Assembly: GCA_038087875.1 (NCBI GenBank)
Contig: CM075991.1
Location: 744,001-808,000, forward strand
Length of the DNA stretch: 64,000 nucleotides
DNA from: Malacoraja senta
Lineage: Eukaryota
Direction of reading: 5' to 3'
Position numbers and translations under genes: made by a program. The notes under the pieces were generated by a model, which was given only the letters and a program-made list of their open reading frames with translations, had not been told where the DNA came from and searched no databases. Shown here piece by piece: positions 1 to 64,000 of this stretch; the first letter of the stretch is position 1; each line of letters starts with the position of its first letter.

Positions 1-181
1 AGGATGGGACTATCCCATTGTTTAAGAAACAGTTAGACAGGTACATAGATGGGACAGGTTTGGAGGGATATGGACAAGGCGCAGGCAGGTAGGACTAGTG
101 TAGCTGGGACATGTTGGCCGGTATGGGCAAGTTGGGCCGAAGGGCCTGTTTCCACACTGTATCACTCTATGACTATGACTC
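1..181 (+). mobile_element. CR1/HER1-like LINE 3' end
   Basis: ...tttaagaaacagttagacagg...gggccgaagggcctgtttccacactgtatcactctatgactatgact tail, the same family as 55920-56295 and 24446-24795. Confidence 0.8.
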
Positions 182-194
182 TTTAATTCCATTA

Positions 195-470
195 GGGGCA
201 GCACAGTGGCGCAGCAGTAGAGTTGCTGCCTTACAGTGCCAGAGACACGGGTTCAATTCAGACTACGGGTGCTGTCTGTTCAGAGTTTGTATGTTCTCCC
301 TGTGACCACTTGGGTTTTCTCTGGGTGCGCCAGTTTCCTCCCACACTCTAAAGATGTTCACGTTTGTAGGTTAATTGGCTTCAGTAAAATTGCAAATTGG
401 CCCTAGTGTTAGTATACAGGGTGATCACTGGAAGGCCTGTTTCTGTGCTGTATCTCCAAAGTGTCAAGTT
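195..470 (+). mobile_element. tRNA-derived V-SINE (HE1/MER6-like)
   Basis: A-box-like GTGGCGCAGCAGTAGAG, B-box-like GGGTTCAATTC, central gagtttgtatgttctccc...ttcctcccacac domain, 3' tail shared with the CR1/HER1 end. Confidence 0.8.
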
Positions 471-2059
471 TAAGGTAAAACTTTTCATTTCATTAAATTG
501 GCTCTCTTCTAATTAAGAACCTTCATATTTGACAGTTCTTTGTTACTTTCTGTAACTTTGCAAACTCCAGTGACACTGATATCTAGAATGCGCTGCCACA
601 GGAGGTGGTGGGATCAGATATAATCACTATGTTTGATGTAAATGGGATTAGTGTAGGTGGGAAAACGGCCGGCATTGCCATGGTGGGCTGTTTCTGTGAT
701 GCTCGACTTTGACTGTGGACACAGGGCCTTTTCACAGCAATTGGCGCGATGTTTACTATCACTCTGAAATTCAACCTCGGGTTTACTGTAGTTCATTGAA
801 CCCTGTCGCAGTCTGTGTAACTGATATAGGACCCAAGGCAGTGAGTGTTCAATCAACATTCTGTGTCAGCTGAGATCATTACTACTGCTTTGGCTTCTAA
901 TTCTCTCCATGGTTGGCTAATAGGGCACACTTGTTTTGCTTGCAAAAATTGTGAGTGCAGCCTCTGAGTTTAAGTTTCATTTGCATGGCAGACAATCTGT
1001 TCTTGGTTCCAAAATTATTTTCTGCAATGCTATGTTTAAATCAAGTATCAATTGGCCAGCATTCAGAAGAGTCAGAGTTTAGCAGCAGCTGTGTGGGTTG
1101 CTGGAAGCTGCACTCCTCGCCCCACAATTGACAGATTGTTTCATCTGAGGTGCTGGCTATTTATTCTGCTGAGATTTTCTTCTGCTTTTAATGTTTAATG
1201 TGGAAATTCTTCCAGGAGTTGGTAGGTAAATTACTCAGCAAAGTGAAACTGAGCTACACAGGCCAAGATGGTTCAATGTACAGTCGATGCTGATATCCCT
1301 GACCCAAGTGGATTGTAGGTATGCCAGCATTAAACTCGGTGATTGTTGGTTGGGGATGAATCGCCCAAGGTTCCCATCACCCACTGAGCACTTCCTACTA
1401 CTCTCCCGTGGGAAAATGTTTGTTGTTTATCCATAGGACAAGGGCAGATTAAGATTTCACTCTAATTATGCATACTACCCAGGAAATAGCCTAATAAATT
1501 GACATAATGTATGTTACTGATGCAAATTCTCATTGTATGACATTGAGGATTAAATTATTTTTAAGAGTGATGTTGATTTGTTGTGTGCATTGATACCCAG
1601 GCCTGGAGCACAGCTGCTCACCATTTTAACCATATAACCATTACAGCACGGAAACAGGCTATCTCGGCCCTTCAAGTCCGTGCCGAACAATTTTTTTTTT
1701 TAATTAAATTTTTTTTTTTTAATTTAAATTTTTTTTTTAGCTGTGCTTGGTCCAGTTGGTCACAAGAGAGGGGAGCACAACTCAAATCTTCTGGCGTATC
1801 ACGGAGTCAAACAGTTCAAAAACACTTCAGCCCACCAAGGCCACACTGGCCATGGCAAACATTAATAATAATCTCATTTACCTGCAATAGGTCCCAAGCC
1901 TTCCCGGCCTTACTGATTGAGATGTTTGTCTGGACGCTGCTTACATGTGAGATACCTGCCTCCACAACCTCCGCAGCAGTGTACTCCACAATCCAACCAT
2001 CCTGTGTGGGAGGGGGTGGGGAGGGGGTGCCTTCTATACTTCCTACCATTTGCCATTGC

Positions 2060-2852
2060 AACTCCCTGGTTAACTCATCCCTTCCCACTCAAACCAGCCC
2101 CTCCCCTTCCCCAGCAACCGCAAGAGGTGCAACACTTGTCCCTATACCTCCTCCCTCAACTCTGTCCAGGGTCCCCGACAGTCCTTTCAGGTTAGGCAGA
2201 AGTTCACTTGTTCCTCCAACCTCATCTACTGTATCCGTTGTTCTAGATGTGGACTCTTATACATCGGAGAGACCAAACATAGACTGGGCAATCGTTTCGC
2301 TAAACACCTTCGCTCAGTCCGCCTGAACCAACCTGATCTCCCGGTTGCCAAACACTTTAATTCCCCTTCCCATTCCCACACTGACCTTTCTGGCCTGGGC
2401 CTCCTCCAATGTCAGAGTGAGGCCAAATGCAAATTGGAGGACCAGCACCTCATATTTCACTTGGGCAGCTTACAACCCAGTGGTATGAATATTGATTTCT
2501 CTAACATCAAATAACCCTTGCATTCTCTCCTCTCTATCCATCCCTCCCCCACCCGAGTCGTCTTGTTGAGTCTCATTGTCTGTAACTCGTTTTCACCTAG
2601 CCCACTGCTAACATTGGCCTTTCCTTTATCATTGTTACTTTTTGCATATGTTTCATTCATTTATTCTTATCTCTCTACATCAGCGTCTATATCTTTCGTT
2701 TCCCTTTCCCCTGACTCTCAGTCTGAAGAAGAGTCTTGACCTGAAACGTCACCTATTCTTTTTCTCCAGAGATGCTGCCTGACTCGCTGTTACTCCAGCT
2801 TTTTGTTTGTTTATTTGGTTTGAACCAGCATCTGCAGTTCCTTCCTGCACAT
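2060..2852 (+). mobile_element. Penelope-like element 3' fragment (GIY-YIG endonuclease relic, 3' UTR, terminal HHR unit)
   Basis: Homologous to 15208-15956; decayed LIYC..RCGLLYIGETK..LGNRFAKHLRS; ends in ctgaagaagagtcttgacctgaaacgtc...gcagttccttcctgcaca. Confidence 0.85.
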
Positions 2853-3009
2853 GTCGCCTATCCATGTGCTCCCAGGTGTTTATGTGACCTTAGCTCATCT
2901 AGCAAGCCGATACATTCATTAGGTTAGCCAGCATCTGTGGAAAGAGAAAGAGGTGATGTTTCAGGTTGAAGACCCTTCGTCAGAACTTTACATGTGTGCT
3001 ACCTATTCT

Positions 3010-3322
3010 TAATTTAGTTTAATTTACAGATACGGCACGAAAACAGGCCCTTTGGCCCACCGATTCCGCGCCGACCAGCGATCCCCACACACTAACGCTA
3101 CCCTGCACACACTAGGGATAATTTACACTTATACCAAGCCAATTAACCTACAAACCTGTACGTCTTTGGAGTGTGGGAGGAAACCGAAGATCTCGGAGAA
3201 AACGGTCACGGGGAGAAGGTACAAACTCCGTACAGGCAGCATCCGTAGTCGGGATGAAACCCGGGTCTCCGGCGCCACAAGCGCTGTAAGGCAGCAACTC
3301 TACCGCTGCGCCACCATGCCGC
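3010..3322 (-). mobile_element. V-SINE (HE1-like), full length
   Basis: Reverse complement of the SINE consensus; 8-bp TSD CCTATTCT at 3002-3009 and 3323-3330. Confidence 0.85.
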
Positions 3323-3513
3323 CCTATTCTGGTGGACTTAGATCCTTCTCTCCGTGGGCTGATAAAAATTACCTTAGCTAGGTCAGTGTATAATAAGATG
3401 TAAATTTAGTCTGCAATACTCTCTCACCTTTGTTATTTTCCAATCCACAAATGTGCTTTTGTTTTAATTTTAGGTTGCATTTATTCAGTGCCTGTTTCTA
3501 TTTTATTTTCCAG

Positions 3514-3583
3514 TGGGCAACACTACGAATAGAAAGGGGAGCCCGGGAGAGGAAGCACCTGATCTACAAGACTAACGCTAATG
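3514..3583 (+). CDS. GPAT4: GPAT4/AGPAT6 coding exon (first one in window; preceding coding exon lies upstream of the window)
   Basis: ttttattttccag| acceptor, |gtaggt donor; encodes WATLRIERGARERKHLIYKTNANG, resembling recalled human GPAT4 WATLRMERGAKEKNHQLYKPYTNG; 70 nt, phase 0-1. Confidence 0.9.
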
Positions 3584-3621
3584 GTAGGTGCTAATGGTGA
3601 ATATCCTGGTGTTTGGACAAT

Positions 3622-5060
3622 GTGTAGGAAGGAACTGCAGATGCTGGTTTAAACCGAAGATCAACACAAAATGCTGGAGTAACTCAGCGGGACAGGCAGC
3701 ATCTCTGGAGAGAAGGAATGGGTGATGTTTCGGGTCGAGACCCTTCTTCAGACTGGTTAGGGATAAGGGAACGAGAGATATAGACGATGATGTAGAGAGA
3801 TAAAGAACAATGAATGAAAGATATGCAAAAAAGTAACGATGATAAAGGAAACAGGCCATTGTTAGCTGTTTGTTGGGTGAAAACAAGAAGCTAGTGCAAC
3901 TTGGGTGGGGGAGGGATAGAGAGAGAGGGAATGCCGGGGCTACCTGAAGTGAGAGAAATCAATATTCATACCACTGGGCTGTAAGCTGCCCAAGCGAAAT
4001 ATGAGGTGCTGTTCCTCCAATTTGGGTTTAGCCTCACTCTGACAATGGAGGAGACCTAGGACAGAAAGCTCTGTGTGGGAATGGGAAGGAGAATTAAAAT
4101 GTTTGGCAACCGGGAGATCAGTTAGGTTCAGGCGGGCTGAGTGAAGGTGTTCAGTGAAACGATCGCCCAGTCTGCGTTTGTTCTCGCCGATGTATAAAAG
4201 TCCACATCTTGAACAACGGATACAGTAGATGAGGTTGGAGGAGGTGCAAGTGAACCTCTGCCTAACCTGAAAGGACTGTCGGGGTCCCTGGACAGAGTCG
4301 AGGGAGGAGGTATAGCGGAAAGGTGTTGCATCTTCTGCGGTTGCAGGGTAAGGTACCTGGGGAGGGGATGGTTTGGGTGGGAAGGGATGAGGGAACCAGG
4401 GAGTTGCGGAGGGAACAGTCTCTGTGGAAGGCGGAAAGGGGTGGAGATGGGAAAATGTGACTAGTGGTGGGATCCCGTTGGATGTGGCTGAAATTTTGGA
4501 GGATTATGTGTTGTATATGACGGCTGACGGGGTGGAAGGTAAGGACTAGTGGACCCTGTCTCTGTTGTGACTAGGGGGAGGGGAAGCAAGGGCGGAGCTG
4601 CGGGTTACTGAGGAGACACGAGTGAGGGCCTCATCTATGATGGGAGAGGGGAACCACCGTTCCCTAAAGAATGAGGACATCTCGGATGTCCTAGTATGGA
4701 ACACCTCATCTTGAGCGCAGATGTGGCGTAGACGGAGGAATTGGGAGTAGGGGATAGCAGGGTAGGAAGAAGTGTAGTCGAGATAGTTGTGGGAGTCAGT
4801 GGGTTGGTAATAGACATCAGTCAATAGTCTATTTCCTGTGATGGAGAAAGGGGAGGGAGGTGTCGGAGATGGTCCAAGTAAATTTGAATGCAGGATGAAA
4901 ATTGGTGGTGAAGTTGAAGTCCATGATGTTGGTTTAAAAGAACTGCAGATGCTGGTTTAAACCGAAGATAGACACAAAATGCTGGAGTTACTCAGCAGGA
5001 CAGGCAGCATCTCTGGAGAGAAGGAATGGATGACTTTTCGGGTCGAGACCCTTCTTCAGA
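3622..5060 (-). mobile_element. Penelope-like element (RT C-terminus, GIY-YIG) with HHR units in direct orientation at both ends
   Basis: Minus-strand ORF relic TDVYYQPTDSHNYLDYTSS..IPYSQFLRLRHIC (PLE thumb region); terminal units at 3622-3755 and 4937-5060. Confidence 0.85.
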
Positions 5061-5394
5061 ATCAATTGAGCAAGTTTTCTGGTTAGAGATGGCTTGGTCT
5101 CGAGCAGAATTTGACTGATCTGTTAAGGAGATCATTTTCTAATTCAACAGTGGAAGTGAAGCACCAGCATTGAATAGAAATTTTCAGCAAGAGCAGTTAC
5201 GATTTGCAAGACTTGTTGCTCTTTGCTATTTACTTACGTTCTGTAAATAAACCAAGGCAGCCTTATGAACTATTGGTCAATTTGTACTGTACTAGTCCAA
5301 ACTGTTGCAAAGTTGGGACATTTGAAACAATTAAAGCGTAATACACAGATCAAAATGCCTCCATGTTTTATGTATGCAAAATGCCTCCCTTGAC

Positions 5395-5648
5395 TCTGTC
5401 AAAGCCGCCACAGCCAGACATATAAGCAGCTTTTTACCACGAGCAGCAGCTCTACTCAACAGCCAAAAGTCTGTAGCCTCCTTGCGCTCTGGTATTTTAT
5501 TTCATTTTTCACATATTTAAATTATAATGTTTTATTTTTAATTGTCTACTGTAAATCGCGTTGTTATTTGCGAGCAAAGCACCAAGGCAAATTCCTTGTA
5601 TAAATACATATTTGGCTAATAAAATTTATTCAATTCAATTCAATTCAA
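5395..5648 (+). mobile_element. 3' end of an L2/Rex-like LINE
   Basis: Ends gcaccaaggcaaattccttgt...ttggctaataaa followed by a (ttcaa)n tail. Confidence 0.5.
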
Positions 5649-5862
5649 TGTATAATTAATCTGTCATGGATTTTTTTTCCTTGGCATTGTGGCATCTCTT
5701 GATTTGTACAAAGCACGTTCTCTCTCTGTTGATAATATCTCCAACAGATATTGCTGCATTGCGCCGTTAAAGTTAGGTTTTGAGCACAGTAGCCTGCTGA
5801 TTTCAATATTTTGAGTACAATATATCTGGTGACTTTTCCATAGAGTGTTTACCTTCTTCAGA

Positions 5863-5890
5863 CTGAAGAAGGGTCTCGACCCGAAACGTC
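5863..5890 (+). ncRNA. minimal type-I hammerhead ribozyme core (PLE type), intact consensus
   Basis: CTGAAGA-a-GGGT(ctcg)ACCC-GAAA-CG-TC: both conserved boxes, 4-bp stem II, palindromic ACGT stem III. Activity untested. Confidence 0.6.
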
Positions 5891-8814
5891 ACCTATTCCT
5901 TCGCTCCGTAGATGCTGCCTCACCCGCTGAGTTTCTCCAATATTTTTGTCTACCTTTATTCTTCCAGGATCTATCTTTGGCAAAGCCAGTATTTCCTGTG
6001 TATTCTTATCTTCCCATGGGGAGACTGTAACTGCTGGGCGCTAGTGGTAATGGGAATTAGTGGATAGGATGATGGATGGCCAACCAATCCAATGGTCTGC
6101 TTTGGAACACATGGAACTGCAAATGCTGGAATCTCGGGCAAAGCACAAACTGCTGGAGGAACTTAGAGCACTGCAGAGCAGACAGCATCTGGGAAGGGAA
6201 TGGACAAGGCAACATTTCGGGTCTTCTGACAAATGGTCTGCTTTGGATCTACCTTGGATTTGAGGAATGGTCCTGACCCGAAACCCCACCTATCCATGCT
6301 CTCCAGAGATGCAGCCTGACCCACTGAGTTACTGCAGCACTTAGTGTTATTTTTGTAAACCAGCATCTGCAGGTCCTTGTTTCTAAGTGTGCTTCTTTGT
6401 CTTGCATGATGTGGAACTCCTTGATTGTTGTTGTGGTTGTCCTCATTCATGCAAGTGCAGAGTATTTCCGCCCACTCCTGACTATGGGGTGTCATGAGGT
6501 AAGTCACATCAAGGTGTCGACCATCAGATGTGTTTTTTATGTGGCTGGTCCAGTTGAGTTGCTAACATCTGGGATGTTGATGATGGGAACTTGGTGATGC
6601 TAATGCCATTTAATATCAAGAATATGTGGATGGACTTTCTCTCGCTGGAGAAAATCATTGCCTGGCACTTTTGTGGCATTGATGTCACAGTGGGTGTCAA
6701 GGGCAGTCACCCCACCACTGGAATTCAACATTCTGGTCCATGCAAGGAGTTGAGGTGTTGGGGAGCTCCATCAGTAAGCAGGTACTTGGAGAATCAGAGC
6801 CAGTTAAAAACACAGTTAGTGACTTCTTCCATTGCTCTGCTGATTTATAGTAAGCTGTGTGGATGGCAATTAGTCAGGTTGGATTTGTCAGCTCTTTGTT
6901 AAACAGGTCATCTTCCCACATTGTCCAAGCCACATTACTATCACATCTTGAATAGAGACACAGTTGTGGCGTGGTGGACTGATTACTGTGGGAATGCCCC
7001 ACGAGCCTTTGTTGTGTCCAGTGCTCTCAGGCATTGAATTGAATTGGCTGAAGATGCTCCATCTTGTCTTCCTCCTGAGAGCCTCACCAACGCAGGATCC
7101 ATTCTCCAACTAGTGCAACACTGCACATGGTGTCACAGAATGGGTGAGAGCATTGGATACTTCAAAGACTGGGGCTAAATGACATCTCATCTGGTGTACT
7201 GCTGACCTACGCTTCAGATCCAACTGTGCCATGAGGCAAGCTGTTCCAGTACCATTCCAACACTAGTATCTACCAGAAAATGTGTAAAAATGCTTAGTTA
7301 TGCCCTTTTCACAAAATACAGAGCAAACCCAATTCAGCTAATCAAAGGTTCCGAGGGTATTTTATTGTCACGTGTACCAATTAAGGCACAGTGATATTCG
7401 ATTTAGTGTGTAATCTGTCAAAGACTTGTACAAGATGATGGAAAATGATAATCAATAGTTTTATCTCGTAGATAGACACAAAAAATCCCTTCATAAGAAG
7501 GGTGTCGATCTGAAACATCACCTATTCCTTTTTTTCCAGGGATGCTGCCTGACACGCTTAGTTACTCCAGCTTTTTGTGTCTCTGGTGTAAACCAGCATT
7601 CCGACACAAGATTGGGGTTCTGTCAGACCTCTATAGCCCCAGACCTCTACTTCAAACATGGGCCGAAAAACAATATTCTCGGAGTGAGATGAGTGTGTTT
7701 GCCCTTGACATCAAGCCAATGTTAGACCAGGTGTGGCATCAAGGAGCCAGGGATCCGGGTTCGATCCTGACTACGGTGCTGACTGCTTGGACTTTTACGT
7801 TCTTCCTGTGATCATGTGGGTTTTCTCCGGGTGTTACGGTTTCCGCCCACATTCCAAAGATGTGCAGGTTTGCAGTTTAACTGCCTTCTGTAAATTGCCC
7901 CTAGTACACAGGATGTGAAAGTGGGAAAACATAGAACTAGTGTACAGATGATCGATGATAGGCATGGACTTGGTGGGCTGAAGGGCCCACGCTATCTCTG
8001 TAAACAGGTCAAAGTGCATCAGGATCCTAGATACAACAGAGAAACAGGCCCTTCGGTCCAACTCATCATGCTGACCAAGTTGCCTACCTGAGCCTATTCG
8101 AATTGACCGCGTTTTGCCTCTAACCTTTTCCTGTCCACATGTCTGTCTAAATATCTGTTAAATGTTGTAATGGTATCGGCCTCTATCACTTCCTATGCCT
8201 TGTTCTATGTACCCACCAACCTGTGTGTCTGAAAACGTTCCCTTTGGATTCCCTTTAAATCTCTCACCTCAAACCAATGGCCGCTAGTTTGAGATTCTCC
8301 TACCCTGGAGAAAAGATTGACCATTGACCTTATCTAGGCCCATCATGATTTTATATATCTTCAACAAGGACTTTGATAAGATCAGCCATGATCACAGTGA
8401 ATGGCAGTGCTGGCTTGAAGGGCCGCATGGCCTACTCCTGCACCTATTGTCTATTGTTCTGCATGATAGGCTGCTGGAGAAGGTTAGATTGCAAGGGAAA
8501 CAGGGAGAGCGAGTTAACTAGATACCGAATTGTAGACACAAGGACCTACAGATGCTGGAATCTTGCCTAGAAGACCAACTGCTGGAATAACTCAGCGGGT
8601 CAGGCAGCATGGACATGGATAGGCAACGTTTCAGGTTGGGAGCCCTCTTAAGACTGATTGTTGTGGGGGAGAGAAAGCTGTACAAGAGGAGGGACCGGGA
8701 CAAAGCCTGGCGAACGATAGGTGGATATCGGTAAGAGGGATTTTTGATTTGGCAGATGACTGGACAAAGAGTCCAATTGTGGTTTCACCAATGACTTGTA
8801 AAGTTGTGACATGA

Positions 8815-9053
8815 AGGGCCCGTCCCACTTGGGCGTTATTTGCACGTCACGCAGGTGGCGCTCGAGGATTTTGAGAATCCCAAAATCCTGGGATGCCGTG
8901 CGCTACCGAGCGTCACTGCCTACGTCACCACGCGCCATGCGCGCATAATGCACACCATGCGCGCATCACGCGTGCGTTACGACGCGTGCGTCGTGATGCG
9001 TAAGCGATGTCGCGTAAATGACGTGCAAATGACGCCCAAGTGGGACAGGCCCT
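8815..9053. mobile_element. MITE, PIF/Harbinger-like
   Basis: 35-bp TIRs AGGGCC(C/T)GTCCCACTTGGGCGT(T/C)ATTTGCACGTCA; 3-bp TSD TGA (8812-8814, 9054-9056); no transposase; CpG-rich. Confidence 0.85.
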
Positions 9054-10183
9054 TGACGTTCCAACTTCTTTATTCAATGCCCTTACTAATGAAGACCAAT
9101 GCCTTCCTCACTACCTTGTGTGTCTGTGTCGCCACTTTCAGGGAATATGTACTTGTTTCCCTTGGGTGCCTCTGTTCTACAACATTCTCCAGGCCCTGCC
9201 ATTTACTGTGTACATCCCTCGTTTATCTTCCCAAAGGTATCACTCAGCACTTATCCGAGTTAAATACTATCTAAAAATGACACAAAGTGCTGGAGTAACT
9301 CAGCGGGTCAGGTAGCATCTCTGGAGAACATGGATAGGTGATGTTTCGGGTCAGACTCCTCTTCAGACTGATCCACCTGACATTCATCAGCCTATTTTTC
9401 CCAGTTGATCTAAATCCTGTTGTAATCTTAGATAGCCTTCACTGTCCACTGTACCACCAAATTTGGTGTCATCCACAAACTTACTAACCAAACTTGCCAA
9501 CTACTACATTCCCATTCAAAATCATTAATATAGATGGCAAACAACTGTGAACCCTGTGGCACACTACACAGGCATCCCAACTTCTACCCTCTCTCCTTCC
9601 ACCAAGCCAATTCTTTATCCAGTTGCTCAACCTGGATCCCTCTCAACCTTCCAGACCAACCTACCACCCTTCGGTATTCCGGTACCTCAACCAACGCTAA
9701 CCATGGCAAATATCTTTGCTGGGATCCCAGCAATTTCCTCTCTGGCTTCCCACAATGTCTGAGGATGCACCCAGTCAGGCTTTGGGGATGTATCCACCCT
9801 TGCATTTTAAGAGAGTCATCTCCTCCTCTTTTATGAGGTGAATATGTTCATCTTCCCTGAACTCAGCTTGGCCATGGTAATACAAACAAAAAATGTTCAT
9901 TTAAGACTTTGAGGGAAATACTCACAGGACGGAGTTAAACCTTGCACGGGGGTGGTTGTGATTGTCAAAGACTATTAAACCCAACCCCAGCACATCTTTA
10001 CAGGAGTTGCTCCAGACCATGTCCCAGGGGTCAGTATCATCACGTTTCATCAAAGACTGACCATCATAAACATTGAGGCTGGGATATTCACTGATGATTG
10101 CACCACGATAAATTTGATTTACAACTCCTCATCAAATGCAGCAGTTCATCTCTGCATGTGAAAAGACATAGAACAAATTTAGG

Positions 10184-10569
10184 CTGAATTCAGTCTGATG
10201 AAGGGTCTCGACCCGAAATGTTACCCATTCCTCGTCTCCAGAGATGCTGCCTGTCCTGCTGAGTTACTCCAGCATTTTGTGTCTACCTTCGATTTAACCA
10301 GCATCTGCAGTTCTTTCCTACACATTTTGTCCACTCCACTGCAAAATCTCCTCAAGGTATGTCTACTTTGAAGAAGTTCCCCTCCTCTCTCTGACGAGAG
10401 TTCAGCAACATCCTCTCTCACTGCTACCCCTCTGTGAATCAGTCTGAAGAAGGGTCTCGACCCAAAACGTCTCCCATTCCTTCTCTCCAGAGATGCTGCC
10501 TGTCCCGCTGAGTTACTCCAGCATTTTGGGTCTACCTTCGATTTAAACCAGCATCTGCAGTTCCTCCCT
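10184..10569 (+). mobile_element. non-autonomous PLE derivative with two tandem HHR units (retrozyme/TRIM-like)
   Basis: Units at ~10191-10324 and ~10440-10569 separated by ~115 nt; exact 13-bp TSD GAACAAATTTAGG (10171-10183, 10570-10582). Confidence 0.8.
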
Positions 10570-11447
10570 GAACAAATTTAGGGATGGACTGATGAGTGGC
10601 AGGTAACATTTGTGCCACAACACCGTCAGGCAATGGCCATCTCCAGCATTCAGCGGCATTCTCAACCCGAAACATCACCCATTCACGTTCCCCAGAGATA
10701 CTGCCTGACCTGCTGAGTTACTCCAGCACTTTGTGTTATTTTTTGCTACTTTCAGTGTGTTTATAACATTATGGACTGTGGTGGTTATTAGCATGAATGT
10801 TTCCTGTCCATGTTTGCCCTGACACCGTGAGGGTTTGCGGTATCTGGAGGTGACATTGAGCATTGTGGCTACTTCATCTATTTATGTACCCGTATGCTGA
10901 CCCCCTGTGGTGCGGCTCACCTGCTGGTGGAACAGAACATGCACACCGATTGTTAGGGTCCAGTCTGGCAGTTCTAAGGTATTCTTTGATGATAACTACA
11001 TCAGATTGTTGATTGACACCTCACCCAATTTAACGATGCCAGTTCTCAGATGTTTAACAAGGATTTTTTAATGTTGATGGCTGGGAGCAACTTTGTCGTG
11101 TCTGAATTCAATGCTGAAGTCAATCCTGCAAGGTCTGTCAAGTTTCACCATGTTTTAAATATAGATGACCAGTTTGCTAGGCCATTTTTGGCAGTCATTT
11201 AAGAGTCTACCACTTAACTACTCTGAGTGAAGACGTTAATCCTCACTTTCCCCTTGTATCTTTTTCTTGAAATCAGTGTTCCCAGTTCCTTGAACAATCT
11301 AATAATGGATGTTGTTATGTAGGACCCGAGGGACTATCAGAAAGACAGATGGGAGTAACTTCTCTATTTACTCTGCAGAAACCAGTTATTGGATTGGTGA
11401 CGTTTTGGGTCTGATATTTCGGGTCAAAATGTCACCTATCCATGTTC

Positions 11448-11578
11448 GGCGGTAGGCAAAAGTACTGGAGAAACTCAGCGGGTACGGCAGCATCTATGGA
11501 GCGAAGGAAATAGGCAACGTTTCGGGCCGAAACCCTTCTTCAGACTCGATTTTCCAGCATCTGCAGTTCCTTCTTGAA
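11448..11578. mobile_element. PLE HHR unit with inverted 5' part, nested in an older unit
   Basis: Antisense arm with intact HHR core (minus strand, 11516-11543), then sense 3' tail; TSD CACCTATCCATGTTC at 11433-11447 and 11579-11593. Confidence 0.8.
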
Positions 11579-12173
11579 CACCTATCCATGTTCTCCAGTG
11601 TTGCTGCCTGACCTGGAGTTATTCCAGTACTTTGTCTTTTTTTTGTATAAATCAGCATCTGCATTTCCTTTTGCACACGTTTCTGAAGTCTCTCGGCCAT
11701 TTGCTCCTTTTGGTGAAGAACCCCAGAGCCCCTGGTCTAACAATGCCGTGAGATGCCTCATTCTTGGAGCCATTTCGAGTGGGTGTCACTGTTAATCCTT
11801 CTTCATTCCTATCGTGCTGCAACTAGAAGCAAACATACCATTTCGGATGTGGTGTAGCCAGCTTTTTGAATTCATCATGAGTTGCCTGCTTTTGAATTTT
11901 GTGACTCTATATAAGTCACAAATGTTTTACTAACTACTGACAATATATTTTGTAACCTTCAGAATATATGTACCTATGTACTGAGACCACAGAACTGTCA
12001 GTTCCTGCGCAATGCTCAAAATTGACATTTAGTTTGTATTGTCTCTCCTTATTCTTTCTATCAAAATATAATACTTCCCTCTTCTTATATTTCATTTCAT
12101 TTGTCCCTTATCTGTCCATTCAGCTGGCCTGCAGTCCATTTACAAGGTTTGTAAATTTGGAAATGTTACCTTG

Positions 12174-13004
12174 GATACAATGATACAATGATACAATTTA
12201 TTTGTTGTCATTTGAACCTAAGTTCAAACGAAATTTGGTTTCTGCAGTCATACAAACAATAAAAAGAACCAAGACACAACACAATTTACACAAACATCCA
12301 TCACAGTGAATCTCCTCCTCACTGTGATGGAAGGCAAAGTCTTGTCTCTCCCCTGCACCCCCCATTCTCCTCCCGATATCAAAGTCAAACCCCCCGGCGG
12401 GCGATGGTAAATATGTCCCGCGGCCATTAAAGACGCGCCGGGCGATGCAAGGCCACGGGTCTTGATGTTGGAGCCCTCGGTAGCGCTAGCAAGTCCCGCG
12501 GCCATTTAAAGCCGCGCCGGGCGATGCAAGACCCTGTTCCATGTCATCTTCAACCCCGCAACTCGGGCGGGAGAGGTTGCCGTTGCGGGAGCCCCGAAAA
12601 GCGGTCTCCCACCAGGGACCCGCAAGCTCCCGATGTCACCGTCCACCGGGCCGGCGGCTGGAGCCTCCGAATCTCCGGGGTCGGGCCGCAGCAGCGCGCC
12701 ACCACAGCTCCTCCCGTTCCGAACTCGGCCAGCCCCACGATGGTGAGTAAGTCCGCCGGCTCCGCGACTGGAGCCCCAGGTCGTTCCGTTGGAGGCCGCT
12801 CCACGGTGCTAGGCCCCAACGACAACGGAGACCCGACAGAGAAAGGTCTGGTCTCCCGTGTAGGGAAAAGATTTTAAAAGTTTCCCCCACCCCACACATA
12901 CCCAGTTAAAAACCCCCACTATAAACGAAACTCAAACGAAAAAATAAAAATAAAAAAGACAGACGGACTGCAGAGGCCGCTGCGACGTGGGTCGCGCCGC
13001 CCAC
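12174..13004 (-). mobile_element. GC-rich non-coding retroposon (family shared with 25021, 32943, 48660)
   Basis: (attgtatc)n tail on the minus strand, conserved hairpin domain at ~12296-12340, internal tandem repeat of ~85 bp; possible TSD CCTTG. Confidence 0.7.
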
Positions 13005-13903
13005 CCTTGTCTCTAGTCATTAATAAATATCAACATCATCAGCGGTCCCCAGAACTGACCAGTGGGGAACACCACTACCTCTGTGAAAAACAACCCTTTA
13101 CCACTGAGCTAAAAATCAAACTGCTGGAGGAACTTAGCAGGTCAGGCAGAATCTGTGGAGGGAAATGTATAGATAAAGTTTCAAGTCAGGACCCTCCTGC
13201 AAGCAACCGTCTATTACTACACTCTGCTTACGCCTTTTCACTGTACCTCGGTACAGGAGACAATAAACTCAAAGACAATTTCTCGCCTGTGGTGCTGGTG
13301 ACACATGAATTTTCGGAGCCATAATCCTGCAATAATAATCTCAGCAATCCACAAAATCACTTGTTTGTTCCTTTGTCAGTTCAAAAATTGGATAATCCCA
13401 ACCAACAATATTCTAATTGGGTTAACAAACAACTAGTGTGAATGGGCAATTGGCGTTTGATGTGCACTTGGTGGGCCAAAGTTTCCATGCTGTAATTCGA
13501 AACTAATGCAGAAAATAGAAACAAGGAACTACAGATGCTGGTTTACAAACAAAGACTCAAAATGCTGAAGTAACTCAGCAGGTCAGGCAGCATCTCAGGA
13601 GAACATGGACAGTGACAATTTGGGGCAGGTCCCAAACTGAAATGTCTATGAACCTATCTGTGTTCTCTAGAAAAGCTGCCTGATCCACCAAGTTACTCTG
13701 GCACTCGTGTCTTTTAATGATGTAGTCGACTTTGGAAATATGAGGAATAAGGATACAAGAAATTCTGGCTGATTAGAAACAGTGGTTTAGACTCAGGGGA
13801 CTAGAGATCAGTCCCAGCATGAAAGCTGTGGAATTTAAAATCAGTTAATGATATAGACTTAAAATAAATGACCATACAGCTCCCTACACATGACTCCAGC
13901 AAT

Positions 13904-15956
13904 AATCAAACCTGCCGACAAGGGAGGTGCCGTGGTAGTCTGGCGTGCTGTGGCCAGGCGACAACTCTCAGACACCTCCTCCTACTTATCCTTGGACTGT
14001 GATCCCACAGACAAGCACCAGGCTTTAAACCCACACACCATTTCTGATTTCATCACTTCTGGCTGTCTGCCTTCCACAGCCTCCAACCTTATCGTTTCCC
14101 AGCCCCGCACAGCCCCGTTTTACCTTCTTCCCAAAATCCACAAACACAACTGCCCTGACAGACCCATTGTTTCTGCCTGCTCCTGTCCCACAGAAATTAT
14201 TTCCACATACCTCGACTCCATCCTATCCCTCCTATTCCAATCTCTCCCAACCTATGTCCAAGATACCTCACATGCCCTTCGTCTCTTCAATGACTTCTGT
14301 TTTCCGAGCCCCCACTACCTCATCTTTACTATGGACGTTCAGTCACTCTACACCTCCATCCCCCACCAGGAAGGCCTGAAAGCCCTCCGTTTCTTCCTCG
14401 AACGCAGAACCATTAGATTTCCCTCTACTAACACTCTACTAGTGGAGCTGGTCCTTACCCTCAACAACTTCTCCTTCGACCCCTCCCACCTCTTCCAAGT
14501 CCAAGGCGTAGCTATGGGCACCCGCATGGGCCCCTACTACGCCTGCCTCTTTGTAGGGTACGTTGAACAATCCCTGTTCCAGGCATACACTGGCCCTATC
14601 CCCAAACTCTATCTCCGTTACATTGATGACTGCATCGTTGCTACCTCCTACACCCATGCAGCTCATGGACTTTATCAACTTCACCACCAATTTCCATCCT
14701 GCAAAGACTCTATCCTCTACTCCCAATTCCTCCGTCTACGCCGCATCTGCGCCCGAGATGAGGTGTTCCATACTAGAACATCCGAGATGTCCTCATTCTT
14801 TAGGGAATAGGGGTTCCCCTCTCCCATCATAGATGAGGCCCTCACTCATGTCTCCTCTGTACTCCACATCTCAGGCCTTGATGCCCGTCCCCCTAGTCGC
14901 AACAGACAGTCTCCCGAGTCACATCTTCCACCCCATCAGCCGTCGCATACAACACATAATCCTCTGAAATTTCTGCCACCTCCAATGGGATCCCACCACT
15001 AGTTACATTTTCCCATCTCCACCCCTTTCTGCATTCCGCGGAGGCCGTTCCCTCCGTAACTCCCTGGTTAACTCATCCCTTCAAGGGTTTCGACCCGAAA
15101 TGTCACCCATTCCTTTTCTCCAGAGATGTTGCCTGTCCCGCTGAGTTACTCCAGCTTTTTGTGTCCGTCTTCGGTTTAAACCAGCATCTGCAGTTCCTTC
15201 GTACACATTAACTTATCCCTTCCCACCCAAAACCACCCTCTCCCCAGGTACCTTCCCCTGCAACCGCAGAAGATGCAACACCTGTCCCTATACCTCCTCC
15301 CTCGACTCTGTCCAGGGACCCCGACAGTCCTTTCAAGTTAGGCAGAGGTTCACTTGCACCTCCTCCAACCTCATCTACTGTTCCATTGTTCAAGATGTGG
15401 ACTCTTATACACCAGTGAGACCAAACCTAGACTGGGCGATCGTTTCACTGAACACCTTCGCTCAGCCTGCCTGGACCTACCAGATCCCCCGGTTGCTGGA
15501 CACTTTAATTCCCCTTCCCATTCCCACACTGACCTTTCTGTCCTAGGTCTCCTCCATTGTCAGAGTGAGGCTAAACGCAAATTGGAGGAATAGCATCTCA
15601 TATTTTGCTTGGGCAACTTACAGCCCAGTGGTATGAATATTGATTTCTCTAACTTCAGGTAGCCCCGGCATTCCCTCTCTCTAACCCTCCCCCACCCAAG
15701 TCACACCAGCTTCTCGTTTTCACCCAACAAACAACTAACAATGGCCTGTTCCCTTTAGTATCGTAACTTTTTTGCATATGTTTTATTCATCGTCGATATC
15801 TCTCGTTTCCCTTATCCCTAACCAGTCTGAAGAAGGGTCTTGACCAGAAACTTCACCAATTCCTTCTGTACAGAGATGCCGCCTTTCCCGCTGAGTTACT
15901 CCAGCTTTTTGTGTCTATCTTCGGTTTAAACCAGCATCTGCAGTTCCTTCCCACGC
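13904..15956 (+). mobile_element. Neptune-type Penelope-like retroelement, 5'-truncated and decayed
   Basis: RT motifs IIKPADKGGAVVVW, LLPKIHK, RPIVS, MDVQSLYTSIPH, QGVAMG, YLRYIDD; Cys linker CNRRRCNTC; GIY-YIG relic; terminal HHR unit; TSD ACTCCAGCAAT (13893-13903, 15957-15967). Frameshift and internal deletion near 14660-14700. Confidence 0.92.
15083..15207 (+). mobile_element. solo PLE terminal unit inserted inside the PLE ORF
   Basis: TSD TTAACT(C/T)ATCCCTTC at 15068-15082 and 15208-15222. Confidence 0.85.
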
Positions 15957-16533
15957 ACTCCAGCAATGTGGTCAGCACTGAAATGTACTTTGAAATGTCC
16001 TAGAGAGCCGCTTGATGCAGGAGTATGTAGAGATGGGTTATAAATGCTTGACTTGCCACTGATGTGCACATCCCCAAAGCATTGATGTCATGCTTAGTCT
16101 TGAATTTGATGTAGTCCACATTCAGGTGCCATGTTCCTTCTCACAGGCAGAAGCATGCTTCAATTTAAGTAAAATCTTTCAAAAGAACAAAGTGAAAAAG
16201 CGCAGTTTCCCGGAACTGCGGATGCTGGTTAACTAACAGAAGGATACAGTGCTGGACTAACTCAGCGGTTCAGGCAGCTTCCCTGGAGAACATGGAGAGG
16301 TGACGTTTCAGGACGAGACCCTGCTTCAGAATTAGAAATTCTGTCTGAAGGATCCTGAACCAAAATGTCACCAACCCATGTTCTCCACTGATATTGCCTG
16401 ATCCGCTAAGTTACCTCAGCACTTTGTCTTTTTGTGAAAAAGAGCAGATTTTAGTTGCTCGCCAAGTTGAGGGTATATGTAGTGCAGAGGTTACTCATCC
16501 TTCTCAATGGCAGTGTTGTGTTTTCTGTTCCAG

Positions 16534-16831
16534 GTATTATAGAGAAGGAGCCCACATCTCTGGAGGAGGAAATAAAGGAGATGAGGAGGAGCGGGAGCAA
16601 CAGAGCCCTGGACAGTCGGGAGTTTGAAATGTCTGATATCTTCTACTTCTGCAGGAAGGGTGTCGAGACCATTGTGGATGACGAAGTAACAAAGCGATTT
16701 TCCGCAGAGGAATTAGAGTCTTGGAATTTGTTGACAAGAACAAACAATAACTTTCAATACATCAGCCTTCGTCTGACTATTCTCTGGGGACTGGGTGTTT
16801 TTGTACGATACTGCTTTCTACTTCCACTGAG
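16534..16831 (+). CDS. GPAT4: GPAT4 coding exon
   Basis: ttttctgttccag| ... |gtgggt; encodes GIIEKEPTSLEEEIKEMRRSGSNRALDSREFEMSDIFYFCRKG...RYCFLLPLR. The PTSLEEEIKE..RRSGS segment is GPAT4-type, not GPAT3-type. 298 nt, phase 1-2. Confidence 0.95.
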
Positions 16832-17456
16832 GTGGGTATAACTGTGATGTGCTCCTGTGTCCAGTTGGTGCTGCTGGATTGAGACTTGTTCATGCAGCAT
16901 TACATGCTCCTGATATTTGTAAAAGTACATTCAGCACAAAATGAACAGAATCTTTTGCAGCTTCTTGGAATTTCTCCAGGATTTTGGATAGCTTTTATAT
17001 GAAACACCATAAGCTGGACTTGCGTTTACTTTAGGATGTTTTGATTGGAAGTATATCCAGCGTATAGACACACAGCCAACCAGTGATCTCTGGAAAAACT
17101 TGTATATGTGAGCAAGGGGTTAGGATGAGTAGCTGTGTGAGTGAGCAGCTTATTGCTTCACCATCCCCCATGCACATTTTCTGCATTCCATTTCCCTTCA
17201 GTAGTTTTGATGTCCACAGCATTCATTTCCTCTGTTGCAAGGTGGTCGAAAGTCTGTATCATTGAAAAATGCAACTGGTTATTTCCGAGCCCCTGTGGCT
17301 GGCTGTATGGTAAATCCTATCCCAAAAGTTAAAGGCAAACCATGAAAAATATTGTTTTTTGATATACTACTTGATAATTTATCTTGTGGTTTGAAAGCTG
17401 ACTAAATCAGACTGTTAGAGCATCCTAGATGCATATATGATATAGACCCTTTAGCA

Positions 17457-17631
17457 GGACAGGCAGCATTTCTGGCGAGAAGGAATGGGTGACGTTTCAG
17501 GGTCTGAAGAAAGGTCTTGACCCGAAACGTCACCCATTCCTTCTCTCCAGAGATGCTGCCTATCCCACTGAGTTACTCCAGTATTTTGTGTCTATCTTCA
17601 GTTTAAACCAACATCTGCAGTTCCTTCCTAC
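17457..17631. mobile_element. palindromic PLE HHR element
   Basis: Short antisense arm plus full sense unit; TSD ATAGA(C/T)CCTTTAGCA at 17442-17456 and 17632-17646. Confidence 0.8.
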
Positions 17632-18605
17632 ATAGATCCTTTAGCATCCTCATATCCTAGATTAAAACAGAAGATTAGAGCACATAAAGGGTGGTGGGTA
17701 TATGGAATGAGTTGCCAGAGGAAGTGATTGAGGCAGGTACACTAACAACATTTGAAAGACACTTTGATGAGTATATGGTTAGGAAAGGATTAGCGATGAT
17801 CACAATGAATGGCGGTGCTGGCTCGAAGGGCCGAATGGCCTCCTACTGCACCTATTTTCTATGTTTCTATGATTAGAGGGATATTGGGCAGGTGGGACTA
17901 GCATAGATAGGGCATCTGGGTTGGCATGGATGAAAGGTGTGTTTCCATGCTGTTGACTATGACTGTAAAAGCATCTTTTTACCCGTTGAGACCCAGATTT
18001 CAGCAGAGGATAGATAAAACTTTAATACTCGCAATAAAAGCATGGATCATGAAGTGTATTCAGATTCTCATACCCAGTGATAACCCCAGTGTACACCAGT
18101 ACTGGAGCCTTGCAAAGTATTTGGTAGCTACTACTTTTTCTTCAAAGAGAAATTGGGTTAGGATTGGAAATGTAGCTTTGCATGGCAATAAGTGATGGAG
18201 ACGGATACGATATTGCTAACTGATTTAAGATTAACCATCGCATAAAATGCGAAATGGCAAATACATGGTTGGAAAATTTGGCTCGTTAGTATTTATAATG
18301 ACAAGAAGAAGGATTTCATAACAGAGTGCACACATACATCATTTTTTTATTTTAGGCCTTGCCTGTAGCTCAGGACTTTAGATCTTCCATGGCTCGGTAT
18401 CATCCTCATGGAGTTGGCCGATTCCTTAATTCCAGTGTCAGCCGGAGATGGCCAGTGGTGAGGGCACCACCATGAGGGATAAACCTACTTGGCCCCATAT
18501 TTGGATGTTGAAGATGCATCTATTTGTGACTGTTGGCAGGGCTGATCACTGCATCGCTCTTGTGCCTGCAAAGCCACATCCTCAAAATGAGATCAATCTC
18601 TGCCA

Positions 18606-19446
18606 TAGACACAAAGCGCCAGAGTAATGGAGGAGGCCCAGGACAGAAAGGTCAGATTGGGAATGGGAGGGGGAGTTGAAATGCTGAGCCACCGGGAGAT
18701 CAGGTCGGTTAAGACGGACTGAGCGGAGGTGTTCAGTGAAACGATCGCCGAGCCTGCCCTTGGTCTCGCCGATGTAGAGAAGTTGACACCTGGAACAGCG
18801 GATACAGTAGATGAGGTTGGAGGAGGTGCAAATGAACCTCTGCCTCACGTGGAAAGACTGTTTGGGTCCTTGGATGGAGTCGAGGGGGAAGGTAAAGGGA
18901 CAGGTGTTGCATCTCCTGCGGTTGCAGGGGAAAGTACCTGGCGAGGGGGTGGTTTGGGTGGGAAGGGACGAGTTGACCAATGAGTTTCAGAGGAAACGGT
19001 CTCTGCGAAAGCAGAGAGGGGTGGAGATGGGAAGATGTGGTCAGTAGTGGGATCCCGTTGGAGGTGGCAAAAATGTTGGGCCTTTTTGTCCTGGGCCTCC
19101 TCCATTGTCAGAGTAAGGCCCAGCGCAAATTGGAGGAACAGCACCTCATATTTTGCTTGGGTAGCTTACACCCCAGTGGTATGAACATTGACTTCTCTAA
19201 CTTCAAATAGCCCTCGCTTTCCCTCTCTCTCCATCCCCTCCCCCTTCCCAGTTCTCCCAACAGACTTACTGTTTACGACTACGTTCTATCTTTGTCCTGC
19301 CCCCTCCCCAGACATCTGAAGAAGGGTCTCGACCCGAAACGTCACCCATTCCTTTTCTTCAGAGATGCTGCCTGTCCCGCTGAGTTACTCCAGCACTTTG
19401 TGTCTACCTTCAATTTAAACCAGCGTCTGCAGCTCTTTCCTACACA
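18606..19446. mobile_element. Penelope-like element with inverted 5' segment (GIY-YIG on minus strand, 3' end on plus strand)
   Basis: Minus ORF 18582-18980: FPCNRRRCNTCP...CTSSNLIYCIRCSRCQLLYIGETKGRLGDRFTEHLRS; switch to plus strand near 19080; intact HHR core at 19316-19343. Confidence 0.88.
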
Positions 19447-19899
19447 AATGAAATATGAGGCTCTGTCATATTCTGTGACAATACATTGAGCTGATTGAGA
19501 GATTTAGAATGAGTATTGCAATCAGCACAAGATACTACTGAGGCATCACGTCAGAGGGCCGAGCCAGAGTGGTTTATTGTGTGTCAACAGGCAAACCAGG
19601 ACAGGCACTGTGCATGGGATGGCAGACTGGCCAAGGTGTCCAGCCACATCTAGTCATACATAGATGGTAGACAGTTGTGCACAAAACAGCAAAGGGTGCA
19701 TGGAATATTCCACCAAGTGTCCACCCAAGCACCAGATCAGATCAGAGCCCTGCAGTCCAGCCGCACCTAGTCATACGTAGGTGGTAGAGAGTTCAGCACC
19801 TCATGGAAAGAGGTTGTTTCTAGAACAAGCACCTTGGTGATGGCCTCCCTGGACATTCAGCTGCATTATGCTGGACAGGTGCACCACGTGCAGAGGCAA

Positions 19900-21580
19900 A
19901 ACTCTAACTTTACCGCCGAGTCCGTGCCGACCAGCGACACTATGGTAGACACAAAATGCTGGAGTAACTCAGCGGGACAAGCAGCATCTCTGGAGAGAAG
20001 GAGATGCTGCTTGTCCCGCTGAGTTACTCCAACATTTTGTGCACCTCCGATTTAAACCAGCATCTACAGTTCTTTCCTATCACGTACACTATCCTGCAAA
20101 CTAGGGACAAAATTTCCAGAGACCAATTAACCTACAAACCTGTACATCTTTTGAGTGTGGGAGGAAACGGAGCACCCGGAGAAAACCCACACGGTCACAG
20201 GGAGAACGTACAAACTCTGTACAGACTGCATCTGTAGTCAGGATCAAACCCAGGTGTCTGGCGCTGTAAAGAAGTAACTGCCTCCCAAATCTGCCAACTT
20301 TGGGTTTTGCTTGCACTACTCGGCTACATAGCTTTGGATTTAACATGGATGGTGGTGCAGCTAATAGAGCAGCAACATCACAGCGCTAGAGACCTGGGAA
20401 TGATCCTGACCTCGGCTGCTGTCTGTGTGACGACAACTATCTTTGGCCTGAAATGCTGAATGGCTGATCTGTCTTGCTGTTTTCCTGAAGAATTACTTAA
20501 AATGAACCAATCTTAAACCAATTTGGTTATCAAACAAAGGCAAGGATACTGGATGATATTGACCTGCCGGTATTTCTCTGACTGTTGCTGATGATTGCTC
20601 ATCTGGAACTAACAGCCCCTCTAGTTATTCCACAATTAGCATCGCTGTTACAATCCAATTCCAATCCTGATATCTGTTCTTCAGTGCAGAAATGTGCCTG
20701 AGCACATTATTTACAGTAATGGCTAATTGCTGTCTACAATTTTTTCAATCGTCAGCATAGTACTACTGATAGCACCATTAAACACATGCTCATTGATCTT
20801 TAGACTTAAGAAACAGCGTGGAAACAGGCCCTTCTGCCCACCACGCTGATCTGCGATCACCCCATACACTAGCACTATCCTAAACACTAGGGACAATTTA
20901 CAATTTACAGAGGCCGGTTTAACCCACAAACCTGTACGTCTTTGGGGTGTGGGAGCACCTGGAGAATACCCACATGTTCACAAACTCCGTACAAACTGCA
21001 CCCGTAGTCAGGATTGAACCCAGGTTTGAACCGCTGCGCCACCGTGCCGCCCAAATCTGCTAGCTTTTGAGTTTTGCTTGCACCATGCAGCTACATAACA
21101 TAGGATTTAACATGGATGAAAAATAGTATAGTGGTGCAGCTGGTAGAACCGCAGCATCACAGCGCTAGAGATCTGGGTACGATCCGGACCTTGGGTGCTG
21201 TCTGTGTGAAGTTTACACATTTTCCCTGTGACTGCATGGGTTTCCTCCGAGTGCTCCGGATTCCTCCCACATCCCAAAGACGTGGGCTTGTAGGTTAATT
21301 GGCCGCTGTAATTATCCCCAGTGTATAGGGAGTGGATGCAAATGTGGGATAACATAGAACTAGTGTGTGTAAGAAGGAACTGCAGATGCTGGTTTAAACC
21401 GAAGATAGACACAAAATGCTGGAGTAACTCAGCAGGACAGGCAACATCTCTGGAGAGAAGGAATCAGTGACGTTTCAGGTCAAGACCCTTCTTCAGACCC
21501 TGAATGGGTGATTGATAGTGTGGACTCGGTGGGACGAAGAGGCTGTTTCAATGCTGTATCTTTCAATCAATCAAAATCAA
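19900..21580. mobile_element. cluster of V-SINEs (-,+,-,+) with nested PLE units
   Basis: SINE pieces at ~19900-20285(-), 20346-20430(+), 20800-21052(-), 21130-21580(+); PLE units at ~19944-20082 and ~21366-21498. Confidence 0.75.
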
Positions 21581-22064
21581 GGAGCCTAAATAAAATAAAG
21601 TAAATAGAAATCAAGGATTAAACTCCATTGATTAAAGTCTCATCTTGCATGAAGATAGATGGAGCCCAACCCTCTCAGCCCTGGGCACTGGTGTGAGATA
21701 ATGCCTGGAGGGACTCGTATGTCCATCCATCTTTAGCTGCTCCGTTATAAGTTCACAGGTGGAGATGTTTGTGGGAACATCATCGACATTAAGTTCCATC
21801 CTCGGTTCCTTTGATAAAGGAGTGTTCTAGGTTTCCATGCTCCCAAGATTTGAGCAACGTTCAGGCCAGGTCTGGTAAGTGTTGAGTCACATTAGTGCCC
21901 CAGGAGTGGTCAGTAAGAGAGAGAGTCAAAGCACATCACTTGAGGTTCAGCTGCATAAACCGGCTGAATCCTCCTCCCGCCAACAACATGAGACTCACAA
22001 TTCACCACCCACTTGTTTTAGTCACATTAATATTTGCAGTTCAAAGAACGATTCATATGCTGGA

Positions 22065-22267
22065 GATAGACACAAAATGCTGGAGTAACGCAGTGGGACA
22101 GGCAGCATCTCTGGAGAGAAGAAATAGGTGACGTTTCAGGTCGAGACCCTTCGTCATGGTTGAGACCCTTCTTGTCTCTCCAGAGATGCTGCCTGTCCTG
22201 CTGAATTACTCCAGCAATTAGTGTCTACCTTCGGTTTAAACCAGCTTCTGCAGTTCCTTTCCACACA
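22065..22267. mobile_element. palindromic PLE terminal-unit element
   Basis: Antisense arm starting gatagacacaaaatg, sense arm ending ccacaca; TSD GATTCA(T/A)ATGCTGGA at 22050-22064 and 22268-22282. Confidence 0.82.
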
Positions 22268-22310
22268 GATTCAAATGCTGGATACACCGGGACCAGTAAT
22301 TGCCTGCTGA

Positions 22311-22786
22311 AGGGCCTGTCCCACTTGGCCGTCATTTGCGCGGCATTTACGCGACCTCCAAAAATGTGGTCGTCGCGTTGTGACGTACGGGTAGCGTGTG
22401 GGTAGCGCGGGACGGCCACATGGAGAGGCGTGGAGGAGTGTGGAGTTGCGCGAGGTATCACGTGGCGCTCCAGGATTTCGTGCTGCACGAAATCCTCGCG
22501 CGCCACCCGCATGACATATCGCGTACGCATGCTGGAGTATTGGGTACGCACGCTGACGCATTGGCGTCGCACGCTGGCGTCCCGACGTCTCAGTGTATCG
22601 CGTGGTGACGTATGGTTACGTCACCATGCGTCGCCGCGTGCCGCAGGGTATTCTAATGACGTCACGTGCACCAGATGGCATGATGATGCGTGATTTGCGC
22701 GCGACATCGCGCATAACGTCGCGTCGACCTATTTTACATATGACACGTAAATGAGGCGCAAATGACGGCCAAGTGGGACAGGCCCT
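22311..22786. mobile_element. MITE, PIF/Harbinger-like (related to 8815-9053)
   Basis: Perfect 31-bp TIR AGGGCCTGTCCCACTTGGCCGTCATTTGCGC; TSD TGA (22308-22310, 22787-22789). Confidence 0.88.
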
Positions 22787-24445
22787 TGACTTGAAAGCTT
22801 TGTCGCCATTCACAAGGCGGGAGTCTGGAGTACGCTCCCCTTTCCTGGATATGTGCAGATTCAAAAATATGTGCCATTCATTAGACATGGAGGCGGGACA
22901 AGACCATTCGCTACTTCAGCCTCTGACGCCAACATTCAACATCAATCTGATCTTGTACATCAGCACCATTTTCATGACAGGCATGGAATCACATGGCACA
23001 GAAACATATCTTTGATCTTTGAAGAAGGGTCTCGACCAGGAAACATCGCCTATTCCTTCTCTCCAAAGATGCTGCCTCACCCGCTGAGTTTCTCCAGCAT
23101 TTTTGTCTATCTTTGATCTACCATGTTCATGCTGACTTCTGAGTGCCTATTTTTTTTATTAATTACGTTTTCCTGACCTTGGCTGTAGCCTTCAAGGCTC
23201 CTCATGTGCTCATTTGCTTATTCCTAAAACATTGCGAATTTCTGCCTCTATCAAGCCTTGGATAGTGTGTTCCAGATTCCTTCCATCTTTGGGTGAATGT
23301 CTTCCTCACATCCCCTCTTCAACTCTCCCCTTAACTTGAACTATGCCCTTTGGTTTTATGCAGCTTCGAACTCAAGAAAATAGGTTCTTGATGTGCCTTA
23401 TATGCTATAGGTAAAGGTTTATTATTTACCCCTTGTCCCTTAATTTTAAATACCTCAATTAGCCTCCCAAGGAAGGAGATTCAGCCTATCCAAAATGTCA
23501 AACAAAACACTCCATTCCAGACAACATTCTGTATATCTCCATTGTACCCTCTTCAGTTAAACAAATCCTTTCTAAAATACAGCGCAGCAGAACTATACAC
23601 TGGACCCAATCTCTGGCCAAGGTTTTATGAAGTTGTGATAATCACCCAGACTGTTTTATTCTATGCTCAAGCTCAGTATGTTGCCTTCATCAACTTACCC
23701 AACTATACTGCCATTTTCAGGAGGGATCACTGTTCCCTAACCCCCCCTACTAGAGGTCAATCATTCACTGTGTATACCCCAGCTTTATCCATCCTCTGAA
23801 AATGCATCACCTCACACTCATCAAGATGAAATACCATGCACTATTGCACTGCTCATCATGCACACTGATCGATGATGCGCAGTAGTTCAAGACTGCCCCC
23901 CTCATTAGCAACAACAACTCCACTCTAGTGCCATTACTATTCCTACCCCCTACAGCATATTCATATCTAACTTGATAATACATATGGCCAAGCACCAATC
24001 CCTGTAGCACACCATTGGGCACAGGCTTCCAGTCACAGAAGCACTCCATTTGCTGATCGCTTGCACTTGGTCTGCTGCATACTACTGGATCTGCCATTCA
24101 CAAACTATTTTAATTCCCAATTCAAATACTGACCTTTTCGGGGCCTCCTCCATTGCCAGAGTGAGACCATACACTAACTGGATGAATAATAACAATTTAT
24201 ATTCTGCTTGGGTAGCTTACAATCCAACGGTGTGAACATTTAGTGTAGGAAGGAACTTGCAGATGCTGGGTTAAATCACAGAGTAACTTAGCGGGATAGG
24301 CAGCATCTCTGGAGAGAAGGAATGGTGACATTTTGGGTCGAGACCCTTGTTCAGATTGGCTGAACAAAGTTGCAACAAACCCAATCATTATTTTTTGCTA
24401 GTTTACACACATGCTCTATCTTCTTTCTCTTTATAATTTTTGTTG

Positions 24446-24795
24446 GTCATAGAGTCATAGAGTGATACATTGTGGAAACAGGCCCAACTTGCTCACACCA
24501 TTCAAGCCAACCTGTTCCAGCTACACCAATCCCACCTGCCCGCATTTGGTCCATATCCCTCCAAACTTGTCCTATCCATTGTACCTAGTCTAACTGTTTC
24601 TTAAACGTTGGGATAGTCCCACCCTCAACTACCTCCTCCGGCAGCTTGTTCCATACACCCACCACCCTATGTGTGAAAATGTTACCCCTTTTCCTCTTCA
24701 CCTTGAAGGTATGTCCTCTGTTCCTCGATTCCCCAACTCTTGGCAAGAGATTCTGTGCATCTACCCAATTTATTCCTCTCATGATTTTATACACA
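24446..24795 (-). mobile_element. CR1/HER1-like LINE 3' fragment
   Basis: Minus ORF YKIMRGINWVDAQNLLPRVGESRNRGH...WNKLPEEVVE...FKKQLD plus (ctatga) tail. Confidence 0.85.
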
Positions 24796-25020
24796 TAAGT
24801 ATACACAAAAGGTCTAAAATCTCTAAAATGTCCCTGTTCTACCACTAATCTTTCCAACATTGCATGATTTTTCTTTTATTTCACATTGACACCATCTTTA
24901 ACTTATTTAGTTGTCCACACATGGTGCATTCTTCTTGCACAGCGTTCCTTCTATGGAATATCCCTTGGAATGTGAAATATCTGCTTAAATGCTTTCCATT
25001 GCTGATCCCCCTGAACTATT

Positions 25021-25765
25021 TTCATCATCATAATCATAATAATACTTTATTAGCCAAGTATGTTTTACCACATAGGAATCTAATTTGCCATACAGTCATA
25101 CCAATAAAAAGCAACAGAACACACAAAATACATTTTAACATGAACATCCACCACAGTGACTCTACATTCCTCACTGTGATGGAAGGCAAAAAAGGGTTCA
25201 ATCTCTTCCCTTCTTTGTCCTCCCGCAGTCTGGGGCCTCGAGCCTTTAGTTGACGGGTCAATCCTGACTCCCGTAGCCGGCGGCGTTTGGGCCCGCCGCA
25301 TCGGGGCGATCGAACTCCCGCATCGGGGGAATCTCAGCTCCCCACGCCGAGCGATCGGACCCCGTGTCGGGGCTGGTCAAACTTTCTGCATCGTTGGAGC
25401 TCTCGACATCTACGGTCTCTACCCGAGACTGGAGCTCATTGATGTTAAAGTCTGTGGGCAAGAGATTGGCTTTAATGGTAAGTTCACATCCCCAAGGTGG
25501 AGCTCAAAGTCAGTCCCGAGCAAGACCTCCAGCACGATGTTAGGCTGCAGAGCGACCGGAGATACGATCCGGAAAACAATCGCATCTCCGGCAAGGTAAG
25601 AGATTGAAAAAAAAGCTTCCCTCGACCCCCCCCCCCACCCACCACATAAAACAAACCAGAGAATATTAAAACAAACTTTTATAACACACTAAAATTAACA
25701 CAAAAAAAGACGAAAAGACAGACAGACGGTTGGCGAGGCTGCCATTGTCAGTGCCCCCGGGTGGT
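25021..25765 (-). mobile_element. GC-rich non-coding retroposon
   Basis: Shared head and hairpin domain (25143-25190); tail ...catacttggctaataaagtattattatgattatga; possible TSD CTATT. Confidence 0.7.
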
Positions 25766-26188
25766 CTATTCCCAGTCTCCTTAGCCTGCCATGTCCACAT
25801 GCCACTGAAATCGCCTTTATTTAACATTAGGATCAAGTTGTAGATTTGTTTTTCTCACTAGCAAACTGAATTTGAAATTATATAATGCTCTGATCATTTC
25901 TTTGGGGATCCTTTATTAGTAGATCATTAATCTATCCTATTCTGTTCCATAACATCAAATCTGGGATTGGTTCCCCAAAGTATTGGAAATAAATAGCCAT
26001 TCAAACATGCTCCCTGAACTTATCTTCAAATTAGCAAATTGAATTGTCAAATCTATATTGCAATATATTTCCTACAAGATGCCATTATTTCTAGATTGAT
26101 GCCCATGTTTCTGTGAGTTTGCTCGATGAGCCCTATGATGTAATCCTAACACTTTCCATTGTGTAGATAGACAGTAGTGGCACAAACT

Positions 26189-26420
26189 GGGCAGCACAGT
26201 GGCATAGCAGGTAGAGCTGCCACAAAGCACCAGAGACCTGGGGTCGATCCTAATTTTGGGTGCTGTCTGTGTGGAGTTTGCACATTCTCGTCGTGATCAG
26301 GTGGGTTTCCTCCGGGTGCTCTGGTTTACTCCCACATTCCAAAGACGTGCAAGTTTGCAGGTTAATCGGCCACTGTGGGAGTGGATGAGAGAATGGGATA
26401 ACATAGAACTAGGAGAATGG
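26189..26420 (+). mobile_element. V-SINE
   Basis: gggcagcacagtggcatagcaggtagagc head and central domain. Confidence 0.75.
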
Positions 26421-26613
26421 AATGGAATGTTTGATTTATTTGTTCCTTTGTTTGAAAGGAATTTTGTTTTAATTTCTGCAAGAATTTCACAGCCTCGGGA
26501 CTCTGAGGTTTCTCCCACTGACAGTTCTCATGGACATTTAATCTTTATCCTTGTGCTGTTACTGCTCTATCTGCTCAGATACTGGACAACAACCTGTTTC
26601 TGTCCTCCCTGTG

Positions 26614-26808
26614 AGAAACACAAAATGCTGGAGTAACTCAGCGGGACAGGCAGCATCTCTGGATCGCTGGCAGCAGTCTGAAGAAAGGTCTTGACCTAAA
26701 ATGTCACCCATTCTTTCCATCCAGAGATGCTGCCTGACCCGCTGAGTTACTCCAGCATTTTGTGTCTATCTTTGGTATATACCAGCATCTGCAGTTCCTT
26801 CCTACACA
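26614..26808. mobile_element. palindromic PLE HHR element
   Basis: Antisense arm acacaaaatgctggagtaactc..., then sense unit agtctgaagaaagg...cctacaca. Confidence 0.75.
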
Positions 26809-27456
26809 CTCCATCATCCCTGTCTCGCCTGCTGTCAACACCCATCCAACAGTGTCAACATTTTAAATAGATGGCTTTTTTCTCCATGAGTGGAAGTAAC
26901 TTAAACTTTAAACTTTAAAAGAGTAGCTGTATGTCTGTACTTATTTTAGATTTTTTCCTGTGATCACTATTTTAGTTTTGGTAAAATAGCAGATCAGTTG
27001 TGAGACCATTTATCACAATCATACTTAAGAGTCTGAGAGTTTACTGGCCATTACACTGACTGATTACATGTTCTGTGACATTATTAAAGTGGTTACATTT
27101 CCTATAATCTGTGCTAAAGTGATGCAGTACATGTTCAGGTTTAATTCTGAGCTAGCTGTAAGTGAAACAACTAGTTTTCTTGCGGCTGAGGCTCTTTTAT
27201 TTTCTTTAATGCTCTATCTTTTGGTCTGTAATCTTATGGTCTTTAATTTTGCTTCTTTTTCAGTTACTTAGTCACTGATATTTAAAGCAACTTGGTGCCT
27301 CTGGCACTGGCATTTCACTGTAAATCACCCGATGACCGCTGTTTATGAAAAGGTCCACTCACGGTGACTGGGCTCAGAAGGATATGAACAAGAAATGTAC
27401 AGAGATAGTTATGTATGTTTGAAACTACTAAAATCTAATTGCAATATATTTTTCAG

Positions 27457-27531
27457 GGTTACCTTGGCTATCACTGGCATTAGCATGTTGGTGATTGGAA
27501 CAACCATTGTGGGATTTTTACCAAATGGATG
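27457..27531 (+). CDS. GPAT4: GPAT4 coding exon (hydrophobic/TM segment)
   Basis: tatatttttcag| ... |gtaaga; encodes (R)VTLAITGISMLVIGTTIVGFLPNG(W); 75 nt, phase 2-2. Confidence 0.93.
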
Positions 27532-27675
27532 GTAAGAGTGCTGTTTCTTTGTTAACAATATGGGCATTTGTAGATCTGTTCACACTGCAGTTTTCAATAA
27601 TTTTATCAATATTATCTTGTTGCTGCTTCAAATTTTGGGGAATTGTTGTATGGTGGTTAAATTAATGGACTGGTA

Positions 27676-27975
27676 ATTTAGTTTAGTTTAGCGATACCGC
27701 GCGGAAACAGGCCATTCGGCCCACCGAGTCCGAACCAACCAGTGATTCTCGCACATTATCACTATCCGACACACATTAGGGATAATTTAAATTTATACCA
27801 AGCCAATTAACCTACAAACCTGCATATCTTTGGAGCATGGGAGGAAGCCGGAGCACCCGGAGAAAATCCATGTGGTCATAGGGAGAATGTACAAACTCCA
27901 TACAGACAGCACCCGTGGTCAGGATCAAACCCGGGCCTCTGACGCTGGAAGGCAGCAAATCTACCGCTGCGCCAT
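27676..27975 (-). mobile_element. V-SINE
   Basis: (tttag)n tail and reverse-complement SINE body. Confidence 0.8.
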
Positions 27976-28179
27976 CGTACCTACCGCCCGGTAGAGATGT
28001 AAACAAATGGCTGGACCAATGCATGGGGTTAGATGGGGAAGAATTTGACAGGTGTTTTCTGAGGCGACGTGTAGGGAGTCCTAGTCGAGAGGGGTTCTAC
28101 TTGACCTTCGGGACTGAGGAAGAGCAAATGATAACAATGTCTTTGGAGGAACCCCGACTACAGTTCGGTAAGCTTCCAG

Positions 28180-29860
28180 GAAGGTTGTTGCGAAATATTG
28201 AGGGGTGGGATTGATGTTCACTTGGAAAGGCAGGGAATGAATAGGAGGAATCAATGTGAATTTGTGCAGGGGAAGATCATGTCGCACAAATCTGCATCTT
28301 TTGAGGAGGTAACTGAGAAAAGTGCTGAAGGCAGAGGGATTCATGTGGATTAGAGTAAGGTTTTTGACAAGGTCCATTGGGGTGGACATTACAGAAGGTA
28401 TGGCACAAGGGAATGAGATGTGTGACAGACTGGATCCAAGGTTGGCTTGGTGGTAAGCAGAGGGAGTGGTGGATGGGTGTTTCCATGGCCAGAAATCTGT
28501 AACATGGTGTACTGCAGGGATCAGTTCTTTGTTGTTGTAATATATTGAAATGACTTGGATGGGAATGTAGGTGTTCTGATTAGTGAGTTTGCTGACAACA
28601 TGAAAATTGGCAAAGTTGTAGATAGTGAAGAAGATTGGTCAAAGGTTATTAGCAGGACATAGATCAGGTGGAAATTTGGGCAGAGTGGTGGCATGAGTCT
28701 GAAGAAGGGTCTCGACCCGAAACGTCACCTATTCCATTTCTCCAGAGATGCTGTCTGACCCGCTGAGTTACCAGCTTTTTGTGTTGATCTCCAAAGTGGT
28801 GGCAGATGGAATTTAAGCCAGACAACTGTCGATAATGCTCTTTGTGAGGTCAAATTCTGGTACAACATATAGTGGAAATTGCAGGGATCTTGAGAGCGTC
28901 AGAGAGACTGTTGTGTGCATTCATAGACTACTGAAAGTAGCAACACAGGTGGATAGGGCAGTGAAAAATGCAGCTGTGAGAAGGGATCTTCAATGGGGGA
29001 GCCAGCGGGGCAGGTGAAGAGTCCTTGCCAAAGACCTAGACACAGTGGTGGCGAGGTGATGGAAGAAGAGCTCAATATCATGATGGTCCTGGGACTTGTT
29101 GACATGCTGGTGCAGGATTACAAAGGCAATATACTTACCTTCATAGGATGAGGCATTAAGTTCGAGAATTGGGTCACTATGTTGCAGTTTTACAAAACAT
29201 TGGTAGACCACGCTGATTGTATTGTGTACAGTTCTGGTCACCACACCACAGGAAGGATGTGATGACAATGGTGAGAGATTCATCAGGATGTTGCCAGGAA
29301 TGGAGGCTACAGTTATTAGTAGGATAGACACAGTCTGAAGAAGGGTCTCGACCCAAAACATCACCCATTCCTTCTCTCCATATAAGTAACTTAGCCTGTC
29401 CTGCTGAGTTACTCCAGCATTTTGTGCCTACCTTCAATTTAAACCAGCATCTGAAGTTCTTTCCTACACAGCTGTTTGGAGGGATCGGATTGGCTTGGTT
29501 TATAAAATCATAAATCCAATGTGAAGGCAGAGGAGATGTGGGGAACATATGTAAGCCAGTAGAAATAGAGTATGGGTGCAGGAGATAGAGCAGAAAAGGA
29601 CATCTTGAGGGGTAGTTTTTTCACACAGAGTGGTGTTTATCTGGAATGAATGGCTAGAGGAGGTGGTCGGGGCAAATGCAATTACAACATTGAAAAGGTG
29701 CTGAGACTGGTACTTGGATGGAAAGGTTTAGGCCTAATGTGGACTAATACAGGATACAGGCCTAATGTGGACTAATAGGAGAATGCAGATGAGCATCACA
29801 GTTGGCATAAAGGAGTTAGGTCAAATGGCCCATATCTCCACTGGACGATACTATGATTCT
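28180..29860 (+). mobile_element. old CR1 ORF2 relic with nested PLE units
   Basis: Decayed RT motifs (tttgctgacaac = FADN for FADD; cagttctggtcacc = QFWSP). Nested units at 28697-28791 (intact HHR core 28699-28726; TSD CA(G/A)AGTGGTGGCA) and 29332-29470. Confidence 0.75.
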
Positions 29861-30788
29861 GTCATGATCTTGCAACAACTTGCAATTATATGCAATTATA
29901 TTCCTATCACTGTTGCTTTAAAAAAAATTAACAACTTCTCTTTTGAGAAGCAAGGATAGGGAAGAATTACATTTCATGTTTTTCTTCACTCCTTACAATG
30001 CTATGTACGACAGTGATAGCAACATCTACTGAAGTGTGGATGGCCGTTGGCTCGCTAGAAGCTCATCCGCCCTTTGACAGGTCTTGTTTTTGGTCCCCCT
30101 CAAGATCTCCTTTTCTGCTCTATCTCCTGCACCCATACTCTATTTCTGCTGGCTTACATTTGTTTCCCACATCCCCTCTGCCTTCACATAGGATTTATGA
30201 TTTTATAAACCAAGCCAGTCTACAGCCCCCTCCTCACCTGGCAAACTATTGCTGGAGCTATTTCATTTGGTAAAAATCCATCTGGTTCACCAATACCCTT
30301 CCTGAATCTAGTTTGGAGAGATAATGCCCTGTTGTTATTGAGTTATAATTGGTATCTGTCGTTTTAACTTCCCTTTCTTATCCAACATTCTTGGGTCAAT
30401 AGTAATTTGGAGTGAGTTTTTCAAATTGTGTTGGCAAAGGGATGTAATGCTTGGCTGCCTGACACATGCACATGTTATTGTTTCATAGAAACCTTTTAAC
30501 ATCAATTTAGTGTTAACTCCAAATGCAACAACTTGCAATTATATGCAATTATACAGTATAACAGCTTTACCATAATAAAACACTTCCAAATGATTCACAG
30601 AACTTAGCTGACCCTGAACTCATTCTGAATTAAGTGCAGACCTCATTGAATCTTCTGGTTTAGAGGAGAATATTGTAATTTTACTGTAAAGGTTTGGAAG
30701 GGAATTGTTATTTTCTTATTCTCCAGACCACAAGTCTACTGCCTTGTATTAATCTTGCTTTCCGTACAAATTCTTCCCCTTTGCCTAG

Positions 30789-30878
30789 GTTGAAGGACTT
30801 TCTGAGCAAGCATGTACATTTGATGTGCTACAGGATCTGTGTGAGAGCACTGACTGCCATTATACACTATCATGACAG
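30789..30878 (+). CDS. GPAT4: GPAT4 coding exon
   Basis: ttcttcccctttgcctag| ... |gttggt; encodes LKDFLSKHVHLMCYRICVRALTAIIHYHD; 90 nt, phase 2-2. Confidence 0.95.
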
Positions 30879-31736
30879 GTTGGTATCTGCTGCTCAATGT
30901 AGTGCATGGCCTGATTCCAGAACAAACTTGCACTTAAGAGAGTTACCGGGTACTTGCATTTCATTTAGGAATATAAATTGGAAAGTTTGAAGAAATGTTA
31001 TATGAAAGTTTGACAGAAGGTATTTGACTCCTCTTATTGTAACATTATACGAAATACACTTGCAATTATTTTGTACCTTTTAAAATGATGAAACAACCCA
31101 CGGTGAAATATCTCACGTGCTAACTGATAAAGCTTGGCATCGTGCCAGAGAAAGGGGTATGAGATTATTAAAATCTAAAAGACCACTGAAGATTTTAAGA
31201 ATACTAGAGTTCAGTGGTACTTTATGGTCACATGTACCTAGGTGAAATTCCTTTCCTGCATTCAGTTCAGTAAAAATCACTATACATAGGTACAAACATA
31301 CCCAAGTACAGGAGTGTAGGAATAACAGATTATATATACAAAGGCAGTACACAAGAGTCGCCACATTTCCAACACCATCTTCTGCCCTACGTTCAAAGTG
31401 GTTTAGAGTCTGAACTTGGCCATAAAGGCCCATTGTCCTGACGGTGGCACTGGGTTGGTGTTAGCAGACAATGTCACTGCCCTCGAAAATAGACACAAAG
31501 TGCTGGAGCAACTCAGCATGTCAGGAGAACATGGATAGACAACGTTTTGTGTCAGGACCCTTCTTCAGACTGATCCATGGTAACATTGCCTGTTTATGTT
31601 CTCCTGAGATGCTGCCTGACCCGCTGAACTACTTCAGCACTTTGTGTTTTTTTTGTAAACGAGAATTTTCAGTTCCTTGCTTCTAGAGAGAGAAAAAATG
31701 TTGAGTGAAGAAGTTTGAAGCTTCGGGGTGAGGCAG

Positions 31737-31817
31737 CTGCAAGTGTGAGCATCAATGCTTGGTCAGTAGACTTGCAACTGCAAGTGTGAGCATCAATGCT
31801 TGGTCAGTAGACTTGCA
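31737..31817. repeat. perfect 41-bp tandem duplication
   Basis: CTGCAAGTGTGAGCATCAATGCTTGGTCAGTAGACTTGCA(A) twice. Confidence 0.9.
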
Positions 31818-32009
31818 GAGCTTGAATTTACAATGGAAGGAACATTGATATTCTGGAGGTTGGAGCTGGATGATGTGATTAAGAGAGGATTTGATAGCAA
31901 GAACGCAAATTTTAAGTTTCAAAGCATGGGCTGTGTTTGTGACGATATGAGGTGTGGAGAACAGGGTCTCGATGCCAGAAGCCAAAGTTAGTGTCATCAG
32001 TTGCCACTC

Positions 32010-34075
32010 AACAACCAGTTTGCAGACGTGAAACGTGGGATGGGCCAGGACACCTCAGCACAGCCCTTGTTCAAGGACTGATGGATGAATTGGATGCCAG
32101 AGATGAGATGTCTGTGACTGATCTTGGCAACAAAGGAGCATTTGACTGAGGGAAGCATCTGGGAGAGCTGGTAAAGCTGAGACCACGGGCACCCAGCAGA
32201 ACGGCGTCAATATTTTGGAGGCGAACCTTTTACAAAGGAAGATGGTGTTGAAGTCCAGGCTCGGGGCATCACTGCTGGAGTTCCTCAGGGCAGTGTCTAA
32301 GCACAGACATACCAAACTGTGTCCTTTGTGACTTTCCATCACTGGATAATAGCTGAGGATGTTCACAGATGGTTGTGCTGTGTTTAATTCCATTTGCAAT
32401 TCCTCAGCAAACAAAGCAATCCATGCTGCATGCAGCAAAGTCCAGGCAATGTGCAGCATGAGCTGATAAATGGCAAGTAACATACTTTACTCTGAAAGTG
32501 CCCAGCAATGCCCGGCTCTGATAAGATCATCTTCAACAAGAAAGCAGATAACCACTTTCCTTTGACATGCCCATCACTGACACTGCACCATCAGTAATCT
32601 GGGAATCACAATTGACCGGTATCTCAACTGGATTGACCGCATCAATATAGTGACTGGAACAGCAGGTCACAAGTGATTCATCATCTTACACTTTACACAA
32701 AGCCTTCCCACTGTTTACTCGGCACAAGGCAGGAGTAAGATGGAATACTGTCCACTTGGCTGGATGAATATAGCTGCAGTAACACCATGTGGTACAGAAG
32801 CAGCCCACTCAATGCATGTCTCATTATGCCACTGTAAACATGTATTCCCTCCTCTATCTCTGCACAGCGCTGCAGTGTATACTCTCTATAAACACTGCAA
32901 AACTTACTTGCCTAAGCTACGCCGACAACACCTCCCAAACCCGAGTGGTGGCACCATCGAGTGTGGCCGCCTCGCCAGCAGCTGTCTGTCCTTTCATCCT
33001 TTTTGTTATTTTTAGTCTGTCTAAAAGTTTATTTTTGGAGGTCATTTATGTGGGGGTAGTGGGGGGGGGGGGCGGGGGATACCGTCTTCTCAGTCACTAC
33101 CTGGCCGAGGATGCGTCTTTTCTCCGAGCCGCATCTCCCCCCCCCTCGCGGCTTACCATCTGGATTGGCGTGGCCTTTCCTGCCGGAGACCGGCCAGAGT
33201 TTCAGTTTCAGCGGCGGCGCAGCACTGGATTCCATCGCGGAGCGGGCGAAGCCTTACCAGGATCGCCGTGTTGGATCTCCGGAGTGTTGTGCCTGCCGAC
33301 TTTAACACCATGGAGCTGTGGTCTGCGGAGCTTCCAGCTGCGGCAGCGCTGACTTTAACATCACGGAGGCCTGGGATCTTTCGCTGAGGATCGCCAGTGT
33401 TGGAGCTCAGCCCAGCTCGGCATGTGGACTTCGGAAGCCGCGGTCTCTGGTAGGAAGCAGCCGATTCAGAAACTCCAAGCTGCTGAGAGTGTTCTTCTGT
33501 TCTGACGCCGGAGTTCCATCATCCGATCATCCCGGCGAGAGGGCCTGAAACATCGGGCCACCGTTGCAGCGACTGCGGAGGCCTCAATAGGCCCCGACCA
33601 CGGGTGAACAAGAGGAAGAGGACTGAACTTTGTTGCCTTCCCTCACAATGGGAAACGTTGATTCCGCTGTGGGGGGATGTTCTTATGTTTTATGTTAAAT
33701 TTTAAAGTGTTGTGTTTATCTTATTTGTGTGCTGCATGGTAACTCAAATTTCACTGCACCAATTGGTGTATGTGACAATAAATATCCTTTGTCCTTTGTC
33801 TTTTATCAAACCCACAGCGTCCAGCACCAGAAACAGTCTGGAGCAGCATGGGAACACCACCAACCATGTGTTACTTCCAAGTTGTGCATTATCCAGACTT
33901 GGAGATATATCGCTGTTCTTTATCACGGCTGGTTCCAAAGTCTGGAACTCCCTCCTCCACAGCACGACAAGCGTATCTTCAGAAGTTCAAGAAGCCAGCT
34001 CTCAGACCAACATCTCATTGGCAATTAGGGATATACAATAAATGGTGGCCAAGCCAGGCATGCCCCACATCTGGA
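32010..34075 (+). mobile_element. ancient CR1/L2-group LINE relic, split by the 32943-33806 insertion
   Basis: Decayed RT (ggagcatttgac, atgttcacagatg, atggaatactgtccactt = MEYCPL) and ggcaattaggg..aataaatg..ggcc tail; related relics at ~6400-7330, ~9900-11220, ~18400-18600. Confidence 0.6.
32943..33806 (+). mobile_element. GC-rich non-coding retroposon, apparently full length
   Basis: 7-bp TSD CAAACCC (32936-32942, 33807-33813); tail gtgacaataaa(tcctttg)n; hairpin domain at ~33633-33680. Confidence 0.8.
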
Positions 34076-34968
34076 AATACATCAGTGACCATTCATAATG
34101 CCACCTTCTCACCATCCTTTACAATTCTCCAACTCCTTGCCTATCTTAAATCTTTGGTTAGATGTGAATTTGCCTCTTCTGACCATTGATTTTACCTCTT
34201 CTTATTTACCTTTGGGTTTAGGTTTACTGTGGTTACATGTAAGGGGTGAAAAGCTTTGTTCGGCATGCTATCCAGGGAGATCAGATGCACCATATAAAAA
34301 TGCCCAAAGTGCTGGAGTATTCAGTGGGTCCGGCAGCATCCCTGCAAAACATGGAGAGGAGATGTTTCAGATCCAGACCCTTCTTCAGTCTGAAGAAGCA
34401 TCTCAACCCGAAACGTCTCTTATCCATGTTCTCCAGAGGATGCTGCCTGTCTCGCTGAGGGACTCCAGCACTTTGTGTCCTTTTGTTCTTTTGTATATTA
34501 ACCGGCAACTACAGTTCTTTGTTTTTATACTTTCAGATTTACTATGCATAGATATCAATAGTTCTAACTCAAGTACAGGTGTCTCACATTTTACGAGTTA
34601 CAATTTATGCTTGATTTACGAGTTTTTAGAATAACACGCTTGTCTAAATACTACCAAAGGTTAATTTACACGCTCCAATTTTTGGAATAACGCACTCAAA
34701 TTTATGCATGGCACTGTATGGCAGCATAGTCGCATGCAGTCCTGGCATCTGTTTGATGAACGTGCTTTTTGATTTACATGCTACTCATCAAGCACGTGGT
34801 GCCTGCACAGGAGGTAGAACAAAGGGGAAGATAGAGAATGCAGAATATAGTTCTCATCATTGTTGTGCATTGTGGCGCATCGGTTCGTTAGACATAGCCC
34901 AATGGCCCCAATGGGGTAGAGGTGAATCGAGCAGTACCCTGATGCCCATTCACTACCTGCTGCTCTAT

Positions 34969-35726
34969 AAACATAGAAACATAGAAAATAGGTGCAGGAG
35001 TGTGCTATACAGCCCATTCAATTTGATCATGGCTGATCGTCCAAAATCAGAACCGTGTTCCTGCTTTCTCCCCATATCCGTTTATTCCATTAGCCCTAAG
35101 AGCAATATCCAACTCTCTCTTAAAAGCATCCAGTGAATTGGCCTCCACTGCCTTCTGTGGTAGAGAATTGCACAGATTCACAACTCTGGGTGAAAAAGTT
35201 TGTCCTTATCTCAAATGACCTACCTAAATGGCCTACCCCTTATTCTTAAACTGTGACCCCTGGTTCTGGGGAACATTTTTCCTGCATCTAGCCTGTCCAA
35301 TCCCTTAAGAATTTTATATGTTTCCATAAGATTCCCTCTCATCCTTCGAAATTCCAGTGAATATAAACCTAGCTGATCCATTCTTTCATCATATGTCAGT
35401 CCCACCATCCCGGGAATTAATCTTGTGAATTTACTCTGCAATCCCTCAATAGCAAGAATGTCCTTCCTCAAATTAGGAAACCAAAATTGCACACAATACT
35501 CCAGTTGTGGTCTCACCAGGGCCCTGTACAACTGCAGTAGGACCTCCTTGCTCGTAAACTCAAATCCTCTTGCAGGCCATTTGCTTACTTCACTGCCTGC
35601 TGTACCTTCACGCTTACTTTCAGTGACTGATGTACAAGGACCCCCAGGTCTCGTTGCACCTCCCCTTTTCCTAATCTGACACCATTCAGATAATAATCTG
35701 CCTTCTTGATTTTGCCACCAAAGTGG
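34969..35726 (-). mobile_element. CR1 LINE 3' fragment
   Basis: ORF relic [29 protein letters not shown]; (ctatgttt)n tail. Confidence 0.88.
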
Positions 35727-35990
35727 CTCTCCCCAGAAATATTCTGCTTGTGGGGAGCAGGGAACAGAGTTATTTTATAATTGGAGGGTGTGGAAAGAAA
35801 GGGTGACTTGCTAAACAAATGATGGTAGAGGGATGGTGGAGGGTGGTTGCTGGAGGTGGAGAAGAATAGAAGTCTGGTGAGCAAATACATCAGCCTGTGC
35901 GTGAGGTAGGAGGTAGTGGCTGCAATGTTTCAACCAGCAATACATCGCACAGACCTTCATGTTGTATTAATTTTTTCTACTTCTTCATAG

Positions 35991-36084
35991 TGAAAACAGG
36001 CCCAAAAATGGAGGTATATGTGTTGCAAATCACACTTCTCCAATTGATGTCATCATTCTGGCCAGTGATGGCTTCTATGCTATG
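35991..36084 (+). CDS. GPAT4: GPAT4 coding exon with acyltransferase motif I (NHTSPID, catalytic HxxxxD)
   Basis: ttttttctacttcttcatag| ... |gtgagt; encodes ENRPKNGGICVANHTSPIDVIILASDGFYAM; 94 nt, phase 2-0. Confidence 0.96.
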
Positions 36085-36589
36085 GTGAGTGCTCTCCAAT
36101 TCTCCACATTCAGATCCTTACAATAAGATGAATAAATGTGATATTAAGGTCATAAGGAATAGGAGTAGAATTAGGCCATTCGGCCCATCATGTCTACTCC
36201 GCCATTCAATCATGGCTGATCTAACTCTCCCTCCTAACCCCATTCTCCTGCCTTCTCCCCATAACCTATGATAACTGTACCAATCAAGAATCTATCTATT
36301 GCCTTAAAAAATATCCACCAACTGGGATTCCACAGCCTTCTGTGGCAAAGAATTCCACAGATTCACCACGCTCTGACTAAAGATTGCCAAGTATTTTGGA
36401 CTATTCAGACCATAGCCACTTTGTTTCAAGATATCATTGTCACCTTCAATCCATTATGTTCCTGCAATACATGGTGCTTAAGTCTTTTGCAAGTTGTAAA
36501 TTGTGGAAGCTACTGAATAAAAAAGCAATTGAGGTAATTGCGGGCTGTTGAATGGAATTCCCCACCCTGCTCCGGTTTTGTGCCTGTGT

Positions 36590-37208
36590 ATTCATTGCGA
36601 GAGGATTTGAGTTTAGGAGCAAGGAGGTCCTACTACAGTTGTACAGGGCCCTGGTGAGACCACAATTTTGGTCTCCTATTTTGAGGAAGGACGTTATTGC
36701 TATTGAGAGAGTGCATCGTAGGTTCACCAGGTTAATTTCCGGGATGGCGGGACTGATGTATGATGAAAGAATAGGTCGACTGGGCTTGTATTCGCTGGAA
36801 TTCAGATGGATGAGAGGGTTTCTTGTAGAAACATATAACATTCTTAGAGGATTGGACAGGGTAGATGTAGGAAACATGTTCCTGATGTTGGGGGAGTCCA
36901 GAACCAGGGATTACAGTTTAAGAATAAGGGGTAGATCATTTAGGACTGAGATGAGGAAAAACTTTTTGACCCAGACAGTTGTGAATCTGTGGAATTCTCT
37001 GCCCCAGAAGGCAGAGGAGGCCAATTCACTGGATGTTTTCAAGAGAGAGTTAGATTTAACTCTTAGGGCTAAAGGAATCAAGGGATATGGGGGAGAAGCC
37101 GGAACGGGGTACTGATTTTGGATGATCAGCCATGATCATATTGAATGGTGGTGCTGGCTCGAAGGGCCAAATGGCCTACTCCTGCACCTATTTTCTATGT
37201 TTCTATGT
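36590..37208 (+). mobile_element. CR1 LINE 3' fragment
   Basis: ORF 36552-37115 FIARGFEFRSKEVLLQLY...VVNLWNSLPQ...GIKGYG; tail ttttctatgtttctatgt. Confidence 0.9.
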
Positions 37209-38576
37209 ATCTTTAACAATGTTGGGTTCATCTTCTCCAGATTCTTTTCTAATATTTTAAATATGTACATGGTTATAGCATCATACAGCACTTCATCTCT
37301 CGATGTCCATGTTAACCATCTTTCCTGATCCTATTTATTGGCTCTTGCCCCATACCCTTTTATGCCTTGATAATTCAAGTGTTCATCCAGATACTCTTAC
37401 TGTTGAGACAACTTGGGCTGTGCATTCCAGTTCATAACCACCCTCTGGATGTAATAACTATTCCTCAGATATTCTCTAACCCGTTTACTCCTCACCCTAA
37501 AGTGGTGCCCTCTGGTTTAAGATTAACAGTTATTGCTTTTACATTCTATGCATTTAACTATAAACCCAAGATATTCATAGGTTTAAATTGTTAGAGGGAT
37601 ATGGACCAAATGTGTGCAAATGGGACCAGCTTTATGGGCCAACTTGGGCGGAATGGGAAGAATTGAGCCAAGGCGCCTGTTTCCGTGCTGTGTGGCTCTA
37701 TATGGGTCTTTAATCATGTATCGACTTTTCCTGACAACTTTAAGCTGTTATACATGGCCACCAGGCTGGCTCCCTGCTAATCCATACTTGCTAACATGAC
37801 ACCTTTCAAAGTATATAGTCTTTTCACATTAGTCCCATTAAAGTACATTGCTTTCCTTTTATGTTTTTAATATGAACAAGCAACACTGATTTTTAAAGCC
37901 TGGTGACATCTTTTTTTAAATTGCAAATTTTCTTCAGCTTTTTACGTATAACTTTGAAGAGAATGAATGTGACTAAATTGGCTCTTATTTAAATGTGTAT
38001 GGAGTTCAGAATGGATGAAGGATAAGGTTGGAATGGTCATCAAATTGGCAATCTTGCAGAAGAACATAAAAAAAGGAAAACCTGTTTATTTCTTTGTAAG
38101 CCTCACCTTTTCAACATTTTTTCTCCCTCCTCTCTCTGAATTGAGCACATCCAATTGAGTTCTGACGTTATTTAGTTTGGCCACTTCATGGTTTTCCTTG
38201 GCACTCGGGTCAGCGTGGCTGAATTGGTAGATTCTCCACCCTTGGTCAAGGAATATGGAATTTATACCCATAAATTGGGTGTAAGCAAATATCTTGCAAT
38301 GCTTCTAAGATCAATGTCATGAGTGTTGCTATTGGAAGTTGTAGATTTGCCTGTACTATTGTTATCAAAATAAGCAAAAACCTGTTCTATTGTAATGCTC
38401 TTTATGGGATGTTATGTGACTGTTGTACGTCTCCACAAAGGAAACAATTGTATATTTTCGAGTGACATGGCAAAAAATGAACATTACTATTGACTGAGTT
38501 ATTAAAATGTCAATTCCTTTTCCATGTGCAGTGTTGCTTCTCCTTCCTCTAGTATAAACAAGCTGAGGATAACGGA

Positions 38577-38807
38577 AGATAGACACAAAATGCTGAAGTA
38601 ACTCAGCAGCACAGGCAGCATCTCTGGAGTGAAGGAATGGTGACGTTTGGGTTTGAGACCCTTTTTCAGTCTAGAGAAGGCTTGTCTGAAGAAGGGTCTC
38701 GACCCTAAATGTCATCTATTCCTTGTCTCCAGAGATGCTGCCTGACTTACTCCAGCATTTTGTGTCTATCTTTGGTTTTTAACCAGCATCTGCAAGTCAT
38801 TCCTAAA
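38577..38807. mobile_element. palindromic PLE HHR element
   Basis: TSD CTGAGGATAA(C/A)GGA at 38563-38576 and 38808-38821. Confidence 0.8.
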
Positions 38808-38981
38808 CTGAGGATAAAGGAGATATCTTCTTTACTCAGTGACAAAATCTATAATAGGTTGGGGGAAGGAAGGGAAAATGGAAGAAAAGCAATTCCTCAG
38901 ACATTCAGACCAATAGAACTTGTTGTCGAAAGAAATAAAGCCAATGCTAACCTTGTGTATAACTGGATTATATTTAAACAG

Positions 38982-39097
38982 GTTGGTCAGATTCACGGTG
39001 GGCTGATGGGCATCATTCAGCGAGCCATGGTCAAGGCTTGTCCTCACATCTGGTTTGAGAGATCAGAAGTCAGAGATCGCAGTCTGGTTGCAAGAAG
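38982..39097 (+). CDS. GPAT4: GPAT4 coding exon (motif II region, WFERSE)
   Basis: tttaaacag| (branch-like CTAAC ~30 nt upstream) ... |gtgagg; encodes VGQIHGGLMGIIQRAMVKACPHIWFERSEVRDRSLVAR; 116 nt, phase 0-2. Confidence 0.96.
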
Positions 39098-39343
39098 GTG
39101 AGGCAAAAGACTCTGCAATTAGTAGTATTTGGTAACGGCTCGGTTAATAATGCCGTAACACAATTGTTTTAGTGTATTGAATCATCAATTAATGCTGCAT
39201 GTTGGTCTGGGAAGAGGTAGCTGTTCTAAAAAGTTCATGTTCCAAGATTCAATTGATCCATTATGAGGTGCTTACATAGGAGTTATTGAATCTGTACATT
39301 TACCTTAATTGTTGGCCAATTGTACTCTCTTTCTCCTCTCTAG

Positions 39344-39399
39344 ACTGAGTGAACATGTAAGAGACCAAGTTAAACTTCCAATTTTAATATTTCCAGAAG
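39344..39399 (+). CDS. GPAT4: GPAT4 coding exon (motif III, FPEG)
   Basis: ctctttctcctctctag| ... |gtgagt; encodes LSEHVRDQVKLPILIFPE(G); 56 nt, phase 2-1. Confidence 0.95.
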
Positions 39400-40401
39400 G
39401 TGAGTGAAGGTATTAAATGTTTTGGTAGAAAATGGCTTTTCCCTATTCTTGTAACCAATATCTTAAGTGCACAATTGAGAACAAAATTATCATTAGACAC
39501 AAGGTGAAATACCTTCAAAGTTAGCCAACAGTCACTTTGATGAAATTAAATCACTTTTGTGGTTAGTTTGCTCATTCTTCACAATTTGCTCTTATCTGCA
39601 CAGGGATAAAGAACCATAAACTTACTGTTGAAGCAGTTTCTGTCCCAACCACTAATTGTTCCTCTGTAACCAAACTCTTTCTCACGGCTGAGGTTGTTGC
39701 ATTTACGTTTGCACGACTTGATCATTTTATCTGTCTCGTCAGAATTCTTCACTGATGAAATTCATTAGTCATGTTCATGGTGATTCTGCAAGTCGTGATG
39801 TTCTGAGTTTATCATCCACAGCCCTTAGTGTGGTGCCATCTGCAAATGCTGATATAGTACTTGTGGTTCCAAATCTATCAAGGGAATCCATGCCTTTTTT
39901 TGTGTACCTTCGATTTTCCAGCATCTGCAGTTCCTTCTTTAACACCAGGCCTTCCCCACGTGACCAATGCCCAGCATATCAACATCGTACATATGTACGA
40001 GCAGGCCGCTACAGTTGGGGGCTGGGTGGAGCTGAGCAGAGCTGGGAGCACTGGGCAGACTCACTCAATGGTGGTCACTCTTCCCATGCCTGCTCGCTCC
40101 CCTCTCACAACTGTTTCTATCATCCTCTCCTGCATAGTTTTTGTTAGCTTTCAACTTCCACTTTTTATGTAAATTTAGCTCTCACACTTTTTGGCTTTTC
40201 ATCTCTGGCCATGTTCAACCATCTGCCTGTTATAAACTACCCCCTCACCTGTATACACCTGTATACACCTATACAGACTTGACAGTCTTTATCCTGTCCC
40301 CCTCCTCTCTTCTACCCTTCTCTCCCTTACTACAATCAATCTGAAGAAGGGTCACAACCTGAAACGTCATCTATTCCTCCAGCACATTGTCTATTTTTGT
40401 A

Positions 40402-41569
40402 AACATAGAAACATAGAAAATAGGTGCAGGAGTAGGCCATTCGGCCCTTCGAGCCTGCACCGCCATTCAATATGATCATGGCTGATCATCCAACTCAGTA
40501 TCCTGTACCTGCCTTCTCTCCATACCACCTGATCCCTTTAGCCACAAGGGCCACATCTAACTCCCTCTTAAATATAGCCAATGAACTGGCCTCAACTACC
40601 TTCTGTGGCAGAGAATTCCACAGATTCACCACTCTCTGTGTAAAAAATGATTTTCTCATCTCGGTCCTAAAAGACTTCCCCCTTATCCTTAAACTGTGAC
40701 CCCTTGTTCTGGACTTCCCCAACATCGGGAATAATCTTCCCGCATCTAGCCTGTCCAACTCCTTAAAAATGTTGTACGTTTCTATAAGATCCCCCCTCAA
40801 TCTTCTAAATTCTAGCGAGTACAAGCCAAGTCTATCCAGTCTTTCTTCATATGAAAGTCCTGCCATCCCAGGAATCAGTCTGGTGAACCTTCTCTGTACT
40901 CCCTCTATGGCAAGAATGTCCTTCCTCAGATTAGGAGACCAAAACTGTACGCAATACTCCAGGTGTGGTCTCACCAAGACCCTGTACAACTGCAGTAGAA
41001 CCTCCCTGCTCTTATACTCAAATCCTTTTGCTATGAATGCTAACATACCATTCGCTTTCTTCACTGCCTGCTGCACCTGCATGCCTACTTTCAATGACTG
41101 GTGTACCATGACACCCAGGTCTCGTTGCATCTCCCCTTTTCCTAATCGGCCACCATTCAGATAATAGTCTACTTTCCTGTTTTTGCCACCAAAGTGGATA
41201 ACCTCACATGTATCCACATTATACTGCATCTGCCATGCATTTGCCCACTCACCCAACCTATCCAAGTCACCTTGCAGCCTCCTAGCATTCTCCTCACAGC
41301 TAACACTGCCCCCCAGCTTCGTGTCATCCGCAAACTTGGAGATGTTGCATTCAATTCCCTCATCCAGATCATTAATATATATTGTAAATAGCTGGGGTCC
41401 CTGCACTGAGCCTTGCGGTACCCCACTAGTCACTGCCTGCCATTCTGACTAATGCATCCACTATTTCTGGGGCTACTTCCTTAAGTACTCTGGGATGCAG
41501 CCTATCTGGCCCTGGGGATTTATCGGTCTTTAATCCATTCAATTTACCTAACACCACTTACCGGCTAAC
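40402..41569 (-). mobile_element. young CR1 LINE, 5'-truncated, RT C-terminal half still open
   Basis: 312-aa ORF 40495-41433: [40 protein letters not shown]. Internal deletion near 41450. Inserted into a PLE terminal unit (ttttgtaaac | caacatctgcggttcc). Confidence 0.95.
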
Positions 41570-41757
41570 CAACATCTGCGGTTCCTTGTGTCTTACAAAA
41601 AGCTTGCATTGTGAGCAGTTTGTGGGAACTGAACCCTGTGGTGACACAGGGGCTGACAGGTGATCACCTGTGGGGACAAGAACAATTCATGAGCACACAG
41701 TTTCTCCCATTTGCCAATCCATGTTACTGGTCTTAACATCCAACTTCCTTTTCGTTC

Positions 41758-43177
41758 TGTGTAGGAAGGAACTGCAGATGTTGGTTTAAACCGAAGATAG
41801 ACACAAAATGCTGGAGTAGCTCAGTGGGACAGGCAGCATCACTAGAGAGAAGGAATGGGTGATGTTTTGGGTCGAGAGCCTTCTTCAGACTGAGAGTCGG
41901 GGGGAAAAAGAATCGAGAGAATGAGACAGGGATGTAGAGAGAAATAGAACAAATGAATGAAAGATATGCAAATAAGTACAATGATAAAGTTAACAGGCCA
42001 TTGTTAGCTGTTTGTTAGGTGAGAACAAGAAGCTGGTACGACTTGGGTGGGGGAGGGATGGAGAGAGAGGGAATACAGGGGCTGCTTGAAGTTAGAGAAA
42101 TCAATATTTATACTACTGGGTTGTAAGCTGCCCAAGCAAAATATGAGATGCTGTTCCTCCAATTTGCAGTTATCCTCACTCTGACAATGGAGGAGACCTA
42201 GGACAGAAAGGTCAGTGTGGGAATGGGAAGGAGAATTAAAGTGTTTGGCAACCGGGAGATCAGGTAGGTCCAGGCGGGCTGAGTGAAGGTGTTCCGCGAA
42301 ACGATCGCCCAGTCTGGTTTTGTTCTCGCCGATGTATAAAAGTCCACATCTTGAACAATGGATACAATAGATGAGGTTGGAGGAGGTGCAAGTGAACCTC
42401 TCCCTAACCTGAAAGGACTGTCGGGATCCCTAGACAGAGTCGAGGGAGGAGGTATAGGGACAGGTGTTGCATCTTCTGCGTTTTCAGGGGAAGATACCTG
42501 GGGAGGGGGTGGTGGGTGGGAAGGGATGAGTTAACCAGGGAGTTGTGGATGGAACAGTCTCTGTGGAAGGCGGAAAGGGGTGGCGATGGGAAGATGTGAC
42601 TAGTGGTGGGATTCCGTTGGAGGTGGCAAAAATGTTGGAGGATTATGTGTTGTATGCGGTGGCTAATGGGGTGAAAGGTGAGGACTAGGGAGATTCTGTC
42701 TCTGTTGCGACTGGGGGAGGTGGAGCAAGAGCGGAGCTGCGAGGTACCGAGGAGACACGTGTGAGGGCTTCATCTATGATGGAAGAGGGGAACCCCTGTT
42801 TCCTAAAGAACGAGGACATCTCGGATGTCCCAGCGTCTCATATTTCGCTTGGGCAGCTTACAACCCAGTGGTATGAATATTGATTTCTCTAACTTCAAGT
42901 AACCCTTTTATTCCCTCTGTCCCCATCCCACCCAAGTCGCACCAGCTTCTTGTTCTCACCTAGCAAACAGCTAACAATGGCCTGTTTACTCTATAATCAT
43001 TACTTTTTGCATATCTTTCATTCATTTGTTCTATATCTCTACATCACTGTCTATATCTCTTGTTTCCCTTTCCCCTGACTCTAGTCTGAAGAAGGGTCTT
43101 GACCCGAAATGTTACCCATTCCTTCTCTCCAAAGATGCTACCTGTACATCGGAGTTACTCCAGCATTTTGTGTCTAT
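41758..43177 (-). mobile_element. Penelope-like element with long inverted terminal segment
   Basis: Minus-strand 3' end, GIY-YIG and thumb relic 41758-42830, then plus-strand copy of the 3' region 42831-43177; TSD CTTCCTTTTC(G/T)TTC at 41744-41757 and 43178-43191. Confidence 0.88.
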
Positions 43178-43749
43178 CTTCCTTTTCTTTCTCGTGGCCA
43201 ATTTCCTCATCCATTCTTCTCATTGACCCAAGGGTCCACACACTCTGACAGGCTCTGTGTGTGGTCAGAATGTTGTTGAAATCTTTTGCAAAGTCCACAT
43301 ATCTTGTCTTATCTAATTCTTTCAAATTTGAAGATAGACACAAAATGCTGGAGTAACTCAGCGGGACAGGCAGAGGTGAGAAGGGAGAGAAGGGAGAGGT
43401 GACATTTTGGGTTGAGACCCTTCTTCAGACTGTCAAAGCTGTATGGCCTAACCATGAACCCATTGCTCTTCCTGGCAACTATCTGAAACTGAATCCGATT
43501 ATTCACAACCACCGTTGAGTTTGAGATGACACATTGCTTGTGCCATCTATAAAACCTTTAACATTGTGGAACTTCAGCCCTGCTGTAGCTCTCGTGATGA
43601 TTAAACCATCAACTGTGCTTTTTTCTGTCTCTTGATTGGTGTATTCTAGTGCTCTCCTTGTTGACTCTGCAAATGAGATCATTCAAAGCTGCTGTAGAAA
43701 ATCTATATTTTTTTCTATTTCCCACATTTTGCCAATCCAAGTTACTCAT

Positions 43750-43910
43750 CTTTCATAGCCACAGAGGTGACCAAAAGTATTTTGCAGATCATTATGTAGG
43801 AAAGTCCGTAATGAATTTGCATGCAGCAAGCTAGAAACACACAGCATCATGATTATGATCTGTTTATCTGGTTCAGTGATGTTGGTTTAGTGATAACCCT
43901 TGAAAAGGAT
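43750..43910 (-). mobile_element. ancient DeuSINE-like (Deu domain) relic
   Basis: Reverse complement reads aaccaacatcactgaaccagata...gctgtgtgtt..cttgctgcatgcaaatt...tttcctacat, resembling the recalled Deu domain; heavily diverged. Confidence 0.4.
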
Positions 43911-44086
43911 AAATAGTGCTGCAGAAATGGCTATAAACCAAGGGAGGAGTGGATAGCAGTTGAGAAACGAGGGGTATGAGCAAAGGCGCTTGAGTACCAA
44001 AAATATTTAAGTAATTGCAAGGAAAGAACAAACTACTGAAAATGTTTTTTAAAAAACTGTTGGAAAATAACCAGTCAGGCAATATC

Positions 44087-44485
44087 TGGAGTTTAGAAGG
44101 ATGAGGGGGATCTTATAGAAACATATAAAATTATAAAAGGACTGGACAAGCTAGATGCAGGAAAAAAATTCTCAATGTTGGGTGAGTCCAGAACCAGGGG
44201 CCACAGTCTTAGAATAAAGGGGAAGCCATTTAAGACTGAGGTGAGAAAAAACGTTTTCACCCAGAGAGTTGTGAATTTATGGAATTCCCTGCCACAGAGG
44301 GCAGTGGAGGCCAAGCCACTGGATGGATTTAAGAGATCTAGGGGCTAGTGGAGTCAAGGGATATGAGGAGAAGGCAGGCACTGGTTATTGATTGGGGATG
44401 ATCAGCCATGATCACAATGAATGGCGGTGCTGGCTCGAAGGGCCGAATGGCCTCCTCCTACACCTATTTTCTATGTTTCTATGTT
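44087..44485 (+). mobile_element. CR1 LINE 3' fragment
   Basis: [26 protein letters not shown]... and ctatgtttctatgtt tail. Confidence 0.88.
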
Positions 44486-45342
44486 AATATCTAAAGAGAA
44501 AAATAGTCAATAATTTGAGTCAATAGCTGAAGTATTTTATTAGAACTGTACCACTGGTGAGAGAATTCACTAATGTAGAAGTAAAGTGAGGGAATTGAGT
44601 ACAAGAGTCAGAAACTCTAAACTAAGCTAAACTAAACTAAATGTCGAAGACTGGAAGGCATAGCTCTGAGGTAAGGGGGGCAAAGTTTAAAGGACATGGG
44701 TGTTTTTTCCCACAGAGGGTGGTGGGTGCCTGGAATGCAGATATGATATTGCCATTTAAGAGCCTTTTAGATAGACAATCAATCAATATCAATATCAGTG
44801 TTATTCGACATATTTAGACATGAGTATACAGGAAATGGATGGATATGGATCATGGGCAGGCAGAGGAGATTAGTTTAACCTGACTTCATGTTTGACACAG
44901 ACATTGTGAACCAAAGGGCCTGTTTCTGTGCAGTACTGTTCTATGTTCTAAAAGTAGAAACTAGAATTTCTCCTTAAGAATATGAATGTGTACAATGATG
45001 GTCGGACATAAGGTGCCCAGCCTTCTCCTACTTGCAGCGCTGCATGATCACTACTTGCCATGCAGATCACATGTCTGCCAGTACCTGTGAACTGTAAGTG
45101 GAGATTTTGCCTCTGACACCCATCAGGCAGAATTCCTAAACCCTGCCACCTGGGTGAAACAATCCTTCTTCTCCAAATCTTCAACCTTTATTTTAAGTCT
45201 GAGTCTCCAAGCTTTTTGAACTCTTGACCAGACAGTTCTATATTCCTCAATTAAGTTTTCTCTTTTCCAAAGGAAACAATTCTTCCTTATCCCATGTTCC
45301 CTCATAGCTAACATTTTCCAGTTCTGAAAAAGTGCATATCAA

Positions 45343-45812
45343 TGGGTGGCACAGCGGTAGAGTTGCTGCCTTACAGCACCAAGGACCCGGGTTCAATCCT
45401 GACTACATGTGCTGTCTGTAATGAGTTTGTACATTTTCCCCATGACCATGTGTGTTTTCTCCGGCTATTCCGGTTTCCTCCCACACTCCCACACACACAG
45501 ATTTGTAGGTTCACTGTAAATTGTTGCTAGTGTGTGGGATAATGCGGGGATAGAAACATAGAAACATAGAAAATAGGTGCAGGAGTAGGCCATTCGGCCC
45601 TTCGAGCCTGCACCGCCATTCAATATGATCATGGCTGATCATCCAACTCAGTATCCTGTACCTGCCTTCTCTCCATACCACCTGATCCCTTTAGCCACAA
45701 GGGCCACATCTAACTCCCTCTTAAATATAGCACTGGATCACTGGCCGTTGCAGATTCGGTGGGCCGAAGAGCATGTTTCCGTGCTGTATCTCTAAACTAA
45801 GCTAAACTAAAC
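45343..45812 (+). mobile_element. V-SINE interrupted by a minus-strand CR1 tail (45551-45731)
   Basis: SINE head at 45343, (ctaaa)n tail at ~45793-45812; the insert matches 40405-40578. Confidence 0.8.
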
Positions 45813-46942
45813 AAAGAAAAATCTTCTTTCCACCCTTTCCAATCCAATTATATATTTCTTGTGCTGACCAGGACTGGATACAGTAGGCCACAATAACCTA
45901 CCATTGTGTATCGTTCTAGCATAACTTCCCTTTTCTCTATTTGCACCTCGGCTAAAGAGGAGCACTTTCCACACATTTCTATCCACTTTCTTGACCTGCC
46001 GCAGGATGAAGGATCACTGGTCAGGCATTCCAAGATTTCTTCATCATGCTCAGTATCATTTATTAGCATTAGCTTATTATTGTCATGTGTACCAAGATAC
46101 AGTGAAAGACTGTCTTGTCAAGTCACACCATACATGAGTACAGCCACACCAAACACAAGTACAATGGGTAATGAAACAAGAGAAAGGAAAATATCTACAA
46201 AAACCACAAGAGAAAGTGCAGATAAAACAGTGCATGGACTTATTGCATCTTCTATTGCCATATTGCGTATCCCCTGCTATATTACTTTACATGCCTCTGG
46301 ATTATATTTCATTTGCTGCTTTGCTGAACTGAATAAACATCTAGTTTCCTGCTGCCTACATCTTTTACCCTCATTGTTAATCGTAGGACAATTTATGTAT
46401 CATCTACAGACCTCATTATTGTGTCCCTTAAATCTCAATCATTAATACATATTACAAACAGCAAAAGGACCAAGACTTGGACCCTGTGGCCCCCCACTGG
46501 TAGCTGGGTGCCACTCACTAAAGCACCCTGCCTTTATTTTGAAGCTTCTTTGCTTCCTGCCGCTGAGCCAACTTTGGATCAACAGCCTCCACACACATAC
46601 AAAAGACTTAGGCTTTGACCGTTTCTTTATTTGCACTCTTTACTTTCCCAATTGCCCTCTTCATTATACTCCAGGGAGGCGTGTTATATTGAACCTTTTG
46701 GATTTCATGCAAACTGCCTTTTTTTGCCATCCCTTACTTGCTTTGCATCTCATAGAAGTATTCTAGCTTATATGGTTGAAGGAAACAATTTGAATTGTGA
46801 GAAAATAGCAGCATGACAAAAATTGCCAAGTATGAAATGAGAATGATTTTTTACTGACTTTTACATGATTCTGGAATACGCAATCTAAAAGATGCTGGAT
46901 ATAGATTCAATAACAGCCTTGTCATGGGTACCAAATTGTTAG

Positions 46943-47260
46943 TTTTAGTTTAAAAGATACAGCACGAAATCAGGCCCTTCGGCCCACCGAATCCGCACTG
47001 ACCAGCGATATCCGCCCATTAACACTATCCTACACTAGGGACAATTTACATTAGTATCATTTTTACATTTATACCAAGCCAATTAACCTACAGACATGTA
47101 CGTCTTTGGAGTATGGGAGGAAACTGAAGATCTCGGAGAAAACCCACGCAGGTCACATGGAGAACGTACAAACTCTGTAGAGACAGCACCCGTAGTCGGG
47201 ATCGTACCCGAGTCTCCGGTGCTGTAAGGCAGCAACTACTGCTGCGCCACCGTGTCGCAC
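46943..47260 (-). mobile_element. V-SINE
   Basis: Reverse-complement SINE consensus with (tttag) tail. Confidence 0.8.
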
Positions 47261-47558
47261 AAATCACAGGGCAATGGTGAAAGAAGAAGAGATTAAACTA
47301 ATGGATGAGTACCAACTGGGCAGAGATGAAAGACCTGCCTCCGTACTACATAACTCTATGCCTCTGATTGGACAGCACTGGCATGATGGAGCCAGTGGAC
47401 TCCTGTTTCACCATATTAGTAATCGGTTAGATAAGGTGGGGGAGGGGGAGGGGGGAGGAGACATTAAGTCTGGGAGAAGAAAAAATCTTGTGACTGGGAT
47501 GTAATAAAGAAATGTGGGGAACCTCAGAAGTACAAAGTTAAACCGTTGTCAGTTGGAC

Positions 47559-47616
47559 CTTAACCCCTACAGTGCCAGCACGGCTCTTAACCCCTACAGT
47601 GTCAGCATGGCTCTTA
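47559..47616. repeat. 27-bp tandem duplication
   Basis: CTTAACCCCTACAGTG(C/T)CAGCA(C/T)GGCT twice. Confidence 0.85.
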
Positions 47617-47989
47617 CATGCACAGTTATTCCATCCATCTGGTCTAATTCATTACTCGTGCCCAAATCTAGATTTATAGAAAAGTAGCCGAGTTGTTTAG
47701 GGTTGTACATCCTCTTGGTGAGACCATACCTGAAGTATAGTGTACCAATACAGCACTCATTCAACTATTGGTGCACCAGAGCAGAGACCAAAGCAGAGAT
47801 CCCCTGTGGCCCATCTCCTTGAAAACAAGTAGACCACTACTGAGGAAGGGTCTCGACCCGAAATGTCATCTATTCCTTTCTTCCAGAGATGCTGTCTGAC
47901 CCACTGTTACTCCAGCTTTTTGTGCATACCCTTATGAATACTGTTAACTGTTCAATGTAGCACCAGGTCTGGCTCCAAGGCAGGGAAGC

Positions 47990-48470
47990 GTGAATTCAGA
48001 CAGAGATTATAATAAGGAACTCGTTAGCGGGACAGTCAGGAGATTGTGTGGCCACGAACAAGACTCCAGGTGGCCGTGTTGCCTCCCTAGTGCCAGGATC
48101 CAAGATGTCCCTGAGTGGCCAAATTTGGAATATTTTGTAGGACCAAGAACCAAGAACATTCTCAATGGGATGGAGGAACAGCAAAATGTCATTGTGCACA
48201 TTGGCACAAATGACGTACGTGTAAAGTGAATATAGGTAGCTGGGCTAAAGTTTAAAATGCAGGACCTCCAGGGTAGTGATCTCCGGATTACTCCCAGTGA
48301 TGTGAGGCTGAGGAGTTGGTGCAGGAAGCAAGGAGTCGGATTTTTGGACCGTTGGGATCTCATTCGGAGCAGGTCATCACTGAACATGAGGGATGGGTTA
48401 CATCAGGACTGAAGGGGGACCAATATCCTGCAAATGCTACTATGGAGAGTTTAAACTAGATTGCCAGGGG
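47990..48470 (+). mobile_element. CR1 ORF1 SGNH/esterase-domain relic
   Basis: CCLPSARIQDV, VIVHIGTNDV and downstream RDGLH motifs, typical of the CR1 ORF1p esterase. Confidence 0.75.
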
Positions 48471-48659
48471 AACAGGTGGGACCCACTGCATTTGAGAGGC
48501 AGTTGGGAGGATGACAGTCGATGCAGAAGTCCATAGCAGCAGGTTCAATAGATGGGACTGGCAGACTGAATCTAGGGACGTGAGGGGAAAACAGACTGCA
48601 AGAGGAACTCAGCGGGTCGGACAGCATCAATGGAGGGAAATCCCTGACCTACTGAGTTC

Positions 48660-48998
48660 TGTGGACTTCTGAAGCCATGGTCTCCGGTAGGAAGTGGCTG
48701 ATTCGGAGGCTCCGGGCCGCTGAGAGTGTTCTTCCGTCTGAGGGCCTGAAACATCGGGCCCGTAGCGGCAACTGCGGAGGCCTCAATAGACCCCGACCAC
48801 GGATGAACAGAGGAAGAGGACTGAACTTTTGGTGCCTTCCCTCACAGTGGGAAACGTTGATTCCGCTGTGGGGGGATGTTTTTTATGTTTTATGTTAAAT
48901 TCTAAAGTGTTGTGTTATCTTATTTGTGTGCTGCATGGTAACTCAAATTTCACTGCACCAACTGGTGTATGTGACAATAAATGTCCTTTGTCCTTTGT
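48660..48998 (+). mobile_element. 5'-truncated copy of the 32943-33806 retroposon
   Basis: Collinear with 33423-33800 apart from a ~35-bp deletion; same tail; interrupts a PLE unit. Confidence 0.85.
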
Positions 48999-49589
48999 TC
49001 CTTCAGCAGTCTGTTGTTTTGCATGAGATTCCAACCAATGTAATGTCTTGTGTCTCCAGGAGTAACTGGTTTGTCGTATGAGGCATCTACTGTCTAGAGT
49101 TTAAAAAAGGCGAGGTGTCCTCACTAAAATGTACACATATCTAACTAGGGCTGGACAGAGTAGATGTGGTGTTGATATTTCCCCTGGCTGGGGTGTCCAG
49201 AACCGTTGCAATAAAATGAATGGGCTAGTCAGGACAAAGAAGACATTTGTCACCAGGAGAAAGAGAATCTTTTGAATCTCTCCCCAAGAGGGCAGTGAAT
49301 GTTCAGGCTGGCTATATTCAAGCCAAATCTATAGAACTGTAGATACACAGAGAATTATGGGATATGATGCTGCTACAGGAAAATGGCTCAGGTAAAATAT
49401 CACCCAATTGATGCAGGAGGTACATTGAGACATGATAGATGGACTTGATGCTCCTATCAAAATAAAATGCCAACCGTGGAAGAGAGGGTTTGCATCATCA
49501 CCTCATATATTAGCATTAGGATAGTGCTAGTGCGTACGGGCATCGCTTCGATGGGCCGAAGGTCCTGTTTCTGTGCTGTATCTCTAAAG

Positions 49590-49713
49590 CTGCGCTACAA
49601 TCGAACCCGCTAAATAGCCCGTTGCACGGAACGTGTTAAGAGCTTGCTGTGGGCCGGATAAAATGTCATGGTGGGCCGGATGTGGTCTGCTGGCCATAGT
49701 TTGGAGACCCCTG
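49590..49713. mobile_element. single end of a hAT/Charlie-like DNA transposon
   Basis: gggccggat subterminal repeats and terminus ...tagtttggagacccctg; partner end not seen. Confidence 0.45.
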
Positions 49714-49815
49714 CGCTAGTGAGATACGATAATGAGTAAGTGTGTTACATAAACTGTCTCTGCCCTGTGTGAATCCAAGCTTGCAACACTGGAGCCTTAC
49801 TCTCCCTCTCCACAG

Positions 49816-49901
49816 GAACTTGCATCAACAATACCTCTGTTATGATGTTCAAGAAGGGCAGCTTTGAAATTGGAGCCACTGTCTACCCTGTTGCCATCAA
49901 G
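49816..49901 (+). CDS. GPAT4: GPAT4 coding exon (motif IV, VYPVAIK)
   Basis: tctccctctccacag| ... |gtaagg; encodes (G)TCINNTSVMMFKKGSFEIGATVYPVAIK; 86 nt, phase 1-0. Confidence 0.96.
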
Positions 49902-50204
49902 GTAAGGCTAGTTGTTCATGTATCTTGTTGAGAACTCTTAACTCCCTTGTAGTGTCTGTATCATGTGTGTGTCAGCTCTGAATATATTCAAAGACTCATC
50001 TTCTCAGCTCTTTGGGTAAAGAATTCCAAACATGCGCAGCACCCTGAAAATAAAACTTCCCATCCTTACTCCGAAGCTGTGCTGCCTAGTTCTAGATAGG
50101 GGAGGAGATACTTTTAGTATCTACCATGTCAATTGCACTCAATCTTATATCTAAGATCACATCCCATTCTTCTCTACCACTTTACGTAGAGGCACCACCA
50201 GCTC

Positions 50205-50550
50205 TGGGATGGCATAGCGCTGCAGCTGGTGGAACGAATGCCTCGCAGTGCCAGAGATTCAGGTTCAACCCTGATCTTAGGTGGAGTTTGCACCTTCTCC
50301 CTGTGGCCATGTGGGTTTCCTCCAGGTGCTTTGGTTTCCTCCCACACCCCAAAGATATGCGGGTTGGTTGGTTAATAAGCCACTGTAAATTGCCCAGAGT
50401 CTGTTGGTGAGTGGACTAAACTGGGGGGAGTTGAAGACAATATGGGATGAATAAAAATAATGCGATTAATGGAGGACTTGTTTTTAAATAGGTTGGCGGT
50501 AGGTGTCGACTCGATGGATCAAAGGGCCTTGTCTGTGTAGCATGACTACA
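50205..50550 (+). mobile_element. older V-SINE
   Basis: Head with ggttcaaccc B-box and central ggagtttgcaccttctccctgtg...cctcccacac domain. Confidence 0.7.
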
Positions 50551-50814
50551 ACCTTTCTTCATACATTAATCTCTACATCCCGGGAGTTAACTAAGTGAAC
50601 TTTCTCTGCATTGTCTCCAGTCTATGAGTATCTTTCCTTAAATATGAAGACCAAAACCATGGCACTATCAGTCAAATTATTCTATTTTTCTGTGAGTTAC
50701 TGTCAAAAGGAAAACCCATGCCATGAGATATGGTTTGAAAGGATAGGTATTAAATTAATTGTCCAGATGAATACTGTTCATCATCCACCCCCTGTATTAT
50801 GCTTTTATTGCCAG

Positions 50815-50943
50815 TATGATCCTCTGTTTGGAGAAGCCTTCTGGAACAGCAGCAAGTATGGAATGGTGAACTACCTGCTGAGGATGATGACCAGCTGGGC
50901 GATTGTCTGCAGTGTATGGTACCTGCCGCCAATGACACGCGAG
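50815..50943 (+). CDS. GPAT4: GPAT4 coding exon
   Basis: cttttattgccag| ... |gtaaca; encodes YDPLFGEAFWNSSKYGMVNYLLRMMTSWAIVCSVWYLPPMTRE; 129 nt, phase 0-0. Confidence 0.96.
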
Positions 50944-50987
50944 GTAACAACTTGTTTTGTATCTGAAGGAAGGGAATGATATTTTCT

Positions 50988-51270
50988 GTTTAGTTCAGTT
51001 TAGAGATGCAGCACGGAAACAGGCTCGTCGGCCCACCGAGTCCGCACTGTCCAGCAATCCCGGCACATTAGCACTATCCTACACACACTTGGGTCAATTT
51101 TACCAAGCCAATTAGTCTACAAACCTGTGTGTCTTTGGCATGTGGGAGGAAAACCCTAAGTCACGGGGAGAATGTATAAACTCTGTACAGACAAGCATCT
51201 GTTGTCAGAATGGAACCTGGGTCTCTGGTGCTGTATGGTAGCAACTCTACCGCTGCGCCACTGTCACCCT
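50988..51270 (-). mobile_element. V-SINE
   Basis: (tttag) tail 45 nt downstream of the 50943 donor; reverse SINE body. Confidence 0.8.
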
Positions 51271-53316
51271 CTTCTGGAAATTGTCTTGTTCCAACGTTTT
51301 AGCGTTTTAATATTTTAGGGTTCTTTTTTTTTACTGTCCTCACTTGAAATGCCGAATTTGCTTTATAGCGCCAATAAAGTGTGTTTATAAGTTCAAGGAG
51401 CAGAATTAGGCCATTCGGCCCATCAAGTCTTTTCCACCATTCAATCATAGCTGATCCCTCTCAACCCCATTCTCCAACCTTCATCCCATAACCCCTCCAT
51501 GAGTTGTCCATGAGCTGAGGATGTTCAGCATCAATAGACATGGTGCAGGTTTTCTTGGGGGTACAAGGAACTGCAGATGCTTGTTTACAAAAACAGGCAC
51601 AAAGTGCTGGAGTAATTCAGCGGGTCAGGCAGCATTTCTGGAGAACATGGATAGGTGACGTTTCAGCATGGGACCTTTCTTCAGACTGAGGTGTAGTCTT
51701 CCTTCCCTGCCTCATTGTCCTGGCCCTAATGGCTCCATCAATTTGTTTGAAGCCCCCTATCCATGACCACAGTTCTGTACAGTAGTGAACATTTGGTACA
51801 CAAGTCTGTTCGGCTTAGTACAAATGAATGGAGTAAAGGAGGAGGCATGATCGTATGAACAGATTAAGTGTTTTTTTATTTTGGAATTTATGAGCTGGAC
51901 TGGTATTTTGTAGTTAAATTCCTCTCGCAGAGACAAGTTGAAGTACTTTTAAATTTGTTGTATCCCTATTTTGTATTTATTATCAGCATGTTGCCCTGAT
52001 GCAAGTTTAAACTTGTGGCTATCTTCCTTACTAAGTAATCTATCAACTGTGTTTTTGAATTGTCAATTAGATTTTTCTTTAAAATACACTATCCATTTGT
52101 ACGGATGGATGTTCCTTTTTCAAATATTCAGTTTTTCTTGTCTATCTTAAATAGAGGCAATCTTTAGGAAGGAACTGCAGATGCTGATTTATACCGAAGA
52201 TAGACACAAAATGCGAGAGTAACTCAGCGGGACAGGCAGCATCTCTGGAGAAAAGAAATAGATGACGTTTCGGGTCAGAACGCTTCTTCAGACTGCAAAT
52301 GTGAAGAAGAGTTTTAACCCAAATTGTCACCTATTCCTATTCTCCAGAGATTCTCCTTGACTCACTGATTTGCTCCAACATTTTCAGTCTTTCCCTTTAG
52401 TCTCTATCAAAAACCATCACTGTTTGAGAAATATTAATTGAATCTCCATTGATCCTTTTCAGCTGCAGAAGTTCGAGACCCCAAGTTTGAAATCTGCATC
52501 TTTAAAGTGCTGGTGCCTAATCCCCAAACAAGCCTGACTATGTTCTAACCAGTGTATTTACAAAGTTATTTCCATAGCTCTCTTTACAACTCATATTCCT
52601 CATAGAAACATAGAAAATAGGTGCAGGAGTAGGCCATTCGGCCCTTCGAGCCTGCACCGCCATTCGATATGATCATGGCTGATCATCCAACTCAGTATCC
52701 CATCGCTGCCTTCTCTCCATACCCCCTGATCCCATTCTGTCACATAAAAAAATATACATTACACACATCTCCCATCAGCTCCAGTGTTTGGCAAGCACAA
52801 AGTATTTACTTTTTGATAGGAAATGTTAATGTTTGCAATGCCTATGTCACCTAACTAAAAGAGGAATGTATATAGTCCCATCACTTAACCCTGGATAGCA
52901 CTCTTTCCAAATGAGTCATGGTAATACTACACACAGAAAGGCTGCATACCACACCATCTCCATGCCAACTGTTGAGGATCCATCTATATTCCCATCTTTC
53001 CTGCTGATGGTTCTTGACCTTCTCTGCCTTGACAATTCAATGCTGACCGACATCCTTTGTGAAATCTGCCTGGATGAAAATAAATCTTTCTGGTCCCTTC
53101 TACACACCTCCCCTCTGCTTAATCCTACATCCTCTGGTTTTATACACTTCTGCTCTGTGGGAAAACAATTCTGAATGTCTACCTTAGCTATGATCCTCTT
53201 AATTCTGTGGACATTTGTTTTTGTCCCCCTCAGCCCCCTCTGCTCCAAAGAAAGCAAATCCAACCTATCCAGTCTCATTATAACTGAAATGTTCTAATCC
53301 CAGACATTATCCTGAT

Positions 53317-54272
53317 CAGGGGCGGAAATCGCTATCAAAACATGGGGGGGGGGGGGACACAATTTGAGGCGCAGTTTCTTGGTGGCTGCGCGCACGCGTG
53401 CACACACACGCGAGACTTCGGAGGTTTCGGCCATGGGCAAAGTGGACGGTAACATTGGGAGCTCACCAGATTGTTGACTGACTCCGAACTCCAGCAACAG
53501 CAGCTTAGTCTGCTCTGAATCGTGGGGCTTGAATCGGCCCGTTCTAGGGGCCTTTCATCGCCCGGCGCGGCTTAAAATCGGCCGGCGGGGGCTTCAACAT
53601 CAGGAGCCTCGATCGCCTCGATGCAGCAGTTTGGCTTTAAGCCGCGCCAGGCGATGAAAGGCCCCGCGAATGGGCCGATTCACCCCTTAGAAAGCGTCTG
53701 ATACCCGCTTGAATCTTTCAAAAGCTACAATGTGATGAATAACACTTAAACAAATAAAACTGAAGCAAATAAAGGCAAACAGAAGACCCATCATTGGAGG
53801 GGGAGAGAGTGAGAGATGGGGAAAAAAATACTAAATAACGTGAGTGACCGCGAATGAGGGACTTACCTGCAAGCCAGCCAGGAAACCCATTCAACCGGAG
53901 CCCTTAATGACCTGACCCATTTAAATCCGATACCCGTTTAAATTTTTCCCATCCACTAATACATCCAATTAGTTCAAATGGTAATTGTACCCGCATCAGA
54001 CAGCTTTAAGAAATTCTCCGTGAATACCTTCAGTAATACTTGAAGGTCAATTGGTGACACATCGTGTTAATACGATGTTAATCGAGACATTTAATAAGCG
54101 CTTAACAGTGACATCCCCACTGTCTCGCGGAAAGCAGAGATTTTAATAGATTTTTTTCACCGAGTTTCAAAATCCGGATTACAAAACAGGAGGGAGGATT
54201 GTCCCCCACCTCTCAAAATATGGGAGGGACGTGTCACCCCCCACCCACCCACCACCGGAATTTCCGCCCATG
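53317..54272. mobile_element. non-autonomous hAT-like DNA transposon
   Basis: TIR CA(G/T)GGGCGGAAAT; 8-bp TSD ATCCTG(A/G)T at 53309-53316 and 54273-54280; interrupts a minus-strand CR1 relic. Confidence 0.8.
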
Positions 54273-54968
54273 ATCCTGGTGAGTGTCCTCTGTATCTTCT
54301 CCAGGGCAGTCAGAGAGCCAAGCAGCACAAATACCGGCCCACCAGCCCAACGTCAATGCTGACTAAGATGCCCCCATCTAAGCTCGTCACACTTGCCCGC
54401 ATTTGGTCCATATCCCTCTAAATCTTTCCTATCTTGTATCTGTCCAAATGTCTTTTACATGTTGTTACTGTATCTGCCTCAACTATCTCCTCTGGCAGTT
54501 TATTCCAAGTACCCTCCACCTTCTGGGTGGTCATGGACATACAGAGCACACAAAGGCTGTACATCATACCAACCGTTGAGGACCCATCTATATTCCCATC
54601 TTTCCAGCTCATGGTCCCTGGCCTTCTATCCCTTATCAATCCCTCTGGATGGTGGGTATGGGTAGGACAGATTTAGAGAGATATGGGCTCATCGTGGGCA
54701 GGTGGCGCAGCATAGATGTGGTGTCTTTGGGCAGCGTGGATAAGTTGGGCCAAAGGGCCTGTTTCCGTGCTGTATGACTGAATAAAAATGTTGATTCTCA
54801 GGCTCCAATTAAATCTTGCCCCTCTCACTTGCCCCTCTCCCCTAAACCCATGACCTCTGGTTCTTGATTCCCCTATCCTGGGTAAAAGACTGTGCATTCA
54901 ACCTATATATTAGTGCTGTAATATGGTCATGTGGTGATATCAGAAATATGCAAGGTTGTACCATACCA

Positions 54969-56295
54969 CAGGAGATAGAAAATTGGCTCCATGGAAGGAA
55001 GCAGAAGTTGGTGGTGGAAGGTTGCTTCTCGGACTGGAGGCCTGTGACTAGTGGTGTTCCTCAGGGTCCGGTGCTGGGCCCGTTACTGTTTGTCATCTAC
55101 TTCAATGATTTGGATGAGAACAAACATGGCAAGATTAGCAAGTTTGCTGATGATACAAAAGTGGGTGAGTTTGCAGATAGTGAAGATGGTTGTGAAAAAT
55201 TGCAGCGGGATCTTGATCGATTGGCCAGCTGCGCTGAGGAATGGTTGATGGAATTTAATGCGGAGAAATGTGAGGTGTTGCATTCTGGGAAGTCTAACAT
55301 AGGCAGGACCTACACAGTGAATGGTTGGGCTCTGGGGAGTGATGTAGAGCAGAGGGATCTAGGAGTACAGGTGCACTTGAAGGTGGAGTCGCAGGTAGAT
55401 GGGGTGGTCAAAAAAGCTTCTGCAACATTGGCCTTCATTGAGTCAGGGTATTGAGTGTAGAAGTTGAGAGGTCATGTTGCAGTTGTATAAGATGTTGGTG
55501 AGGCCGCATTTAGAATGTTCAGTTCTGGATAGATGCTGTCAAGCTGGAGAGGGTACAGAAAAGATTTACAAAGATGTTGCCAGGACCAGAGGGTCTGAGC
55601 TGTAGGGAGAGGTTGAATAGTCTGGGTCTGTATTCCTTGGAGCGCAGGAGAATGACAATAGACAATAGAAGGTACACAAAAATGCTGGAGAAACTCAGCG
55701 GGTGCAGCAGCATCTATGGAGCGAAGGAGATAGGCAACGTTTCGGGCCGAAACCCTTCTTCAGACCCTAGACAATAGACAATAGTTGCAGGAGTAGGCCA
55801 TTCGGCCCTTTGAGCCAGCACCACCATTCAATGTGATCATGGATGATCATCCCCAATCAGTACCCCGTTCCTGCCTTCTCCCCATATCCCCTGACTCCGC
55901 TATCTTTAAGAGCCCTTTAATGAGGGGTGATCTTATAGAGGGTGTATAAAATCATGAGTGGAATAGATCGGGTAGATGCACACAGTCTCTTGCCCAGAGT
56001 AGGTGAACCGAGGACCAGAGGACATAGGTTCAAGGTGAAGGAAAAAAGATTTAATAGGAATCTGAGGGGTAACTTTATCACACAAAGGGCGGTGGGTGTA
56101 TGGAACAAGCTGCCAGAGGAGGTAGTTGGGGCAGGGACTATTGCAACATTTAAGAAACAGTTAGACATGTACATGAAAAGGGCAGGTTTGGTGGGATATG
56201 GACCAAACGCAGGCAGTGTAGCTGTTGGCCGGTGTGGGTAAGTTGAACGGAAGGGCCATTTTCCAGGCTGTATCACTCTACGACTCTATGACTCA
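54969..56295 (+). mobile_element. CR1/HER1-like LINE 3' portion with nested PLE arm and CR1 tail (~55653-55916)
   Basis: ORF relics SGVPQGPVLGPLLFVIYFNDLD..SKFADDTKV and YKIMSGIDRVD..WNKLPEEVV; the nested arm has an intact minus-strand HHR core at 55736-55763. Confidence 0.9.
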
Positions 56296-56974
56296 TAACC
56301 TATGTTCAAAGCCCCAGCTGGAAACAGGCCTTTCGGCCCACTGAGTCTATGTTGACCATCGATCACTGATTCACACTAGTTCTACGATATCCTACTTTTA
56401 CATCCACTCCCTACACACGAGGGGCAATTTTAGAGAGGCCAATGAACCTGCAAATCTGCATGTCTTTGGGATGTGGGAGGAGACCAGGAACCGGATCAGC
56501 CGGAGGAACCCCAGGTGGTCACAGGGAGAACATGCTAAAGACAGCACCTGAGATTAGGATTGAACCTGGGTGTCTGGTGCTGAGAGGCAACATATCTACC
56601 TCTGTGCCGCCCATGAAATTGCGACGTGATTTCCGAACATATACTCGGTCGGTGCCCCGACCAATAACGGCAAATATACCAAAAGTCTTCTTTACCACCC
56701 TAGCCACTTGAACTGCCCCTTTCAGGGAGTTATGGATTTACACCAGAAGATCTCTCTGTAAATCAATGCTTTCAAATCTGCAAGTTACTGTTTCATTCCC
56801 TATTCAGTCTGATTGGCCAAAGTGCTAAACCTCACACTTGTCCAGATTATATTCCGTCTGCCATTTCTCAGCCTGTATTGCATCTGTAACTGATCTATAT
56901 CTTGCTGATCATTGACAACCTTCTTCACTATCAACAACACCACGGTTTTTGGTGTTATCTGTATCTATTTATAT

Positions 56975-57440
56975 GTTCATAAGTCATAGGAGCAGATTTC
57001 GGCCATTCGGCCCATCGAGTCTACTCTGCCATTTAATCATGCCTGATCTATCCTTCCCTCCCAACCCCATTCTCCTGCCTTCTCCCCATAACCTTTGACA
57101 CCCTCACTAATCAAGAAACTATCAATCTCAGCTTTAAAAATACCCTCTTGCCCTCTACAGCTGTCTGTGGCAATAAAGTCCATAGATTCACCACTCTGAA
57201 TAAAGACATTTTTCCTTATCTTCTTTCTAAAGGTATGTCCTTTTATTCTGAGGCTGTGCCCTCTGGTCCTGGACTTTGCCACTAGTGGGAACATCCTGTC
57301 TACATCCACTCTATCCAGGCCTTTCACTACTCGATAAGTTTCCATGAGGTCCCCCCCATCTTTCTGAACTCCAGGGGTGCAGGCCCAGAGCTGTTAAAAG
57401 CTCATCATATGTTAATCCAATCATCACTGGGATCATTCCC
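56975..57440 (-). mobile_element. CR1 LINE 3' fragment
   Basis: ETYRVVKGLDRVDVDRMFPLVAKSRTRGHSLRIKG. Confidence 0.8.
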
Positions 57441-58148
57441 AAAGACATGCTGGTTGGCAGGTTGCTGGTTGTAAATCACCCCCAGTGGCTGGTAAGAAAT
57501 CAGCGGGAGTTGGGCATGTGAGTAAATGATTTACAGGGAAATAAATGGAGAAATGGCGTTGAAATGGGCAGGCACGGAAGCAGCCGGCAATGAACCAGCG
57601 TAGATTCAGTGGGCTGAATGGCCACTTACGTCATATGAGAACTGAGAAACAACCCCTCACTACCACTGTTTTCTGTAGAAACAAGGAACAGCAAAAGAAG
57701 TAAGAGTCCTGGAGTAGCTCAGCAGGTCAGGCAGCATGCTAGAAGGGTCCCGACCCAAAACATCTATCCATGTTCTCCGGAGACTGACCGCTGAGTTACT
57801 CCAGCACTACTGTTACTTTCTGTTACTTGGCTGATGTTCATTCTTTTCTGCTGCAGCCTTGTGTATTCCTTGTCCTTCAGTCTTGATGACAAACTATTGT
57901 GTGGCACCTTTTCCAATCTGTCTGTGCTGCATCAACTAGTCTAGAATGTTGCAGTTGTATTTCGTCTCGATTGTTTCTCACGCCTCCACTTTTAAAGTTC
58001 ATATTTGTACTTTCAACACTCAGCCCGTTTCTCCCTTCTGCTAACAACCTGGCATTCGGCACTTGCTTTTGTTTTCTGCACTATTCTCTCTCTGGTCCAG
58101 CTTTAGTTTCTCTCTCCTTTTCCCTGGGGAATGGACATCGATGTCCAT

Positions 58149-58460
58149 TGGGCGGCACGGTGGCATAGCAGAAGAGCTATTGCCTTACAGCACCAAAGAC
58201 CCGGGTTTGATCATGACTGTGGGTGCTGTCTGTATGGAGTTTGTACGTTCTCCCCGTGACCGCATGGGTTTTCTTCGATCTTCGGTTTCCTCCCACACTC
58301 CAAAGACGTACAGGTTTGTAGGTTAATTGGCCTGGTATAAATGTAAAATAGTCTCTAGTGTGTTTAGGGTAGTGTTAGTGTATGGGGATCGCTGGTCAGT
58401 GTGGACTCAGTGGACCGAAGGGCCTGTTTCCACGCTTGTCCTCTAAATGAAACTAAAATG
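58149..58460 (+). mobile_element. V-SINE
   Basis: gggcggcacggtggcatagcag head, central domain, ctctaaatgaaactaaa tail. Confidence 0.8.
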
Positions 58461-58896
58461 TAGCTGAAACCTCTCCACTTCAGTGACCTCTTGTTAATCA
58501 ATGATAGTGCTGTCTGCCAAGCCACCCTGGCCAGCTCTAGATATTGGCCCTTCTCCAATCAAGTATTTTCACCTTGAGGTGATGGGTGTAGTTTTTAATT
58601 AGCTGTTCTTGCCCTTGTGTGAATGGGTTGATAGTTTTCAAACTCCCATCATGCTGCATCACAACATCTAGCGTCAATGCTAGTTCAAACCTTTCAGGAA
58701 CAAGAGATGTTTCTGTTTGTTAATGCAATCTGAATTGATTATCTGCCTACAGGGTGCACTCTGTGCTATGCAGCATTGATCAGTACTAAATTAGCAGACA
58801 ATTCAAATCCTGGTTCCATTTGTTGTCTGGAGCAGCACACGGGATTAAATGGGCTCGGTACATTTCTACTTTGGGAAAGCAGGAATCTGTCCTGTT

Positions 58897-59514
58897 AGAA
58901 ACATAGAAACATAGAAATTAGGTGCAGGAGTAGGCCATTCGGCCCTTCGAGCCTGCACCGCCATTCAATATGATCATGGCTGATCATCCAACTCAGTATC
59001 CCATACCTGCCTTCTCTCCATACCCTCTGATCCCTTTAGCCACAAGGGCCACATCTAACTCCCTCTTAAATATAGTCAATGAACTGGCCTCGACTACCCT
59101 CTGTGGCAGAGAGTTCCAGAGATTCACCACTCTCTGTGTGAAAAAAGTTCTTCTCATCTCGGTTTTAAAGGATTTCCCCCTTATCCTTAAGCCCTTGTCC
59201 TGGACTTCCCCAACATCGGGAGCAATCTTCCTGCATCTAGCCTGTCCAACCCCTTAAGAATTTTGTAAGTTTCTATAAGATCCCCTCTCAATCTCCTAAA
59301 TTCTAGCCAGTATAAACCAAGTCTATCCAGTCTTTCTTCATAAGACAGTCCTGACATCCCAGGAATCAGTCTGGTGAACCTTCTCTGCACTCCCTCTATG
59401 GCAATAATGTCCTTCCTCAGATTTGGAGACCAAAACTGTACGCAATACTCCAGGTGTGGTCTCACCAAGACCCTGTACAACTGCAGTAGAACCTCCCTGC
59501 TCCTATACTCAAAT
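58897..59514 (-). mobile_element. young CR1 LINE 3' fragment
   Basis: [26 protein letters not shown]...; highly similar to 40402-41025. Confidence 0.9.
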
Positions 59515-60101
59515 ACTGTTTAATCACCAATTCACACTAATTTTATATTATCCCAGTTTCACACTACACACTAGGGGGCAATTTACAGAGGCCAATTAAC
59601 TAACAAATTCGCACATCTTTGGGATGTGGGAGGAAACCCACGCAGTCACAGAGAGAACATACAAACTCCACCCATTCAGCACCCAAAGTCAAGATGGAAC
59701 CCGGGTCTGTGGCGCTGTGAGGCAGCAGTTCTGCCACTGTGCCACCCTCATTACAGAGCTCAACATGTGACGTCAGAATGTTTTACTGTATCTCGGAACA
59801 GGTGAGGATATTGTACTGACACCTACACACCTCTACCTACAGCAGCCTTTCCTCTGTACCTCCCCATCTCACAAAGCTCTTCTTCATTGCATTCAAATCT
59901 CCAGTAATAGGTGTGTTTGTTGCTAGCTGCATCTAGTTTACAGAGGAGCTGTTCTCTAATCAGCTGAATTGTGATTGATGAGCTGACATTATGCGTTCAG
60001 AGATGCCATTAGCGTCAGCTTCATTGTTTCCAGACTAACGGATGCCTGGTGAACTAACGTTGTGACCTGCTGATTACTGAAATTATTTCTTTGTTACACA
60101 G

Positions 60102-60181
60102 GAAGGTGAAGCTGCAGTACAGTTTGCTAATCGTGTGAAAGCTGCGATTGCCAGACAAGGTGGTCTTGTAGATTTACTGTG
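60102..60181 (+). CDS. GPAT4: GPAT4 penultimate coding exon
   Basis: tttctttgttacacag| ... |gtaagt; encodes EGEAAVQFANRVKAAIARQGGLVDLL(W); 80 nt, phase 0-2. Confidence 0.95.
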
Positions 60182-60379
60182 GTAAGTACATTCCTTCCGT
60201 TATATTACCCTGTAGAGTTGAGCACTGGCTGTGGCCGTCACATCACATGCACAATGTCATAAACGTGTCCCTTCTCTAAATATGTACAGTAAACACTCCC
60301 TATTACGGACCCCTTTATAATGATTTATGAAGTGCAGCTCCTTCCTACACTATTGAAGAGGGAATTGGATAGACTTGAC

Positions 60380-60933
60380 TTTAAACTTTAGAGATACAGT
60401 GTGGAAGCAGGCCCTTTGGCCCACAGAGTCTGCGCACTGCCCCATACTCAAGTTCTATCCTACACACCAGTGACAATTTTCAATTTTACTGAAGCGAATT
60501 AACCCACAAACCAGGACGTCTTTGGATTGTGGGAGGAAACCGGAGAGGCCGGAGAAATCCCATGTGGTCACAGGGAAAACGTACAAACTACATACAGAGA
60601 GCACCTGTAGTCACGATCGAACCCGGGTCTCTGGCACTGTTAGACAGCAACTCTACTGCTGCGGTGCATCACAGCATTAGAGACCCGGATTCGATCCTGA
60701 CCTAGGGTGCTGTCCGTGTGGAGTTTGCACGTTCTCCTCGTGGCCGTGTGGATTTCCGCTGGGTGCTCCGGTTTCCTCCCACATCCCCAAAATGGGTGGG
60801 TTTGTAGGTTAATCATTGTAGGTTAATGTGTAGGGAAGGGATATGAAAGTGGAATGACAAGGATCTGGTGTGAATGGATGGCATGGCCTGAAGCGACTGT
60901 TTCCATTCTATGACTTTCAATCAATCAATCAAT
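60380..60933. mobile_element. head-to-head V-SINE pair (- then +)
   Basis: Minus copy ~60380-60663 fused to plus copy ~60665-60933 ending in (tcaa)n. Confidence 0.75.
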
Positions 60934-60954
60934 AGCCAATTTTGCTTGATCTCT

Positions 60955-60987
60955 GAACAGCAGAAGCTGTACAGCAGGCTCATTGTG
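60955..60987 (+). pseudogene. 33-bp relic duplicate of part of the last GPAT4 exon
   Basis: 29/33 identical to 62478-62510, including 21 contiguous matches; reads EQQKLYSRLIV vs EQQKLYSRMIV. Confidence 0.75.
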
Positions 60988-61482
60988 CCCAGGTGGTTTG
61001 GCGATTACAGCCTAGTTGTGTTGTGGTTATATTTTAGCCCTGCTCCAGGTACCTCAGAGGTAGTTAGGAATCAAACACATTGGTGAGTCTAGAGTTAGAT
61101 TTCAGTTACCTGCCATGCATTAAAATCATGTCCTTGGCACCATTGTACCTCAACCATCAAACAGTCTTGATCATTAATGATTTTGACATACTTCACTGAA
61201 AATCCACAGCCACTGGGGATAAAGAATTTCAAAATGTTGCAACCCCTTTAAGAAAGAGAGCATAATCTGGAGGAAATCTAGACAGAACACAGACAAACCC
61301 GGTTTGACCCCGTATTTTTGGTATCTACAGGATATTTATGAATGGTTTGTATATTTAAATGTTTACATATTTGAGAAATCAAAGGAAAATGGGCTGATTT
61401 AAATATCAGCTTGGCGAATGGGTAGCTTACAGTAGTAACATTGAATTCTCCAATTTTATGTAACTAACCTACAAACAACCTT

Positions 61483-61694
61483 GTTTAAGAAGGAACTGCA
61501 GATGCTGGAAAATCGAAGGTAGACAAAAATGCTGGAGAAACTCAGCGAGTGAGGCAGCATCTATGGAGCGAAGGAAATCGGAAAAGTTTCGGGTCGAAAC
61601 CAGTCTGAAGAAGGGTTTCGACCCGAAACGTTTCCTATTTCCTTCGCTCCATAGATGCTGCGTCACCCGCTGAGTTTCTTCAGCATTTTTGTCT
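61483..61694. mobile_element. palindromic PLE HHR element
   Basis: Exact 16-bp TSD ACCTACAAACAACCTT (61467-61482, 61695-61710); intact plus-strand HHR core from 61605. Confidence 0.88.
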
Positions 61695-62431
61695 ACCTAC
61701 AAACAACCTTTTTCTTTTCTTCCACCCTCTTCTGTGTCCCACCTCAACACACAACCATCTCTCCCCCCCCTTTCCTCTTCACAATTCACACCTCCTCTAT
61801 CCTTATCTCAGTCTTCTGCCTAATCATCTCTGGCCCTTGTCGTCGTAAGATCATCTGATATAAGCAGAATTAGGCCATTTGGCCCATCAAGTCTACTCCA
61901 TCATTCAATCATGGCTGATCTATCTCTCCCTTCTAACCCTATTCTCCTGCCTTCTCCTCATAACCCCTGACACCTGTACTAATCAAGAATCTATCTATCT
62001 CTACCTTAAAAATATCCATTGACTTGGCCTACCCACAGATTCATCACCCTATCTGGTGGTCCAACTATCTGCCAACCTCTCCCCCCCCCCCCTCCCCACC
62101 CATCCTTGGTGGGATTGTCCTGTCCCCTCCTCTCATCCAGCTTTCTCACCCCCCTGCCCCCACTACAATCACAGAAGAAGGGTCCTGACCCGAGATGTTA
62201 CCTATCCATGTCCTCCAGAGCTGCTGCTTGACCAGCTGAGTTACTCCAGCACGCTGTTTCTTTTGTTGGATGACTCCATGGTTTTGAATGGGCACAGAGC
62301 AGGCTGGTACACGCCGGGGTGAACAGTCTACATGTACCATTATGTTGTGTTCTTCCCCGGGTCTGTAGTTGACCAGGATTTAACATGATGTGCTGGTTGG
62401 GGGATTGACCTGGCTTGTGCGGTCATTTCAG

Positions 62432-62540
62432 GGACGGCGGCCTGAAAAGGGAAAAGGTAAAGGACACGTACAAAGAGGAGCAGCAGAAGCTGTACAGCAG
62501 GATGATCGTGGGGAGCCACAAAGACCGCAGCCGATCGTGA
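62432..62540 (+). CDS. GPAT4: GPAT4 last coding exon (to TGA stop)
   Basis: ggtcatttcag|; encodes (W)DGGLKREKVKDTYKEEQQKLYSRMIVGSHKDRSRS*; the KDRSRS C-terminus matches recalled GPAT4. Confidence 0.95.
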
Positions 62541-63900
62541 AGCCACCGCTGGGTGACTCATTCCACTGCCAGGCCGGATGTCGTGTGGCACGTCCTTGGC
62601 TGGGCTTCCGGCCCACACTAAACTAACGGGCAAGAGGCTCCCCAAGTACTTTGCTTTCCGTCTTATCGAGGAATTTAAATCTTATCATCATGCAGTGTAA
62701 AGAAACCCACTGACTGTCTGTATCAGGAAGCGGACTTGGAAAATGTCTATTAACAATGTGTCTATGATTGGGGTTGGGGTAGAGTAATGAACATGACGTA
62801 GATCGACCGAGTGTGGAAGGGATTATGAGGCTGCCGCAGGTTTTGCCAAGCCCATTTTCTGACCAGTTGGGACAGGTAGCCATAGCTTTGTATTTTAGCG
62901 CACAGGGTCTCGGAGGCATTTCAGTTGAGGAGGGCAGGTGAAGGGATGTGAACAGGAAAGTGACACAAATACTATACCTTTGGACGGTTGGTAGAAGAGG
63001 TGTGTTGATGGAGACTCTATGCACATGTACTCATTGTAGTTTGACACCTGTTTTAACATATGTACTTGCATGCCATTGCTTATTTTTACCCTTTTAAAAA
63101 AAAATGACGCGGACCTGCCTTTTTCATTATAACCAGAAAGAGTAGTGTTGCCTCTCCCACACAGTTGGCTTGACTGCAAACAGGTGTGATGGGAACTTGT
63201 TTTTGTGTTCCTTCAGAAGACAATGGAAATTCTGCAGTATAATGAAGAAAGTCCCCTGTAAACACGCTTCAGTCCTGTCCCTGATACTTTCCCCTCGGCA
63301 GCTGATCCTGTCATTCTATTTCACAATGTGAGGACCCAAGTGTCTGGGTGGGTTTTTGAAATATCACCTCAAGCAAAAGATTTTCAATTCAAGGCCGGCA
63401 GCGATTTTTGTCCGTCTCCCACTCAAACTTTGGAAGCGGTCTTGGAATCTTTGACATGGACCAGTCTTCCGTGTTATTACTAGCAGGGCCAGTGCTTTCA
63501 CTACGTCATCAAGTGCTTCAAGTCAGTCTGTGAATTAAACTTGACAAATGTCAGCGTATGTCATGGTGGGATCTTGGGAGGATTTGGATAAGAAGGCTTG
63601 GGCATTTCTGTCTGACTTCCTGGAACTATGCTGTGTTGAGCTGTTAGATTTGACCATAGTTTCTCTCACAAAATACCATGTGGATAGCTTAATGCACAGT
63701 GGTGGATGCGTTCATTGGAGTTCTGTGCTGAGCACTCTTCCCACAAATCTTGTGGCTTGTGCTTCTGTGGTGGGTGTGGTGGAGAGATGACTTCTGCCCT
63801 CACTACATGGAGGACGTCTACCAGTTATGCTGCAGTCAGGATGGGCAAAACTGGACTCAACTGAACCATAAATCCTCTTGTGGCAGAAGCTAGAATAGGC
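62541..63900 (+). other. GPAT4: probable GPAT4 3' UTR
   Basis: Follows the stop codon; about 1.35 kb with no recognisable repeats, unlike the introns. No AATAAA seen; ATTAAA at 63534-63539 is a possible variant signal. End unknown. Confidence 0.55.
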
Positions 63901-64000
63901 AATCACCATTTAAAAAAAAGGGGTTGCCCATTTAAGAAAAATATGTGATTTGTTTTCCCCTCTTTCTCTCAAAGGTTCTTGAGGCTTTGGAACTTTCATC

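What the first reader, a model, noticed from the sequence alone, without database searches (positions are those of the whole stretch)
2720..62262. A ~130-nt hammerhead-ribozyme unit from Penelope-like elements moves as its own mini-retroelement (~40 loci in 64 kb)
Seen: the motif agt-CTGAAGA-a-GGGT(c/t)TCG(a/g)CCC-GAAA-CG-T(C/T) heads a ~130-nt unit ending ...gcagttccttcctacaca. It ends every PLE fragment here and also occurs alone or as palindromes at about 40 loci (eye count), several with their own 11-16 bp TSDs (e.g. 15083-15207 inside a PLE ORF; 28697-28791 inside a CR1). Stem II stays paired across subfamilies (GGGT/ACCC vs GGGT/GCCC wobble; loop CTCG or TTCG). Intact cores: 5863, 19316, 28699, 61605 (+); 11516-11543, 55736-55763 (-). 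Established: CUGANGA/GAAA/NUH is the hammerhead core, and PLE terminal repeats carry minimal type-I HHRs with a palindromic stem III thought to work as dimers. Inference: a very high-copy non-autonomous ribozyme retroposon mobilised by the Neptune-type RT/GIY-YIG protein. Caveat: stem I is only ~2 bp and most copies have CpG-decayed cores.
Basis: partly seen in the sequence, partly recalled or inferred. Interest (0 to 1): 0.72.

Follow-up and report, generated by a model that had tools for sequence, protein, structure and literature searches.

The report
Fixed-start stubs of a Penelope retrotransposon
These short repeats are the hammerhead-bearing end piece of a very abundant, still-intact Penelope-like jumping gene; about half of sampled young copies start at one fixed spot just before the ribozyme motif and not at its cut site, likely because the element's own enzyme runs off the start of its RNA, so they are probably by-products and not a separate mini-element.

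Summary
In detail: 55-59 hits at 42 loci in the window, all six named cores intact, and the unit ends all 5 Penelope-like (PLE) insertions. Unbiased samples give 280-605 copies per Mb. It is the pseudo-LTR segment (minimal hammerhead plus 'tail') of a young PLE with intact 1,238-aa RT/GIY-YIG copies. In 100 consecutive young copies (C of CTGAAGA = 0), 51 5' ends fall in -6..+7, stopping at the A of a conserved YCAGTC. Only 5 fall near the predicted cut (+28). 3' ends fall at two sites, about +94 and +130. So solos are discrete products, but the ribozyme does not set their usual start, and no solo-only lineage was found among 143 young copies. Best reading: RT primes at two internal sites in the RNA leader and runs off an RNA start at -3 (inferred; no RNA ends were available). 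Against the simplest version: 0 of 10 full-length inserts start there. Hints of real cleavage: a 1.6-1.9-fold excess of ends at +28, and an 11-mer array whose monomer starts exactly there. The kind is published; this scan noted the same stubs in other genomes.

The parts
2074..2514 (+). PLE C-terminal fragment (Cys motif + GIY-YIG endonuclease)
   Evidence: Pfam GIY-YIG E 1.5e-4; 72% identical to the intact genomic ORF
2715..2851 (+). Unit ending that PLE fragment, joined to its 3' UTR
3621..4933 (-). 5'-truncated PLE (thumb to endonuclease, 4933-3946) ending in the unit at 3759-3621
5857..5971 (+). Solo unit with intact hammerhead core at 5863
11430..11580 (.). Young-subfamily unit on the minus strand (core at 11543) joined head-to-head to the tail end of a second arm
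13872..15956 (+). 5'-truncated PLE (RT to endonuclease) ending in the unit at 15819-15956
   Evidence: Pfam RVT_1 E 2.1e-9; tblastn to the intact ORF
15083..15207 (+). Stub starting at +6, inserted into the PLE ORF; 15-bp duplication 15068-15082 / 15208-15222 with one mismatch
   Evidence: sequence printed
18627..19446 (.). PLE 3' end with an inverted 5' piece (19061-18627 -, 19082-19204 +) ending in the unit at 19313-19446; intact core at 19316
28694..28794 (+). Short-form stub starting at -3 after a 2-nt filler; intact core at 28699; 10-bp duplication 28684-28693 / 28795-28804
41758..42825 (-). 5'-truncated PLE ending in the unit at 41896-41758
55666..55768 (-). Young short-form stub, intact core at 55763, 15-bp duplication
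61482..61700 (.). Head-to-head pair with one long and one short arm, 16-bp duplication, intact core at 61605
2715..62273 (.). All 42 unit loci in the window (55 hits >=25 bits), of several ages and subfamilies

Best explanation
The unit is the hammerhead-plus-tail segment found at both ends of an intact Penelope-like retrotransposon, and solo copies are likely short cDNAs made when that element's own enzyme primes at one of two internal sites (about +94 or +130) in the RNA leader and runs off an RNA 5' end at the A of YCAGTC (-3), likely the transcription start. Shown: the anatomy, the two 3' ends, the 5' pile-up, the 12-17 bp duplications, the shared haplotypes, and one long plus one short arm in head-to-head inserts. 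Taken from the literature: internal initiation at two adjacent sites and extension of both target strands (PMC11167929, in vitro, another PLE clade). Inferred: that -3 is an RNA start; that head-to-head inserts record both nicked strands being primed, one at each site; that the ribozyme is usually uncut in stub templates and cut in a few percent; that long and tandem copies come from a different template (read-through multimer or ligated circle) with no end at -3.
For: Intact elements: unit - 163 nt - ATG - 1,238-aa ORF (RVT_1, GIY-YIG) - 3' UTR - unit. 100 consecutive young copies anchored at +55..+92: 34 5' ends in -6..-1, 17 in 0..+7; per-base loss 0.085 against about 0.001 farther upstream. 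Genome-wide exact-pattern windows: 3,926 for ends at -4..0 against 169 for -11..-7 (about half of its 100 listed rows are a one-C deletion variant). The 100 listed rows, counted by hand and corrected for chance matches, give 6/27/33/10/24 ends at -4/-3/-2/-1/0. YCAGT is 93-97% conserved in 186 UTR-linked copies although the UTR farther upstream differs between subfamilies. 3' ends: 65 at +93-96 and 28 at +124-134 of 100. 26 of 31 inverted rows have one long and one short arm (rows include both views of some events). Short repeats of the first 10-35 nt sit at several 5' junctions, as expected if RT reaches a template end and jumps. No solo-only haplotype.
Against: No RNA end was measured: only assembled contigs were offered. 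0 of 10 independent full-length inserts with a 5' unit start at the wall; all carry upstream UTR (-28 to beyond -3308; p 0.0008 at the stub rate), so a single linear RNA primed at its 3' unit does not explain them. A cap-derived G is not established: 4 of 4 fillers before -3 end in G, but only 35 of 100 listed -3 starts have G before them (hand count; p 0.08 at 28% background). In D. virilis Penelope the transcript starts about 120 nt upstream and an intron ends at helix I (PMC2377424, PMC4209133), so the same position is a splice acceptor there. The initiator consensus used here is recalled, not from a call.
Confidence: 0.6

Rival explanations
1. One reading: solos are their own non-autonomous family. 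A mainly internal promoter lets a solo be transcribed from -3, and the PLE protein copies it in trans; fixed start and internal priming would leave no flank behind.
For: Stubs outnumber linked copies (150 of 182 core-reaching copies in unbiased samples, an over-count because old UTRs were missed). The D. virilis promoter is internal (PMC2377424) and pLTRs suffice for mobilisation in trans (PMC3846280 passages). One allele (T to C at +34) is in 6 of 94 short and 0 of 48 linked copies (p 0.10); short copies of the youngest variant are somewhat more diverged (0.029 vs 0.012, p 0.06). This model also explains why full-length inserts do not start at -3.
Against: All common haplotypes are shared; the commonest young haplotype is in 31 short and 24 linked copies; none of 17 alleles tested differs at p<0.05. 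Stubs track each PLE subfamily in turn. Most stubs have lost part of YCAGT and most older ones the core.
Confidence: 0.2
2. The wall is not a transcription start but an RT stall or an RNA processing point at the 5' edge of the folded hammerhead, for example the pyrimidine-tract CAG acting as a splice acceptor as in D. virilis.
For: Pyrimidine-rich UTR followed by CAG; the intron end maps to helix I in D. virilis (PMC4209133).
Against: 60 of 100 corrected ends keep G(-2) or A(-3), which splicing would remove, and no common exon 1 precedes solos. A structural stall should also stop full-length cDNA at the 5' unit, yet 0 of 10 stop there. No GT..AG joint into this site among the joints listed from 8 contig sets (lists were cut).
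Confidence: 0.13
3. Hammerhead cleavage creates the template's 5' end and so defines the unit.
For: Among 100 listed ends at +26..+30, 30 events (25 after dropping 5 likely indels) start at +28 against 16 expected (p 0.001-0.02; hand count). An 11 x 138-bp array has a monomer of exactly +28..+165. Joints back to +28/+29 appear in contigs of two other runs (table 5c).
Against: The +26..+30 window holds 571 matches against 3,926 at -4..0, and is no larger than +16..+20 (897, about half indel variants); 5 of 100 sampled ends lie at +27..+33. It can account for only a few percent of stubs.
Confidence: 0.04
4. Ordinary random 5' truncation of PLE insertions.
For: 32 of 100 young copies do show scattered ends from -16 to -2251; PMC4209133 read single motifs as probably truncated PLEs.
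Against: Per-base loss at -6..-1 is about 80 times that upstream; genome-wide counts agree.
Confidence: 0.03

Closest known systems
Endonuclease-positive Penelope-like elements with minimal hammerheads in their pseudo-LTRs (PMC4209133; PMC8557442; PMC3846280), probably Neptune clade
   Same: RT + C-terminal GIY-YIG ORF, partial tandems, inverted 5' copies, optional 30-40 nt tail on one end, type-I minimal hammerhead with an extra base before helix II and a palindromic helix III, many single motifs genome-wide.
   Different: The texts read do not describe a fixed 5' boundary 2-3 nt before the core in half of the insertions, nor a one-long-one-short arm count; copy number here (rough estimate 0.5-0.9 million, 3-6% of sampled DNA) far exceeds the 4,000-9,000 intact motifs reported for coelacanth and Xenopus, although those counts used a strict descriptor.
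PAc (Poseidon of Anolis carolinensis) in vitro mechanism (PMC11167929)
   Same: Two internal RT start sites downstream of the hammerhead that define the tail; both strands extended; cleavage not needed for insertion.
   Different: In PAc the ORF starts inside the ribozyme; here the long ORF's ATG is at +163. That paper reports no fixed 5' end and no reads ending at the cut site.
Animal non-LTR retrozymes (PMC7229834; bioRxiv 10.64898/2026.07.22.740005)
   Same: ORF-less, hammerhead-bearing, derived from PLE pLTRs; monomers dispersed over chromosomes. One array elsewhere in this genome (L279, 13 x 384 bp) meets the preprint's working definition.
   Different: Retrozymes are tandem arrays, with canonical active ribozymes and circular RNAs in PMC7229834; the window's units are single or head-to-head with a 2-bp helix I, and the L279 junction occurs at one locus only.

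Membership tests
EN+ Penelope-like element | Single ORF with RT and C-terminal GIY-YIG endonuclease | tested here: met
   1,238-aa ORF, RVT_1 E 6.6e-6 and GIY-YIG E 0.0015, both under Pfam's curated cut-offs; window fragment RVT_1 above cut-off
EN+ Penelope-like element | Partial-tandem pseudo-LTRs and inverted 5' copies | tested here: met
   11 of 20 long-ORF loci have the unit at both ends; 29 of 67 short young copies have an inverted arm
EN+ Penelope-like element | Optional 30-40 nt tail | tested here: met
   3' ends at +93-96 and +124-134, modes 36 nt apart
Neptune clade | Zn-finger-like Cys motif between RT and endonuclease | tested here: met
   C-x4-C-x2-C just before the endonuclease; feature from PMC8557442 passage, shared with Nematis
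Neptune clade | RT phylogeny with named Neptune references | not tested
   The 120 listed homologues carry no clade names; no reference set was available
Minimal type-I hammerhead | CUGANGA and GAAA boxes, G10.1-C11.1, extra base after A9, palindromic 15.2-16.2, NUH | tested here: met
   0 of 15 core positions vary among 4 subfamily consensuses against 13 of 68 downstream (p 0.11)
Minimal type-I hammerhead | Self-cleavage as dimer or with protein help | not testable with these tools
   Only indirect hints at +28; monomer folding does not give the hammerhead fold, as expected for this class
Independent non-autonomous family (SINE-like) | Discrete ends and own target-site duplications | tested here: met
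   24 of 38 non-inverted short copies have a duplication of >=8 nt
Independent non-autonomous family (SINE-like) | Own lineage with diagnostic variants absent from the autonomous partner | tested here: not met
   143 young copies, so a minor lineage could be missed
Non-LTR retrozyme | Head-to-tail array of two or more units with complete ribozymes | tested here: not met
   No head-to-tail array among the 42 window loci; met only by L279 elsewhere in the genome
Non-LTR retrozyme | Circular RNA | not testable with these tools
   No raw RNA reads were offered

The most novel reading that the evidence does not exclude
The genome records a two-template life cycle for a Penelope-like element. Capped linear RNA starting at -3 yields only stubs. 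Hammerhead cleavage and ligation make an endless template, on which the same two priming sites yield long, partial-tandem and arrayed copies. This would give the PLE ribozyme an in vivo job and explain how pseudo-LTRs are regenerated. It fits 0 of 10 full-length inserts starting at the wall, the excess of ends at +28, the 11-mer array whose monomer begins at +28 and ends at the long priming site, and the 13-mer array of identical monomers inside one 11-bp duplication.
Probability: 0.25. Interest if true: 0.75.

Novelty: new member of a known kind. Interest (0 to 1): 0.42.

Why it matters
[quoted passage not shown] A young family with over 20,000 exact copies of one 38-mer and intact ORFs gives base-level footprints that make three steps testable: where the RNA starts, which strand uses which priming site, and whether cut or circular RNA is ever the template. 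It also matters for annotation, since a repeat covering 3-6% of sampled DNA would be mis-filed as a SINE. The element class, the ribozyme and PLE-derived non-autonomous repeats are already published.

Tried and rejected
Rfam scan: no hammerhead or other relevant family. RNA evidence: no RNA holder listed; only contigs. Laying 8 contig sets gave no usable starts (table 6 empty); loose ends cluster near 3364-3369, 3454-3465 and 3493-3498 of L172, in line with the same ends in other organisms, but the tables were cut and are not counted as evidence. Cap-G test: inconclusive. Within-family decay of core positions was about half that of downstream positions, but the sample was chosen for having the core, so it is not used. 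Shared 5' flanks among solos: the few pairs were insertions at the same place of other repeats, duplicated loci or missed UTRs. The 384-bp ORF-less monomer as a spreading family: 12 of 12 junction matches are in one array. An upstream ATG at +50 opens a 41-codon frame in the youngest family but, read by eye from the consensus, closes early in the older one. The window host exon gave no Pfam or PDB hit. Literature: 10 searches returned no paper whose title, abstract start or the passages read describe this family in cartilaginous fish or a fixed stub start. Most subscription papers, Repbase and Dfam were not searchable, Lunse et al. (PMC5785218) is not held, and no supplements were opened; those of PMC4209133 and of the 2026 preprint (one chondrichthyan genome) may list this unit.
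Full report
Numbering. Position 0 is the C of CTGAAGA. The predicted hammerhead cut lies between +27 and +28.

1. Observation. A profile from 11 window copies finds 59 hits and none in 5 reversed or shuffled controls. A broader profile gives 55 hits at 42 loci. A strict descriptor matches 13 cores, 8 with four stem II pairs, including all six named. All 5 PLE coding fragments end in the unit, and both named duplications exist. Exact duplications of 9 nt or more were found at 4 of 42 loci against 5 of 500 random positions. Rfam has no matching family.

2. Scale. The window lies in a 1.94-Gb genome. One exact 53-mer occurs 2,828 times and one exact 38-mer of the young subfamily 20,771 times. Sixty 10-kb stretches chosen without regard to the unit hold 56, 121 and 97 hits per 200 kb, covering 2.9-5.7% of the DNA, with 0 hits in the reversed control. 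Scaling the two dispersed sets gives a rough 0.5-0.9 million copies. The closest named proteins are elasmobranch (57-75% identity in the rows seen), so the host is probably a cartilaginous fish.

3. The autonomous partner. A protein search returned many identical RT matches in open frames up to 1,302 aa. Of 20 such loci fetched, 11 have the layout unit - ATG at +163 - 1,238-aa ORF - about 110 nt of 3' UTR - unit; two of the 11 are the same locus, leaving 10. The ORF has RVT_1 and GIY-YIG matches and a C-x4-C-x2-C motif before the endonuclease, which PMC8557442 (passages) assigns to Neptune and Nematis. The unit is therefore the element's leader and, through the partial tandem, also its 3' end.

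4. Ends of insertions. I took the first 100 matches on contig C1 to a 38-mer at +55..+92, which does not select for the 5' end. 3' ends: 65 at +93-96, 28 at +124-134, 7 elsewhere. This is the PLE tail, which PMC11167929 (main text read) ties to two internal RT start sites. 5' ends after gapped alignment: 34 in -6..-1, 17 in 0..+7, 7 in +8..+26, 5 in +27..+33, 4 in +34..+55, and 33 upstream of -6, of which 2 were cut off by the locus edge. Per-base loss is 0.085 at -6..-1 and about 0.001 between -20 and -1000. Most -5 calls are overlaps at inverted junctions. Genome-wide windows of the same design gave 169 (-11..-7), 3,926 (-4..0), 897 (+16..+20), 571 (+26..+30) and 167 (+36..+40) matches. The templates differ in CpG content, and many listed rows are indel variants, so these counts are approximate. 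The 100 listed rows, counted by hand and corrected for chance matches, give 6, 27, 33, 10 and 24 ends at -4, -3, -2, -1 and 0: a wall at the A of YCAGTC. That motif is 93-97% conserved in 186 UTR-linked copies whose UTRs otherwise differ. It matches the polymerase II initiator consensus as I recall it; PMC3846280 (passages) notes an initiator-like TCACT in a rotifer pLTR. Duplications are mostly 12-17 bp. Of 67 short copies 29 carry an inverted arm, and 26 of 31 inverted rows pair a long with a short arm; some events are seen from both strands and some misses are alignment breaks.

5. Is it its own element? Among 653 core-reaching copies, each of the four main haplotype groups occurs alone, inverted and UTR-linked. 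Among 143 young copies (95 short, 48 linked; long-ORF picks dropped) none of 17 alleles differs at p<0.05, and the commonest haplotype is shared 31 to 24. In the 100-copy set one subfamily marker (+28) gave p 0.046, meaning the older variant has more stubs. One allele is confined to short copies (6 of 94 vs 0 of 48, p 0.10). No solo-only lineage is shown; a minor one is not excluded, and the D. virilis promoter is internal (PMC2377424, results and discussion read), which would allow it.

6. The ribozyme. The motif fits the minimal hammerhead of PMC4209133 (results and discussion read): extra base after A9, G10.1-C11.1, palindromic CG, and a 2-bp helix I as in D. virilis. The core is invariant over four subfamily consensuses (0 of 15 vs 13 of 68, p 0.11), and the one stem II change is a wobble. 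It does not set the usual start. Hints of some cleavage: 30 events (25 after dropping 5 likely indels; an 11-row array counted once, 10 indel rows set aside) start at +28 against 16 expected (hand count). That array (L281) has a 138-bp monomer equal to +28..+165 and ends at +130; it is one locus, and no duplication was seen at its ends. A second array (L279) has 13 copies of a 384-bp ORF-less monomer with a whole ribozyme, 11 monomers identical and one with an indel; it ends near +92 inside an 11-bp duplication, and its junction occurs nowhere else. Later expansion at the DNA level explains both arrays as well as rolling-circle copying does.

7. Mechanism. Most likely (0.6) the PLE protein binds the leader, primes at +94 or +130 and runs off an RNA start at -3. 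One primed strand gives a solo; both strands primed, one at each site, give the head-to-head pair. The RNA start is inferred. A cap-derived G is not established (4 of 4 fillers; 35 of 100). The main difficulty is that 0 of 10 full-length inserts start at -3, and neither do the other unit-to-ORF copies whose 5' end could be mapped. Long copies must come from a template with no end there: a read-through multimer, as PMC11167929 proposes, or a ribozyme-made circle, as PMC4209133 proposes. Rivals: solos as their own masters (0.2), stall or splice acceptor (0.13), cleavage as the main route (0.04), random truncation (0.03).

8. Novelty. Minimal hammerheads in pLTRs, abundant single motifs, inverted copies and tails are published. 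[quoted passage not shown] Ten searches found no description of the fixed start or of this family, within a library that lacks most subscription papers, Repbase and Dfam. Earlier agents of this scan reached the same stub reading in other genomes. My reading was written before that look-up, and their notes are not independent support. Verdict: new member of a known kind, with mechanistic footprints worth testing; interest 0.42.

Noticed in passing
L281/L282 (G000:C1:27,817,364-27,818,778): 11 x 138-bp array whose monomer runs from the first base after the predicted ribozyme cut (+28) to +165 and which ends at the long priming site; a candidate rolling-circle copy of a cleaved and ligated RNA.
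   Followed up: partly
L279:2218-7230: 13 x 384-bp ORF-less array (3' UTR + unit + start of ORF) with nearly identical monomers and an 11-bp duplication; meets the working definition of a non-LTR retrozyme; single locus.
   Followed up: partly
L172, L174/L185, L176: Three of 10 full-length inserts, with different flanks, begin at -316 to -319: a possible second preferred 5' end inside the endonuclease coding region.
   Followed up: no
L179: Both units of this tandem carry the same private one-base insertion, as if copied from one template.
   Followed up: no
L171:3417-3542: An upstream ATG at +50 opens a 41-codon frame that overlaps the main ATG, next to a splice-donor-like AAG/GTATG at +162; seen in the youngest family only.
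   Followed up: partly
rows (4 of 100 listed): Copies in which the first bases of the unit join directly to +28/+29, removing the hammerhead core, possibly by RT jumping across helix I.
   Followed up: no
L210/L254/L276; L242/L271: Independent insertions at the same position of other high-copy repeats, suggesting target preference.
   Followed up: no
window 16455-16841 (+): Likely host coding exon; resembles glycerol-3-phosphate acyltransferase 3/4 from memory only, with no Pfam or PDB hit.
   Followed up: partly
window about 8810-9270 and 22225-22620: Two copies of another repeat rich in CG and ACGCG words, not part of the PLE unit.
   Followed up: no
window 35220-37115, 40495-41448, 54846-55454: Several LINE-like RT fragments (40498-41448 has RVT_1); the CR1 label is recalled, not tested.
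   Followed up: no
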